Assembly (NCBI GenBank): GCA_965263295.1
Contig: OZ253665.1
Location: forward strand, 928,001 to 992,000
Length of the DNA stretch: 64,000 nucleotides
Direction of reading: 5' to 3'
From: Spirochaetia bacterium
GTDB lineage: Bacteria > Spirochaetota > Spirochaetia > SP-2023
Positions 1 to 64,000 of this stretch are shown here, piece by piece. Under the pieces are notes generated by a model. That model was given only the letters and a program-made list of their open reading frames with translations. It was not told where the DNA came from and searched no databases. Every line of letters starts with the position of its first letter. Within the stretch, counting starts at the first letter, position 1. A program made the translations under genes and the position numbers.

Positions 1-463
1 GACGGCCGGCGAAGTGGCTGGCAGCCTGATCGCGCGCTTCGTGTCGGGACGGGGAGGCATCGACAGGGTGACGCGAATGGCCTCCCGCACCGCGCTGGCC
101 GGCGGCATTTGCCTGGTCGTTTGCGCGCAACTGTTTCCCGACAGCATCCTGGCGCTGCTCTTGCCGGCCACAGCGATATTGTTCGCGACCGGGATGACCA
201 TCCCCGCGGCCCAGGCCGGGCTTTTAGAACATGTCCGGCGCGATGCCGGCATCTCCGCCGGTCTGTTCTTCTTTCTGCAAATGATTGCCGGCGCGGTCTA
301 TGCGGCGCTCGGCAACACGTGGCCGGGCATGACACCGCCCATTCTGGCCGTGCTGGTCGCCGCGCCCGCCATTGCCATGCCATTCTTGCTGGGTTGGCTG
401 ATGCGGCGCGCCGTTCGTTATGAAATCACTCGCGATGAAATCGCTCGTCATGAAACCCCATGA
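1..463 (+). CDS. MFS transporter (Bcr/CflA-like), C-terminal part; 5' end lies outside the window
   Basis: Several hydrophobic helices and the motif AGISAGLFFFLQM, typical of Bcr/CflA C-termini. Visibly much more GC-rich than the rest of the window. Confidence 0.65.
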   Translation, partial: TAGEVAGSLIARFVSGRGGIDRVTRMASRTALAGGICLVVCAQLFPDSILALLLPATAILFATGMTIPAAQAGLLEHVRRDAGISAGLFFFLQMIAGAVYAALGNTWPGMTPPILAVLVAAPAIAMPFLLGWLMRRAVRYEITRDEIARHETP

Positions 464-745
464 CGAGATCGCATAAGCCCCTCTAAAAACCTTGCATTCA
501 ATTTCATTGACGGGCGTTGCGTTCGCTCCGATCGTGGGATTTGGGATTTAACGCAGGTGATTTGGGAGCAGCTTACCGTGCTCAAGCTTGCGGCCTTGAC
601 GCCTTAGCATATAGACCGTAAAATTCTTTTTAAGTACAAGCGGGGCTGACTATATGAAATGGACAATCATATAAGAGCTCTTAGATCATGGCAAAGAAGC
701 AAGCATAACGACAGTGGAGATAGATATATGGCGAGGCGATCTCGG

Positions 746-1903
746 ATGAAGTTTGATTTTGATAAAATCACCTGTGAAGTCACTGGCAAGGAAATCACAA
801 GGCTCACGCCGAAAGGAGTCCTGTCCCACCATCCTTATTTTTATAACAAAATGTTTACAAACGATGGCAAGAAGCTCTTGCTGGCTTCAAAGATTAACGG
901 TGGCCGAGATTATTATCTTTTATCTTTGGAGACAGGGGAAGCCTTGCAACTGACTGAAAATACCGGCAATGAAGCGGGCGATGGAGGCTTTGACGCAGAT
1001 GACTTTGGCGGGTTTATATCTCCAGATGACCAGTATATGTATTACACAAAAGCGGGAACTTTTGTCCGCATAGATCTGAAAACGCTAGAAGAAAAATTGA
1101 TATACCAAGGGCTTGAAGACTGGGATATAGGCGGCCCTATCAATATGAGCAGTGACGGCAAGCAGATCGTCATGGTGCAATGCGACAAAAGGCAGGCTGT
1201 GAAAGACCAGGGGGATCACTGGAAGAACTTTTTAAAACAAGGGAAACTGGGGAGGCGAACCAGACTTGTCTTATATAATATGGAAACAAAACAGGAAAGA
1301 CAGCTTCTAGATACAGCGGATTATGAAGAGTACGGATTGAAGAAAAATCAATGGCTCACGCACCCGCAAATAAGGCCTTTTGACAATAGTTTGATCAGTT
1401 ATTGCCACGAGGGGCTCGGAGGGACCGTAGACGCCAGAATATGGCTCATAAACAGTGATGGAACTAATTTGCGGTGTGCCAGAAAGCACGATTTCGCGGG
1501 GCAGATCATTTCACATGAATTCTGGTTCAAAACGGGGGCGAAACTCGGCTACGTGCGGATTGATGACGCTAAAGCTAAAGAATCTAAGATCTGCATGATT
1601 GACCCCTTTGAGCTCAAAGAAGAGGTAATTGTAGAACTTCCTAGGTCTTCTCATTTTATTACGAGCCACGATGACAAATATATCATAGCTGACGGAGCGA
1701 GGCCAGCGGAAGAACTATTTCTTTATTTGATAAATATTGAGGAGAAGACATATCAAGAGGTCGTGTCTCACCGATCATCATTCCAAAGCTATGGACATGG
1801 CCAAGATTCGCATCCCCACCCTTCATTTAGACCAGATAACAGGGGAATAGTGTATACATCTGATTTTGAAGGCTTGCCAGCTGTTTATATGGTTGAGATC
1901 TGA
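746..1903 (+). CDS. ogl: Oligogalacturonate lyase (PL22 beta-propeller)
   Basis: Motifs TGKEITRLTP, HHPYFY...FTNDG, WLTHPQ, YCHEG, HEFW and HPHPSFRPD...YTSD. ORF is open from 659; ATG 746 (or 728) is preferred. Confidence 0.85.
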   Translation: MKFDFDKITCEVTGKEITRLTPKGVLSHHPYFYNKMFTNDGKKLLLASKINGGRDYYLLSLETGEALQLTENTGNEAGDGGFDADDFGGFISPDDQYMYYTKAGTFVRIDLKTLEEKLIYQGLEDWDIGGPINMSSDGKQIVMVQCDKRQAVKDQGDHWKNFLKQGKLGRRTRLVLYNMETKQERQLLDTADYEEYGLKKNQWLTHPQIRPFDNSLISYCHEGLGGTVDARIWLINSDGTNLRCARKHDFAGQIISHEFWFKTGAKLGYVRIDDAKAKESKICMIDPFELKEEVIVELPRSSHFITSHDDKYIIADGARPAEELFLYLINIEEKTYQEVVSHRSSFQSYGHGQDSHPHPSFRPDNRGIVYTSDFEGLPAVYMVEI

Positions 1904-1957
1904 GAACAACTTTTAAATGATTTGGCACGCTAGAGTACCCAAAGGAAGGAAGCAAAA

Positions 1958-3043
1958 TTGGCCGACGAAAATAAATATATGAATAAAATATCTATTCTGC
2001 ATGAGAGAATGGAAGAGATTCTAGCAGAAAGAGATAAAAATTTTATTAAAAGTAAAACCATTTCCCAGGAAGAACACCAAAAACTTCTTCGTTGGGATTG
2101 GCCTCAAGGAATCGGAGTTTATGGCATCTGGAAATGCTATGAAAAAACTCATGACGACAAATATCTGACATACTTGAAATCATGGTATGCCAAAAGCTTT
2201 GCCGCAGGACTGCCGGGGAAAAACGTCAATACGGTTGCCCCTTTGCTGTGTCTGGCATTCCTATACGAGCGGACTAAGGATCAAGATTACCTTCCTTACA
2301 TAAAACATTGGGCCGAGTGGATCATGAATGAAATGCCTAGGACAAAAGAAGCCGGGTTCCAGCATATCACTTGTGAAGCAATGAATACGGGTGAGTTGTG
2401 GGATGATACACTTGTGATGACCGTCTTGTTCTTGGCAAAGATGGGGAAACTTCTCAACCAGAAAGCTTATGTGGATGAAGCCGTAAGGCAATTTTTTCTC
2501 CATACAAAATATCTTGCCGACAGAAGCACGGGGCTATGGTTTCACGGCTGGACGTTTGAAGGAAACCATAATTTTGCCAAAGCTCTATGGGCAAGGGGTA
2601 ATAGCTGGATAACGATTGGAATTACCGATTTACTAGAAATAACGGAAATCCAAGGTGCCGAAAAAATGTTTTTAGTGGAAACCCTAAAGAGACAGATAGA
2701 GGCACTGAAAAAGCATCAGGATAAGAGTGGGATGTGGCATACATTGATAGATGACCATGCTTCCTATCTTGAAGCGTCGGCCACGGCAGGATTTGCGTAC
2801 GGAATATTAAAATCAGTCAGAAAGGGATATATCTCTTCTGAATTCTTTGAAACCGGATCGAAAGCACTGGTTGCAACGGTGAGCAATATCTCTGATGAAA
2901 CCGGAGAATTAAAACAATGTTCCGGTGGCACATCTATGGGAAGGGATCTAGATTTTTATAGAAAGATATCTCTCCAGCCGATGGCTTACGGTCAAGCCAT
3001 GGCAATGTTAGCACTCATAGAAGGGTGCAATCATAACATTTAA
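1958..3043 (+). CDS. Unsaturated rhamnogalacturonyl/glucuronyl hydrolase (GH105/GH88, YteR/YesR-like)
   Basis: Motifs WDWPQG, LWDDTLVM, TGLWFHGW, WARGNSW, GMWHTL, YLEASATAG and YGQAMA. AGGAAG RBS before the TTG start. Confidence 0.88.
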   Translation: MADENKYMNKISILHERMEEILAERDKNFIKSKTISQEEHQKLLRWDWPQGIGVYGIWKCYEKTHDDKYLTYLKSWYAKSFAAGLPGKNVNTVAPLLCLAFLYERTKDQDYLPYIKHWAEWIMNEMPRTKEAGFQHITCEAMNTGELWDDTLVMTVLFLAKMGKLLNQKAYVDEAVRQFFLHTKYLADRSTGLWFHGWTFEGNHNFAKALWARGNSWITIGITDLLEITEIQGAEKMFLVETLKRQIEALKKHQDKSGMWHTLIDDHASYLEASATAGFAYGILKSVRKGYISSEFFETGSKALVATVSNISDETGELKQCSGGTSMGRDLDFYRKISLQPMAYGQAMAMLALIEGCNHNI

Positions 3044-3093
3044 TAGAATAAATCTACAATTCCCGTTGAAAATAATGGTACAGATTCCTGTCT

Positions 3094-3527
3094 CCCGCAG
3101 CCCCCCGTCGTGCCACCCGCGGCTCCGCCGTCTAGATTTCGTGACTTTTCGCTGTCTTCGTGCAATTCGTGGTTCCCTTTAAAAGTCCCTGGCCGAGTAA
3201 CCACGAACAACACCAAAAATTCTAAAACACCGCGCCTGCTGCCTGGACGCCCTTCTTGGCTGCCGTCCCCTTTTTTCCTGCCTCCTTGCCACCCAAAGGA
3301 AAATTTCCGGCCCCCCTGCCTAAATTTCGTGCCCTTTCGCCCTCTTTCGTGCACTTTCGTGGTTCCCCCTTTAAAGTTCCCCTGTCACCCACAGCCCCCC
3401 ATCGTTTCACCCGCGGCTCCCCAGCCTAACTTTCGTGACCTTTCGCTGTCTTCGTGCCCTTTCGTGGTTACTATTTCGTGCCTTTTCGCCACTTTTCGTG
3501 TAATTTCGTGGTTCCTTTCGTGATCCC
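3094..3527 (+). repeat. Modular intergenic repeat cluster 1 (TTCGTG/CACGAA ladder family)
   Basis: Repeated modules ccacccgcggctcc, tttcgtg..tttcgc..tttcgtg..ttcgtggtt and gtaaccacgaa..aattctaaaacaccgcgcc, shared with six other loci in the window. Confidence 0.92.
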
Positions 3528-3529
3528 AC

Positions 3530-3569
3530 AAAAAAAACGCCGCCCACTGTCTTTCGACAGGAGGCGGCG
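3530..3569 (-). terminator. Intrinsic terminator of the SEDQP lipoprotein gene
   Basis: Hairpin cgccgcc/ctgtc-GAAA-gacag/ggcggcg followed by T8 on the minus strand, about 50 bp after the stop codon. Confidence 0.7.
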
Positions 3570-3616
3570 CGGCGTAGGCAAAAAGGCTAACGCGAAAAGT
3601 TAATTACCCAATATAA

Positions 3617-4930
3617 TTATGGAGCAGTAGGCTTAAACCCTGTCAAAGTAATTTCTTTATCATTTCCATGATTTTTAATGGTGACTTTTAAAGTTCCCGC
3701 ATCGTCATCAGCATCGCTAAACTCAATGTCACTATCAGGCAAAGCGCTTAAACCATCAATAGCTTTAATGGCTGCTATAATTTCACTATGATCAACATCA
3801 GATGCCTTCTTAGTCGAGTCAACAGTATAACCTGCTATTGAATCTGTGGGCAAATTTTGCACTGCCTCTTTCAAGTCCTTTGTAGCAGTAGATTGATCCT
3901 CAGAAGGTTGATCCTCAGAAGGTTGATCCTCAGAAGGTTGATCCTCAGAAGGTTGATCCTCAGAAGGCTGATCCTCAGAAGGTTGATCCTCAGAAGGCTG
4001 ATCCTCAGAAGGTTGATCCTCAGAAGGTTGATCCTCAGAAGGTTGATCCTCAGAAGGTTGATCCTCAGAAGGCTGATCCTCAGAAGGTTGATCCTCAGAA
4101 GGCTGATCCTCAGAAGGTTGATCCTCAGAAGGTTGATCCTCAGAAGGTTGATCCTCAGAAGGTTGATCCTCAGAAGGTTGATCCTCAGAAGGCTGATCCT
4201 CAGAAGGTTGATCCTCAGAAGGCTGATCCTCAGAAGGTTGATCCTCAGAAGGCTGATCCTCAGAAGGTTGATCCTCAGAAGGTTGATCCTCAGAAGGTTG
4301 ATCCTCAGAAGGTTGATCCTCAGAAGGCTGATCCTCAGAAGGTTGATCCTCAGAAGGCTGATCCTCAGAAGGTTGATCCTCAGAAGGTTGACCCTCAGAA
4401 GGTTGATCCTCAGAAGGTTGATCCTCAGAAGGTTGATCCTCAGAAGGTTGATCCTCAGAAGGCTGATCCTCAGAAGGTTGATCCTCAGAATAATCCATAG
4501 TCAGTATAAAAGTCTTTGGTTTCGCCCAGTCATACCCGGTCAAGGTCCTCATGTCGTGGGCGGAAATTGGGATTCCAATTTTTTGGGGTCGGGGCTTTGA
4601 GACCTCAAAATTATAAACTGACTCTAAAATCTTCTTAAATTGTGTCTTACAAATTTTCTCATCATCAGTTGCTAAAGGATTATCAGCTAACTTTTGAGCT
4701 TCCGTAAAAAATTTGTCTACAATCTTATCTATCTTATCTATGCCAATATCGTGATCGCCAAAATGAATTGTTAAAGACTCTGGCACACTCTCCATGAAAG
4801 TCGACCGGGCAGTCGGCTTAGGATCGTCAAAATCTTCGACCTGGCAAGAGAATATTAGCCCGGCCAGAAGAATTTGTACATATGCATAATATATATGCAG
4901 AAAAGAAAATTTCTTTATAGTATTTCTCAT
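3617..4930 (-). CDS. Surface lipoprotein with 40 SEDQP repeats and a C-terminal domain resembling mycoplasma lipoprotein-17 variable surface proteins
   Basis: GAGG RBS before ATG 4930, lipobox LAGLIFS-C, 200-aa acidic repeat, C-terminus DDDAGTLKVTIK...EITLTGFK. Confidence 0.8.
   Translation of the reverse strand: MRNTIKKFSFLHIYYAYVQILLAGLIFSCQVEDFDDPKPTARSTFMESVPESLTIHFGDHDIGIDKIDKIVDKFFTEAQKLADNPLATDDEKICKTQFKKILESVYNFEVSKPRPQKIGIPISAHDMRTLTGYDWAKPKTFILTMDYSEDQPSEDQPSEDQPSEDQPSEDQPSEDQPSEGQPSEDQPSEDQPSEDQPSEDQPSEDQPSEDQPSEDQPSEDQPSEDQPSEDQPSEDQPSEDQPSEDQPSEDQPSEDQPSEDQPSEDQPSEDQPSEDQPSEDQPSEDQPSEDQPSEDQPSEDQPSEDQPSEDQPSEDQPSEDQPSEDQPSEDQPSEDQPSEDQPSEDQSTATKDLKEAVQNLPTDSIAGYTVDSTKKASDVDHSEIIAAIKAIDGLSALPDSDIEFSDADDDAGTLKVTIKNHGNDKEITLTGFKPTAP
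3890..4489 (-). repeat. Coding tandem repeat, 15 bp x 40 (tctgaggatcarcct = SEDQP)
   Basis: Counted directly. Variation is limited to synonymous CAA/CAG, one GAT>GGT change and a terminal SEDQS unit. Confidence 0.98.
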
Positions 4931-5174
4931 TGTGAAATTCCTCAAAATTAAATTAAAAAATTAATTACTTAAACGTAACAATCTAAACGACTTCAGGCTG
5001 ATTACCAGAGTCGTTACTAGGTGTAAAAAAAATTGCCGCTGTGGCAAACAGGTTCCCAAAATGTATTTTTAACCAATAATAACCTCCTTGTGTCATCGCG
5101 TCAGATCGCTGCACAAAAATCTATGATACACATACAATAATTCTATTCGGTGATAAAATCAATCATCTTGAGAT

Positions 5175-5475
5175 AAAAATACGAAAAATTTTAGAATGCA
5201 GCTCCCCATCGTTTCACCCGCGGCCCCCTATCTAAATTTCGTGCCCTTTCGCCACCTTTCGTGCACTTTCGTGGTTCCCCTTTCACAGACCCTGGCCCAG
5301 TAACCACGAAATACACAAAAAAAGAACGAAACAACACGAAAAATTCTAAAACACCGCGCCTGCTACCTGGACGCCTCCCCCAGCTCCCCGCGGCTCCCCT
5401 ATCTAGATTTCGTGACTTTTCGCCGTCTTCGTGCTTTTCGTGGTCCCTCTTTCGTGGTCCCCGTCGTCCATTTGG
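5175..5475 (+). repeat. Modular intergenic repeat cluster 2
   Basis: TTTCG at 5237, 5247, 5257 and 5267 (exact 10-bp period); inverted ladder with CGAA at 5307, 5327 and 5337; then the GC core and a further TTCGTG ladder. Confidence 0.92.
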
Positions 5476-5728
5476 ACTTACCACTCAGCCAGATATCTAA
5501 AGGGTTATCATATATTGCGACACTGCGGGGCTATCGAAAATGAATTATGGTTAAAAAATAGAGTCGATTATGACTTCCATGATTTATTGCATCACAGCAT
5601 AATCGGACTGCAGATTTTCCCATGCCGTCTGCACCATTCTGAATCACTGCGAAATTTTAATTCTAGTCCCAAGCCTGCTCCATTGTGTTGGAGAAAAGGG
5701 GCAGGTCGAACCAAAGGAGCCGCCGTAA

Positions 5729-6553
5729 ATGAGTAATCTAATTGAAGTTTTGCAGCATATCCCAGTGCTCGGCATGGAAGTCATTTCCCTGCTGATTTAC
5801 TTCAGTTTTATTATCGCCTTCTATATTCTACTAGGAAAAGAAGGAATCTATACATTTATTGTTGTTGCCGTTATTGGCGCAAACCTGCAGGTCATGAAAG
5901 TCGTCAATTTCCCCTTCTTTCAAGATCCAGTCGCTCTGGGGACCATACTTTTTGGCAGTACCTACCTCTGTACCGACATCCTCGCCGAATACGAAGGGCA
6001 CAGGGCCGCTCGCAAGGGTGTCTGGATCGGTTTTCTAACCATGTTATTGTGGACCATTATAACAACGCTAACAATTGGCTTTCAGCCTCTTGATCCGGCC
6101 ACAACTTCACCTGAATGGGCCTGGGCCCTGCCCGTACAAAGCCAAATCGCCAATCTGTTTACCAGCGTGCCTTCACTGTTTGTTGCCGCCATGAGTGCTT
6201 ACTTGATCAGTCAAATGCACGATATATTTATTTACCGGGTATTGCGCAAGCGCCACGGTCAGAAGTTCCTGTGGTTGCGCAATAACCTCAGTACCATGAT
6301 ATCGGCTTTACTGGACAATACTGTCTTCAGCTTACTGGCCTGGATTGTTCTGGCTGAAGAACCCCTAGAACTGCGCGTGGTTGTACGTACCTATATTTTG
6401 GGGACCTATGTCATCCGAGTGGCCATCGCTCTGCTCGATACTCCTTTTTTGTATCTGCTGCGCTACGCTGGCCATTGGCAAAAGACTCTCCACGTCAAAA
6501 ATTTTAGGCGGCTTACAAGCTGGCGCTCGCTGTTCATGAATACAGACGATTAA
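5729..6553 (+). CDS. Queuosine precursor transporter (VUT/YhhQ family)
   Basis: Motifs ANLQVMK, TDILAEYEG..AARKGVWIGF, AYLISQMHD and LWLRNNLSTMISALLDN. AGGAG RBS. Confidence 0.88.
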   Translation: MSNLIEVLQHIPVLGMEVISLLIYFSFIIAFYILLGKEGIYTFIVVAVIGANLQVMKVVNFPFFQDPVALGTILFGSTYLCTDILAEYEGHRAARKGVWIGFLTMLLWTIITTLTIGFQPLDPATTSPEWAWALPVQSQIANLFTSVPSLFVAAMSAYLISQMHDIFIYRVLRKRHGQKFLWLRNNLSTMISALLDNTVFSLLAWIVLAEEPLELRVVVRTYILGTYVIRVAIALLDTPFLYLLRYAGHWQKTLHVKNFRRLTSWRSLFMNTDD

Positions 6554-6600
6554 ATCCCCATTGACAACTTCTGTAATCTCCGGCACCTGCTCAATATTTT

Positions 6601-7302
6601 CTAGTTCGTCTGCTTCCCATTCTTCGTATGCGGCTTTTTATCCTGTGCTTGCAAAGCCTGGTTCAGCAGGCGGGCAAAATGGCCATTGTCATATGCTCGG
6701 CTACGCGCTTCCTTTTCCAACCTCCAGGCGGCCATGTCGCGAAGGAGGTGCTGGTCCGCGCCATTTACAGAAGCATCCGAGAGGCCACGTTGATGGACCA
6801 GGCAGATAGCCGCAGCCAAAGCGTCGGCGGCATGATCGGAACGCTTTACCTGACCGGCGTCGTCACTTGCCCCATGAACTTCGGCGCGCAATCCCAACAA
6901 TAAGCCGACCATCTCCTGAACCTGCTGTTTGGTGGCCTTGCCATTGCCCGTAACCGCCTGCTTGATCAAATTTGCAGAGAATTCAAATACGGGCACCTCG
7001 TGTTGAGCCGCACAGAGCAGGGCAACACCTCGTGCATGAGCGACAGGCAAGGCACTGCTACAATTTTTGTTGAAATACAACTTTTCTACCGCGCAGGCCT
7101 GAGGCCGGTGCAGGGAGAAAATATCTTGCAGTTGCTTGTGGATTTCACGTAAGCGCCCGGCTAAATCCTGGCAGCTTGTCGTGCGAATTTCACCACAAGC
7201 CAGCAGGCGGAGTCGAGCCTGAGGCCCCCGTGGCAAGGCGAGCACGCCCCAACCACAATGCGCCAAGCCGGGATCAATCCCCACGATATTTATATTGCTC
7301 AA
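6601..7302 (-). CDS. ruvC: Crossover junction endodeoxyribonuclease RuvC, with a C-terminal extension
   Basis: Motifs IVGIDPG, AVEKLYF, HARGV, IKQAVTGNGKATKQQV and DHAADALAAAIC. TTG start at 7302 chosen (GGAG upstream; the longer ORF would run through a terminator). Confidence 0.92.
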   Translation of the reverse strand: MSNINIVGIDPGLAHCGWGVLALPRGPQARLRLLACGEIRTTSCQDLAGRLREIHKQLQDIFSLHRPQACAVEKLYFNKNCSSALPVAHARGVALLCAAQHEVPVFEFSANLIKQAVTGNGKATKQQVQEMVGLLLGLRAEVHGASDDAGQVKRSDHAADALAAAICLVHQRGLSDASVNGADQHLLRDMAAWRLEKEARSRAYDNGHFARLLNQALQAQDKKPHTKNGKQTN

Positions 7303-7341
7303 ACCTGTGTTCTCCGAATTTGACCACTCGTATAAAATATG

Positions 7342-7367
7342 AAAAGGCGGGTCACAACCCGCCTTTT
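7342..7367. terminator. Intrinsic, potentially bidirectional terminator
   Basis: aaaaggcgggt-caca-acccgcctttt, just after the stop of 7386..8036. Confidence 0.75.
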
Positions 7368-7385
7368 TCGCGAACTCAACTGCGC

Positions 7386-8036
7386 TTAACCACAGCCACA
7401 ACCCCCACCACAGCAGCCACCGCCGCCCATTCCGGCTTCGACCATACTGGCACTGCGAGCGGAAATATATTTATTGTAGCGCTCTTCAATTAACTGATAA
7501 GGGATTTCCTTGGAGTCGGGCTTTAAATCCTTATAATACGTAAGAGCTTCACGAATAATTTGCGCCTTCTTTATGGTATCCTGAAAATAACGATTGCACG
7601 AAGTTGCAGCTGGCTGTTTTTCTCCGCATGCTTCACCAATGCTATCGCGCAGATACAACATGACCGAACCCAAGTCATCCAGCCCGGTTTCAACCACGGT
7701 TTCAATAATTTCTTTTTCGGTAACTTTCTCACAATAGCAAATATAGCTATTTTGAGCGCCATCTTTGAACCAGATGCCGACAGCACAATCGCCATTGGTA
7801 AACACTTCGTTAGTATTGGGATCAAAGTAAGAAACTTCACACGAAGGATTTAAGCAGAGATACGGAGTCTCTCCGCCATATGTTTTGGCAATCTCGTCCT
7901 TCAAAATATTGCCGAGTAAATCAATGTTTACCGGGTGAGCCTGTGAGCCACACTTGGGACAAAACCTTGTCAGGCGCCCCCCTGTTTGAGCTCCACTGCC
8001 GCAACCACAGGCTTCTGAGCCACATCCTCCAGACAT
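7386..8036 (-). CDS. Cys-rich metal-binding protein (CopZ-type zinc-binding domain + BFD-like [2Fe-2S] domain, Csac_0668-like)
   Basis: CPKC...YLCLNPSCEVSYF...IWFK...YICYC pattern, Gly/Cys-rich termini and a GGAGG RBS. Confidence 0.7.
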   Translation of the reverse strand: MSGGCGSEACGCGSGAQTGGRLTRFCPKCGSQAHPVNIDLLGNILKDEIAKTYGGETPYLCLNPSCEVSYFDPNTNEVFTNGDCAVGIWFKDGAQNSYICYCEKVTEKEIIETVVETGLDDLGSVMLYLRDSIGEACGEKQPAATSCNRYFQDTIKKAQIIREALTYYKDLKPDSKEIPYQLIEERYNKYISARSASMVEAGMGGGGCCGGGCGCG

Positions 8037-8198
8037 AAGACCTCCTAAATTACAGCATTTGCATGCCGACTAGAGAGACAGATTATAATCTAAATTATTG
8101 ACCTTTGTCCAGCGAAATCCGAAAAAGCCATAAATTACATTGCCAGCCGAGATTTAGACTCCTCCCGCCATTGCGATTAATGGCAGCCATAATTGGCC

Positions 8199-9794
8199 TC
8201 ACATCGACAATTTGATAACATTCAGATCGGGAAGCATTTCTTTATAACGAGTTTGCAGTGCCCGAACACTATTCGCAAACAGACGCTTGTTCAGACCGGC
8301 CAGGTCACGACTTGGCTCCAGGTGCAAAGACTTCAGATCGACCGGCTGGCCGTAATGCCTGACCTCATAGTGCACATGGGGACCTGTAGCCCTGCCGGTG
8401 CTACCGACATAACCAATAATATCGCCCTGACGCACACGAGAACCGACGCGGTAGCCGGGCTGGAAGCGGCTCATATGCCCGTACACAGTATCGTAACCAT
8501 TCGCGTGGCGAATGATAATGTGGTAACCATAACCAATCCTACTCCAGCCGCGCGCTATGATCGTGCCGGATCCCCCTGCCTTAATCGGGGTCCCTGTCGG
8601 AGCCGCATAGTCGGTACCACGGTGCAGACGCCAAGTTCCCATAATTGGATCGCGGCGATAGCCAAAGGGTGAAGATATATACGCCCCGTTCACCGGCATC
8701 AGCAAGAGGGCCTTGCTGGCACTGCGTCCCTCAGGGTTAAAGAAGTCAGATTTACCCGCTAAATCAGTATATTCAAAAATTGGGAAGCTCTTGCCATCAG
8801 CTAGCGTGATATTGGCATAAACAATCTCTCCCGATGCCACTCGCTTATTATTTTCATTGTAAATCATAGTATATATCAGCTCATAACGAGTCCCGCTCTG
8901 GATATCACTCTGGAAATTAATGTCGAAACTATAGCGGTTAAACATATCCAACAGAATTCCGCCGGGAACGCCTTGGTCGACGCCATCCTGATAAAGCGAG
9001 CGCGTTACCGTTACTTTTTTATTAAAGGTCTTCGGATTTAGTTCGTGGTAGCGTATTTCATTTCTAGGCTCGCCCTGGTATAGATAGGTATTAACTGTTT
9101 TTTCCCTGCCGTCAATCTCAAACCCCACCAGGTGCCTACCCTCGTCTGTTTCGTCGGAAAAAAACAGCCGGATGGGATCTTCTGCGCTCAAATGCCCCAG
9201 ATTGACATCATCGCGCACACTCAGAGCCAAAGCGGAACTCTGTTTCTGAGTCAGGCCATAACGTTTCAGGAACGAAACCAGGGCTTCATTGCGTTGTAAG
9301 TGTCCGGTTTCTGTACTCAGCGAACTTTTCCAGTCTTGCCAGCTTTCTTCTGGGCCAACGGGCTCGCTGGATGCAACGTAATCATCCCGATTCAGTGCCG
9401 CATTTTCCGCTTTCGCCGCAGACAATCCCGGAGCCAGCCAAGAGACCCAAAGAAACGCATAAGCAATTAGCAATAAAATGCTGCTAACAATTCCTACAAT
9501 TCCTAAATGTAGAGGATGAGTGATAAAAGCATAAAATAATGAACGATTTGAATTTCTGGGCTCCAGGTGGCGACTAGCCCAGAGGCCAACAGCAGGAATC
9601 TCTTCGTGCAAGGACTTTGCCTCAACACCCACCTTGTTGTCTATGTTCAGTAAGCGGCGGCCATTCGAAAAATAACTGCGCCAAGGGCGCCTTTTTGCCG
9701 CCGCGGCAGGGAAGTACTCACGGTTACGACTAGTATCGTTTGTCCGGTCTGCTTCATCTTCCCAGGCATTCTTCGAATAATTCATTTTGTCCAT
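8199..9794 (-). CDS. Membrane-anchored M23 family peptidoglycan DD-endopeptidase
   Basis: Motifs ISSPFGYRRDP, HRGTDYAAP, YGHM and STGRATGPHVHYE; one N-terminal transmembrane segment; GGAGG RBS. Confidence 0.92.
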   Translation of the reverse strand: MDKMNYSKNAWEDEADRTNDTSRNREYFPAAAAKRRPWRSYFSNGRRLLNIDNKVGVEAKSLHEEIPAVGLWASRHLEPRNSNRSLFYAFITHPLHLGIVGIVSSILLLIAYAFLWVSWLAPGLSAAKAENAALNRDDYVASSEPVGPEESWQDWKSSLSTETGHLQRNEALVSFLKRYGLTQKQSSALALSVRDDVNLGHLSAEDPIRLFFSDETDEGRHLVGFEIDGREKTVNTYLYQGEPRNEIRYHELNPKTFNKKVTVTRSLYQDGVDQGVPGGILLDMFNRYSFDINFQSDIQSGTRYELIYTMIYNENNKRVASGEIVYANITLADGKSFPIFEYTDLAGKSDFFNPEGRSASKALLLMPVNGAYISSPFGYRRDPIMGTWRLHRGTDYAAPTGTPIKAGGSGTIIARGWSRIGYGYHIIIRHANGYDTVYGHMSRFQPGYRVGSRVRQGDIIGYVGSTGRATGPHVHYEVRHYGQPVDLKSLHLEPSRDLAGLNKRLFANSVRALQTRYKEMLPDLNVIKLSM

Positions 9795-10173
9795 AACAAC
9801 CTCCCTCTTTCAGTCTTTAAGACCCGACAGAAGTCCCCCTCAAGCTGTCTCAGCGGCTTGCATGACACAAAAGTTTAATAATATCGAAACAAAATCAATA
9901 TAAATATCGGGCAATCATAAATATTAGGAAATATTAATTCAAGGCATTAATTGCAGCAATTTAGTACAATTACAAATCTAGACACCATTCGGAGCCAGCA
10001 ACTAAAATGCACACCCATCACAAAACAGCGGATAATTTTGCGAACTATTTTCTACATTTAGATAGAAGCATTTATCATGTATTTAACCCAGTATCCCAAT
10101 ATTTGCCAATGAGTCATCAATTGAGCTCCAGAAGCTTTAAGATTATCTTCTTCCTCACGCCGCCGGCGACAAA

Positions 10174-11769
10174 ATGCCAAGAGCTTGTCACAATAGCCCT
10201 AATATATATAATTGCAAGCGAATGCATATGACGCCGATCACTTCCCCAAAAAACCACTGGCAACTCAGGCTTTCCCCCCTGTCTTTAGGCATATTATTAC
10301 GCATTTTATACCGGGACACAACATTTGCACTCGCCGGTTTCTGCTGCCTTTGTATCTCCGCCGCTGTGGTCGCGCAGGTTTTGCGAGCTTCGCAACCTTT
10401 GATGGCTCAGGACTCCAAACCAGCTGAGAGTTTGACTGCCAACCACGCCCAGTCTAGATTCAAGTCTCAAAGTTTCGGTGCCACCAGGCTAGAGCAGAAC
10501 TATCACTTGAAGGAAAATACAGATCTGCGCATACGGCTGCAAAATTTATTCACAGCCCCCCTGAACGAGGTGTTGGCATCCAGGCAAACAATTTATAGTC
10601 AGCGAGATGGCAATCCTCCAGTAATGTTTCAGGTTCGCTTAAACAATGAGCAGCCCGACAAGCTCTATTATGCATTTGTAAATCTCTCAGACGACACAGA
10701 GAATAACACGACACCATCTCCGGTCAGTAGTCGCGGTAGTTACCTTATACGTCGCAACTTGCAAACAGACCGCATTGATCAGATCAAAATTTTCCTCAAC
10801 TACAATATCGGGAACGAACAAAGCTTTATTCGAATCTCTCCGAAGATGAATACTCCTTATTCAGAAATAGAAGTTGTTATTTTTGATCGAACGATCTACT
10901 CTGGCGTCCCGCTATCCATCCCCTTTGCAGATATTCTAACTATGCCATTGCATCAATTTCTGCAGATGACAAGCGAGACTATCCCGTGGGAAACTCTGTG
11001 GAGTGACCCAACATTGACCGATTGGCAGCTAGTAAAGCAAATACCACAGCAATTACGCCCTTTTCTCTACCAGATCCCCGAAATATATGACGGAGCTATC
11101 GACGCCCACGGCCTCTTCGTGCGCATTCAAACAGGCGAACCCCTAGAAAACCCAGGAATGAACTGTTCGGGCTTCGTTAAATGGGTGGCTGACGGCGTAT
11201 ATCGCAGTCTAAAAAGACGGGAAGATGAGCAGCCATATTTAGATATTAATGTTTTAAGACATCGCCAGACTCAAATTCGCGGTGCCAATAACTCTTGGAG
11301 TGATGCCAAAGAAACTACGCGTGACCCGTATTTTGGCTTAGACTGGGCCCGCGCCATCGCCCAAGAGCTTTTAGAGCTCAAGTTGGGACGCCCTGTCGAT
11401 ATCCGCACCAGCGATGTGCGAGCAATTCCTTTTTTCAATTATCTTGAAAATGTTGGCTACCCTGTCGCCAACATTAATGCCATGATGTACCTGTTAGCTG
11501 TCAAAACCCCCGGAGCTTTTTATCTCGGTGCTATCAATGGCACATTCGGCGATCCCCCCCTTCATCAGTATTATCATGAAGTCGTATTTTTCCCTTATTT
11601 TAAAACAAACGGCAAATTTGAGCTAGTAATTATGGACACAGGCGTAGAACGTAGCAAAAGTTTCATTGAAGCCCGTTATAGAAACGCTTACGTGCATTTG
11701 AGCCTGATCAATGCACCTTACGTGTATCAGGCTGCGCCTTTAGATCTTCGCCAAAGGCCAAAAGAGTAG
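10174..11769 (+). CDS. Exported hypothetical protein with a GMNCSGFVKW motif (start uncertain)
   Basis: 531-aa ORF with an N-terminal hydrophobic segment; resembles spirochaete-conserved hypotheticals. Confidence 0.7.
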   Translation: MPRACHNSPNIYNCKRMHMTPITSPKNHWQLRLSPLSLGILLRILYRDTTFALAGFCCLCISAAVVAQVLRASQPLMAQDSKPAESLTANHAQSRFKSQSFGATRLEQNYHLKENTDLRIRLQNLFTAPLNEVLASRQTIYSQRDGNPPVMFQVRLNNEQPDKLYYAFVNLSDDTENNTTPSPVSSRGSYLIRRNLQTDRIDQIKIFLNYNIGNEQSFIRISPKMNTPYSEIEVVIFDRTIYSGVPLSIPFADILTMPLHQFLQMTSETIPWETLWSDPTLTDWQLVKQIPQQLRPFLYQIPEIYDGAIDAHGLFVRIQTGEPLENPGMNCSGFVKWVADGVYRSLKRREDEQPYLDINVLRHRQTQIRGANNSWSDAKETTRDPYFGLDWARAIAQELLELKLGRPVDIRTSDVRAIPFFNYLENVGYPVANINAMMYLLAVKTPGAFYLGAINGTFGDPPLHQYYHEVVFFPYFKTNGKFELVIMDTGVERSKSFIEARYRNAYVHLSLINAPYVYQAAPLDLRQRPKE

Positions 11770-11936
11770 GCTTTACGCCCTGGCAAAATTAATCACTGTA
11801 TTAAAAGGCTAAGTCTGCAAACTCCGTTGCGCCCGCAAGCTTTTTGCCTTAAATAAGTTGAAGAACTAAAACTACAAAAATAATTAAAGGTTTAACACCA
11901 AATCTTATCATTGGTATTATTAGGATCAATAAATAC

Positions 11937-11961
11937 AAAAGGTTGCAACTGTGCAACCCTA
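11937..11961 (-). terminator. Terminator downstream of tRNA-fMet
   Basis: Minus strand reads ggttgca-cagt-tgcaacc followed by tttt. Confidence 0.6.
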
Positions 11962-11989
11962 TAAATAACTGCTACTATGCAGTAGAATT

Positions 11990-12062
11990 TAGCAGGGGTA
12001 GGACTCGAACCTACGGCCTTCGGGTTATGAGCCCGACGAGCTGCCAACTGCTCCACCCTGCG
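11990..12062 (-). tRNA. tRNA-Met (CAT), initiator type; CCA not encoded
   Basis: Cloverleaf with anticodon arm TCGGG-CTCATAA-CCCGA (three consecutive G-C pairs), unpaired C1 and a GTTCGAG T-loop. Confidence 0.97.
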
Positions 12063-12078
12063 ATCTGTAACTAAAACT

Positions 12079-12107
12079 AGGATATTCGCATCCACAAAAC
12101 TTGTCAA
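12079..12107 (-). promoter_or_regulatory. Sigma70 promoter of tRNA-fMet
   Basis: TTGACA-N17-TATCCT on the minus strand, just upstream of the tRNA. Confidence 0.75.
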
Positions 12108-12317
12108 GATTATCTATAGTTTTTTTTCCTTGGTCATAGGCTACATTTTGCAGTGATATGCAATATTTCTTAATATTTCATTATAATGATTATATTTATC
12201 TTATCTACTACAAACAAAGATATAAATTATACTTGTAAAATTCTTAATTTCCTTGAATAATAGCCTGCCAATCGCTTCACTCAAGCAGCTGGAAAATCTC
12301 AAGTAATACGGTTTCTA

Positions 12318-14768
12318 ATGCATCGACATTTAATGTTTCGACAGATAAGATTAGCTATCTTGAAACTAAAGTTTAGTAGACAATTAATGCTGGGCTCTTT
12401 TATAAGTTCCCAATCTCTACAGTCAAAATTATTACGAAAAAGAAAATATGCTATTTTTCTCGGCGCCATGACGCAGCTGCAGGCATACTCTTGCAGCACT
12501 GCCAGCGCAGAAAATAACTTATTGTGGGACATGGAGCCCGAAGTGGTGCGCGAACATTTACAGCAGCGCGATTTACTTGATATCAAGGCCCATTTAACGA
12601 AGGACCAAAGCCAGCAAATTATGCGAGATGCCCGCTTGATCGGCACAGACAGCCTCTACACCATTGCCCTGATATTTGCCGAAAAAAAAGAATGGGATCT
12701 ATACCAGCGCGCAATGATGGTACAATCGTATTCGGGCAGCAAATACGGCCAAGAAATCGCCCTGCAGCACATGGCACAACATAAAATATTCAGCGACGAT
12801 CAGCGCCTCAACAGCCTACAACAACATCTGAAAAAGCAAAACCGTGACGGCAAGCACCTGATCCAGGCGGCAACTTTAGCCCTAGACAAAGGCAAAGTCG
12901 ATCTGGCCCGCGACTTCTGGGTGCAGTTTATTTCCAGTCGGCGCACACCTGCGACTGAATTAAGCCTAGACCAAGTTATTATTGGCTTGAAGCTCGCTCT
13001 ACTGCAGCGTGACCAGCTGAGTGCCAACTACTACATGCGCAAGGTTGTGCTGGGCTTTTCCGCCGACACGGCGCACGAGGACTTGCTGCAAGACTTAAAT
13101 ATACGCCCCGAGTGGCGAGAGCTGTTGCACGCAAGCCAAGAGGGGCCCCCTCTGTTGCAAAGTCTGGAATGGAAGGTCAATTTGCTCCAGAAAAAATTTT
13201 CCCAAACCTTGCCCCAATTATTAAACAGCGGCGCGCACCTAGATGGCAAGGAACAACTTAGCGAGCCGTTGAGTTTCTGGTGGACCCATCCCGTTCTGGT
13301 TGAAGACACTGGCAGGGCCCTCTTTAACGCTAATAAATATCGCTCGCAAAGTCGCAACGTGAAAGACGGTCGCCGGCGCTTCCAAAGCCTAATCGGCGGC
13401 CAGACCTCACTGGCCTTCGACCGGAAGACCTACAACAACCTTATTTACTGGTATATCCGCAATAATCGAAATTACCCGGAAATGGAAAAATACAGAGCAG
13501 AATTCCGCGGTGACGATTCTCTGCGCCCTTGGCTACTGACTGAGTACCTCTACTTTTTCAAAAATGCGGATCACTGGACTGATTTTCCTGCCTTTTTGGC
13601 ATCTTGGCGGCGGGAACAGCCGGATAAACTCAGTTTAAACAGTAGCAGTATCCGGATTTTCCGGCAAATTTATCGCGATATGTCGGCACGCAAAAAACGC
13701 GATTTATTGCAAAAAATGTTTCGCGAGGCCAGACGTTGGGGACAAGAAGAACTAATCCTCGAAAGTGCCTGGAATTACCGCCTCGTAAAGGGTCAATCCT
13801 TAAGTACAAAAGAATGGTTGCTTATACCGCGGTCGAGACGAAGCCGGGTTATATCTGACATCCGGCTGTTCGTACTGCGTGCCGACCAAGGTGAAAATAT
13901 GCTGCCACCATTGCGCGAGCGTGAACCAGAAGTTCCTCTAAATCCTGCACAGCAGGCTCTAGAGGAACTTCTGCGCTCTCTAATTGATCACGGCTTCAAC
14001 GACGAGGCCTTGCGTCTGGCACGTATTTACCATCAAGATCTGTCACCGAGCAGTATTGTGGACTTTGCCCGGCGCATTCAGGCACAAGGAGACTACGACA
14101 TTGGCATGCGCATGGTCGCCCAACTGACTTATGACGAAAATTACAATATGTCACGCGAAGCTTTGAAACTGTTTTATCCCAAGGTTTATTACAACTTAAT
14201 AAACAGTTTTTCTGAGGAATACAGTTTGCCGATATCAATTTTTTATGGTTTAATACGCCAAGAAAGTTATTTTTCGCCAGCCGTCGTTTCGCACGCAGGC
14301 GCAATCGGCCTGAGCCAGTTGATGCCTGCCACCATGCACGAAGTGGCGCGGAAAATCGGCTTTCGCGATCCCGATGCCACAGACCCCGCGACCAACTTGA
14401 AAATTGGCTCTTACTACCTGCGCTACCTAATTGACCACCGCTGGACAAATAACTTGGCTCAGGCCCTGATGGCCTACAATGCTGGCTTAGGCAATATCCG
14501 CAAATGGAAAGCCCGCCTGGGAAGTTTGAGCGGTCTGGAATTCAACAATTCTGTTCCCTTACGGGAAACCCGCCTTTACGTACAGAAAATTGGCGCCGGC
14601 GCAATTTACTATGCAATCTTATACAATTGGAGGGATCCCATTTCAGTTCTACACACAATCTACCCCCAAGATTTCCCCAATGCCCAGGCCAAGACCCAGG
14701 CCCGCGCCCAGCAAATGCTTAAGCTGACGGAATATCCCCATGAGCAATCTATTTTGGCTCAGCGATGA
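12318..14768 (+). CDS. Soluble lytic murein transglycosylase (C-terminal SLT domain)
   Basis: Motifs LIRQESYF, SHAGAIGLSQLMPAT, ALMAYNAG and ETRLYVQK. Start uncertain. Confidence 0.88.
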   Translation: MHRHLMFRQIRLAILKLKFSRQLMLGSFISSQSLQSKLLRKRKYAIFLGAMTQLQAYSCSTASAENNLLWDMEPEVVREHLQQRDLLDIKAHLTKDQSQQIMRDARLIGTDSLYTIALIFAEKKEWDLYQRAMMVQSYSGSKYGQEIALQHMAQHKIFSDDQRLNSLQQHLKKQNRDGKHLIQAATLALDKGKVDLARDFWVQFISSRRTPATELSLDQVIIGLKLALLQRDQLSANYYMRKVVLGFSADTAHEDLLQDLNIRPEWRELLHASQEGPPLLQSLEWKVNLLQKKFSQTLPQLLNSGAHLDGKEQLSEPLSFWWTHPVLVEDTGRALFNANKYRSQSRNVKDGRRRFQSLIGGQTSLAFDRKTYNNLIYWYIRNNRNYPEMEKYRAEFRGDDSLRPWLLTEYLYFFKNADHWTDFPAFLASWRREQPDKLSLNSSSIRIFRQIYRDMSARKKRDLLQKMFREARRWGQEELILESAWNYRLVKGQSLSTKEWLLIPRSRRSRVISDIRLFVLRADQGENMLPPLREREPEVPLNPAQQALEELLRSLIDHGFNDEALRLARIYHQDLSPSSIVDFARRIQAQGDYDIGMRMVAQLTYDENYNMSREALKLFYPKVYYNLINSFSEEYSLPISIFYGLIRQESYFSPAVVSHAGAIGLSQLMPATMHEVARKIGFRDPDATDPATNLKIGSYYLRYLIDHRWTNNLAQALMAYNAGLGNIRKWKARLGSLSGLEFNNSVPLRETRLYVQKIGAGAIYYAILYNWRDPISVLHTIYPQDFPNAQAKTQARAQQMLKLTEYPHEQSILAQR

Positions 14769-14814
14769 GCAGATGTCGCTTCTTATCACGACTCCCTTGT
14801 TCTTCCATAGTTTA

Positions 14815-14850
14815 CCTGCCTAAATTTCGTGGCTTTCGTGCTTCCCCCCC
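14815..14850 (+). repeat. Short relic of the ladder repeat family
   Basis: cctgcctaaatttcgtggctttcgtgcttcccc matches cctgcctaaatttcgtgccctttcg in cluster 1. Confidence 0.6.
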
Positions 14851-15045
14851 TCTTGGCATACAGAGGCTGCTCGCTCCGATAGATGCCGGGAACCAGTTGT
14901 TACTGTAGCGACATATTAGGCTTGCCCATCTGCCGCCAGGAAAATCTGCAATATTATTTATTTAGTCATGCTTTGCTTAAAACTTGCCGAGATAGACGCT
15001 ACCTGTTAATATACTTGACAAACTATTTTTAGTAAATGAGGCTCC

Positions 15046-15462
15046 ATGAAACTGCGGGAAATCTGGCAGTCATTTATCAATCTGGTCAAACGCGAAAACC
15101 CCATTACGTCGAAGTTCGTATTCTGGTATGTAATTGTCATAATTATATTTACTATGCTAATCGTAGCGGTCAAGGTCATACCCATGGTTCAACGAACCAT
15201 TCGTTTAAACCAGGAGATACAACAAGGTAAAATCTATATTCGCGGCCAAAATCCTTTTTTAAACCCTGATATTGATGACTTTATTTTTGAGTATGACGGA
15301 ACATTCCAGTTGGAAAAATTCTATCCATTGCGTGTTCCTCAAGCTCAGTGGGACCAGGCCGAGATACAAGAGTACTGGGATGATATTGACCAAAAGAAAC
15401 TAAAAGACTTGAGAGAGGACAACCTACAGATGCTGGAACAGCAGCTAGAGGCTCTGCCTTAA
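15046..15462 (+). CDS. Hypothetical single-transmembrane protein
   Basis: 138-aa ORF with a GAGG RBS and one hydrophobic helix. Confidence 0.7.
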   Translation: MKLREIWQSFINLVKRENPITSKFVFWYVIVIIIFTMLIVAVKVIPMVQRTIRLNQEIQQGKIYIRGQNPFLNPDIDDFIFEYDGTFQLEKFYPLRVPQAQWDQAEIQEYWDDIDQKKLKDLREDNLQMLEQQLEALP

Positions 15463-15494
15463 CAGAATTTTTTTCTTTAGTAGAATGACACGGC

Positions 15495-17390
15495 ATGAAG
15501 AATTGGGTGCAAAACATTATTTCCAACATTATTTCTACGGCTTTCCCCAGCTGTTTTGTGAGTTCTGGGACTGTATCACGTTTGTGCCTCTTATGCTTAT
15601 TGCTTTTAATTAAACCAGTTACAATTTATTTTTCATTTCCCTTATGCGCTCAGAATCCCGCTCAAGCTGCAGAAAAATCGCTCCAAGATACAGAAAAACT
15701 ATCCAATAAACGGAATAAACGAGAAAGCCAGAATAATTCAGCTGATGCTGCGGAAGCAGTCCCTCCTCTTTTGCCATTTTCTTCCCGTAAAAACTCTGGC
15801 TCTGGCCTAGATTCTGATTTTGGTCCCGGTTTGGGCATCGCAGATTTTTCACCGGGTGATATCCAACAGCGGCTGGATTCTGTCCGTAAGGACTCAGCTT
15901 CGCCACTGCAGCCAGAATTTTATCCCCAGCGCCGAGAGCCAAGAGAAGCCGACGCCAACAACGCCGCACCTTCAGCAGATACAACAGAGCCTCCAACAAG
16001 CTCCGCGCTGGCCTCCCAGACAGCTCCGGCTACTCAGTCCGCTGCGCCAAATACTATGGATCAACAGAAAGTCCAGTCTCCATTGCCAATGAAGCAGACA
16101 AGGCAAATGAAAAAAACAAGCTCAATGCCACGGACTAATTCCATGACTAATCCCATACTAGACAAACGTCCCCAAGTCGAGCGAGAGACTAAGCGGCAAG
16201 CTCAGACTGGCGCGCGGCCGACCTTGCGGGCTGCGGATTTAAACGATGTAGTGATTCCCCAGCGAAGCTCCCCTTCTGAGCAAATTAATGTGTCTAAGAC
16301 AATCTCTCTGGACACCCCCCTTCAACTTTCCTTGCATGGCTTGATCTGGACTTATATCCCCAGCTTGAGTCAATACCCAAACCAACCAGATTTTGAACGC
16401 GAGCTAGGCAACCTTGAGACCTCATTTCGCTTTGAGTTTCCCTCTGCCGGTCGTTATCTTTTGGCTTTTTCACGTCAGTTTCCAAGTACCGGAGAGCTGG
16501 AATACTATAATGCTGAAATTATCGTAGAAGGTGAGCCCGGTGAGCCCAGAGAAGAGCCAACTGGCAACACGCCTGTAGAAACAAGCCAAGCTCAAGCTTT
16601 CATGGCCGAGCCAATTGAAACAAACAATGTCGCCCAAAAGCAAGGTCTCAATTTAAAAAGCAATGCCAATACCCAAAATATTGTAGAAAATAACTTGAAT
16701 TATCGTATCACAAGCCAGGTTGTTAGTGGTGTACAGCGCATGCTTGATGACGGCGAACTGGAGTCAGCCTACCAAACTTTAAACAACTGGCCCGCGAGTG
16801 AGCGCGGAGATATCTATGACACGGCAGCCCAAAAATTTCTAGATGCGGGCATGTATTCTCAAGCTGTCGATATGTGGAAGCACAACACAAGCCTGGATGG
16901 TGAACTGCAAAACAGAGCGGTAGTCGGAATTGTGCACGCCCTAACTCAGAGTGCGGATTCGGAAAGTCTACTGCAGTGGCTGCCAGAATTTGTCGAACAA
17001 GCAAAACGGCAGCAGGAGGAGGACAGCCTCCTGCAAGAATCTCTGATTGACTCAAACGACTTTGCCGATATCTATCGAACTCTTTTCAAACTTGGTGACA
17101 CATCGGCAAATGATTCGACAAATCATACCGTTGCAATGGCAGACAACGAAAAAGCAAATGATATCCTGGAATTTTACCAAACTTATGTGAATCACTTTGC
17201 AGATTCCAATAGCCCTGAAATTCTTTATAATATGGGTTTATTATTTGAGCAACCGGGTCGCCATCAAGATATACGCCGGGCCGGCCGTTTATACAAAAAT
17301 ATCCAGGTCAATTATCCTGTCGATGAATACAGTCAAAAAGCTACCGAGCGCCTAGACTACTTGAACCGGCAATTCTTTCATGTCCGTTAA
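15495..17390 (+). CDS. Exported hypothetical protein with low-complexity N-terminus and TPR-like helical C-terminus
   Basis: 631-aa ORF. The C-terminal LYNMGLLFE...DIRRA..LY..I...YP...A.ER..YL pattern is typical of spirochaete TPR proteins. Confidence 0.7.
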   Translation: MKNWVQNIISNIISTAFPSCFVSSGTVSRLCLLCLLLLIKPVTIYFSFPLCAQNPAQAAEKSLQDTEKLSNKRNKRESQNNSADAAEAVPPLLPFSSRKNSGSGLDSDFGPGLGIADFSPGDIQQRLDSVRKDSASPLQPEFYPQRREPREADANNAAPSADTTEPPTSSALASQTAPATQSAAPNTMDQQKVQSPLPMKQTRQMKKTSSMPRTNSMTNPILDKRPQVERETKRQAQTGARPTLRAADLNDVVIPQRSSPSEQINVSKTISLDTPLQLSLHGLIWTYIPSLSQYPNQPDFERELGNLETSFRFEFPSAGRYLLAFSRQFPSTGELEYYNAEIIVEGEPGEPREEPTGNTPVETSQAQAFMAEPIETNNVAQKQGLNLKSNANTQNIVENNLNYRITSQVVSGVQRMLDDGELESAYQTLNNWPASERGDIYDTAAQKFLDAGMYSQAVDMWKHNTSLDGELQNRAVVGIVHALTQSADSESLLQWLPEFVEQAKRQQEEDSLLQESLIDSNDFADIYRTLFKLGDTSANDSTNHTVAMADNEKANDILEFYQTYVNHFADSNSPEILYNMGLLFEQPGRHQDIRRAGRLYKNIQVNYPVDEYSQKATERLDYLNRQFFHVR

Positions 17391-17450
17391 AAAATTCAGG
17401 TTAAACTGTTTGCCAGATTTGAAAATTATTTTTGTTATATGTATAATTAA

Positions 17451-17895
17451 TTATTTGTTTGGCGTAGCTAAGATGGAAATTACGGCCGCAACCAGTAATA
17501 TACTGCCTCCAATGAGTTGATTGAATTTTAGCACGGAGTCAAAGAACCGCAACCCTAGAGCAATCGTGGCCAAGGGCTGTAAAGTCAGTAATAACACCAC
17601 TTGGGTACAACTTTGGGTACTGCTAAGGTGATTCTGTGAGTGCACCTACAAAAGAGTTGCGCCAAAAAAACTGTTCAAGCCCAGTAGGACTGGAAATAGT
17701 CAAGGTAGCTAGAAAACGAACAAACCCAGCCGTTTGCCATATTTTATTTTCGCCTCGCAGACCGTAGTAAACGAACAACAGCACCACGCTGGTAGTACGA
17801 AAAGGACTGTTCTGTAAGTGTCCTTGTCCCACAACAGACAATTTCTTGGCTTCCCGCGTATCAGATAAACGGGCAGGCCAAGGTAAAACCGGCAA
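17451..17895 (-). pseudogene. Fragmented DMT/EamA-like transporter remnant
   Basis: Two short frames. LLTLQPLATIALG...LKFNQLIGGSILLVAA resembles the EamA C-terminus; lies next to an IS remnant. Confidence 0.5.
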
Positions 17896-17915
17896 ATAAA
17901 GCTAAAATTCCCTTA

Positions 17916-18771
17916 GGCTCAGGACTCATTTCTAAAACAAGACGATTGTCGCAATGTAAATTGCCGATTCAAAGGTGTGTGTAACGATCATATCGCATCG
18001 CAATACGCCAGTCCAGTTTAGCAAAAGTATTCTCGACTTTATCACGATTTTTATAACTCCAGCATGCCCTCGTTACGGCTCTTGCAACAGGGAATACAAC
18101 TCGCAATATTCTGATCTGCAAGTATTTTTCTTACTCTAAAACTATCGTAGTCCCAATCTGCAATCAGCACTTGCGCCGCTAGAAACTCAGAAAGCAAAAC
18201 ATCCGCACTTTTGAAATCACTTCATTGCCCTTATTTTAGATGAAGCCGTATCGGGCGCCCCACACCACCCCGCCCAGAACATGTAATTTGCTATTCATAC
18301 CTTCCTTTAGAGGTATTGGTTGAATGATCGGCCCGGTCAAGCGTGGCTCGCCCCCTTTTTTTGAGGCTCAATACCGTGCGGTGTGCCTTGAGATGGGTGG
18401 CATCACAATCATCAGCATGTCCGTCTGTGCAGCGTTTGGCTTGGCCAATTCTTTGAAGATCTTTTTGAAAACACCGTTTTTTGACCAGCGTAAAAAACGA
18501 TTGTAAAGTTTTTTATACGGGCCATATTCAGGCGGTGCATCGCGGCAAGCGTGAACCATTGCGAGTAATTAATAAAATACCGTTCAGGACACGTTTGTCA
18601 TTTGCCCCAGGAACGACGTGTGACTTTGAGAAATGGGGTTTTAGACGCGACATCTGATCATCGCTCAACCAAAAAAATAGATTGCTCATTGGAAGGCTCC
18701 ATGATAGAGATATTGAATCACTTTGCTCTCTTGAAGCCAATGGGCCTTAAACCTAAATAAGTGCATGGACC
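17916..18771 (-). mobile_element. Degenerate IS5-family (IS427-group-like) insertion sequence with transposase pseudogene
   Basis: Fragments LSDDQMSRLKPHF, DKRVLNGIL, RDAPPEYGPYKKLYNRFLRWS and VENTFAKL..AMRYDR..HTFESAIYIA across frameshifts. Imperfect ends ggctcaggactcattt / aaataagtgcatggacc, each flanked by TA; length 856 bp. Confidence 0.85.
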
Positions 18772-18784
18772 TACGAGCAATCCC

Positions 18785-21622
18785 TCAATCTAGGCGGAGC
18801 CATTTATTCTGGCGCACTTGCCGTACCAGTTGCCCCAAATATGGCTCATCAAATTCTGGGAAAAAATAGCAAAACCATAATTTACCGACATTACTCGCGG
18901 ACTGCCACTCTTCACTCAGCATTTGGGTACACAAAAAATAATTCTGCCAGAGCTCTGTGGCCGTTTTCAGTTCATCTGCCGGCAGACGGTTTCTCAAACG
19001 CAAAAATTCTTGCAGTTGGCGTTCCTTGGCACGTTGGGTATCCGCGAACTGTATCTGTAGATTTCCCAGGCGTTTATTGTCGAGCTGTCCGCGCAACAAT
19101 TGGCCCTGAATTTCCAACTGTAAGGCCTTAGATCGTTCATTCAAACGCAGGACATTTTGCAGGTACTCATCATATACAACAAAACTTCGGCGTCGGGAAT
19201 TGTGAATATATAGCGGCCAGGCCTGCCAAAGGCGATAACTACGCAGCAGACGGGCTGCCGCCAGGATACTCTTCTCGGTACGCATAACTTGCATCGGAGT
19301 CGCACTAGTAGTTTGACGATAGCGTTCTAACAGCCCCTGCCATACCTGGGTTACGCGCCGCAGATACGGCAGGGCTGGCACATCCCGCCCATGTGAGACA
19401 GCCGGTTCTACTGCCGGGTCGGCAGGTCTACGTTGTGGTTGTACATCCGTCCGTTGCGGCCACTGACCGGACTGCAGGCCACGGAACAACATGATACAAT
19501 ACAACTTCAACCAGTTAAGGAACCACTGGTCCTCAGCCCGCTGCTCCAAATCAGCAGCAAAAAACAGTCGTTCGTCGTCGTTCTGCGCCTTACGTTGCCT
19601 AACGTCCTCGCGCACAGCCTCTAGCTGCAAGCCTAAATCCCCATTTAAACTATTTAAAAAAATTGGGTTACTCTTGCGAAAGTTATTGTTTCCTAGCAAC
19701 TTCACGGAGATATAACCTGGCCAAAGATCTTGGGCATCGCGACTGTCAAAATAGCTTAAACTGTCCCAGTTGATCAAACGAAATAAAACCGCATCGGGTA
19801 CTACCCGCAAAAGTTCCTCAATATTTTTCTGTTGGAAAACAAGTTGTCTCAGGTCTTCAGAATTTTGCCTTTCTTGCCGCAGTGTCAGATCTACTGCCAT
19901 GGTTTTATTGAAAAGCGATCGGCTGTATGAACGATAAAATTCGTAGGCACTGCGGCTGAAAAAATTACCGAGCAAATCAATCAGGTTCAACTGCACGGCA
20001 CGCAGCAAGAAAGTTAGGAAAAATTTGTGATACGGGCGCTCCTGTTCCATTTCATGGTAAAAATAGAGTTGCAGGACCTTTTCTTGCTGCTCCTCGCTCA
20101 GCTGGTCAAATAGGCCGAGCTGTAAAGCGACAGAGACCTTCACTTGATTTTGCCGCAGAAAATCCATGTATACATGGGCAAACGGCAGCGCCTGGTGTTG
20201 AAAGTATTGTATATAAATAGTGCGTTCTGCCGGGTTCAATTCTAGACGATAAAACAGACCCAACACTTTTTCCGGCGTTGCAGCAGAATTCCGCTGACTA
20301 AGCACCGACAGAACCAAACCCAACTCACTCGGTTTGAGTTGTAAACGCTCTATTTGCCCCATAATAAAATCACTGACGGGATCCGCCGATTGCCCGGTGG
20401 CTTGCGAATCCAAAACAAAAACAGGCCACAAACTGAGCAAGCCGGCAGCCTCTTGCCTTACCGGCAGGTATTCATCGCGGATAAAATAAAATACAGAAGA
20501 CAAAAATTGCATGTAATGACGGAGCTGTAGTTCCTGCCCTTGTTCATGACCTTGCTCCTGCCTGCCCGTCTTCAGCCTGTCGCTCAACCAGGTGGCCTGC
20601 TCAAAAAGAGACTGCATAACAATAATACGCTGCTGCGCACTGGCGTGCCCCAAGGCCTGATAGTAGGCCGCATTACTCTGGGGATCATAGTTGTCAGCGG
20701 CAAACTGTCTGTCCTCCAGGTCAAACGACAAAAGATCGGCCTCGGCCATATCCTTGCCGCCGTGCAAGCGGGAGACGGGCTCCCAAAGCAAAGTATGGCT
20801 CCGAGACAAGAGCCTGGCCAAGTAACTGACTAACTCAGAACTATCGCTAAAACGCGCTATCAAGTAGCGTAGCTGCTTCCGGCTTATTTGCGCATTCAAG
20901 ATACTTGCCGCCTTGACCAGAGCACGATTAAAGCGACGAGCTGGGTCTGTAGTCTCACCTTCGACATCTCCGTCCCTGATGGCGTTTGCCTTTGCCTGTT
21001 TTGTATCAACTGTAGTAGATTTCGGGATACAACTGACTAAAGACAGCTCGGCAAATTCCGGCAACTGCCGGTAATCTGAAAATAATGCGTAACTCAACAG
21101 CCGGCGCTGCCAGGAAAGCTTCTGCTTCTGCGCAGAGAGAATATCCGTGGCCAGCTGGCGGACATTAGTCGCGGGATCCTCCAAGGCGTAAATCAGAACA
21201 TCAAAATAACGCAACTGCACGTCTTCGCGACTGCGCTGCAGTAAAGTCAAAATAGCCAGGCGAAAGCCTTGCAAGGCAGTTCGAGGTTCCTCAAAAAAGT
21301 CGATGATTAAAGGCAGATCAGCATCGCGAAGATCGCGCTGAACCTTCTCGTTCTCAATGATGCGCTGGGCATTATCCCGTACAAATGGCACCAGCGTTTG
21401 GCGCGTCAAGCTAGTGCACGCGCCAAAACTCAACGACAGGCTACAGAGTAAGGCAGAGCGGGCCAGCTTCCAGCTCAAAGCCCAAACTCCACGCCGGACA
21501 AAAAAATTTCTATGGCTGTTCCTGCAAGACACCAGGTGTATTCTCTGCATCGGCTGAAGGCGTGATACCACTTGGCAAACGGCTCTGCAGTATCTGGCCT
21601 TGCAGGTTTGCCGGCAAGGCAT
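18785..21622 (-). CDS. Large alpha-helical hypothetical protein, possible lipoprotein with HEAT-like repeats (start probably downstream of 21622)
   Basis: 945-aa ORF with lipobox-like LSLSFGA-C and HEAT-like segments ALEDPATNVRQLA and IRDEYLPVRQEAA. Confidence 0.65.
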   Translation of the reverse strand: MPCRQTCKARYCRAVCQVVSRLQPMQRIHLVSCRNSHRNFFVRRGVWALSWKLARSALLCSLSLSFGACTSLTRQTLVPFVRDNAQRIIENEKVQRDLRDADLPLIIDFFEEPRTALQGFRLAILTLLQRSREDVQLRYFDVLIYALEDPATNVRQLATDILSAQKQKLSWQRRLLSYALFSDYRQLPEFAELSLVSCIPKSTTVDTKQAKANAIRDGDVEGETTDPARRFNRALVKAASILNAQISRKQLRYLIARFSDSSELVSYLARLLSRSHTLLWEPVSRLHGGKDMAEADLLSFDLEDRQFAADNYDPQSNAAYYQALGHASAQQRIIVMQSLFEQATWLSDRLKTGRQEQGHEQGQELQLRHYMQFLSSVFYFIRDEYLPVRQEAAGLLSLWPVFVLDSQATGQSADPVSDFIMGQIERLQLKPSELGLVLSVLSQRNSAATPEKVLGLFYRLELNPAERTIYIQYFQHQALPFAHVYMDFLRQNQVKVSVALQLGLFDQLSEEQQEKVLQLYFYHEMEQERPYHKFFLTFLLRAVQLNLIDLLGNFFSRSAYEFYRSYSRSLFNKTMAVDLTLRQERQNSEDLRQLVFQQKNIEELLRVVPDAVLFRLINWDSLSYFDSRDAQDLWPGYISVKLLGNNNFRKSNPIFLNSLNGDLGLQLEAVREDVRQRKAQNDDERLFFAADLEQRAEDQWFLNWLKLYCIMLFRGLQSGQWPQRTDVQPQRRPADPAVEPAVSHGRDVPALPYLRRVTQVWQGLLERYRQTTSATPMQVMRTEKSILAAARLLRSYRLWQAWPLYIHNSRRRSFVVYDEYLQNVLRLNERSKALQLEIQGQLLRGQLDNKRLGNLQIQFADTQRAKERQLQEFLRLRNRLPADELKTATELWQNYFLCTQMLSEEWQSASNVGKLWFCYFFPEFDEPYLGQLVRQVRQNKWLRLD

Positions 21623-22550
21623 CGCCTTGAGTCACGGCAAAATACTGAATTAGAATGGGATGTTGAGTCAGGATTTCTCCCAGACGTTCAATGTTCTGTA
21701 GATACAATTCCTGAGCAATACGGCTGTTTTGCTGCTGCAACAATTGCGCCAGAGATTCGCTCGACAATTGTTGCAAAAGCTCATGATAGGCCTGTTTGAC
21801 TTCAGAGTAGAGCCATAAGTCCGGCTGTTGGTAACGGCGGACATCGACAGATAATACGTCCAGCTGTGGGAACCCCTGCCCCAGCTCGTGGCCTAGATAA
21901 TTCTCCACAGTTTGAATATCTGTCCCGGCCCCTTGCTTGGTTGTGCTAGAATCAGCAAACATATTCTGCAACTCCAAATCCAATCTTTCATGCAATTTAG
22001 TTCGCAGGCGCTGAGCCAAATCCCGCAAGCCTTCATCGACGCCCCCGACTAGTTTAGAGAGCAATGTGCTTGCACTTTGATTCGGGGCTGCCGAAGTAAA
22101 GTCATTCGCCGGATTCGACACATAAGCCAGTAATTCCTCCGCCCGGTATCGATACCGAAGCGTCAACTCCAGATGAAAAACAAAGGGATTTGTTTCCTCG
22201 CTGCGATCAACTAGGCTTTCATTACTCAGGCGAGGCAAGAGAATCTGGTAATTCTCTGCCGAAGGCAGGCGATAATGTTGGCTAAAGTGCAATTCCTGGA
22301 CTTCGTTGGGAACCGCCACAAAATCGACGTTGGCGGGCAGCCAGTTTTGCCAACTAATATAATATTGCTTTGGCTGTAAAATTTGTTCCTGAAAACCGTT
22401 AAACTTGGTATGAACAAAGTACAATTTACCGCGATCAGACGGAGCCGAGCGAACCGCGCGATAGCCTATAAAGCCAAATATAGCTAGCCACAAGAGCCAC
22501 ACTATGCTACCCAACAAAGGGTTTCTTTTTGCCCTTACTTGTTTTCCCAC
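21510..22550 (-). CDS. Membrane-anchored hypothetical protein, SPFH/band-7-like
   Basis: N-terminal transmembrane helix, beta-rich segment, VLSVDV..YQQPD and a coiled-coil C-terminus. Confidence 0.55.
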   Translation of the reverse strand: MGKQVRAKRNPLLGSIVWLLWLAIFGFIGYRAVRSAPSDRGKLYFVHTKFNGFQEQILQPKQYYISWQNWLPANVDFVAVPNEVQELHFSQHYRLPSAENYQILLPRLSNESLVDRSEETNPFVFHLELTLRYRYRAEELLAYVSNPANDFTSAAPNQSASTLLSKLVGGVDEGLRDLAQRLRTKLHERLDLELQNMFADSSTTKQGAGTDIQTVENYLGHELGQGFPQLDVLSVDVRRYQQPDLWLYSEVKQAYHELLQQLSSESLAQLLQQQNSRIAQELYLQNIERLGEILTQHPILIQYFAVTQGDALPANLQGQILQSRLPSGITPSADAENTPGVLQEQP

Positions 22551-22664
22551 TAGATCAACCTAATCTTATTGATTCTGGCACAGCGAGCGACGGCGTCGAG
22601 TTCCCTTCTCCCCAGGCTGGCCCTGCAAGCCCACAAAATTGTATGCCGGCAGAGCACGCCCAGG

Positions 22665-25600
22665 TCAGCGCCCGTCGTCGGCTTTTACCCCTTTCCAGTT
22701 GGCGTCGTCAAAAATATTGAAATTATACAGCTCATACTGGCTATGGATGTAAAATTGCCTGTCATTGCCGGCCAGCTCCTCGCCGCGCACGACACCCTCA
22801 ACAACATATAGCGACACAGGTTGACTGCGCACAGGTTTGAGCTTTTTACCGCTGTACGGGTTGTGGGTTATGCCAAAATCGGGCAAGAACTCTGAAGGCA
22901 AATCAGCCGTGGTGCGGAATTCATTTGAGGTCTGCAGCGGGCCACGAGCGCCAATTTTTTTGCGCATGTAAAGACTATGCCAGCTACCTTTGCCCCTATG
23001 CCAATTATTTTTACCCCGCGATCCCGGAAGGCCCTGCACGGCAAAGCTAGGGTCATAGTGTGACGAGCCATGATCTGAAACCAAATAAATTTCACTGTTG
23101 TCATACAGATCCAGTTCTTTCAGCTTATCAAGGCAATCAGCGACTAGCTGTAAAGTTTCATAGTCCGCCAAATATATCGTAGATAAATCCTTATTGCCAT
23201 TTTGCTCATCGATCTCACGAAACTTTGGCGGCACTGTGGGCAACGGAAAACGGAAATTATCTGGATTGCCAAAATAATTTTGGGCATCGACAAAACCAGT
23301 ATTGTGAGGAAACTGATTGTGATACAAAACATAGCTGCCCTGTGGCCCGGCGCCAGGTTCAAATATCTCACTCAGACTCAATAACTCAATATAAGTTTTC
23401 CAAAAAGCGACCGTGGCCCAGAGGCTGGAATCCCCCAGCAAACCCATCCATTTACCATGATTGTAAATTTTCTGGCGAAACATGGGGCCAAACGCCTGAA
23501 ACAAACCCAACAGGCTCAGAAAATTCTGCCATTCCAGCACGGCCTCCCCGCCGCGAGCCAGCTCGGGGCGGGGCAGTAAATCATAGTCATTCCGGCTATG
23601 CACAACCTGAACCCCTTCCTCCCGCAGGCGTTTTTCCATGGCCCCGCGAGCGCGCGGCACAATCACATAATCGACGTTTAAAAAATAAGAGGCAAAATCC
23701 TGATCGCCAAAACGCTCCTTGAAGGCTTTGGGTACCATGGTAAAAGCTTCAATTAAATCCACCGCAAGGGGCCTGTCATTGGCGTTCATCGCAGTCACGG
23801 TATATTCGCTACCGCCCACTATCGGATGGAAGCCACCATAGGTCCGCTGGGCCTGGGAGACAACGTTGGGATAATAAATAAAACCATCGAGACGCTCGGC
23901 AAGTGTCGGGTCATCTCGCAGGATTTCTGGAACGTAGCCGCCCATGACTTTGTCGAGCATTAAAACGATGACATTGCGGCCTTCGCGACTGAGCTGGATC
24001 TTCGGCACCTCACCGAGGCTTTCAACGGGGCTTTCATCGCGGCCCCAGCGGTCGTCCTGGCTGTGACGCCCTCGTTGCGGCCCGCTGCTATCGACGGCCA
24101 ACTCGCTGCGAAATTTAGCCACTTTGTACAGGTTACTGCCAATTACAATTAAATGAAAACCAAGGATCACTAACAAGAGGCGGTCCAAAGGCGGCCATTT
24201 ATTCGTGTTTTCGAATGCAAAGCCCTTAGAGTGCCGCAGCAAGTAAGCGGCAAATATGAGCAGCAGCAAAGCGGCCAACAGCAAGGCACTTGCCCCCACA
24301 GAATTGGCGCTTATATGCAACTGATTGCGAAAAGTGGTAAATTCCATTGGCCCGTAGTTGCCGGGAAGCAACAGCACGTTGACGCTGAAAAACCAAGCTC
24401 CCGCTGCGGCGAGACCAGAGATGTAGTAGCGCAATGCCAGCGGCAGGATCAAATATATTAGCGCGAATAGCACTGCAGACAGCAAGCAGAAGAGCAGCAA
24501 GCTGAAGGTCAGCGAGACAAAATTGCTGTTGCCCTCAAAAGTTGCCGGATCGCTGGCGATGGCCCGGGCCGGCGCCGTCCAGAAAATGCCGACAAAAATA
24601 CAAGCCAGGGCCAAAATATACAGACGAAAGCTGCTGGAGTTCAAACGCGCTTCCGCGCCCGAATTACGGAATGAGGAATTCCGGAATCGAAAACTCCAGC
24701 TCCAAGGCCGGCAGTCTGCGCGATACGGGCCTAAACTTGAAGGCCAGAGCCAGGCCTCCTTCCCCGCCAAAGCGAGGGCCACGACGATAGCGCCAAAGGC
24801 CAACAAGCAAGCCAGAGGGCGAAGCTCTTGGGCCCGCCGTGACAAAGCCACAGACTGCAATAAGGCATCGTTGTCCGCTTTTCCAACCATTAAAGAGGCC
24901 AGCTTCGCCTGCTGCCCCAGATATAACAAATATATAATTGCCGCGGCACAGCCCAACAAGGCCAGCAATTGGCAGGCTTGCAGACCGTTGTGCACAAGTC
25001 TTTTTGCGGAGCTTGCAGGCCTTGTTGACACCGCGAGAAATCGTTGTAAAAGAAAATAAAACACGCCCAAATAAAATAGCAAAAATAAAGCAATATTAAT
25101 CGACAGAATCGGCAGTGCTTTATCCTTGTCACTTTCAATAAAATAGCGAGTTCCCAGAAAAAGAGCGAAGAATAGCAAGCCCAAATGTAGCGCACGGGAA
25201 CCAGGACTGCGCCAGTAGCGCAGCAGATTCTGCGCCCTCAACTGCGGTATGCGGAGAGAACGCCCGGCGCGCCAAGTCTGCCAAAGGTTTTTCAGCAGAG
25301 AAAATACATTGTTCATGCTCCAATAAAACACAAGGGCCGCAGGTTGCCGATACAACAGAACTAGAAACAACACTGGCAGCAGCCAAATCCTTGAGCGTTC
25401 TTCTTGCGTCTGGGCGTGGTAAGCGGCCGCGAATAGATTGATCAATGTCATAATCAGGGGCAACAAATTGACGCTGATACCCGCAAACTGCAACAGCCCA
25501 TCTGGCTGGGAAAGGTCTCCCAGAATATTGCCGGGCCCTGCCGGCAGCCCAGAAAAAGCCTCAAAGTGATGCAACATCTGGTAGGCCGCGATAAAAACCG

Positions 25601-25916
25601 GCACCTGCACAGCCAGGCCAAAGAGCCCGACCAAACTGTATAGAGGGTTATAGCCGTGACGCCGATATATCTCGCGAGTATAAAAATACTTACGATTGCC
25701 GCTCGGCAGTGCCGCGACAGAATCGAGTTCAGGTTGCATCAGGGCCTTGCGCTGCCTTTCGCGGGCCGAGAGCATGTCGCCAAACTGGTACAATGGCAAC
25801 ATGATGGCAAAAACGCTGAGACTGAGGAGTGTCAAAGCCAGAAGAGGGCCGCTAAAATTAAGATAAATATTCAGCAAACCCTCAAGGAAAGATATTAAGG
25901 TATTGATAATGAACAT
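22665..25916 (-). CDS. YidC/Oxa1-family insertase domain fused to a multi-TM region and a sulfatase/LTA-synthase-like domain
   Basis: N-terminus: LPLY...YRRHGYNP...VQVPVFIAAY...DLSQPD...NLLPLIM...PAALVFYWSMNN. C-terminus: NVIVLMLD, GFIYYPN, YDNSEIYLVSDHG. Confidence 0.8.
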   Translation of the reverse strand: MFIINTLISFLEGLLNIYLNFSGPLLALTLLSLSVFAIMLPLYQFGDMLSARERQRKALMQPELDSVAALPSGNRKYFYTREIYRRHGYNPLYSLVGLFGLAVQVPVFIAAYQMLHHFEAFSGLPAGPGNILGDLSQPDGLLQFAGISVNLLPLIMTLINLFAAAYHAQTQEERSRIWLLPVLFLVLLYRQPAALVFYWSMNNVFSLLKNLWQTWRAGRSLRIPQLRAQNLLRYWRSPGSRALHLGLLFFALFLGTRYFIESDKDKALPILSINIALFLLFYLGVFYFLLQRFLAVSTRPASSAKRLVHNGLQACQLLALLGCAAAIIYLLYLGQQAKLASLMVGKADNDALLQSVALSRRAQELRPLACLLAFGAIVVALALAGKEAWLWPSSLGPYRADCRPWSWSFRFRNSSFRNSGAEARLNSSSFRLYILALACIFVGIFWTAPARAIASDPATFEGNSNFVSLTFSLLLFCLLSAVLFALIYLILPLALRYYISGLAAAGAWFFSVNVLLLPGNYGPMEFTTFRNQLHISANSVGASALLLAALLLLIFAAYLLRHSKGFAFENTNKWPPLDRLLLVILGFHLIVIGSNLYKVAKFRSELAVDSSGPQRGRHSQDDRWGRDESPVESLGEVPKIQLSREGRNVIVLMLDKVMGGYVPEILRDDPTLAERLDGFIYYPNVVSQAQRTYGGFHPIVGGSEYTVTAMNANDRPLAVDLIEAFTMVPKAFKERFGDQDFASYFLNVDYVIVPRARGAMEKRLREEGVQVVHSRNDYDLLPRPELARGGEAVLEWQNFLSLLGLFQAFGPMFRQKIYNHGKWMGLLGDSSLWATVAFWKTYIELLSLSEIFEPGAGPQGSYVLYHNQFPHNTGFVDAQNYFGNPDNFRFPLPTVPPKFREIDEQNGNKDLSTIYLADYETLQLVADCLDKLKELDLYDNSEIYLVSDHGSSHYDPSFAVQGLPGSRGKNNWHRGKGSWHSLYMRKKIGARGPLQTSNEFRTTADLPSEFLPDFGITHNPYSGKKLKPVRSQPVSLYVVEGVVRGEELAGNDRQFYIHSQYELYNFNIFDDANWKGVKADDGR

Positions 25917-25952
25917 TATAAAAAGATCTTTCTTAGACCAGGTTAGACCAGT

Positions 25953-27107
25953 TTAGTTTAGGTAACGCAGCTTGAGAATGCCGGCAGTGGCTTCCAGCTC
26001 CTGTAAAGTCTGCAAACTGGGGGCAGCATCGACATCGACAATCGTGTAGGCGAAGTCACCACGATGGCGGTTGTTCAGCTCCTGTATGTTTAATTTCTGT
26101 TTGGCCAAAATTGAAGAAATCTGCCCCAGCATGTTGGGAACATTTTCATGAGTGAAAGTCAGGCGGTGTTCTGTCTCGCGCTCAAGTTCGCAATCGGGGT
26201 AATTAACCGAGTTGCGAATATTGCCGTGGAGCAGAAAACGGGAGAGTTGATCACATGCCATGACGGCGCAATTTTCTTCGGCCTCTGGCGTGGAAGCCCC
26301 TAAGTGAGGAAAGCTAATCGCACCTGCGAGCCCCTTGAACACAGGGCTGGGAAAGTCTGAAACATAGTAGCTGATTGCGCCGGAATTCAGGGCCTCGGAC
26401 ACAGCGCTTTCGTCGACCAGCTCGGCGCGGGCAAAGTTGATCAGGCGGGCTCCCCATTTGATGGACTCAATGTTTTCAGCCCGCAGCAGCCCCCTAGTTT
26501 GCGCCGATAACGACAGGTGTAGGCTGATGTAGTCGGACTGCTTCAATACGCCCTCAATGTCTTCAAATAATTGCATGCCTTTCGTCAATTTGAGGGCATT
26601 TTTTACCGAAAGAAACGGGTCGTAACCAATTACGTTCATGCCCAGAGCATCGGCGGCATTGGCCACCAAAGAACCTATGGCCCCCAAGCCAATAATACCT
26701 AAAGTCTTACCCGATATTTCGGGGCCGGCAAACATCTTTTTACCGGCTTCAACCGCCGTGGAGTCCGTTGTCGCAAGTTGCTCAAGCCACTGGATACTCT
26801 GAGCCAACTTGCGTGATGAAAGCAACATGGCGCAGATGACCAGCTCTTTTACACTGTTGGCGTTGGCACCGGGCGTATTAAAGACGACAATACCTCGTCT
26901 GGCGCATTCATCCACGGGGATATTATTCGTTCCAGCTCCGGCGCGGGCAATGCCGCAAACACTGGCCTCGATTTCACTACCCTGCAATTTGTGACTGCGT
27001 AGCAAAAGGGCATGAGCCGGGGTCTCGCTCCTTGAATGCCCAATAGCAGGAGGCAAACGATTCAATCCTTTTGCCGAGATATTGTTGTAGTAGCGGATAT
27101 TGTACAT
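25953..27107 (-). CDS. serA: D-3-phosphoglycerate dehydrogenase with ACT domain
   Basis: Motifs ARAGAGTNNIP, FNTPGANANSVKEL, GIIGLGAIG, PHLGASTPEAE and HENVPNML. Confidence 0.9.
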   Translation of the reverse strand: MYNIRYYNNISAKGLNRLPPAIGHSRSETPAHALLLRSHKLQGSEIEASVCGIARAGAGTNNIPVDECARRGIVVFNTPGANANSVKELVICAMLLSSRKLAQSIQWLEQLATTDSTAVEAGKKMFAGPEISGKTLGIIGLGAIGSLVANAADALGMNVIGYDPFLSVKNALKLTKGMQLFEDIEGVLKQSDYISLHLSLSAQTRGLLRAENIESIKWGARLINFARAELVDESAVSEALNSGAISYYVSDFPSPVFKGLAGAISFPHLGASTPEAEENCAVMACDQLSRFLLHGNIRNSVNYPDCELERETEHRLTFTHENVPNMLGQISSILAKQKLNIQELNNRHRGDFAYTIVDVDAAPSLQTLQELEATAGILKLRYLN

Positions 27108-27606
27108 GGAATACCTTTAGACTGAAATTTAAATGCAGAAATTCAAATATGGCAAATGTAGTAAAAAACTTATTGAGGTGCAAGATTCAGAGCGGGCCTA
27201 CTTTTTAGAAGATACTTTTTTGATTGTCTGAGCTGAATGCATTTACTGTTGTCGAGTTCTAGACAGCGAAATCTTGCGGGTCAAAAAACCATGGGAAATC
27301 AGTAAAACCATAAAAAACCACGGCCTGTGCCTTGTGCAAATAATTTTTAATTGCAGTATAAAACACCTAAGCTTCTACTGGATAATTTCTACTCGGTTTT
27401 GAAGATATGGGCGCCATTGATGATTGAGGCTTTAGAGCAAGAGCTGTGGAAATATGTTTGCGTAGCCAGCAGCTGGCAGCATAGTTATTGCACATGGCGG
27501 GATTATTACGCCAATCGGCGAGCTGTGCCCCGAAGAATATTTTTACTTACTTAATATTGACTTAAATTAGACTTGAGAGATATTCACAAAAGAGGAGCGT
27601 AGAAGA

Positions 27607-28536
27607 ATGCGCGAGCATTATAAATGTTTGGGGATAAAATACCGTCGCTCTATCGCCACCTACTTATTGGGTGCCATGCACTTGCTGGCTGCGGTTTTAA
27701 TTGGCCTCTTTGGGGCGCTTGGGGCGCTGGATGCGGAAGAAGGACACAATTCAATTCAGACCGATACAAAGCGGACTCTCGGTAGGCAGGGAAGAACGGC
27801 TGTCGTTGCCGGACGAGCTTCTTCGACGGCTTCACAGATATCAGCTACCGTGCCAGAGGCCGTATCAAGCCAGCCCAAGCGCCAGGATGGCCTGAGTGTC
27901 GGAATGTTTCAAAAAGGTCAAGCTTCATTCTATGCCGATAAGTTTCACGGTCGGCGCACCGCTAGCGGCGAAATTTTTGATATGAATGCCATGACGGCAG
28001 CACATAGAACTTTACCATTTGGCACGGTAGTCTCTGTCGCCAACCAGGCCAATGGCAGAACTGCGGAATTGCGCATTAACGACCGCGGGCCATACGTAGC
28101 TGGACGTATTATTGATGTTTCAGCGAAGGCCGCCGGAATTTTAGGGATGAAGGGACTGGGGGTTGTGCCAGTTGAAATGGTTATTGTATCCCTACCACCA
28201 GAACGCAGCGTAAAAACTAATAACCCGATTAAAAAGTTAGGGGCCCCGGTACAAAAAGTAAAAAACAAAAAAGTAGAAAGTAAAGCAGAGCTTTCGGGCA
28301 AAGGCAATATGCCTCGGCAGCGACGGTTCGCCATTCAGATTGCGAGTTACCAAAACTTGAAATATGCCCAAAGAAATCGTGAACGTCTCGAAACCGCCGG
28401 TATTCCGGTCCATTTTGAAAAGCATGGCGAATATCATCGCCTGATTATTGTAAACTTAAACAGAGAGCAAGTAGAATATTATCGTGCGGAGCTAGCTCGC
28501 CTGGGTGTCCGCAATGTGTTAGTGCGCCAAGAATAA
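27607..28536 (+). CDS. rlpA: Septal ring lytic transglycosylase RlpA family protein with SPOR domain
   Basis: GQASFYADKFHGRRTASGE, TAAHRTLPFG, RINDRGPY and IIDVS; C-terminal IQIASY SPOR domain. Confidence 0.9.
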   Translation: MREHYKCLGIKYRRSIATYLLGAMHLLAAVLIGLFGALGALDAEEGHNSIQTDTKRTLGRQGRTAVVAGRASSTASQISATVPEAVSSQPKRQDGLSVGMFQKGQASFYADKFHGRRTASGEIFDMNAMTAAHRTLPFGTVVSVANQANGRTAELRINDRGPYVAGRIIDVSAKAAGILGMKGLGVVPVEMVIVSLPPERSVKTNNPIKKLGAPVQKVKNKKVESKAELSGKGNMPRQRRFAIQIASYQNLKYAQRNRERLETAGIPVHFEKHGEYHRLIIVNLNREQVEYYRAELARLGVRNVLVRQE

Positions 28537-28644
28537 AGTTAAAAGAAAGTTAAAATAAAACAGAAAATCCCTTTACACCGGCTGGCCCGTGTCGTTTCAT
28601 TGTGGTTGGGTCTCAAGGTTCCTGCTGTTTCCCCAATTGTTTTA

Positions 28645-30306
28645 CTAGCTGTTCACTAGCTGTTTTACTAAGGCGTTAAACTGTTCTCCACGCTCAAATT
28701 CATTCTGAAACATACCAAAAGAGGCGTAGCCCGGCGAAAGCAAGATGTATTGGCGGGCAAACTCTGCAGCCTGTGCGCGGGCCGTCGAGAAAGCCGCCGC
28801 AAAGGCTGCCTTTAAAGACTCAAAGCCACGCCCCGACGGCCCGGCGGCGTATGGCACGCCGGCCCGTTGCAACAGCGGCAACAAACTATCGGTGCCACTG
28901 CCAGCCAACAAAAACAAAGCGTAACGCCCCTGGTAACGGCCTAAAGCCGCCAACAAACCGCCAAGCTCCAAATTCTTATCCGTACCACCCGCGAGCAGCA
29001 GACAAAAACTTCCCCTAGCTTCCAGGCAGGAAGCCAGCCCCGCCGCCGCCGCGTCGGGCATCGTTGCCGTAGTATCATTGACAAACTGCAGCTCTCTGTT
29101 TGCGCCCAATGCCAGACGGCCACAGAGCTCCATGCGGAACGGCACACCGCGAAAACGGCGCAGCAGCTCGCCGCTGCGCCGGTCAAAGCTTTGCAAGCTG
29201 CAAAGACCCCGCCGCCGCAAAAAGCGATACGCCATGTAACAGGCGACACCGTAATTCTGGAAGCTGTGCTGCCCCAGCTGCAAACAGTCCTGACGACGCA
29301 GAAAAGGCCGGGCACGGCTTGAACCTTCCGCCGCTTCACGAATGAAGCAGCGATCACCCAGCCAATAGATACCCCGAAAACCTTTAGGCAGATTTGAGCC
29401 GGCAGCCATATAGTGCAAATGCCCTGAGTCGCGAATCTTCGACTCGCGCACGGCAAAATCTCCCCAGAACGAGGCCCCCAGATACATTTTGCTTGATGCT
29501 GCCGGCAAGAACAGTTCTCCATCTCCAGCCAGATTGGCGAAAATATAAAACTTGTCCATCACATAGTCCCAGAAACGGGCATAACGATTCTGGTGGTCGC
29601 GCAGAATATTGCTCAGGCAAGCCATTTGTGGGCGCAAAAAGACCCTGCCCCGGCTTTGCTCGACAGCCCGCAAGTCTCCCAATTGCCAGGATGAAAGCTC
29701 CAGCACCAATGGACTGTGCCCACTCAAGTCGATGGGGCTCTGCCCATTCAAGTCTATGGGGCTCTGCCCGCCGCCATTTGCCAAGGAACTCGCCAAGGAA
29801 CTCGCCAGGGCATAGGCCAACGGCGAACGGCCAATATTTCCCGCCAGCATGGCAGCGGGGAAGTACTGCCGCAAAATGTAGTGCAAGGCATACGAGATAC
29901 TGGACTTGCCTTTGGTTCCCGTCACAGCCAGCACCGGCACCTGTGGGTAGAGTTCCAAAAACAGGGCCAGGTCCGTCGTCCAACTGCGCGCCTTTCGCAG
30001 GCACGGCGAAGTGAGCGGCACCCCAGGGTTTTTTATGACCCAATCGGCCCGGCGGAAATCTTCATACTCGTGGCCCCCGAGGCGGAAACTGAGCCGCCCC
30101 TCAACGCCGTGCCGGCGCGCAAAGTCTTCTAGGGATTCAATGCTACTTTGCAGCTTATCTGCAGCATTTAAATCGGTGACGAGAACCTCGGCTCCCTGGG
30201 CCAGGCAGAACTGAGCACTGAGCAGGCCTCCACCATTCTGCCCCAGGCCCATAATCAGAATTTTGTTGCCAGAAAACATTGCCTGTCGTACCTCAGCCAT
30301 GCCCAT
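28645..30306 (-). CDS. murD: UDP-N-acetylmuramoyl-L-alanine--D-glutamate ligase
   Basis: Motifs IMGLGQNGGG, KNPGVP, AVTGTKGKS, LELSSWQL, DHQNRY, NDTTAT, GGTDK and LLSPGYASFGMFQNEFERG. Confidence 0.92.
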   Translation of the reverse strand: MGMAEVRQAMFSGNKILIMGLGQNGGGLLSAQFCLAQGAEVLVTDLNAADKLQSSIESLEDFARRHGVEGRLSFRLGGHEYEDFRRADWVIKNPGVPLTSPCLRKARSWTTDLALFLELYPQVPVLAVTGTKGKSSISYALHYILRQYFPAAMLAGNIGRSPLAYALASSLASSLANGGGQSPIDLNGQSPIDLSGHSPLVLELSSWQLGDLRAVEQSRGRVFLRPQMACLSNILRDHQNRYARFWDYVMDKFYIFANLAGDGELFLPAASSKMYLGASFWGDFAVRESKIRDSGHLHYMAAGSNLPKGFRGIYWLGDRCFIREAAEGSSRARPFLRRQDCLQLGQHSFQNYGVACYMAYRFLRRRGLCSLQSFDRRSGELLRRFRGVPFRMELCGRLALGANRELQFVNDTTATMPDAAAAGLASCLEARGSFCLLLAGGTDKNLELGGLLAALGRYQGRYALFLLAGSGTDSLLPLLQRAGVPYAAGPSGRGFESLKAAFAAAFSTARAQAAEFARQYILLSPGYASFGMFQNEFERGEQFNALVKQLVNS

Positions 30307-30538
30307 TCAAGTTTGGATTGGAGTTTGAATTGAAGCTTAGATTGAAGCTTGCAACAAATAAAATTTTCACGTTTATTTTCCCCCCTACCCCAAAAAGTTT
30401 CTTGCCTTCTAAATTTTGCCTGCAGAGAAAATTGTCGTTATCCCAAATGATACAAGTCCCTACAAATTTCTTCAGGAAAACGAGAGAAAAGGTGGCTGAG
30501 CCGGCTACAATAGCTGCCACTGTTTTGGATGTCTGGCT

Positions 30539-31060
30539 TTAGACCCCAAAGAACGACGACAGCAAATATGGGCCAAACACCAAGACACCCTGCAGCACGG
30601 CATGGATCGCGCTCAGCAAGACAAAGGCCGCCGCGATATCCTTGGCCATCATCGCCAGATAATTGAACTTCTTTTCGTAGAGGTCAACCATGTATTCCAG
30701 AGCCGTATTTGCGAGCTCGGCGCCCAGAACCAGATAAATGGAGAACAAAATAGTACTCCAATCGGCGCGCTGGATGCCTAGGTACTTTCCCACAATCAAG
30801 GCACAAATGGCAAAGAACAACTCGACGCGAAAGTTGCGCTGCGTGCGAAAGGCGTAGTATAAACCGCGAAAAGCCCAGCGAAAACTGGCCAAGGGACTGT
30901 GCCGGTGGCGCCGGTCAATCTCGCGAAATTCCGCTTTGCCTTCAGATTCTAGATTTTTAGCCAGATCATGGTGATATTGATATGCCTTTGAAGGCAAGCT
31001 GTCTTTCTCCTTTTGTTCATTCGTCCTTTTGTGCCGCTGCATATTTGCTTGTGCCCTCAA
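30539..31060 (-). CDS. dgkA: Diacylglycerol/undecaprenol kinase (DgkA family)
   Basis: SFRWAFRG...QRNFR, ELANTALEYMVD and AKDIAAAFVL. Confidence 0.88.
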   Translation of the reverse strand: MRAQANMQRHKRTNEQKEKDSLPSKAYQYHHDLAKNLESEGKAEFREIDRRHRHSPLASFRWAFRGLYYAFRTQRNFRVELFFAICALIVGKYLGIQRADWSTILFSIYLVLGAELANTALEYMVDLYEKKFNYLAMMAKDIAAAFVLLSAIHAVLQGVLVFGPYLLSSFFGV

Positions 31061-31062
31061 AT

Positions 31063-31995
31063 CTAACGGTCGCCGATGTCAAAACTTTTGCCCAAAGCCC
31101 GTGGGGCGCGATTCCTGCGCGAGAACAATAAAATAGAAAGCAATGTAATCCCATACGGCAGCAGATTAAAAACTTCGGACGGCAGTCGACTCAGCCATTG
31201 CCACGAAATATTGGAACCATACACCGAAAGCGTCGTAGCCGCCCCAAAGACAAAGGCTGCGGCCAAAATGCCAAAGGGCTGCCACTTGCCAAACGCCACT
31301 GTCGCCAAGGCGATAAAACCCTGGCCGTTAATGCTGGTAGAAGCGTATTGTGTCGTCGTCGTCAAAATCAGATACGCCCCGCCCAAACTGGCCATGCCCC
31401 CCGAACACAACACGGCAAAATAACGCAGCTGACGGACGTTGAGCCCGGCTGTGGCCGCCGCCTTAGGGTTTTCCCCACAGGATGAAATCCGCAGGCCCAG
31501 TCGCGTAAAGCGAAACAAGAACCAGAAGAGCAGCACGGCCACTAGGCCCACGTAAGTAGAAGGATAAAACTCACCCCAATGAACCATACCCAAGGGGAAA
31601 GTCGGCGTGCGATCACTTTGGAAAATAATATGTGAGAGGTAAATAGTCAAGCCCAGAGCCAGAAAGTTCATACCGATTCCAACCACCGTCTGGTTGCCAT
31701 TAAATGACACACAAATCACGGCCAGCAGCAGTGAAAACAGAGTGCCAGCAACGATGGCCACAACGCTAATGAACACCCAGCTGCCCGCTTGCTCGCCCAA
31801 AAATGGCAGCGGGACCTTAGCAGTTAATAAAAGATACTGTAAAGTGCCGGCGGCAAAACCGCCAATGCCCATAATACCTTCCAGGGCAATATTAACTACC
31901 CCAGAACGTTCACAGATCATTCCCCCCAGGGCAGCCAGCAAAATAGGTACGGTGATGTACGAAGCCGTACTAATAAAAGCCAAAAACTCAGACAT
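31063..31995 (-). CDS. Nucleoside/sugar ABC transporter permease
   Basis: ERSGVVNIALEG, GENPKAAATAG and GQGFIALA..FGKW. ATG 31995 overlaps the upstream gene's stop. Confidence 0.9.
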   Translation of the reverse strand: MSEFLAFISTASYITVPILLAALGGMICERSGVVNIALEGIMGIGGFAAGTLQYLLLTAKVPLPFLGEQAGSWVFISVVAIVAGTLFSLLLAVICVSFNGNQTVVGIGMNFLALGLTIYLSHIIFQSDRTPTFPLGMVHWGEFYPSTYVGLVAVLLFWFLFRFTRLGLRISSCGENPKAAATAGLNVRQLRYFAVLCSGGMASLGGAYLILTTTTQYASTSINGQGFIALATVAFGKWQPFGILAAAFVFGAATTLSVYGSNISWQWLSRLPSEVFNLLPYGITLLSILLFSRRNRAPRALGKSFDIGDR

Positions 31996-33262
31996 GGGAT
32001 ACATCACACGGACAATTACGAGGAACATCTTCGGAGACGTTTTCGGACTCAGGCGGCAATGAAAGAAAATCGGCGTCGGCATTTGGCAACTTCCCATTTT
32101 CATCGTGCAGTTGTTGTTTCAGTTGCTGCCGGTGACGTGCCAACAAAAATTGAATGCCAGACTGAAAAGCGACCAAAATGACTACCAGACCAATCATGAT
32201 CTGCACTATCTCTGCAGGAATGCCTTTCTGTTGCATGGCACCCTGGGCAGACTGCAAGGCACCCAAAAGTAGTCCGGCATACACTGTCGCCATCGTCGCG
32301 CCCTGGCCGAGCAGAGCCACTGTGATACCCGTAAAACCATAATTATCCATTGAGCCCAACAGACGACCGTATTTGAAACTACCCAAAGCGATAATCGCTC
32401 CGGCCAGACCGGCAAAAGCCCCAGAAATAAACATTGAGGCCGTCATATTGCGGTAAATTGGAATACCCGCATACCGCGCACCATCCTGATTGTGGCCAGC
32501 AATGCGCAATGTCAAGCCCAGGCTCGTCTTTTCCAAGACAATATAATACAAAATAACCGCCAAAATAGCCCAAAACAAGCCGTAACCTAAGTCCGATCGA
32601 TTAGTTAAATCCCTCAACCAAGGAGCTTCCAGCAAAGCGGTCTGGGGAAAATCCGGCGTGCGGTAAGTATTTGTACCCGGTATCAGGCGCACAAAAATAC
32701 GCGACAAAAACAGGGCGATATAGTTCATCATGATGGTACCCACCACTTCAGAAATCTGAAAGCAGGCCTTAAATAGACCGACCAGTCCGCCCCATATTCC
32801 CCCGGCCACAGCTGCCAGCAGGACACAAAAGACGCTATGCAACAACGGCAGTGGCGGCAGGAGAAAAGCGGCCAGAGTGGCCGTCATCACGCCAATAGTA
32901 TATTGCCCTTCAGCGCCTATATTCCACAATCCGGTCTTCAAGGCAAAGGCCATGGACAGGCCCGTAAGGATCAACGGAACAGAAACCGTGAGCCACTCGC
33001 CAATAAGGCGCGAGTTAAAAAACCGACTGCCGCCAATACGAGTCAAATCAAGGCCCAGGACGCTGCGAATAATGCTACTATACATGTAAAGCGGGTTATA
33101 ACCGGAAAGCAACAAAAAAACAGTGGCAACCAAGAAGGCCGCGACAATAATGCCCAGCGTCAGAAATGCCGGGCGACTCAATATTATGTCAATCAGGAAC
33201 AAGCGCCGCGAACGGCTCAGACAGGCATTCCAATCCAAGTGTCGGCCCTTTTGCTTTATCAC
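31988..33262 (-). CDS. Nucleoside/sugar ABC transporter permease
   Basis: PLILTGL, NIGAEGQ, SEVVGTIMMNY, ARYAGI and GFTGITVALLG. Confidence 0.9.
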   Translation of the reverse strand: MIKQKGRHLDWNACLSRSRRLFLIDIILSRPAFLTLGIIVAAFLVATVFLLLSGYNPLYMYSSIIRSVLGLDLTRIGGSRFFNSRLIGEWLTVSVPLILTGLSMAFALKTGLWNIGAEGQYTIGVMTATLAAFLLPPLPLLHSVFCVLLAAVAGGIWGGLVGLFKACFQISEVVGTIMMNYIALFLSRIFVRLIPGTNTYRTPDFPQTALLEAPWLRDLTNRSDLGYGLFWAILAVILYYIVLEKTSLGLTLRIAGHNQDGARYAGIPIYRNMTASMFISGAFAGLAGAIIALGSFKYGRLLGSMDNYGFTGITVALLGQGATMATVYAGLLLGALQSAQGAMQQKGIPAEIVQIMIGLVVILVAFQSGIQFLLARHRQQLKQQLHDENGKLPNADADFLSLPPESENVSEDVPRNCPCDVSHV

Positions 33263-33312
33263 AGTAATTACCCTTCCACTCGATTTGCCTGATGGGGAAC
33301 CTTTAAAAAAGC

Positions 33313-34866
33313 CTAGAGGCTCTCGCCCGCCATCAAATGGCCAATCTGTAGCTCATCCACATCACTAGCCAGGATATTCCCCATAATGTAACCATTCGAG
33401 ATTACGACAATGCGATCGGCTAGACTGATAATTTCATCCAGTTCAAAGGATACCAACAAAATTGCCGAGTTTGGCCGCACTTTAAAAATCTGCTCGTATA
33501 TATAGGCAATTGCCCGGACATCCAAACCCCGCGTGGGTTGTTCAATCAACATTATACAAGGGTCACTACTGATTTCGCGGGCCAAAATAACCTTTTGCTG
33601 ATTGCCTCCCGACATCTGCCGCAATTGAGTTTCCACCCCTAGCGAACAGCGAATATCGTAGGCCGCGATCAAGTCCCTGGCCCGCGCCCTAAAAGCCTCT
33701 GGCCGCAGCCAGCCGCACTTACTGTAAGGTGGGCGTTGAAAATCCCTCAATGTGACATTGATACCTATATTCTCCTCAAGAATGAGGCCATAACGCTGAC
33801 GGTCCGCAGGAATATAGGCCAGACCCATGTCAATGCGTTCTCGAATGCTCGTGTGCGAGACGTCGCGGCTGCGTATTACGATGCGGCCGGCTTGCACGGA
33901 ACGCAAGCCCGCCAAGGCCTGAACCAGTTCCATTTGACCATTGCCATCAACGCCCGCCAGGCCCAGTATTTCTCCTTGGCGCAGCTCAAAGCTGACATCC
34001 TTGACCGCCAAGGCCCGATTCCTGCCACAGACAGAAAGGTTTTCGCATGAAAGTAGGACCGGCCCCTGCCGTACCGAAGCCGGCGCTTGCTCGCGCAAGT
34101 CGGAAAAATCCAAATTGATACTGCGCCCGACCATCATCTGTGTCAGCTGCGCATTAGTGCTTTCAGCCACCGCAACAGTTCCGACCACTTTGCCCAAGCG
34201 CAAAACCGTGCAACGATCCGCCACCTGACGAATTTCCTTCAGCTTATGGGTGATCAGGATAATGGTTGCGCCTTCTTGGCGCAGCGTCTGCAGGATGCCC
34301 ATTAATTCCTGAATTTCTTGCGGCATCAATACGGCCGTAGGTTCATCGAAAATCAGGATATCATTTTTGCGATAGAGCATTTTTAAGATTTCGACCTTCT
34401 GCTGCTGTCCGACGGTTAGCTGCCGGACTAAATGTCGGGGATTAAGCCCTAGGCCGTAGCGCTCACAAAGCTGCTCAATCTCCTGGACAACTTGCCGGCG
34501 CCGCAAAATACCGCGCCACTGCTTTTCCACACCCAGCATAATATTGTCGGCAACAGAGAATGTTTCGACCAATTGAAAGTGTTGATGTACCATGCCGATT
34601 TTATAACGGTTGGCATCGCTAGGCCCACTGATCAGGCAAGCTTGCCCCCTGACGAATATCTTGCCGGAGTCCGGAGTATAAAGTCCAAAAATCAATGACA
34701 TCAAAGTCGACTTGCCCGCCCCGTTCTCGCCCAGCAAGGCATGGATTTCGTTTTGCCGCACCTGCAACGAAACCCTGTCATTAGCCACAATACCGGGGAA
34801 AGATTTGGTCAACTCTTTAACTTCAATGACAAAAGGCGGATCGGCCGCAGATGAGTTCAATGCCAT
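33313..34866 (-). CDS. Nucleoside/sugar ABC transporter ATP-binding protein (two nucleotide-binding domains)
   Basis: GENGAGKSTL, GMVHQHF, DEPT, SGGNQQK and QPTRGLD. Confidence 0.92.
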   Translation of the reverse strand: MALNSSAADPPFVIEVKELTKSFPGIVANDRVSLQVRQNEIHALLGENGAGKSTLMSLIFGLYTPDSGKIFVRGQACLISGPSDANRYKIGMVHQHFQLVETFSVADNIMLGVEKQWRGILRRRQVVQEIEQLCERYGLGLNPRHLVRQLTVGQQQKVEILKMLYRKNDILIFDEPTAVLMPQEIQELMGILQTLRQEGATIILITHKLKEIRQVADRCTVLRLGKVVGTVAVAESTNAQLTQMMVGRSINLDFSDLREQAPASVRQGPVLLSCENLSVCGRNRALAVKDVSFELRQGEILGLAGVDGNGQMELVQALAGLRSVQAGRIVIRSRDVSHTSIRERIDMGLAYIPADRQRYGLILEENIGINVTLRDFQRPPYSKCGWLRPEAFRARARDLIAAYDIRCSLGVETQLRQMSGGNQQKVILAREISSDPCIMLIEQPTRGLDVRAIAYIYEQIFKVRPNSAILLVSFELDEIISLADRIVVISNGYIMGNILASDVDELQIGHLMAGESL

Positions 34867-35100
34867 TCAGCACTCCAGTGGCCAAGTTTATTCTGAAAAC
34901 GGCCATTTGTCCAGCAAAAATCTTCTATCTGGCACCTGTGCCGAAGGAAAATGCAAGGAAAATGCAAGGAAAATTATAAGCGCTTAGGCCCGGCGTAACC
35001 ACGAGGCCACAGAAATCTAAGTTCAAGTTCCAGGCCTCCAGCCTGTGTGGCCAAATTAGAAACCACTTCAAGGTCGTCTTTAAAGGCGACCTGCCCCAGC

Positions 35101-36744
35101 TTACTCTGGCTCAAAGCTTCGTTCCACCAGCTGGCGAATGCTCTGAGGCCCACGATACAGACAAGCCTCCTGCAACCCAGCCAGGCTGAGCTGCCAGCGC
35201 TGGCAAAGCGCTTGCAAATATTGGCGCAAAGCTCGCTCTAGGCACTCGGCTTCGCGCTCAACGCGAAAACTCTGCCAAGCCTCCCGTTTCTTGCGCTGAA
35301 TCCTGTTCAACTTTTTCCGGCGGATTAGCATTCCAGATGCCTCATCTTCGACAATCTCGCTCCGTTGCGGCGGCAATTCCAGCGCCTTCACTTCTACATT
35401 CAGCCCATCTCTCAGGCCCCCACAGGCTTGATACAAGCGATGTTGCCAAAAGTCCGACTCCGCGGCTAAACTCTGCAGCCCTCCGCGCTCTGGTGCCTCT
35501 TGCAGTTGCAGCACAGCGATTTGCAGAGGTGAAGTGAAACTCCTGTCTTGTCGCTTTAGCTTTAAATATTGCAAAAATTGTAGCAATGGGCTTAGACCCG
35601 CACTCTTGCCAATGTATAATAAATAGCCAGTTTGAAAGATATTGTCAAAAAATTCTGGCTGGACATCATAATAAGGGCCCCACACCCGCACCGCAGCGCG
35701 AAACGCGCTAGCAGGGAGATATTGCAGGAATCCCTGCATTTCCAGAAGCAGTTCCAGCTCAATAGTTCTTTTTGTGGTTTTGTTCACGATGTTTGTTTGA
35801 GCACTTTCCTGCCAAGCTTCACTTAGCTCCGTCCAGCTCAGCAAACTTAAAGAATGTTCATTTTTCTGCCAACGCTGCAGATTCTGCGCCGCAGGTGCCA
35901 GAAAGCGCAAAATAACAAAGGCCATCGGCAGGTTCCGCGGATTCAGGCTAGGCTTCAGGCCGGATTTTAAACCAGATTTTAGACTCAATTTTAAGCCATG
36001 GGCAAAATTATTATGGCGCAATTCAGCCAATTCTAGGCGCAAACGCCAAAGGTAAAGTCGGGGAGACAATTTTTCCAGCTGCACCGGTTTTGCAACAATG
36101 CCAGACTTTTGGCGCAAATACCTAACATTACTCCAGTAAACATAAACCAGCAAACCCACTAGGCCGGCCCATAAAATCCTATGCAGATATATGCGCCAAA
36201 TCAGCCAATCATTTTCCAGCTCTAAAAACCAACAGAGCGCCGCCGACAGCAAGCCCAGATAGCCCAGTTCACAGAGCCACAAAACTTTGTCCGGCCAGTT
36301 GGGCCAACGCCGCCCAAAATCAGCCGGGCCGGCATCCCGGCTACTAAAGGCAATGCCGTTAAAATGCTGCAAGCGGGTAGCGGCCAGGGCAATGGCGGAG
36401 CAAAGCAACCAAAATCCCAGCAAGGCCAGCCACAAATAATGTTGCCGCGCGAACGTCGCCCAAACAGGACTCTGCCGCGCGTACGGCAGCAAGACGAGCA
36501 GCGGCAAAGCGCTCAAGGCCGCACCTCCGCCGTGTAGTTGAATGCGTCGTATAAAAGTATAGTGCCGCAAACGTTGAAGAATTGTGCGCTGCATCATTCT
36601 GTCCAATCGCTCATCACATTGAGGGCGCAACAACAGCATGCTCTGACGCAGTAATAACAGGAAATGCAGAATAAGTAAAACGGTGATCATAGCGACATTC
36701 ATTCCAATTAAACTGACCTGATTTATTACTGGGGCCACAGCCAT
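35101..36744 (-). CDS. Hypothetical membrane protein
   Basis: 547-aa ORF with several N-terminal transmembrane segments; no family recognised. Confidence 0.6.
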   Translation of the reverse strand: MAVAPVINQVSLIGMNVAMITVLLILHFLLLLRQSMLLLRPQCDERLDRMMQRTILQRLRHYTFIRRIQLHGGGAALSALPLLVLLPYARQSPVWATFARQHYLWLALLGFWLLCSAIALAATRLQHFNGIAFSSRDAGPADFGRRWPNWPDKVLWLCELGYLGLLSAALCWFLELENDWLIWRIYLHRILWAGLVGLLVYVYWSNVRYLRQKSGIVAKPVQLEKLSPRLYLWRLRLELAELRHNNFAHGLKLSLKSGLKSGLKPSLNPRNLPMAFVILRFLAPAAQNLQRWQKNEHSLSLLSWTELSEAWQESAQTNIVNKTTKRTIELELLLEMQGFLQYLPASAFRAAVRVWGPYYDVQPEFFDNIFQTGYLLYIGKSAGLSPLLQFLQYLKLKRQDRSFTSPLQIAVLQLQEAPERGGLQSLAAESDFWQHRLYQACGGLRDGLNVEVKALELPPQRSEIVEDEASGMLIRRKKLNRIQRKKREAWQSFRVEREAECLERALRQYLQALCQRWQLSLAGLQEACLYRGPQSIRQLVERSFEPE

Positions 36745-36855
36745 AGCGAGCCATAACCAACCATAATTATGACAACGTTAAAGGGCCCGGCAAGACCTCG
36801 GCTTTTTTCTCTCTATAACCGACTCTAAATAAGAGGGGCAATCCCGCAACACAGC

Positions 36856-38718
36856 TCAGTCTTTTGGGACGTCACGGATTGCGCCCTCATCCGCGCTGGT
36901 GGCAAAGTGGGCATACATGCGCAATGCCATCGAAACCTCGCGCTGGCGCTGCGGCCGAAAAGCCGCAGGCCCCCTAGCCTCTTCTCGCCGGCGGCGAGCC
37001 GCCAACTCAGCATCAGAACAAAGCACATTAATACTGCGACACGGAATATCAATTTCAATCTCATCGCCGTCACGCAGCAAAGCAATGGCGCCGCCAGCGG
37101 CGGCTTCAGGAGAGATGTGCCCCAGCGAAAGTCCAGAAGTGCCACCAGAAAAACGACCGTCTGTCAACAAGGCACATTCTTTATCAATACCGACAGACTT
37201 CAGATAAGAAGTCGGGTAAAGCATTTCCTGCATGCCAGGGCCGCCCTTGGGCCCTTCATAGCGAATTACAATCACCTCACCTTTTTTTACCTGGCCACTC
37301 AAAATACCATCACAAGCGGCATCCTGCGAATCAAAACAGCGCACCGTACCGCGAAACTTCCAGATTTCCTTGGTCACGCCGGCGGTCTTGACGATGCAAC
37401 CCCGCTCAGCGATGTTGCCAAACAGCACCGCCAGGCCACCTTCGTCGCTGTATGCTCCCGCGCCACCGCGGATACAGCCGCGTTGCCGGTCGAGGTCCAA
37501 CTCCTTATAAAAGGCACTTTGACTGCCCATTTTCAGGTTGACATAGCCCCCCGGCGCGGCCTTGTAGAACTGCCGAATTTCCTCTGCGAGATTGGGTGCG
37601 GCAATATCATAGTGGTCAATCACTTTAAAAATTGGCCGGCCCAAGACATGATAACAGCCATCCTTAAGTAACTCTAAACGCTTGAGCTCTGCCAAAATAG
37701 CCATGACACCGCCGGCGCGGTGGACATCTTCCATGTGGTACTGCGAACTGGGAGCGACTTTGCACAAGGTCGGCACTCGACGCGAAAGGGCATCCATATC
37801 TTTCATCGTAAAGTTTACCCCTGCAGTTCTGGCAATGGCCAAAAGATGCAATACCGTATTCGTCGAACCGCCCATGGCAATGTCACAGGCCATGGCGTTG
37901 TGAAACGCATCATAACTGGCAATCGCGCGCGGCAGGATTTTATCATTGCCGCCCTCGTAGTAGTCACGAGCCATTTCGACAATGCGTTTGGCCGCGCGTT
38001 CAAACAGACGCAGGCGCTCACTGTGGGTGGCCAGCACGCTGCCGTTACCCGGCAGGGCCAAGCCCAGGGCTTCCGCCAGACAGTTCATCGAATTCGCCGT
38101 GAACATTCCCGAACAAGACCCACAGGTCGGACAGGCCGAACGTTCAACTGCGGCCAAGTCCTCGTCTGAAATCTTAAAGTTGGCTCCATAAACCATGGCA
38201 TCGACCAGATCCAATTTCTGAATGCCACCTTCCAGCTCCTCATTCTGAATCTTTCCAGCTTCCATTGGGCCACCGGAGACAAAAATAGTTGGAATATTGA
38301 GGCGCATTGTGGCAATCAGCATCCCCGGTGTAATTTTGTCGCAGTTGCTGATACAAATCAGGGCATCGAGACAGTGGGCATTGGCCATATATTCCACCGA
38401 GTCCGCAATTAACTCGCGCGAGGGCAAGGAATACAACATGCCGTCATGTCCCATTGCTATGCCATCATCAATGGCGATGGTATTGAACTCAGCGGCAAAG
38501 CAACCTTCCGCTTCAATCAATCCTTTAACCATCTGGCCTATCTCGTGCAAATGGGCATGCCCCGGAACGAGTTGGGTAAAAGAATTAACCACGCCAATTA
38601 CCGGCTGGCCCATTTGCTCCTCGCGCATGCCATTGGCGCGCCAGAGAGAGCGCGCACCAGCCATCAGGCGCCCTTGGGTACTGCGACTGCTGCGTAAATT
38701 ATATTGCTTCATACTCAT
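36856..38718 (-). CDS. ilvD: Dihydroxy-acid dehydratase
   Basis: Motifs [53 protein letters not shown] and TDGRFSG. Confidence 0.97.
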
Positions 38719-38795
38719 ATCATTAGCCCATTTTTCTACATCAAGTCTGGAACTTAATCAAGCATTCTATCAGCCTCAAGCATTGCAGAAAAGTC

Positions 38796-40070
38796 TCAAA
38801 TAGCGTGAAATAGATACTTGAGCAAATCCGCCAGTAGTCTCAAAGGCACTTCGCGATGGACATTGCCCAACTGAATGGCCACCTTGGGCATGCCGAAAAC
38901 GTTGCAAGACAACTCATCTTGCGCCAAAGCAATCCCTCCGCCATCTTTGATGCGACCAATTTCTGCGGCACCATCTTCACCCATACCGGTCATAATGACA
39001 GCCACTGTCGAAGCCGACAGGCTACTTCTGGCAATACTCTCAAACAAGAAACCAACCGATGGGACATGCCCATTCAAACGGGGAGATGATTCATCTAACA
39101 TCAACGTAATATTAGAGTTAGCTCCGAATGGTTCCACTCCCAAATGCACCTTGTCCGGGGCAATATAGATCGTTCCCGGCTTACACCGAATGCCATTTTG
39201 TGCAAACTCCACATTCATGCGGGAATAATGCTTCACAATATCCGAAAAACATGAGATAAAATTCGCACTGATATGCTGCACCAGTAAAATCGGGGCAGGG
39301 AAATCTGCTGGCAAATCCTTAAGTAATATTTTCAGCGTCTCTGGCCCTCCCGTAGAGATACCAATAGCCAGCAAATTAGGATGTCGAATCCTAGGTAGCG
39401 GCGGCCACGGCTCAGCTCCAGTTAGTAATTCCGCAAGGCTGCCAGCTCGCCAACGTTGAGATTGCAAGAATTTTTGCTTTACGCTCGTCGGTTGGGGCGG
39501 CAAGTTGGACTTAGCGTTATCTTTAAAGAAATTTCTACCGGTTTCTTTCTGTCCTTCAATATAGCTAGGTGACTGACTAAAAAAATAAGCGCTTGAATAC
39601 AGTCGAAACGTCTTGTCCACATGAGAGCCACAGCAATTTTCCACTCCTCGAAGACGGCGATAAAGATTGCCCGTATAAATTATACTCTGGCGCAGGTGAT
39701 TGTCCATTTCCAAGCACTCCGCGGCACTATCGCATCTAAATCGCGGAATAGCCATAAAAACGCCCGGCGGCAACTTAGGGTCTTGCGGCGGTATGTATTC
39801 TTTCAAATCCTCGTCAATCAAAACCAAAGGTATGTGATCACAGGTTTTATGAATATGCAGATGCAAGGGGGAATCGTAGCTGCAAATAAAAGACTTATCT
39901 AATACGGCCACCTCGACACCGTTATCCGGACTCAACATATCGAGGATCAATTTAGGCTCTGAAGTAATCGCAACAAAATCAATGCATGCTTCTCTTTGCT
40001 TAATCTCATTAATCACCCGAAAATCTATACCGGGCTTATGATGGATGAGCAAAGTTCTGATTGGCGACAT
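38796..40070 (-). CDS. cheB: Chemotaxis methylesterase CheB with an atypical N-terminal region
   Basis: GISTGGP, VQH, PSVG.LF, MTGMGEDG and FGMPK. ATG 40070 preferred; the ORF is open to TTG 40148. Confidence 0.88.
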   Translation of the reverse strand: MSPIRTLLIHHKPGIDFRVINEIKQREACIDFVAITSEPKLILDMLSPDNGVEVAVLDKSFICSYDSPLHLHIHKTCDHIPLVLIDEDLKEYIPPQDPKLPPGVFMAIPRFRCDSAAECLEMDNHLRQSIIYTGNLYRRLRGVENCCGSHVDKTFRLYSSAYFFSQSPSYIEGQKETGRNFFKDNAKSNLPPQPTSVKQKFLQSQRWRAGSLAELLTGAEPWPPLPRIRHPNLLAIGISTGGPETLKILLKDLPADFPAPILLVQHISANFISCFSDIVKHYSRMNVEFAQNGIRCKPGTIYIAPDKVHLGVEPFGANSNITLMLDESSPRLNGHVPSVGFLFESIARSSLSASTVAVIMTGMGEDGAAEIGRIKDGGGIALAQDELSCNVFGMPKVAIQLGNVHREVPLRLLADLLKYLFHAI

Positions 40071-40081
40071 AATAAATCCTA

Positions 40082-40092
40082 CCCCCCCCCCC
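40082..40092 (-). repeat. G11 homopolymer immediately upstream of the cheB ATG
   Basis: Eleven consecutive C on the + strand. Confidence 0.9.
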
Positions 40093-40171
40093 GATTGATT
40101 GAATAGTTTGAGATTTGAAATTTCTTTTTTAACTTTATTTAAGGCCAAAATTCTCGCGCTACAAAAAGTAA

Positions 40172-41287
40172 CTAAGTCTTGCCGCTAACGCGCTGAATTC
40201 TGGCCCTCAAGTCACGTAACGCTTGCGAATCAATCTTCTGCTCAGAATTAGCTTTTTCCACAATGGACAGGTCTTCACTAGACTTGTTGCGGTCAAATGT
40301 ATCTATTTTTTGTTTCTGCTTGTCAAGCAAGATTTCCGGCAAGGCCAAGTTTTTTCCGACCAAAGGATGCTGCTCCGGGATGTAACAAGTATTTTCAATG
40401 CCAGAGGGCATAAAGGGCGTAATCATGTTACTGATATATTCTGTGTGACCCAAGAACAACCAGCCATCCTTTGCCAAAACCTCATGAAATTTTTGGACAA
40501 CTCTTTCTTGGACTGTCGGATGGAAATAGATCAACACATTGCGGCAGAAAATGATGTCAAATGGAGTCGGAGCTAACCCCGTATAAGTCCCGTTACAGAG
40601 ATTGTGGTGACGAAATTCAACATTTTTGCGCACAGAATCAACAACATGAAATAACGGCTCATTGGTCTGATACCTCTCGTAGAGATCATGATTCCCGACC
40701 ACAACTTTATCGAGCATCAACTTTGACGGCGATTGGGCAATTATGCGCTGCACATCGTCCGCTTGCAATTGTTGCATGTATTTCCCCTGCAGCTCAATGG
40801 GCAACTTGTGAACCCGCCGGCCCGGATATATTCCCTGTTTGGCAATATTCAGACAAGTATCACTAATATCTGTCGCCAGAATATTTAATTTCAGGCCTGC
40901 AGCCAAGCTGTCAAGAAGCATGGCCAACGTATACGGTTCCTCACCTGTAGAACAACCAGCACTCCAAATGCGCAAGCTCCTGCGACCACTGGAGAGCAAG
41001 CTAGGCAATACATGTTTCTCAATCGTCTCATAATGAGAGGGCTCGCGATAAAAATAAGAAAGATTTGTGGTCACAAAGTCAAGAAAATCATTAAAGAGAA
41101 CTTTATTTCCAAGCAATTGATCATAAAATTCCTGCGCTGAACTTAGTCCCAGCAATTTAATTTTGGCTGAAATCCTCTGCTCTAAAACCTTCTGCGAATT
41201 GGCAGGAAAATAGATACCCGCCTTTTGGTGTAATAACTCATTGAAACGATCCAAAACAAATTGGGAAATCATATTTTTTTCCAGCAT
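40172..41287 (-). CDS. cheR: Chemotaxis methyltransferase CheR
   Basis: TTNLSYFYRE, RIWSAGCSTGEEPYT, ATDIS, FDIIFCRNVLIYF and GWLFLGHTE. Confidence 0.93.
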   Translation of the reverse strand: MLEKNMISQFVLDRFNELLHQKAGIYFPANSQKVLEQRISAKIKLLGLSSAQEFYDQLLGNKVLFNDFLDFVTTNLSYFYREPSHYETIEKHVLPSLLSSGRRSLRIWSAGCSTGEEPYTLAMLLDSLAAGLKLNILATDISDTCLNIAKQGIYPGRRVHKLPIELQGKYMQQLQADDVQRIIAQSPSKLMLDKVVVGNHDLYERYQTNEPLFHVVDSVRKNVEFRHHNLCNGTYTGLAPTPFDIIFCRNVLIYFHPTVQERVVQKFHEVLAKDGWLFLGHTEYISNMITPFMPSGIENTCYIPEQHPLVGKNLALPEILLDKQKQKIDTFDRNKSSEDLSIVEKANSEQKIDSQALRDLRARIQRVSGKT

Positions 41288-41356
41288 ATAGGTTTGACAA
41301 AATAAAAATGTACTATCGCTATTAAATAATAAAAAATTTATGGCTAGAATAATTTA

Positions 41357-42694
41357 TTAACTGGTTAATATGTTTAAAAGTTGGCGGAATTTCGGCGGAG
41401 TCGGGGCTTGGGCATGGATTGCACGTCCGTCCCGCGGATGGTCAAAATCCAGGCGGAAAGCATGCAGCATTAGGTTGAATTTATCATTAGTCCAGTTTAA
41501 TCTAGATCCCCACAATTCCGCAAGTCCTTGGTCTAACTGACGTCTGCCGTAGATCGGATCGCCAACAATCGGACAACCCAAGTGCTTCAAGTGTACACGC
41601 AGCTGGTGGGTTCGTCCGGTTCTAGGACGCAGTCGCAGCAGACTAAAGACTTGCTGCTTGTCCGGCCATCTTTGCAGATTTGGGCCACTGTGTTGCCAGC
41701 TGTTGATTAGCTGGTAATCAGTCACGGCAGAGCGGATGCGACCACTGGCGCCTGTTTGCTTAGAACCATCTGGCAGTTCTCTGTAATCACAGGCGGCATA
41801 AGATTTTTGCAGTTCTTCATGACGCAACACTTGGCTGCCAAGGCGGTCAATCCAGCGAGACGCCGGGTAGGTGGTGTAGCGCTGTGGCGCCTGCGGATCG
41901 CGTATTAAAGGCAGCTCAAGGCGGCCTGTAGTTTTAGGCGGACAGCCGTGCACGATAGCGTAATAAATCTTTTGCACCTGACGTCGGGCAAACTGCTGGC
42001 TCAGCAGTTGTAGGCTCCAGGTATTGCGCGCCACCAACAAAACGCCGGTGGTATCTTTGTCCAGGCGGTGGACAATGCCGGGCCGAAAATCTGGATCAGA
42101 TTTTTCATCTATACTGATAGCAAAATTTTGTAATAAATCCGGATAACGAGCGATCAACCCCTGTACCAGGCTGGCCTCGTGTAAGCTGACTGCGCCATGC
42201 ACAGCCAAACCTTGAGGTTTATTCAACAGTACCAAGTCTTGATCTTCAAAAAGAATATCCAGGCTCATCGGTACAGCGACTTTGGCATCGAAAGTTTGGG
42301 GTAACTGCCAACAAATACGCAGCTCCTCGCCATTTTCTACCGGGTGAGAGAACTTGAGTTTATCCTGACCTCGAAACACCTCGACATTTAGGCGTTTAAG
42401 CTGACTGCGGGTTTCCAGGCCTTGCAGCTTCAGACTACATACATACTGGTCCAATCTCATGTTGGCTTGTCTGTCACTCAAAATTCTTGCTTGCTGGCGC
42501 TCCAAGCTTTGCTGTCGATGTTGTTGTTCAAGTATCTCAGTTTGTTTTTTGGCTTTATTGTGGGGAAGCTCCCGCCGAGCGTGGCTGGACGGCTGCGTCG
42601 CCTTGACTTTTTGCTCCAACTTTTGCCGGGCTCTTTGCCGATTCTGCTGGAGCTCTCGTTTCGATAAATTCACTCTCACGTAATATTCTCTCAC
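41357..42694 (-). CDS. RluA/RluD-family pseudouridine synthase
   Basis: NKPQGLAVH, RPGIVHRLDKDTTG, TGRTHQLRVH, PIVGDPIYG and LHA. Confidence 0.92.
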   Translation of the reverse strand: MREYYVRVNLSKRELQQNRQRARQKLEQKVKATQPSSHARRELPHNKAKKQTEILEQQHRQQSLERQQARILSDRQANMRLDQYVCSLKLQGLETRSQLKRLNVEVFRGQDKLKFSHPVENGEELRICWQLPQTFDAKVAVPMSLDILFEDQDLVLLNKPQGLAVHGAVSLHEASLVQGLIARYPDLLQNFAISIDEKSDPDFRPGIVHRLDKDTTGVLLVARNTWSLQLLSQQFARRQVQKIYYAIVHGCPPKTTGRLELPLIRDPQAPQRYTTYPASRWIDRLGSQVLRHEELQKSYAACDYRELPDGSKQTGASGRIRSAVTDYQLINSWQHSGPNLQRWPDKQQVFSLLRLRPRTGRTHQLRVHLKHLGCPIVGDPIYGRRQLDQGLAELWGSRLNWTNDKFNLMLHAFRLDFDHPRDGRAIHAQAPTPPKFRQLLNILTS

Positions 42695-43220
42695 GGCTCT
42701 TCCTTTCTTTGTGGCGCTTACCCAAGTGTATGGCCATATCGATCACGGCGAGGAGGCCGCTGATACTGACACTGATTCCGATTTTTTGCAGGATATCCTG
42801 TTCGCTGCCAGCTGTAGTCAGGCTATCAATATTCGGATCATTGATGCTGTAAACGACGTCATAGGCCAAAGAGCTGAATAATAGAGCTAGCGGGACGGAA
42901 CCGATGAGTATCACTTCAAAGCGGCGAACATCGCGGAGAAATACGGGAAACTCGTCCTGGGCATAGGGTACTGGCTTGAAATTTTCCTCGTTATTGTTTT
43001 GTGCAGCCAGAGTTACGAGTAGGGCCTGTCTACCGTTTAAGGCACAGGAGCCGACCGGAGGCAGAACGAGTAAAAGCCCTAATAATACAGGCAAGCGGGG
43101 CCGAAATACGTTGATACAGGCTCTGCTTCTCGGCCAGAATCGAGCCGCAAGTACAAATCCCATACCACTTATTTTAGCACAATCAATGGCAAAATAATAG
43201 ACTACCGATGCGCAGCACAT
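42555..43220 (-). CDS. Hypothetical membrane protein
   Basis: PY..DEFP...RDVRRFEVI..GSVP motif, as seen in spirochaete hypotheticals; overlaps neighbouring ORF ends, so boundaries are uncertain. Confidence 0.6.
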   Translation of the reverse strand: MCCASVVYYFAIDCAKISGMGFVLAARFWPRSRACINVFRPRLPVLLGLLLVLPPVGSCALNGRQALLVTLAAQNNNEENFKPVPYAQDEFPVFLRDVRRFEVILIGSVPLALLFSSLAYDVVYSINDPNIDSLTTAGSEQDILQKIGISVSISGLLAVIDMAIHLGKRHKERKSRERILRESEFIETRAPAESAKSPAKVGAKSQGDAAVQPRSAGASPQ

Positions 43221-43956
43221 TGGCTCCTTCGGCTAAAGCTTCGCGATAGTCGCTGCTCATGCCCATGGATAGTTCAAAACATTCCCGCTGATGCCCCGCA
43301 CTTTGCGTTGGCGGATAGTCACACCACAGGCGCTCGGCCAGCCGGCGGCAAGAGGCAAAGGCGCGACGTGTCGCCGCTTCATTGGCGTTGGCAGCCCCCA
43401 TGCACATCAAGCCCCGCAGTCGCAACAGGCTACCGGACCCCAACAGTTCGTCGAGTAGTTGGCACAACTCATCATATTCGCGGCAGCCGTTTTTCTGCTT
43501 CTCGCCACTAGCGTTATACTGAAAGTATAAATCCAAAGGCTCTGTCCGGTCTCGTCCTGCTACGGCTTTCGCCAGGCGGCGCAGAAGTTTAACACTGGAG
43601 ACGCTGTGCAGGGCGCAGAATAACTCAGTCGCCTTGCTCGCCTTGTTACTCTGCAGGGCACCGATCATTTCCAGCCGCACACGGCGAGCGACAAACTGTG
43701 GCCTTTGAGCGTAATATTGTTCCAGTTCTAGCTGGCGCTGAGCTGCGCCCTGGACGTAATTCTCTCCGAGGTTGGGCAGGTCAAGTTGTGCCGCCTCGAG
43801 CTGTGGTGTACGCCGGTGGAGGTAGTCAAGGGCACTGTAGATATCTTCGCAACTTTGGTATTTGCTGACCAGCAGTATACGCACGGAGTCTCGTCGCTGT
43901 CGTGTGGCGGCTGCGATATCAAAAGCCACTTGTTCGTAGCGTTCGGCTAAAAACAT
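43183..43956 (-). CDS. yggS: PLP homeostasis protein (YggS family)
   Basis: LLVSKY, LGENYVQ, IGALQSNKA, GLMCMG, LSMGMSSDY and LRIGS. Confidence 0.92.
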   Translation of the reverse strand: MFLAERYEQVAFDIAAATRQRRDSVRILLVSKYQSCEDIYSALDYLHRRTPQLEAAQLDLPNLGENYVQGAAQRQLELEQYYAQRPQFVARRVRLEMIGALQSNKASKATELFCALHSVSSVKLLRRLAKAVAGRDRTEPLDLYFQYNASGEKQKNGCREYDELCQLLDELLGSGSLLRLRGLMCMGAANANEAATRRAFASCRRLAERLWCDYPPTQSAGHQRECFELSMGMSSDYREALAEGANVLRIGSLLFCH

Positions 43957-43966
43957 GGCCGGTAAT

Positions 43967-45421
43967 TTAAGAAGGCAGGTAATATTCGCGTAGCAGCCTC
44001 TGCAGCGATAGATAATCGCTCACGGCCACAGTTTCTTGCAGGCTGTGCATGGCATACATTGGCAGGCCAATATCGACACCGCGCAGCCCCAGCTGACTCG
44101 CCAGGATCGGACCAATCGTAGAGCCCGTCGGTCTATCGGAGCGCGGTACGGCATTTTGCAGCGGGCAGTTGGATTTTTGGGCAATGGCACGAATCCGCGC
44201 AATACTAAAAGGTTCGCTAATATAACTGGCGCCGTTTGGCAACTTCAGGGCCGGACCGGCACCCATTTTCAGATCGTATGCTGGATCAAAGGCTTCGGGG
44301 TAAGACGGATGGCTGGCATGGGCTCCGTCAAGGGAGAGAAGGAATGCCGCCGACAGGCTGCGGGCCCAAGCCTCACTCAATTCGACCTCGTCTTTTAAGC
44401 GCGGCTCTTTTCCCTGCGCGTACTGGATCACAATGCGTCGCAGCACAGTCGCGACAAAGTTTGAAGCTGCCCCTTCATAAGTGCGACTGCCAACTTCCTC
44501 GCCATTACACAGAATGGCGACAGGCCAGCTGCGCGGGACTTTGCCCTGGCGCTTGAGCTGACACATTTCGTCCAACAATAAATAGACCATGCTCATATCA
44601 TCGAGGCGAGAGCCGCTGAGCAGTTCATCATCGAGACCGAGCCGAGTCGGCCTTTCGCTATGGCACAGTTGCAGTTCGCAGACTTCATCGTCGGCCAGAC
44701 CAAATTTCTGACGCAGCAACCGGGCGGCGTCTTGCCCTGCATCCTCTCTGCGGACTGGCTCCCGACCGAAAATCGCTTTCAGCTGGGTTTGCGGATTGTA
44801 ACCCAGTTTGGTGTTCACTTCTCGGTTCAGATGAATCGCCAGGTTGGGCACGATGGCAACTGCCTTGCCGTCGCAGACGTGCACATGGCGCAGTTGACTT
44901 TGTTCGCCGTTGCAACGCACGGCAATACCGGCGACCGAAAGGCTGCGGTCACAGTGGCTTGCAAAAATCGGGCTGCCATATACTGCGACATGACAAACCA
45001 GTACCCCGCGCTCAAAGTGTGCACTTTCCAGTTTCAGCTTGAGGCCGGGACTGTCGGTGTGGGCGCCGGCCAAGCGCAGGCCGCCCGGGGCGCTTGCGGC
45101 CGGCTCGCTTGCCGAAGTGTCCTCAGAATTGTGCCGTGGATTACTCCAAGAATCACGCCAAGAATCACGCCATGGTGCTTCCGAACCGCAGATCCAGGCA
45201 ATCAAACTCCCGCCACGCAGACAAAAAAATCCCTGGCCAGACTGTGCTGTGCGCAAGGCGGCCCAAGAGTCCTGTTCGGATAATGGCTGAAAGCCGGCCT
45301 CCAACAACAGGATTCGGGCTTGTTCGACAGCGTGAAAAGGCGTGGGACTGGCGTGCAAAAAATCACATAAAGCATTGATTGTGGATTGATCATGTACATC
45401 TTGAGGAGGCTTGCGACCCAT
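43967..45421 (-). CDS. M18 family aspartyl aminopeptidase
   Basis: SPTPFHAV, AHTDSP, AIHLNR, RLDD, EEVGS, HASHP, GSTIGP and MHS. Confidence 0.92.
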   Translation of the reverse strand: MGRKPPQDVHDQSTINALCDFLHASPTPFHAVEQARILLLEAGFQPLSEQDSWAALRTAQSGQGFFCLRGGSLIAWICGSEAPWRDSWRDSWSNPRHNSEDTSASEPAASAPGGLRLAGAHTDSPGLKLKLESAHFERGVLVCHVAVYGSPIFASHCDRSLSVAGIAVRCNGEQSQLRHVHVCDGKAVAIVPNLAIHLNREVNTKLGYNPQTQLKAIFGREPVRREDAGQDAARLLRQKFGLADDEVCELQLCHSERPTRLGLDDELLSGSRLDDMSMVYLLLDEMCQLKRQGKVPRSWPVAILCNGEEVGSRTYEGAASNFVATVLRRIVIQYAQGKEPRLKDEVELSEAWARSLSAAFLLSLDGAHASHPSYPEAFDPAYDLKMGAGPALKLPNGASYISEPFSIARIRAIAQKSNCPLQNAVPRSDRPTGSTIGPILASQLGLRGVDIGLPMYAMHSLQETVAVSDYLSLQRLLREYYLPS

Positions 45422-45520
45422 TCAATAAACTCCAAACTATAAATAAAAAAACAAGACCAGGCTGGAGCGGACTCACAAAAACCTGGCCTGCAGTTTCAAG
45501 GTAAGCTAAATTTCCGCAGC

Positions 45521-46213
45521 CTAGTCCCGGCGACCAAAGATCAACAAGATGCGGATGAACAAACCAATAAAAGTGATGTAAAGCGAAAAGGCCGCGATGA
45601 TGCTGATACGCAGAAAGCTGGCTCCATCAGCCTGATTCATCTCGCGGGCCATTTGTTTGAGTTGCTGGGTTTGGAAAGCTGTCAACAGCACATAAATCAA
45701 CACGGCGGCATAGTTGATTAACATGCTCATGCCACTGGAACGCATGAACATGTTGACCACTGAGGCAATGATGATACCGATCAGGCCCATGATCAGATAA
45801 GATCCCATGCCGCTGAGGTCTCTTTTAGTAGTGCTCCCATAGACCGCCATAGCCGCAAAAGTCCCGGCAGCGACAAAAAAAGCGCTATAAATTACCGATT
45901 GGGCAAAGGCCTTGAAAACCCAGGCCAGCAGCATGCCTTCCAAAACGGCGTACAGCGCATATAAAAGGGTGGCCGCGTTAGTGCTGAACTTCATGACCAT
46001 GTTGGGCAAGAACCAAGTCAAGGCCAAGGTTGCGACGACCAAGACGAGATAGCTACCGCCCTGAAGGTAGTAATATAGAGGGGAGTTAGCTGTTAGATAC
46101 GCTGTCAGACCTGTAATAACCAAGGCCAGACACATCCAGGTATAGACATTGCGCAGAAAGTTCTGCTCCATCGTCCTAACCCGGCTTAGATTGAGATCGA
46201 GCGGGTTACTCAT
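45521..46213 (-). CDS. Bax inhibitor-1/YccA family membrane protein
   Basis: FLRNVYTWM, YGSTTKRDLS.MG, SLYITFI; seven hydrophobic helices; GGAGG RBS. Confidence 0.9.
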   Translation of the reverse strand: MSNPLDLNLSRVRTMEQNFLRNVYTWMCLALVITGLTAYLTANSPLYYYLQGGSYLVLVVATLALTWFLPNMVMKFSTNAATLLYALYAVLEGMLLAWVFKAFAQSVIYSAFFVAAGTFAAMAVYGSTTKRDLSGMGSYLIMGLIGIIIASVVNMFMRSSGMSMLINYAAVLIYVLLTAFQTQQLKQMAREMNQADGASFLRISIIAAFSLYITFIGLFIRILLIFGRRD

Positions 46214-47010
46214 TTGAAACCTCCTTTGAAATCCGTTTCAGGTGTTACCTTTCTTTAATATAGCCATCTAGTCCAATTTAGGCAAGGGCTCAGACGTGAG
46301 AAAATGATTTTAGACTTTACATTTAAATAAATTATATAACTTGTGAAAAAATCCATATTTTGCACAATCCTTGAAATAATCGTGAAGCCAGACTCTTTAA
46401 AACTGCTTAATGCTGACAAAACCCTGTTTGCCACATCTCGGCTCCGACACAGCACTCAGCCCAGGTTGCAATCTGATGTTGCTGAGAGCAAAGCATAGTT
46501 GAGAATTGGTAGGTTAATATGCAACTTTTACTCCTTTCGGCAGGCAACACACATGATGGTGTGAAGGATTAAAGTCATTGCCTAAAGGGCAGATTTGTCT
46601 AAAGCTGATTACGGTAATATAGAAAAATACTGTTGTCTTCTATTGAGAATGTGAAAAAAATACGCCAACAATATCCTAAATTCTTTACCTGAAGAATTGA
46701 AGAGCGAGTCCCGTGATGAATACAATGTTATAAAGTAGATTTCAAACAAATTGAAAGCTGTAGATATCTAGAGCAATTGGCTTTCTGAAATAAATGTAAT
46801 GCTTGCAATTAGATATGAACAGGCTCCAGAAACACTAGACCTTGTGTTTTAAATTGGCCGCGCGAAATTATGGAAGGGCTTAAAAAAGGCAATCTTCTAT
46901 AAAGATTACATGAGACGACTGAAAAGTGTCAATCAGCTAAACATCAACCATTGAACACTTTATCCCTTAAATTATCTTTACATAGCGACAATTTAAAGGA
47001 CGTAATATAA

Positions 47011-47097
47011 CGGAGAGAGAGGGATTCGAACCCTCGGTACCCTTGCGAGTACAACTCCTTAGCAGGGAGCCCGATTCAACCGCTCTCGCATCTCTCC
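47011..47097 (-). tRNA. tRNA-Ser (GCT)
   Basis: GGAGAGA acceptor stem, CT-GCT-AA anticodon loop, long variable arm, GTTCGAATC; CCA not encoded. Confidence 0.96.
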
Positions 47098-47143
47098 GAT
47101 GGCAAAATGCACAGAAAAACTGCGCAGTAAAACTGCACTAGCT

Positions 47144-47228
47144 CGGAGAGAGTGGGATTCGAACCCACGGTAGGTTGCCCTACGCTGGTTTTCAAGACCA
47201 GAGCCTTCAACCACTCGGCCATCTCTCC
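47144..47228 (-). tRNA. tRNA-Ser (TGA)
   Basis: Anticodon arm CTGGT-CTTGAAA-ACCAG, long variable arm, GTTCGAATC; CCA not encoded. Confidence 0.96.
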
Positions 47229-47251
47229 CTGCATTTGCAGTACGCAGCGTC

Positions 47252-47280
47252 AATGTATCGGTTTTAATTTTTGGCGTCAA
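47252..47280 (-). promoter_or_regulatory. Sigma70 promoter of the tRNA-Ser pair
   Basis: TTGACG-N17-TACATT on the minus strand. Confidence 0.65.
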
Positions 47281-47460
47281 GTGCTGGTGTGCAGAATCCT
47301 GCCATTTTGTGACCGAAACGCTTAAGGGCTTGCCAGTAGACGCAGAGTGGCAAACAGGCTAGGATTATGTTTTGACCTTAAATATCAGATGCATTTCATG
47401 GCTTGTTTCATATATAGCTTGCCTAATTAATGCGGCCCTAATTTACGAGGAATAATCCCC

Positions 47461-48114
47461 ATGAGTCAAACACTCAATACTATCAATGTGGTGAGTTCTA
47501 AATATCCCATCGTCACGGAAGTCCAACGGCCAGAAGAATGGCTGCAAATCATCCCCAAACTGCGCTTGCTAACCCTGGAATCAGAACAGGATGAAGCGGA
47601 CTTGCACCGCAGATCTCAAGTGGTCAAAATATTTGGCAAGGAGTTAGAGCAATTTTGCCAAGCCATGGTTGAGCACATGCACAACGAACGTGGCATTGGT
47701 CTGGCAGCTCCACAAATGGGTGTATTTCAACGCATTTTTGTCTCGCAAACCTGTGAAGAGGCCGCCCCTCTAATTGTAATCAACCCTGAAATCCGGCCGG
47801 CGAGCGACGACAAAGAATCCAACGAGGAGGGATGCCTGAGCGCGCCGGGCATTTATGCAGAGGTTGAACGCTGGGCTGCGATCGACATCAAAGCGCAGGA
47901 TCCTTATGGCCAGACTTTTGAGTTCCAACTTGAAGGTTTGGATTCCATTTGCTTCCAACATGAAAACGACCATTTAGATGGCATTCTATTTACCGACTAT
48001 CTAAAACGTAGCCAAGTGAAGAAAATACACCAATACTTTGCCGAATTGCGCTTACAAGACTCCCAAGGTCCAGTTGGTCCAGTTCGACAGAGCAAAAGTG
48101 AAGACGATAATTAA
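47461..48114 (+). CDS. def: Peptide deformylase
   Basis: GIGLAAPQMG, EGCLS and QHENDHLDG. Confidence 0.96.
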   Translation: MSQTLNTINVVSSKYPIVTEVQRPEEWLQIIPKLRLLTLESEQDEADLHRRSQVVKIFGKELEQFCQAMVEHMHNERGIGLAAPQMGVFQRIFVSQTCEEAAPLIVINPEIRPASDDKESNEEGCLSAPGIYAEVERWAAIDIKAQDPYGQTFEFQLEGLDSICFQHENDHLDGILFTDYLKRSQVKKIHQYFAELRLQDSQGPVGPVRQSKSEDDN

Positions 48115-48117
48115 CTT

Positions 48118-49200
48118 ATGCTACGCATTGTATTTGCAGCCACCCCCGAACTGGCCTGCCCCAGTCTAGAGGCCCTGCAGCAGGCCAGCGCGGCCGGCCA
48201 AATCGAAATTGCAGGAATCCTGACGCAGCCAGACCGGCCCGCCGGGCGCAAACGCCAACTAAAGCCCAGCCCCATCAAAGTCAGAGCGTTAGAGTTAGGT
48301 CTGGAACCTCGAAGCATACTTTGTGCGCAAAAACTAGACGCCGAGCTGCAGTCAAAGTTGGCTGCGATGCACCCCGATCTACTGGCAGTCTTTGCCTACG
48401 GAAAAATTTTGCCCCAAGTCCTGCTCAATCTTTTCCCGCTAGGGGGTATCAATTTACACCCTTCGGCTCTGCCGCAATGGCGCGGCCCCAGCCCGATTGA
48501 AGCCCAGTTGCTCAGCGGCGCAGAACAACTGGCAATCAGCGTGCAGCGCATCTCGCTGCAGATGGACGCCGGCGATATCTTGCGCCAGGAGTTCTACCCT
48601 CTGCCCGATGAAGCCAATTATTTTGTCGCCGCCCAGATCGCCGCAGCGCAGGGCGCAGCCCTACTCCGCCAGACTTGTGAGCAGATTGCCGCGAAAGGTC
48701 AGAACTACTTAAATAGCGCCACGGCCCAGAAGCACAGCGAGGCATCATACTGCCCCAAAATTCGCAAAGAAGATGGACGGCTGAACTGGCAATCCAGCGC
48801 TCTGCAGCTCGGCCGCCAGTGCCGCGCTTACGCCGCCTGGCCCAAGGCCCATAGCTGGTTGCGCTGGCCTAACGAAAATAGTCCACGCCAGGTAAATATT
48901 CTGCAAGCTGCAGTGTGGGCGGGGCAAAGTTCAGCACTGGAAAGTTTTATTCAACACAATCAGGCGCGGCCGGGGCAATTGCTAACTTTGCATCCCGAAG
49001 ACGGCCTCCTGGTTTTGACAGGCCAGGGTATTTTGGCCATTCGTCAACTGCAACGCCAGGGCAAAAAATCCTGTAATGCCAAAGATTTTGCCAATCAGTT
49101 AAATTTGCCTAAATGGCGACAAATTGAGCAAAATAATGGTAGATGCTCGGCATATAAACACCTGTTTTGCTTTTGTGACATAGATCCTGTCGCGCAATAG
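48118..49200 (+). CDS. fmt: Methionyl-tRNA formyltransferase
   Basis: TQPDRPAGR, AYGKIL, NLHPSALPQWRGPSPI and MDAGDI; directly follows def. Confidence 0.95.
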   Translation: MLRIVFAATPELACPSLEALQQASAAGQIEIAGILTQPDRPAGRKRQLKPSPIKVRALELGLEPRSILCAQKLDAELQSKLAAMHPDLLAVFAYGKILPQVLLNLFPLGGINLHPSALPQWRGPSPIEAQLLSGAEQLAISVQRISLQMDAGDILRQEFYPLPDEANYFVAAQIAAAQGAALLRQTCEQIAAKGQNYLNSATAQKHSEASYCPKIRKEDGRLNWQSSALQLGRQCRAYAAWPKAHSWLRWPNENSPRQVNILQAAVWAGQSSALESFIQHNQARPGQLLTLHPEDGLLVLTGQGILAIRQLQRQGKKSCNAKDFANQLNLPKWRQIEQNNGRCSAYKHLFCFCDIDPVAQ

Positions 49201-49307
49201 ATAAATGCTTGGTAAGCCAACAGTCTACAGGCTGGCCCTAGACCCTATCTCATTTCTGATTATAGTGTAGGGCTCAATAACTAAGTCCCCAATTTACAGA
49301 GGATTGT

Positions 49308-50063
49308 ATGCCATCCAAAACGCGATCACCTAAGCAATCACCTAAGCACTCATCAAAGCGGCACCCAGAGTCTTGCGACGAAGTCCCGAATAGCCCGGAT
49401 ACGCTCAGTACCGACTTGCCTGCCGTCAGCGGCGAGGCCGTATTCTGGACGGGCTTTGGATTTATTGTGCTGTGTCTGGCTCTGGTTTTGTTTACCGTGG
49501 CGGTGTTATTTTTCTTTTCAGTACACAAAAAAGAAGTCGTGATTGTGCCGCAGGTGGCGGGAGAACCCTTGATCAATGCCCTGATTGAACTGCAAGAAAA
49601 GCATCTGGTGCCCAAAGTCCTGCTCAAGATATCCAACGAGAGCGGCGATGCCGGCACTATTTTGTACCAAAGCCCCGCACCTGGGGCCAAGGTCGTGATT
49701 GGACGAGAGGTAGTGCTGACTGTCAGCAAGGGCAACCTAATCGACAAAGTCCCCAATTACATTGGTGAGCAGCTGTATAAAATCCAGAGTGATGTCAACA
49801 ATCTGAAATATGTTTTCAGCAAGTTACAAATTGGCCAGGTTCATTACGTTGCGCGAGCGGATGTCCCGCAGGGCAGCATCCTTGCCCAAAAGCCGCAACC
49901 CGGCAGCCGACTTACCACACCTTTAATCCTTGAACTGTGGGTCAGTGCCCCCGGCGAGCCGAACAGTGGTACTTTACCTGGCGAGCCCCAAAGCCAAAAC
50001 TTGAGCGGGACCCCCAAAAATACAAATGCAAATTCAAATACAAATTTAAGGGCGACTGGGTGA
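49308..50063 (+). CDS. Membrane-anchored PASTA-domain protein
   Basis: Transmembrane helix followed by two VP.v.G...GTILYQSP.PG...LTVS repeats. Confidence 0.85.
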   Translation: MPSKTRSPKQSPKHSSKRHPESCDEVPNSPDTLSTDLPAVSGEAVFWTGFGFIVLCLALVLFTVAVLFFFSVHKKEVVIVPQVAGEPLINALIELQEKHLVPKVLLKISNESGDAGTILYQSPAPGAKVVIGREVVLTVSKGNLIDKVPNYIGEQLYKIQSDVNNLKYVFSKLQIGQVHYVARADVPQGSILAQKPQPGSRLTTPLILELWVSAPGEPNSGTLPGEPQSQNLSGTPKNTNANSNTNLRATG

Positions 50064-50247
50064 ATCCTGGCATGAATTAAAGCATGGTTTAGTCTGGAAA
50101 ATTAGAAACTGCCAGCCCCTCGCGCCAGTCTTGATCCGCACCTTTTCTCGCACCTTGTCTAAAACACACAACCCGTTGAACAACAGGGGCGTTTAAGCTA
50201 TTTTTTTCAGCGGCTTTGAGCTTCAGACTTAAAGGAGCAGCAAATCC

Positions 50248-52269
50248 ATGAGCCAGAATGTCGCCATCCTAGACCCCCAAGTTGCCGCCAAAATTGCCGC
50301 GGGTGAAGTAATTGAGCGGCCTGCGGCCGTGGTGCGCGAACTTTTGGATAACGCCATCGACTCTGGAGCCAGCGAAGTCTCCCTCTACATAGAAGAGGGT
50401 GGCCTGCAGCTAGTTCGTGTCACGGATGACGGTATTGGCATGAGCAAGGAAGACCTAGAACTTTGTTATTTGGCCCATGCCACCTCAAAAATTCGTCATA
50501 CCAATGACTTGTTACAACTCGGCAGTCTGGGTTTTCGCGGCGAGGCACTCAGCTCTATTGCCGCCTGTAGCCAACTGCGGATCGGCAGTGCCCAAGCTGC
50601 GGATCAGGACCTCAATAACAGCATAGATGGCTCTACGGAAAGTCCGCTCAAAGCCTGGGAATTGCGGGTTGACGACAGCCTGTTGCGCGGGATTGAGCCC
50701 GTTCTCGCTTCACACAGCGGCACACAAGTGGAAGTACGCGAGCTGTTTTATTCGTTCCCCGCCCGGCGCAAATTCCTCAAAAGTACTCGCTCCGAACTGA
50801 GCAGTTGCAAAGCTGTGTTCCAAGAGAAGGCCCTGGCCTTCCCCCACATCCACTTCCGTCTTTACAACCAAGGAAAAATGGAAAATTCTCTGGCTCCTGG
50901 CTCCGCTTTAGAGCGCATCTGTCAGGTTTTTAACGAGCTGGTTCCCGAACAGTTATTCCAGCTGGATGAACAGACCGAAAACTTTTCGATACAAATATTT
51001 GCCGCGCCACCAGCCCTCTATCGCCGCGACCGCAAACGCATGCCCATTTACATCAATCAGCGCCCCATCGCGGAGGCTTCCTTGCAACAAGCCATACGTA
51101 TCGGCTATGACGGCTACCTGGCTGGCGGCCTTTTCCCTGTGGCCATTTGTTTTTTAACCGTTTCGCCAGAGCGGGTGGACTTCAACATACATCCCGCCAA
51201 GCGCGAGGCGCGCCTGCGCGACCTCAGCCTGGTACAAGCCGGCATTCGCCAGACTTTGCGCAGTTTTTGTCGCGAAGCCGGCAATTTGAGCGACCCGCAA
51301 AGTGAAGCCAAAGACAAGCGGCAAAGCCAAGTTTGCCCAGAGCGAACGCCACAGGGCCCAAAGACAAATTCCATGCCAGAGCGAGAACCTGCCTCCAGCC
51401 CGCACGCATCAAATCGGGACGCTGGCGCCACAGCCACCCGATACCGCAATTCTTCGCCGGCCAGCCGGGTGGCCTCACGCAGTTTCTGCCCCAAAGGACC
51501 TTCCACCTTTTACGACAGTCCCGCCTTTCAGGATAAACCTGGTGCAGATTTTGACTCGGCGAGAAAAGGTTTTTCTACCCGCGAGCTGCAGCACGGACAG
51601 AGAGTGCCTCCAAATGAAGCCCGCGTTCAAAACGACGACGATTTTAGCGCTTCCAGTCTGCGCGAAACGCACGCAGAGAATTGGCAAGTCGCCCAAGTTC
51701 AGCGAGATAAACCGCAGGAATTCCACTACCTAGGCCAACTGTTTGAAGTTTTTCTCTTGGTTCAACGCGACATTAACGACACGCCTAGCCTAATGATTGT
51801 CGACCAACACGCCAGTCACGAGCGCATTCTATATGAAACCCTGGAGCGCGAAATGCTACAGCAGCAGCCCCTGCTTGTCCCCATTGAGCTGGACGTCGAG
51901 TTGACAGAGTCCCAATCACTGCGCCGGCGCGCTGCAGCACTGGCCTCCATCGGCATACAAATTAAAGAATGCGATGACGGCAAGCGCTGGCAAATCTGCA
52001 GCCTCCCCCCCTGCGTCAACGATTTAAAAAATGAGCTGGTCCAACTGGTGTTGCATGGCGCTAGCGAGGTCGAAGATCTAAAACGTGAGCTATTTGCCCA
52101 CTTATCTTGTCGCAAGGCCATCAAAAAGGGTGATATACTCGATGACATAAGCGCCACGCAATTGTTACATGACATTTTTACCATGGGGCTGGAGCGCTGT
52201 CCCCACGGCCGTCCGCTATGGTACAGCCTCAGTCTGCCAGAACTCTACCGTTTGTTGCAAAGGACCTAA
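50248..52269 (+). CDS. mutL: DNA mismatch repair endonuclease MutL
   Basis: IAAGEVIERP, HATSKI, GFRGEAL, DFNIHPAKRE, DQHASHER and CPHGRP. Confidence 0.97.
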   Translation: MSQNVAILDPQVAAKIAAGEVIERPAAVVRELLDNAIDSGASEVSLYIEEGGLQLVRVTDDGIGMSKEDLELCYLAHATSKIRHTNDLLQLGSLGFRGEALSSIAACSQLRIGSAQAADQDLNNSIDGSTESPLKAWELRVDDSLLRGIEPVLASHSGTQVEVRELFYSFPARRKFLKSTRSELSSCKAVFQEKALAFPHIHFRLYNQGKMENSLAPGSALERICQVFNELVPEQLFQLDEQTENFSIQIFAAPPALYRRDRKRMPIYINQRPIAEASLQQAIRIGYDGYLAGGLFPVAICFLTVSPERVDFNIHPAKREARLRDLSLVQAGIRQTLRSFCREAGNLSDPQSEAKDKRQSQVCPERTPQGPKTNSMPEREPASSPHASNRDAGATATRYRNSSPASRVASRSFCPKGPSTFYDSPAFQDKPGADFDSARKGFSTRELQHGQRVPPNEARVQNDDDFSASSLRETHAENWQVAQVQRDKPQEFHYLGQLFEVFLLVQRDINDTPSLMIVDQHASHERILYETLEREMLQQQPLLVPIELDVELTESQSLRRRAAALASIGIQIKECDDGKRWQICSLPPCVNDLKNELVQLVLHGASEVEDLKRELFAHLSCRKAIKKGDILDDISATQLLHDIFTMGLERCPHGRPLWYSLSLPELYRLLQRT

Positions 52270-52320
52270 AATCTATATATAATGGAGCTAGATTGTCGCT
52301 GGGATTCCAAGGAGAACAAT

Positions 52321-53142
52321 ATGATTTATACCCTGTCTCGCGAAGGTGGCATAGATTTCAGCCCTATTTTAACCAATTTGAAACAGCGCGATATTCCGGT
52401 TCTGGATTCAGACGTCTTGCACGAGGAACAGCTCAAATTTGACTCACCGGATCAATTGCTAGAGCAATTTGACGAACACAGCCCACGCTTCCGCGACCTT
52501 TGGGGAGCCCGCAAAGATTATTATTTATCTTTCCTGCGTCTCAGTATCTACCGTTTTGCCCTGCGGGATTGCGGCATTATCTATGGCCATGGCGCGAGCT
52601 TCATCCTTGCGCAGCTCCCTGCCATTATGAAAATCAAGTTAATTGGGCCAGAAGATTACCGCATCAAGATAGTGGCCGAAAAACGGCAAGTCAGAGAACA
52701 CGAGGCCCGTACCTTGATCCACAAGCGCGAACGCGAGCGCATTGGTTTCCACCGCTTTTTTTTCGATGCCGACTGGAACGATGAGTCTTGTTATGACGTG
52801 ATCTTAAACATCAGTGCCAGTAATTTCTCAACCATTCTGGAGACCGCCTTGCACACATCCTTTGCAGCCGAACAAGTAGCCGAACGCAAAAAACTCCTGC
52901 AAGACCTGATCAATGCTGAAGAACTATACATGGACTTGCTATTCGGGCAGAAACTGTTTATTGACCTGCTCAAGGTACTGTTTGACAGTGAGAAAAAGAG
53001 CATTCAGGTCCAGGGAATTATCGGAGACCAGAAGACCCAAGAAAAAACCAGTCGTTATATCTTGGAACGCTATCCCGATTATAATGTACAAGCGAGTTTT
53101 GAACTGATGCAGAGCCGCTACTTATATTTCCCGTCCATCTGA
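52321..53142 (+). CDS. Cytidylate kinase-like family protein
   Basis: IYTLSREGG, IIYGHGA, R.ER..FHRFFF..DW....YDVILN. AAGGAG RBS before ATG 52321. Confidence 0.75.
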   Translation: MIYTLSREGGIDFSPILTNLKQRDIPVLDSDVLHEEQLKFDSPDQLLEQFDEHSPRFRDLWGARKDYYLSFLRLSIYRFALRDCGIIYGHGASFILAQLPAIMKIKLIGPEDYRIKIVAEKRQVREHEARTLIHKRERERIGFHRFFFDADWNDESCYDVILNISASNFSTILETALHTSFAAEQVAERKKLLQDLINAEELYMDLLFGQKLFIDLLKVLFDSEKKSIQVQGIIGDQKTQEKTSRYILERYPDYNVQASFELMQSRYLYFPSI

Positions 53143-53145
53143 GCC

Positions 53146-53742
53146 ATGCCATTTTCATTTTCCATTCTATTTTTCGTGAAGCAACAGTTTTCCCATCTTG
53201 GGCGGGCCGGCTTTAGCCGTCTGTTTGGTTCGGTATTGCTGCCGTCGGGCATGCTTTTACTGGCGGCCAGCTGCAATATTTCGCAACGAAATCTGAACAT
53301 CAATTTGGACGAGACACCTTTATTCCCAGATCGGCAATGGGCCATTGTGAATATGCCGTATATTAAAGTCAGTCGCAACCTTGCCTCTCCACAGAACAGC
53401 CATCCCGTGGGAATGGTGCGTTTCGGCAATATTGTCGAAGTTCTTCGCGTCGATAAAAATCCCGAAGATAATACAATCTGGGCATATATTGTGCGGGGTT
53501 CCGAAACCGGCAATAAAGCCGAAGCAAACGATAAAGATGTCACGCAGCAGGATCGGCAGGCTGAATTAAAAGGTTGGGTACCTTATGGATTCGTACACAC
53601 AATCGGTAGTCTCAAAGAAGCCCAGCTGGCTAGTCGACAGATGCTTACGCCCAAAAGCACAGAAAGCATCACGGATTCCCAGTCACGACAAGAGGCCAAC
53701 GATGTTTCTCTAGAAATACCAACCCCTCAAGCTCCAGAATAA
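53146..53742 (+). CDS. Putative lipoprotein with SH3-like domain
   Basis: Lipobox LLLAAS-C; WAIV..PY, G.VRFG.IVEV, W..I and GWV pattern. Confidence 0.65.
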   Translation: MPFSFSILFFVKQQFSHLGRAGFSRLFGSVLLPSGMLLLAASCNISQRNLNINLDETPLFPDRQWAIVNMPYIKVSRNLASPQNSHPVGMVRFGNIVEVLRVDKNPEDNTIWAYIVRGSETGNKAEANDKDVTQQDRQAELKGWVPYGFVHTIGSLKEAQLASRQMLTPKSTESITDSQSRQEANDVSLEIPTPQAPE

Positions 53743-53840
53743 CTTAATTAAAATTCGGGTCATGATTAGCAGAATGGGTCTCTAAGCAGGGGTATTAATG
53801 AGGGGGACATTCTGATGGGGCTTGGCGTTATGCCAATAAT

Positions 53841-53938
53841 CCGGCGCATCGCCATGCGATACGAGCGTTGCGCACACACCTTTGAATCGGCAATTTACAT
53901 AGCGGCAAGCGTCTTGTTCTGGATATGAGTCCTGAGCC
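53841..53938 (+). mobile_element. 3'-end remnant of the same IS5-family element as at 17916
   Basis: Encodes RRIAMRYERCAHTFESAIYIAASVLFWI*, then atgagtcctgagcc, the reverse complement of 17916-17929. Confidence 0.85.
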
Positions 53939-53944
53939 TTTCTG

Positions 53945-54138
53945 GCCCTTTCGTGGTTCCTTTCAAAGTTCCCTGGCCAAGTAACCACGAAATACACTAA
54001 AAAATACGAACAACACGAAAAATTCTAAAGCGCCCCCCCCGCCTGAACGCCCCCGCGCCTCCCGTCGTCCATTCGGCCCCCTTTTCTGCTTTCCCCTGGC
54101 GCCCACAGATCCCCGTCGTGCCACCCACGGCTCCCCAG
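53945..54138 (+). repeat. Modular intergenic repeat cluster 3
   Basis: ttcgtggttcc-linker-gtaaccacgaaatacactaaaaaatacgaacaacacgaaaaattctaaa followed by the GC core. Confidence 0.9.
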
Positions 54139-54381
54139 TTTGCTTGACTTATTGGAGTTTTGGCCCTACTTTAGAAAGGGCCGGCGGAACGGGGTGTTGA
54201 GATCGGATTGCCGAGGATCAGCTCCACTTGAGCTGGCCTTTTTTTTCTTGCTATTTCTTCCGTATTCAGTACATCATGTACAAGGTCTGTCGGTTTCAGC
54301 TTCTTGCTACCGTTCAACGTTACATAGGTTCTATGTTTAATCGTAATCTAACATTCTATACAATGTTTCAGGTTGTGAGGC

Positions 54382-54925
54382 CTAACCAGAAACTTTAGTT
54401 TTACCATCCTTCCATGTAACCCAAATATTCAGATCAATTTTCTTTGAGACATCAAAATTCTTTACGGTTACAGTTTTCCAATCCCAATTTTCCTGGTAAC
54501 GAATCCAGTTTTCCAATAGGTCCCCACCTAACCCCCTCTGTTTGACTTGACTTGTCAGAATTTGGGAGGTATCTTTTAAAGGAAGGTTGAGGGCACCACC
54601 CAGAGGGATTCGACTCCGGTCGCAGGGTAGCAGCTTGTTGAGAACGAGTGATGCCCCGCTCTCCGCTTTCTCTTTCTTCAATGTTCTATACGTCATGAAT
54701 AACATTGGTTGGAGGGAGGCTTTTTCCACCTCATGTGAAGCTAATGTCGGTCCTGCGTTTGATAATCAATAATAGTTTGTAACATTTGACTCTGTTTTTT
54801 TGAGTAAATTCTTTTGAGAGTCTGAGACCGGCTAGCCTAATTAGAAACTGGATATCACTGTCTTTCCACGGGATCAGTTTGTGAGCATATTGGCCCTCTA
54901 TGCCTCTAAAATAAACGTGTGGCGT
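54382..54925 (-). pseudogene. Truncated or frameshifted unknown gene
   Basis: Two abutting protein-like frames (54731.. and 54382..54729); the 5' end runs directly into repeat cluster 4. Confidence 0.4.
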
Positions 54926-54928
54926 CAC

Positions 54929-55028
54929 AGTCCCCTGGCCCCGTAACCACGAAAAACACCAAAAAATACGAAACAACACGAAAAATTCTAAAACACCGCG
55001 CCTCCCGTCGTCCTTCGCCCCCAGCTCC
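54929..55028 (+). repeat. Modular repeat cluster 4 (AACCACGAA ladder + GC tail)
   Basis: agtcccctggccccgtaaccacgaaaaacaccaaaaaatacgaaacaacacgaaaaattctaaaacaccgcgcc. Confidence 0.9.
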
Positions 55029-55191
55029 TTTAGTTTTCCGATAGCTTGACGCCCCTTTACAGCTTGGGGATGCTCCGCAACTCCTCCTTGAGCTTTTTAA
55101 AGGCAGCCTCTTGTTTTTGGCCTTCTGCTTAGCGTGTGGGAGAATTATTTTTTTTTGGGGGGAGGGAGGATTCCTTTGAAGCCTCTTCCCT

Positions 55192-56412
55192 TTAAGCCTC
55201 TTCCTCTTGGAACCAAGCGGGGAACGGGTCTTGCATTTTCTGGTATAAATCAGGAGCGCTGAGATAATCTTTAATCAAACACGCATCAAGCTGCCCACGT
55301 ATTTTTTCTTCATTCATTTCGGCACTGAGGCCTATGAAAACAATCTCTTGTCTACGGTCACCAAAATCTTTGCTCCAGTGTTGCTCTACAGCTTGAGCAA
55401 AATCATCCCCTTCTGGCCAGTCTTCTTTCGGAACGGCGGCCCACCATTGTCCAATCCCTTGATGACGAACAAAAGCACCAGCTTGAGACACTTCGCCAAC
55501 AAAATCAGGGCGGCTTGAAATCCAAAAGAAACCTTTCGCCCGCACTACTCCCGGCCATTCCTGATTGAAGAAAGAGTGGATTTTTTGGGGATCAAAGGGT
55601 TCACGCGCACGATAAACAAAGCTTGTGATGCCATATTCTTCTGTTTCTGGAACGTGATCTTTAAAATTATAGAGTTCTTGCGCCCATAGAGGATGATCTT
55701 CCGCCTCCTCAAGGTCAAACAAACCCGTATCCATGACTTCATCAAGATCAACTTGCGACAATGTCGTTTCGATAATTTTTGCTTTAGCGTTTAGGCCGCG
55801 AATAATGGCTTTAACAATTTCAAGCTCGTCTTTGGCAAGCAGATCAATCTTGTTTAGAATGATAACATTGGCAAACTCAATCTGTTCGACCAACAAGTCG
55901 ACCAATGTGCGCTCGTCTTCCTCGCCGAGGCTTTCCCCTTGATCTTTCAAGAAGTCAGTTGAGCTATAGTTCTTGATCAAATTGGCGGCATCGACGACTG
56001 TCACCATCGTATCAAGCTGTGAGACGTCCGAGAGGCTATTCCCATCCTCATCACGAAAATCGAAAGTCGTTGCGACTGGGAGCGGCTCAGAAATGCCAGT
56101 GCTTTCGATCAGGAGGTAATCAAATTTTCCTTCTGCTGCGAGCGCCCGAACCTGCATCAAGAGGTCTTCACGCAGTGTGCAGCAAATACAGCCATTGCTC
56201 ATTTCGACCAGCTTTTCTTCCGTGCGAGAAAAGTTGCCACCACCGCGCTCAACGAGATCAGCATCAATATTGACCTCACTCATATCGTTGACGATGACCG
56301 CAACTTTGCGACCTTCACGGTTGTTGAGGATATGGTTTAACAGGGTTGTCTTTCCCGCGCCTAAGAACCCCGATAAAACTGTAACGGGAAGTTTTTTCTC
56401 TAAAGCTTGCAT
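55192..56412 (-). CDS. CobW/COG0523 zinc metallochaperone GTPase (ZigA/YciC-like)
   Basis: [46 protein letters not shown] and [11 protein letters not shown]. Confidence 0.93.
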
Positions 56413-56438
56413 AATTGGATATCCGCCTTCCTGATTTA

Positions 56439-56453
56439 TGTAATGCTGTAGCA
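56439..56453. promoter_or_regulatory. Possible Zur-type operator upstream of the CobW gene
   Basis: TGTAAT-N3-GTAGCA, a 12/15-type match to the proteobacterial TGTTAT-N3-ATAACA palindrome, about 27 bp upstream of the ATG. Confidence 0.4.
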
Positions 56454-56509
56454 CTTTATAATCTAATATCTTGAAATTTCAAGAGGCGAGACTTGATAAA
56501 TTTGATTAC

Positions 56510-56550
56510 TATTTTTTAGTGTTTTTCGTGGTTACTTGGCCAGGGACTCT
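56510..56550 (-). repeat. Modular repeat cluster 5 (inverted half unit)
   Basis: tattttttagtgtttttcgtggttacttggccagggact is a near reverse complement of 54929-54968. Confidence 0.85.
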
Positions 56551-56576
56551 GAGACGGAGTGACAAAGGGCATCAAG

Positions 56577-57398
56577 CTAGCGAACTTCGTAGCGATCAAT
56601 GGTATATTGGCCCATACTCAGACGCACCCGAGCGACTATTGCACCATTGTCTACAGATATTTCTGGCACCGCGCTGAAGGCCAGGCCGACTTGAATCTGG
56701 GCGGGCTTATTGCGCAGTTGGCGCCGGAAATACCTACGGATCGCTTCTTTGATGCCGTTATCAATAGCAGTTTTACGTAGCCGGATCATCAATTCTGGGA
56801 CCAAATTACCAGGGCTATCGTCAGCTCCCGCACCAGCAGTTGCGAGATCAACCACACCGCGCGCCTGCAAGGTCTTTTTGTCGGCCTGTTCCCAGGACTG
56901 GACATTAAAATCTTCAAAACGGCTGAGTTGCTTGCGAATAGAATAATAAAATCGGTGACCGACGTTGGAAACGTGATAAATATCCAAGTCTGTTGGGCTG
57001 ATAAGTTCTGTATTCTTTGGAATAACTAGAAATGTTTCATCCTGGCGATGGAAGTGGTCTGGCGGTCGGTAAACCACTTGAAAGCCATAAACCATTCCGT
57101 GGAAAACGTAACTGGCTTCATCGCGAACAAAGTTCTGGGAAGCGCGAATCAAAGCTTCTGGCTCAGATATCTTGGCACCTTGACGCTCTTGATTGCCAGG
57201 GAAAACGACTAGATTCAGGCCAAGATCCAGCCAAAAAGTCCCACTGAGACTGCGATGTTGTTGAGCCTGGCCAGTCTGTGCCGTTAAGCCCGCGAGAGCG
57301 AATACCCAGGTTTGTAGTGCCAAGAGAGCATGCGAAAAGCGCGCGCCATTAAATATATGGCGACATATGCGGCGACACGAATACTGCCAGCTAAGCAT
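56577..57398 (-). CDS. Exported hypothetical protein
   Basis: 273-aa ORF with signal-like N-terminus and a GMVYGF...Y.P.D motif seen in spirochaete hypotheticals. Confidence 0.65.
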   Translation of the reverse strand: MLSWQYSCRRICRHIFNGARFSHALLALQTWVFALAGLTAQTGQAQQHRSLSGTFWLDLGLNLVVFPGNQERQGAKISEPEALIRASQNFVRDEASYVFHGMVYGFQVVYRPPDHFHRQDETFLVIPKNTELISPTDLDIYHVSNVGHRFYYSIRKQLSRFEDFNVQSWEQADKKTLQARGVVDLATAGAGADDSPGNLVPELMIRLRKTAIDNGIKEAIRRYFRRQLRNKPAQIQVGLAFSAVPEISVDNGAIVARVRLSMGQYTIDRYEVR

Positions 57399-57424
57399 CT
57401 CGCTAATCCCCTAATTCGTCAAAA

Positions 57425-59065
57425 TCAAAATGGCTCGTGACCCGTTGCGACTAAGTTTTGCGTTGGCTGCGTGCGATTTGAATCGTTGACACTACTGTTG
57501 TAGAGCCGAATATATTCACTTAAATTGCTCTGCCAGGAAAAATCTTGCTCCATGCCGCACTGCTTCATCGCCCAGAGCTGCCTGGGCTTCCGATGCCAAA
57601 GGTAAAAGGCTTCTTTCAATACCTCGCCCAACTCCACAGGTGTCGCATGGTCAAACAACAAGCCATTTTTCCGATGCTGAATCGTATCCGCTAAGCCGCC
57701 AGTTCTCCGCACGATGGGAGTCGTGCCGTAACGCAGCGAATAAATCTGGTTCAAACCACAAGGCTCGTACTGGCTGGGCATGATAAAAAAGTCCGCCGCA
57801 GCGGTCAGGATATGCGCCATTTCTTCGTGAAAGTAGTTTAAAAATACAAAGCTTTGCGGATACTGCCAGGCAAACATTTGTAATTGCATTTCCAGCTGTT
57901 GCTCGCCTTCCCCCAGAATAATCAACTGGCAACGACTTAAGGATAGCGCTTCCAACATCGGCCCACTGCCGTGTACTTTATTATCCGTTTCATCGTGGTA
58001 GAGGCCAAACAGCTGATCCAGCCCCTTTTGCTTCACGATACGGCAAATACTGATGATCAACGGCAGCTTGGGATTCAAGGCAAACTGTATGCGTTGCTGC
58101 AAATACTTACGCCAATATATTTTGGCTTTGCGAACCTCACGCTTTTTAGCTTTGTAGGTATATTCTTTTAAATATGGATCACGGCTTGGATTCCAACTAG
58201 TATTATCCACGCCATTGAGGATGCCGCAGAAATCGTTGCTGCGTTGTTGCAGAACTGGCGAAATCTTTGCTCCTTGAGTGAGCAGCTCGCGGGCGTGGGT
58301 TGGCGATACTGTGTTTATCCGCTCTGCGTACTTGAGCCCAGTAGCCAGCAAATTGACTTGCCCTTCGTATTTCCATGCATCAATTTTGAAGTTATGGGAG
58401 ATCGCAATCCCCCACTGCCGCAGCAAGCTGTAAAAGTTATTGGCAATGATTTCGTCAAAAGTGCCCATGTATTCCGCATTGTGTATGGTAAACACACTGG
58501 GAATTTTACGGCTGGCAAAATTATGTAGCAACGCGGGCAAGTGGTGATTGAAATAAGGGTAAAGACCACAAAGCCAATCGTGACAATGCACCAAATCTGG
58601 TTTCCACAAAATACTCGGATTCTCAGCAATGGCAAATGGTGCCAAAGCTAAAAGTATGGCTTGCAGCAAGTCCAAGGATGAATCATTCGCCGAATAGCTT
58701 GGCGTATATGGCTCATGGATAGTGCCTAGAGCGGGGTGTTTTATCAGGTAAAATATATGCTTGGGATAATCTGGATGTGCGCATTCTTCCAGTAGAAAAA
58801 ATGGCAACCGAGGGTTAAAATATTTATTGCGCAACATTAGATTAATATGGCGATAACCCAACAATACGGTACGCACTTCCATACCTTTATCAATCAGGGC
58901 CTGGGACAAGGAAGTCACGACATCAGCTAACCCGCCAACTTTAGTAATAGTTCCCCACTCTGGGGCCAGAAATAAAACTTTTTGCACGGCTTTTCTTTCT
59001 GTCTCCATATCGTCATGGCCGGGAATCAAATTTTTTGTTAAGTTGCCGAACTTGTTCATAGTCAA
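57425..59065 (-). CDS. glgA: Glycogen synthase (GT5)
   Basis: KVGGLADV, HCHDW, FTIHN, GILNGVD, QKG, PSQYEPCGLNQ and TGGLADT. Confidence 0.93.
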   Translation of the reverse strand: MTMNKFGNLTKNLIPGHDDMETERKAVQKVLFLAPEWGTITKVGGLADVVTSLSQALIDKGMEVRTVLLGYRHINLMLRNKYFNPRLPFFLLEECAHPDYPKHIFYLIKHPALGTIHEPYTPSYSANDSSLDLLQAILLALAPFAIAENPSILWKPDLVHCHDWLCGLYPYFNHHLPALLHNFASRKIPSVFTIHNAEYMGTFDEIIANNFYSLLRQWGIAISHNFKIDAWKYEGQVNLLATGLKYAERINTVSPTHARELLTQGAKISPVLQQRSNDFCGILNGVDNTSWNPSRDPYLKEYTYKAKKREVRKAKIYWRKYLQQRIQFALNPKLPLIISICRIVKQKGLDQLFGLYHDETDNKVHGSGPMLEALSLSRCQLIILGEGEQQLEMQLQMFAWQYPQSFVFLNYFHEEMAHILTAAADFFIMPSQYEPCGLNQIYSLRYGTTPIVRRTGGLADTIQHRKNGLLFDHATPVELGEVLKEAFYLWHRKPRQLWAMKQCGMEQDFSWQSNLSEYIRLYNSSVNDSNRTQPTQNLVATGHEPF

Positions 59066-59406
59066 GCAGATTATCGGAATGGCATAGAATTTTTAAAATT
59101 AAAAAATCACGGGAGAAGCTATAAATATTCTTTGCAGACATTCTTAATTGTGAAAATCGAATCAATTATACCATAAAATATAAAAATTCATGTATCCTAA
59201 ACTAAAATAATTTCAGCTAGCTACTTTTTTGAAATTTTAATGTGCAGCTATGAGTAGCTTTTTCTTTTTCAGAGAATATTTTGAAAATATATTTTAAGCT
59301 CGTGTGAAAAAAAAGTAAAAAAAATCATCAAAGAATGCGAAATTTTTCTTTATAGTGCCGATATACTGAATACTAAACCAACATCAAGACAAGGAGTCGT
59401 ATTAGT

Positions 59407-60630
59407 ATGTTACGCAAAATTCTTTTGCCCTTAGTTTTGCTACAGTTAGCAGCTGCGCTGTACGCCAAAGATGAAATCTGGATTGATTTTGGAGCTTTGC
59501 CTTCTGGCTATATGCCTGCAGGTGGTTCTTATATCCGTCAGTATGATCCCGCCCCTATTGCGGAAGATGACGATACTGTAGTGGATTACTCCAACGTTTA
59601 TGATCCGTTTAGCCGTGCATCGCAGAATCTTCTGCCCAGCCGTTTTTCAGACCAGACGGCCCAAAATGGCAACCAGGCTTACGACGAAATGAAACTTTCT
59701 CTGGCTCTTGATCGCTGGCAGATTAAGCTTTCGGGTTCTTCAAGTTTCCAGGACACTCAAACCAGCACTCAGGTTCACGCTTACAAAGTCAAGGATTCTT
59801 CCAGCCGTTTTGCCGGCGAGCAAATCATGGCCGCTCATTTTTCTTTGCCCAAACTATCTGTAAACTCCAAAGTCTGGATTACTCCCGAATTCGCAATTCC
59901 TGCTTATTCAGTCGCCCCGAGTACCGACATCCAGGAATCCGTTAATAAATCGGCTATGGAACGGATGGGGCAGTTCCTTCACAAAGGAGTTCTGCGCAAC
60001 GTAGGTCCCATTCGCTCAATTACTGCGACTGTTTATGGTCGCCGTTTCCCGTTGGACTTGACTATTGAGGCCGATCATACGGACAAAGGCAGTCGCGAAT
60101 ACAACATGGGTAGACTGCAATTTTCCGGCTGGCAAGATCTAGTCTGGACCAATCCGAACTACACCATTGATGTTCGCAAGCGCAATTACAACACTAACCC
60201 TGAATATCCGCGCGGTATGCCTTCTATGATCTTGCGCGCTCTGCGCTTGGATCGCTCTCTCCACTCCGTTAGTGAAGGATCATCTCAGGTCGTATTTTAT
60301 ATCAAGCAAATATCCGTTGTTTATGATGACTCTATCTCTGAAACTTTTGATTCTGAAATTGACGATGAACAGATTTGGCAATTGAATACAGTGAACTCTC
60401 AATTGCACAGTTATGACCAGGCTCTCCAGTCCCGCATTAATACTGTAGATCGATATCTTGAACTGCAAGATCGTCATCCTGCTTTTACGGCTCAGGAGAC
60501 TACTGATGGCGGGAATGCAGCTCCTGAAGTTGGTGGCGAAAACGCAGCTCCTGAAGCTGGTGGCGAAAACGCAGCTCCTGAGGCTGGTGGCGAAAACGCA
60601 GCTCCTGAGGCTGAACCTGCTGCCAACTAA
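59407..60630 (+). CDS. flaA: Flagellar filament outer layer (sheath) protein FlaA
   Basis: Signal peptide; IDF, MKLSL...W, P.FAIPAY, GVLRNVGPIRSI..TVYG, MG.L.F.GW..L.W.NPNY, FYIK.I.V.YD. AAGGAG RBS. Confidence 0.88.
   Translation: MLRKILLPLVLLQLAAALYAKDEIWIDFGALPSGYMPAGGSYIRQYDPAPIAEDDDTVVDYSNVYDPFSRASQNLLPSRFSDQTAQNGNQAYDEMKLSLALDRWQIKLSGSSSFQDTQTSTQVHAYKVKDSSSRFAGEQIMAAHFSLPKLSVNSKVWITPEFAIPAYSVAPSTDIQESVNKSAMERMGQFLHKGVLRNVGPIRSITATVYGRRFPLDLTIEADHTDKGSREYNMGRLQFSGWQDLVWTNPNYTIDVRKRNYNTNPEYPRGMPSMILRALRLDRSLHSVSEGSSQVVFYIKQISVVYDDSISETFDSEIDDEQIWQLNTVNSQLHSYDQALQSRINTVDRYLELQDRHPAFTAQETTDGGNAAPEVGGENAAPEAGGENAAPEAGGENAAPEAEPAAN
60508..60612 (+). repeat. 27-bp coding repeat (GGENAAPEA x3 plus one degenerate copy) at the FlaA C-terminus
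   Basis: Units start at 60532, 60559 and 60586. Confidence 0.9.
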
Positions 60631-60701
60631 AAGCTAGCAAAAAAACCAGCCGTTTAGCAAGGAGGCGTAAGGCAGGTTTCTTTGTATCTAACTCTTAGGG
60701 C

Positions 60702-60736
60702 AAAAAAGGCACTCTCATTATGAGGGTGCCTTTTTT
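60702..60736 (+). terminator. Intrinsic terminator of flaA
   Basis: aaaaaaggcactctca-tta-tgagggtgcctttttt. Confidence 0.85.
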
Positions 60737-60782
60737 GCTGCTTTGTCCTCCTACGTTCAGACTTTGTAACTTTGCATGAAAA

Positions 60783-61107
60783 GGGAACCACGAAAGGCAC
60801 GAAAGACGGCGAAAAGGCACGAAATTTAGGCGGGGGAGCCGCGGGTGGCACGATGGGGAGCTGCGGGTAACCGGGAAGCTTTAAAGGGAACCACGAAGGG
60901 CACGAAGACGGCGAAAGAGGGACCACGAAAGTGCACGAAAGACGGCGAAAAGGCACGAAATTTAGGCGGGGGAGCCGCGGGTGGCACGATGGGGAGCTGC
61001 GGGGGGCGTCCAGGCGGATGGGCTCTTTAGAATTTTAGAATTTTTCGTGTTGTTTTGTATTTTTTTAGTGTTTTTCGTGGTTACTTGGCCAGAGTCTCTG
61101 AAGGGGA
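60783..61107 (-). repeat. Modular intergenic repeat cluster 6
   Basis: Reverse-orientation ladders with an internal duplicated segment of about 70 bp. Confidence 0.92.
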
Positions 61108-61142
61108 AAGGCGAAAATATTTTGTAAAATATTTTAAAATAC

Positions 61143-61171
61143 TTGTCAAAGTTGGTTTGGGGCTATATACT
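61143..61171 (+). promoter_or_regulatory. Sigma70 promoter of the Ig-like lipoprotein gene
   Basis: TTGTCA-N17-TATACT. Confidence 0.7.
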
Positions 61172-61300
61172 AGAAATGTTCTAGGTGCTTCTATTGGCAA
61201 GTTTGCCCGTGCCTGCGAACCATTATTATTATTTTCTATTTCATATCGTTCCTCATTTAAAATTTTTAGCCCACATTCTTTTTGTAAGGAGGATACAGAT

Positions 61301-63049
61301 ATGTCATCTGACCTAATTTTTAAACGGCTCTTTGCCGTCAGCTTCGCGCTTTTGGCCCTGTTTGTTTGGGGTTGTGAGGATTCATCCGATTCGGACTCTG
61401 GGCCCAAAACATTAATAGACCTGGACTCAAGGAGACTTGAGCAGGCCGGGGAATTTGAATTTTTTATTGATTCCTTTATGAAGGACGAACACATCGTCTT
61501 GCAAGACGGCGAGCTGGCCGCGCAGGAGCTGGCCGATTTTTGGGCTGACGTGGCCGTGCGCTGGGGTCTGCGCCAGAAAATGGCAGACAGTGAGGCGACA
61601 GATGAAGCCGCCGAAAATTCAGAAGCTGAAGCAAGCGCCTCTGAAGATTCTGCTGAGACTGCGGATGAAATTCCCGAAACTTTCTGGCTGCAGCGGAGTG
61701 AAAATTACAATGATGAGGGCGATGCCACTGAATATCAGATCACGGCCGCAGAGGGTGAAAAACAATTTTTTGTCCTCGATGCTCAAGATTGGAAAGATAA
61801 TTTGCCCGATCATTTTCCCGTTGAATGGTCCAATATTTCCGCCGGTGAATTAGAGGTGGTGGTTGAAGCTTTCTTGGCCACCCAAACTGCCGAAGGGCAA
61901 TTCCAGGCCACGGCCAGCATTGAGCTGCCCGCAGAATTCTCGACGGATGTGGCCGCGCCGCTGAGCTTTACGCGGCCGACGGTTGGGGACTCTGGCACGG
62001 CCAGGGTGGGCCAGGATATTGAGTTTGCGGTGAATGTGAGCGACGAGGAATCACCGGAATCAAGTGTCTTTGAATATCTGTGGGAGTACCAGGCCCCTGG
62101 GGCTGGCGACTGGACGCTAGGCGCGCAGACAGAGGCTTTTACGCTGGCAACGCAGGGTTTTGAAGCAAGTGAGGATCCGTATCAAGTGCGGGTGACGGTC
62201 ACGGATGAGGACGGCAGCAGTGCCGAAGCAACCTACCGCTTGACCCTGCAGGCCAACCATGCGCCGAGGCCAACGTTTGATGAAGATGGGACGACGGTTG
62301 CAGAGGATGAATGGTTTCATCTTGCGGATATAAATACTGGCACGCCGCAGACCTTCATTGTTCAAGGTAATGACGAAGATGGTGGTGAGCTGACCTACCG
62401 CTGGGAGGTCAATGGAGTGGAGCAGGAAGGCGAAACAGGCCCGGAAGCAAGCCTGACCTTGTACTCGCCGCTAAAGGGTTTGAGTCAGGAGAAGATTGAA
62501 GCGATGAGCACCGATGAGCGCCACAAGTTGGTGGTAAAAGTAACGGTGACGGATGACATGGGGGAGGAAGCTCCGATATCTCGAACGCTGTACGTGAACG
62601 TGGTGCCGACGACGACGCTAGAGTTTGATTCTGAGATATCTTCATCTCATGAAGGTGGTACTTTTTTTATGAATGCTCTTGAACCGTCTGGTGACGATTA
62701 TTACTTTTTCATAGAAAATTTGCGTTTGAATGTGGTCGCTGAGGACATGGATGGCGATAGTAATGGTGGGTGGATTACGTGGGAATGGAAGCTCAATAAT
62801 CGCGATCTAGATTTAGACATAGGCAATTTCGCTCAGACCGTGATGCCTGATTTATATAACTCATATTTTATTTCTGTGAGATATGAGTTACTGCAGGAGA
62901 TTGAAGAGGAGCAGAATGGTGCTGACCCCATTAAATTGGAGTTTGCGATAACGGCAATAGATGAAGATGGCGGACGGAGTAGACCCGTAATGCGAACGTA
63001 TTACTTGCATCTCTACCGCGAGGGCGAGGGCGCTAATGGGGAAGACTAG
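61301..63049 (+). CDS. Highly acidic lipoprotein with tandem PKD/Ig-like domains
   Basis: AAGGAGG RBS; lipobox LFVWG-C; repeated pattern D.DG..L.Y.W...V.VTVTD.DG. Confidence 0.8.
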   Translation: MSSDLIFKRLFAVSFALLALFVWGCEDSSDSDSGPKTLIDLDSRRLEQAGEFEFFIDSFMKDEHIVLQDGELAAQELADFWADVAVRWGLRQKMADSEATDEAAENSEAEASASEDSAETADEIPETFWLQRSENYNDEGDATEYQITAAEGEKQFFVLDAQDWKDNLPDHFPVEWSNISAGELEVVVEAFLATQTAEGQFQATASIELPAEFSTDVAAPLSFTRPTVGDSGTARVGQDIEFAVNVSDEESPESSVFEYLWEYQAPGAGDWTLGAQTEAFTLATQGFEASEDPYQVRVTVTDEDGSSAEATYRLTLQANHAPRPTFDEDGTTVAEDEWFHLADINTGTPQTFIVQGNDEDGGELTYRWEVNGVEQEGETGPEASLTLYSPLKGLSQEKIEAMSTDERHKLVVKVTVTDDMGEEAPISRTLYVNVVPTTTLEFDSEISSSHEGGTFFMNALEPSGDDYYFFIENLRLNVVAEDMDGDSNGGWITWEWKLNNRDLDLDIGNFAQTVMPDLYNSYFISVRYELLQEIEEEQNGADPIKLEFAITAIDEDGGRSRPVMRTYYLHLYREGEGANGED

Positions 63050-63158
63050 AATGAAATGAGAGCCATTGCGTTCAACTATGTAATAATCATGGAAGGGATC
63101 TAGGCATCGTAGTCAATCAAGCGTGAGTGACGGCAGCCTATGCTCAATTTTTTCATCC

Positions 63159-63543
63159 GGGACCACGAAAGAGGAACCACGAAAAGCACGAAGACGGCGA
63201 AAGAGGGACCACAAAAGGCACGAAGACGGCGAAAAGGCACGAAATTTAGGCTGGGGAGCCGCGGGTGGCAGGGAGGCAGGCGCGGCGCTTTAGAATTTTT
63301 CGTGTCGTTTCGTACTTTTTTAGTGTTTTTCGTGGTTACTTGGCCCGGAACCACGAAAGGCACGAAGACGGCGAAAAGGCACGAAATTTAGGCTGGGGAG
63401 CCGCGGGTGGCAGGGAGGCAGGCGCGGCGCTTTAGAATTTTTCGTGTCGTTTCGTACTTTTTTAGTGTTTTTCGTGGTTACTTGGCCCGGGGACCACGAA
63501 AAGCACGAAAGAGGGCGAAAGGTCACGAAAGTTAGACAGGGGA
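63159..63543 (-). repeat. Modular intergenic repeat cluster 7 with an exact 135-bp duplication
   Basis: 63214-63348 is identical to 63356-63490 (period 142 bp). Confidence 0.95.
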
Positions 63544-63657
63544 AAGCGGAAACCGCACCCGGAAAATCAGTAAAAACGGCTGCAAATTTCTGCAATTTTT
63601 TTTCAAACTTAAACGCCCCACATCCACCCTTTGAAAGCCCTAAATACAAGGCATCCT

Positions 63658-64000
63658 TCAACTTTTCTGCACAATTCCTGCTTTTTCATTCTCCATGCCC
63701 CCCACATCATTGCAACGATAAAACTCAGCAATTCGTTGCACTATCGCTGTCGTATTGCCGGGATGAAATTCTTCACGCGACGGCAGATGTTTTAAAAAGG
63801 TCAATTGCCTTTTGGCGTAATTACGACTATTTTGCTGGATTTTGCCCAGGAGCTCTTCTTTGGAAGACCCTTGATTCAGAAAGAATTCTCGGTATCCAAT
63901 TCCCTGCATACCAGGATCTGCAATAGTATATCCCATATTTTGTATATCATTTATCTCTTGCTCTAGCCCTTGCGCAAACATCAACTGAACGCGCAAGTTA
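63658..64000 (-). CDS. miaA: tRNA dimethylallyltransferase, C-terminal part
   Basis: RVQLMFAQGLEQE, GIGYRE and SRNYAKRQLTF; 5' end lies beyond the window. Confidence 0.88.
   Translation of the reverse strand, partial: NLRVQLMFAQGLEQEINDIQNMGYTIADPGMQGIGYREFFLNQGSSKEELLGKIQQNSRNYAKRQLTFLKHLPSREEFHPGNTTAIVQRIAEFYRCNDVGGMENEKAGIVQKS

Follow-up and report, generated by a model that had tools for sequence, protein, structure and literature searches.

Which element, and which enzyme, lies behind the ladders of short TTCG/CGAA motifs that recur in the window analysed here, a 64,000-nt stretch of a Spirochaetia bacterium genome (GCA_965263295.1, contig OZ253665.1, positions 928,001-992,000; coordinates prefixed C1 refer to the genome contig)? 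The initial annotation had listed seven clusters and two relics, and had read them as protein-binding arrays on one face of the helix, akin to transposon or recombination ends rather than to REP hairpins or CRISPR. All seven clusters lie where they had been placed, some of them being partial and two inverted relative to the first clusters (60783-61107 and 63159-63543), and both relics are present, the one at about 34988 being weak (Table 1). The window contains 13 ladders with at least three rungs and 10 with at least four, compared with means of 0.16 and 0, respectively, in 100 third-order Markov simulations of the window. Genome-wide, 121 right ladders with four rungs were counted, as against 0 in each of five block shuffles, and the ladder repeats occupy about 0.9% of the chromosome.

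Table 1. Ladder repeats and adjacent predicted lipoprotein genes in the window (feature, position in the window, strand, composition or remarks).
Mosaic array	3094..3527	+	core, right ladder 3137-3173, linker, short left ladder 3198-3226, core, right ladder 3325-3363, core, right ladders 3431-3468 and 3474-3512, extra terminal rung
Predicted lipoprotein gene	3617..4945	-	between two same-direction arrays; lipobox judged by eye
Array	5175..5475	+	partial left arm, core, right ladder 5237-5275, linker, complete unit 5301-5444, extra terminal rung
Relic	14815..14850	+	core end and shortened right ladder
Weak relic	34988..35015	+	linker end and left ladder start
Partial unit	53945..54138	+	terminal rung, linker, left ladder 53982-54029, core; without full right ladder
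Partial unit	54929..55028	+	linker, left ladder 54944-54992, truncated core; without full right ladder
Left arm alone	56510..56550	-	truncated left arm and linker
Array	60783..61107	-	right ladders 60787-60824 and 60922-60960, core, left ladder 61034-61083, linker
Predicted lipoprotein gene	61301..63049	+	dispersed family of 8 copies; lipobox judged by eye
Array	63159..63543	-	two near-identical complete units in tandem and extra ladders

The order of left ladder, core and right ladder described by the annotation stands as part of a cyclic order, in which the right ladder is joined by a linker of 10-30 bp to the next left ladder, followed by core and right ladder. The exact 10-bp spacing is found as described, with TTCG at 5238, 5248, 5258 and 5268. 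In right ladders throughout the genome the first spacing is 10 in 120/121 and the following two are each 9 or 10, while in left ladders it is 9 in 54/54, then 10-13, then 9 or 10. Units measure 105-265 bp and are mosaics of reused modules with ragged boundaries over 69 stretches; the joints between modules spread out around the last rung of the right ladder. A CRISPR array was rejected, as in the annotation, the constant repeats and unique spacers of even length being absent. An Rfam search of the window matched tRNA as the sole family, the unit was unmatched in 72,556 plasmid records, and BLASTN with the unit matched 0/30 relatives, genus mates included. Each of 51 units tested folds over its whole length, whichever strand is taken (mean z -3.2 and -3.7), so that the demarcation from REP hairpins had been drawn too strongly; moreover, a single nuclease gene accompanied by many gene-less units, as described below, corresponds to the layout of REPIN/RAYT or Ssn/NTS systems.

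A unit enclosing an enzyme gene does exist in this genome, outside the window. The gene, at about C1:1901341-1901742, is the only GxxExxY (PD-(D/E)XK) gene of the genome and resides within a unit in its densest unit cluster, with core and right ladder on one side and the left ladder on the other. The association with GxxExxY genes that the annotation had mentioned is thereby borne out. The protein is a member of the GxxExxY/PDDEXK_3 family (TIGR04256, 148.1 bits against a cut-off of 35; PF13366, 147.2 against 22), has the GxxExxY motif and, in an alignment of 22 sequences, retains the invariant residues E37, D77, E87, K89, H98, Q101 and Y105. It departs from the alignment in a decayed ladder-coded N-terminus and in an alanine replacing the proline before the catalytic aspartate. 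The structure model has a pLDDT of 66.8 (52.7 for the poorer single-sequence fold), and its best structural match is the restriction enzyme SwaI, with Z 7.0, under the guide value of 8 (rmsd 3.2, 112 aligned residues); no solved structure matches the protein by sequence. The family has been described as of unknown function and as having undergone multiple transfers (PMC3424549). That passage and the literature listings searched name no repeat partner or mechanism, and the pairing with ladders is likewise undescribed in these listings, which are mainly of freely available papers.

Ladders also frame GxxExxY genes in other phyla. Among 80 foreign loci, 79 have full flanks, and all 79 carry a ladder on one side or both: a left ladder upstream in 65, a right ladder downstream in 64, and both, in the inverted layout, in 54. 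Control windows far from the gene contain ladders in 52 and 36 of 1113 cases. The same ladder word occurs on both sides in 68/71 scorable loci, and gene-less units are present in 36/80. As this genome's gene sits in a unit and every full-flank foreign homologue has a ladder, the gene-less units are best described as derivatives of a putative GxxExxY nuclease cassette framed by inverted CACGAA/TTCGTG ladders. The rung period in close foreign relatives is 9 bp in 291/300 short spacings, about 50 degrees per rung off a 10.5-bp turn, and the placement on one helix face is not supported; the 10-bp spacing is a variant of this genome. Coding constraint is at most a partial cause of the 9-bp period, since only 25/55 ladders upstream of the gene can be read in frame without a stop (p 0.04, with one third expected). 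In 44 foreign cassettes, comparison of one arm with the other finds 865/924 rung positions complementary, as against 154/264 linker positions (shuffled mean 138, p 0.006); the motifs are conserved over the linkers, in agreement with the earlier remark that the bases between motifs differ. The ladder word is distributed according to the protein tree and not according to the host (CACGAA, 7 changes against 32 when shuffled; quick tree of 105 rows), the tree mixes phyla, and the protein of this genome falls into the CACGAA group. This match does not amount to proof of a predicted recognition, because cassette and word are inherited together. Across 300 genomes of the phylum, GxxExxY is present in 13/20 genomes with at least four ladder matches and in 56/280 others, kin not being independent. 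One genome, G277, has 398 ladder matches and about 200 clean units with no GxxExxY match (assembly in 220 contigs, many of which break off at a unit).

The arrangement recalls two known systems. The Ssn nucleases of Neisseria, with their NTS/SRM repeats and NIME/dRS3 arrays (PMC11893778; PMC1797815), likewise comprise a small nuclease gene of one domain that is flanked by its own repeat, hundreds of scattered repeat copies, and mosaic arrays of variable length that lie beside surface-protein genes and coincide with recombination end points. They differ in having a GIY-YIG instead of a predicted PD-(D/E)XK fold and one 30-bp hairpin instead of two distant arms bearing a 9-10-bp ladder; Ssn has been shown to cleave in vitro, whereas cleavage by GxxExxY is putative, and whole genes are duplicated between arrays here, unlike in Neisseria. 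Similarly, REP/REPIN/BIME sequences with RAYT, in REPtrons and TIRtrons (PMC3733652; PMC5581495), combine one repeat-flanked enzyme gene per genome with many gene-less inverted doublets and tandem clusters carrying flanking DNA. The present genome shares the single enzyme gene flanked by an abundant repeat, but it has neither a Y1/HUH enzyme nor a GTAG/CGTC-tagged short palindrome, and the cassette tree does not follow the hosts. The Y1 transposase profile PF01797 gave 0 matches in this single-contig, 92.6% complete genome, the control being positive in 6/14. A spirochaete plasmid element also has free-standing mobile-element ends beside lipoprotein paralogues; it is, however, a different element with another enzyme and short stem loops, whereas the ladders here are chromosomal and lie where duplicated tracts end.

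Other candidate partners were considered. The sole GIY-YIG match of the genome lies in a 687-aa frame, and a small single-domain (Ssn) partner was rejected. Four-helix-bundle genes were rejected with a sub-threshold match here and matches without a ladder cluster in G277, G341 and G090, and a DUF8196/DUF3782-like cargo family was rejected with genus-mate copies mostly free of ladders. As regards an integron cassette array, two tyrosine recombinases are encoded in the genome, neither near a unit. Unit orientation relative to replication, judged by local skew, is shared by 41/54 units (20/29 after merging neighbours, p 0.06), and a replication bias is not established. Units lie within about 2 kb of 3/8 skew switches (p 0.02-0.13, with the threshold set afterwards), which is a weak hint.

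New here are the enrichment of paralogues at units and the ending of duplicated tracts inside them. Genes adjoining units have close paralogues in 37/109 cases, compared with 57/1799 other genes (genes called with a simple ORF caller, and as many as 7 of the 37 belonging to a tandem array). In 24/25 pairs in which both copies abut units, the similarity of the duplicates breaks off within the unit (tandem array excluded; pairs from one family are interdependent). This is the proper test, a repeat-end count of 35/268 being inflated by masking. Another 38 duplicate ends, not de-duplicated, have a unit at one copy only. In the window, the product of 3617..4945 (Lipoprotein_17, 27.4 bits against a cut-off of 22.4) belongs to a family of six paralogous genes, and the gene has an internal 15-bp tandem repeat. 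The gene 61301..63049, whose product gave only sub-threshold Pfam Ig/PKD matches, has arrays both upstream and downstream; all 8 copies of its family have a unit on one side or both, and the copy at C1:2086073-2087821 differs in 34/1749 bases. In a tandem pair of these genes, the spacer (C1:2085424-2086072) joins the downstream unit seen in the window to the upstream one. A coiled-coil gene occurs in 8 tandem copies that differ by 1.1% on average, while the 7 intervening units, 173-440 bp long, all differ. The units thus mark the edges of duplicated genes for predicted surface proteins and are likely recombination sites, which upholds the recombination part of the earlier reading.

A nuclease nicking at ladders, combined with host recombination that copies units and neighbouring genes, is the best explanation of these data, and we consider it somewhat probable. 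The GxxExxY nuclease would bind its own ladder, as folded single strand or as duplex, and nick at or near it; the cut would start host recombination, by which units and flanking genes would be copied to other units. Rung-to-rung slippage in the right ladder might produce the extra rungs and re-entries, and crossover between same-direction units might give head-to-tail joints and tandem gene arrays. Counting against this explanation are G277, the 7/20 ladder-rich genomes with no GxxExxY match, the ladder-free dispersal of cargo, the decayed N-terminus and the one-sided duplicate ends. In addition, no empty site was found in three genus mates. All three have a disrupted gene order around flaA, with no synteny downstream of it, and the cobW neighbour was not found in them with the query used. 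Contigs of four read-run assemblies break at units, and none convincingly skips a cassette; unit joints may stem from other copies.

The main alternative is passive spread, in which the GxxExxY cassette brought the ladders, the nuclease is idle, and homologous recombination and replication slippage of the host amplify units and shuffle genes in a rearrangement-prone genus, the units partly hitchhiking on genes that would duplicate in any case. It is possible, though on balance we find it unlikely. Ragged ends, mosaic modules, the units of G277, the decayed N-terminal repeat and the broken flaA gene order are consistent with it, as is the multiplication of one cargo family in all three genus mates (copy numbers 3, 13 and 10), with a ladder in 1/25 flank pairs judged by eye and 0 ladder matches in genome G003; as those copies are mostly without a ladder, ladders are unnecessary for dispersal of the family. 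Passive spread accords less well with the first right-ladder spacing, which is kept while linkers vary, with the intact catalytic residues, with the position of the gene in the densest unit cluster and with the enrichment of ladder-rich genomes for GxxExxY.

An element acting at the RNA level, whose arms would pair once transcribed and so loop out or stabilise the transcript in the manner of intervening sequences or REP hairpins, and which would be kept for transcript processing, appears improbable to us. The folding of all units speaks for it, as do the better folding of the gene-like strand in two units of the window (z -6.0 and -5.0 against -3.2 and -4.1), the linker complementarity slightly above shuffles, and a next gene on the same strand that fits restriction-modification patterns in at least 42/80 foreign loci. 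However, foreign cassettes show no sense-strand excess of G-U pairs (37 against 55), the mean z-scores of the strands are close, orientation to neighbouring genes is mixed, and the duplication ends stay unexplained. Least of all do we expect the units to be MITE ends with helically phased binding arrays, with the transposase or site-specific recombinase that moves them encoded at another locus, in line with the initial reading: inverted arms, repeated motifs, free linkers and the transposase-like gene remnant adjoining the 53945..54138 unit would suit such ends, but the period is 9 in relatives, the Y1 transposase is missing, integrase genes lie away from units, the enclosed gene is GxxExxY, and because fixed ends are absent and no target-site duplication was seen by eye, the units are no classic transposon ends.

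Returning to the nuclease-based explanation, a more far-reaching version, which we offer tentatively and regard as doubtful, is that GxxExxY proteins might form, beside RAYT and Ssn, a third class of small nucleases that recognise their own repeat, with a periodic ladder as target. One such pair of nuclease and ladder would have been domesticated here as an integrase-free cassette system spanning the chromosome, in which the one nuclease would activate about 100 units and the bracketed genes, mostly for surface lipoproteins, would be duplicated, turned into circles and inserted again at further units.

GxxExxY proteins form a large family that has been widely transferred, and a matched repeat would supply it with a concrete substrate; its putative activity thus becomes directly testable. 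Different clades with different ladder words would provide a natural set of specificities. The present genome displays the outcome of amplification beyond single cassettes, namely mosaic arrays, tracts ending in units and an expansion of predicted surface-lipoprotein families, in parallel to the NIME arrays of Neisseria but with an unrelated enzyme.

The ladder units of this genome, each made of a left ladder, a GC-rich core and a right ladder with TTCG/CGAA-type rungs, are very probably the gene-less ends of a cassette built around a GxxExxY gene, which encodes a small putative PD-(D/E)XK nuclease. The initial annotation had placed CACGAA ladders beside such genes in other phyla, and they are indeed there: of 303 homologue loci the best 80 were taken, 79 of them with full flanks, and an upstream CACGAA-type ladder is present at 65/79, its downstream mirror at 64/79, both at 54/79 and at least one at all 79, compared to 52/1113 (upstream) and 36/1113 (downstream) control windows. 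The word is identical on both sides at 68 of 71 scorable loci and follows the GxxExxY protein, not the host phylum, in a quick tree of 105 rows with many open forks, short and broken-frame rows being excluded. Gene-less left-right units occur at 36/80 loci, and N-terminal patterns place a restriction-modification gene directly after the cassette at 42/80 or more. The single GxxExxY gene of this genome is itself enclosed by a right ladder and core upstream and a left ladder straight after the stop. Its catalytic residues are intact, and the N-terminal consensus NHExHExHE, encoded by the upstream ladder in many relatives, now reads NDNKQERQE. A structure model from 22 sequences (pLDDT 66.8) bears no more than a modest resemblance to nucleases of the restriction type, with SwaI at Z 7.0. 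At a distant GxxExxY locus (L029, G002:C1:410101-413427), long tandem repeats precede the gene; their word is quite different, and the CACGAA ladder is absent.

The repeats themselves are real. All seven clusters and both relics described for the window were recovered, and ten ladders with at least four rungs were counted there, compared to none in 100 Markov simulations. The genome (2.41 Mb, a single contig, C1), whose spirochaete affiliation is marked by a FlaA gene, contains 121 four-rung right ladders and 53 pattern matches to complete units (105-265 bp, one a reversed duplicate); units total about 21.6 kb, or 0.9% of genome length, and merging those that lie within 15 kb of each other leaves 31 regions. 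Modules follow a cyclic order in which a short linker leads from a right ladder to a left ladder, after which come the GC-rich core and the next right ladder; the core directly continues the left ladder in 39/50 cases under a strict pattern. Past the last rung of a full ladder (154 pattern matches), the sequence re-enters the core (34), adds a rung (32), passes by a linker to a left ladder (27), re-enters at the second rung (21) or at the first or third (14), or is unique or other (26, some being left arms in backward reading).

Features of the window and of other loci (window positions refer to C1:928001-992000)
Feature	Position	Remarks
tRNA-Met	window 11989-12063	
tRNA-Ser	window 47010-47098	
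tRNA-Ser	window 47144-47228	
Transposase-like frame, C-terminal remnant	window 53760-53930	immediately precedes the 53945 unit; presumably IS5-like
Predicted lipoprotein family	window 61301-63049 (one member)	8 copies; beside units
Six-member family	window 3617-4945 (one member, - strand)	beside units; this member a predicted lipoprotein
SEDQP-encoding 15-bp tandem repeat	window 3890-4490	~40 copies, inside 3617-4945
DUF8196/DUF3782-like family (tentative lead)		5 copies; beside units
Small coiled-coil genes, tandem array of 8	C1:1907142-1912982 (locus L001:8140-13985)	beside units; short internal repeats variable in number
Ninth coiled-coil copy	C1:1929963-1930355	
GxxExxY gene	~C1:1901341-1901742	outside window
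Unit hot spot	1.90-1.93 Mb	
Duplicated stretches	C1:723066-729574; C1:1913075-1918427	longest 3.5 kb; phage-like genes by eye; a unit terminates one copy
MazEF-type pair	locus L002:9175-9734	beside or between units
Second small gene pair	locus L154	beside or between units

At foreign GxxExxY loci the ladder period is 9 bp (291/300 short spacings), and helical phasing, as initially proposed, is therefore not the conserved property, the 10-bp period being a local variant of this genome. Where the arms could be scored (44/80 foreign loci), rungs are complementary at 865/924 positions and linkers at 154/264, compared to 138 after shuffling, and no G-U excess was found on the sense strand of these cassettes. 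This pattern fits recognition of a word better than it fits a perfect stem, although 51/51 units of this genome fold end to end on both strands.

Recent paralogues make up 37/109 unit-adjacent genes, compared to 57/1799 others. In 24/25 pairs, the coiled-coil array excluded, the untranslated flanks of the copies are alike up to the unit and unrelated past it, which, at the level of sequence, supports the units as likely recombination end points. At 2.085 Mb two lipoprotein genes lie in tandem, and the spacer between them consists of the window's downstream unit fused to the upstream one, the outcome expected of crossing over between two flanking units, which might proceed by unequal exchange or via a circle. 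In the coiled-coil array the genes differ by 1.1%, and all seven intervening units are unlike in length and module content. A parallel is seen in a restriction-modification locus of genome G341, in which two small genes are bracketed by tandem units of 149 bp (L184, L185). The beginning of a gene for a restriction-modification subunit seems to be included in these units, and the bracketed genes resemble, by eye, a toxin-antitoxin pair.

By analogy to Ssn and NIME arrays, we lean slightly towards a mechanism in which the GxxExxY nuclease would recognize its own ladder and nick at or near it, whereupon host repair would invade another unit and copy modules together with neighbouring genes. Ssn cuts single-stranded DNA next to its own repeat (PMC11893778), and NIME arrays are located at recombination end points (PMC1797815). 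The main rival, passive spread by host recombination, appears less likely. Several results count against the favoured mechanism. No GxxExxY match was found in genome G277 despite about 200 clean units, although this assembly is split into 220 contigs. Among 300 genomes of the phylum, 13 of the 20 with at least four ladder matches have a GxxExxY match and seven have none, compared to 56/280 others with a match. Genus mates, too, have multiple copies of the DUF8196-like family, largely without ladders beside them, and gene dispersal in this genus thus does not need ladders. Unit orientation is only weakly biased with respect to replication, and the units show a weak tendency to lie at skew switches; no empty site was found in genus mates or sequencing-run contigs, and no circle was seen. 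The G277 units (L159-L183, L190-L193) are CACGAAT-type ladder hairpins of 60-100 bp with small nested palindromes between rungs. Gene order around flaA (L143-L145) differs in 3/3 genus mates, and the genus appears heavily rearranged.

The outer ends of the units are ragged and no target duplication was seen, so that neither the transposon-type ends initially suggested nor a MITE can be upheld; the units are likewise, as first stated, not a CRISPR. A literature search at the level of listings, covering few subscription papers, returned no description of the GxxExxY-ladder pairing. The ladder system resembles REPIN/RAYT and Ssn/NTS in its mode of working but differs from both in the enzyme, and it belongs to the same nuclease-plus-cognate-repeat kind.
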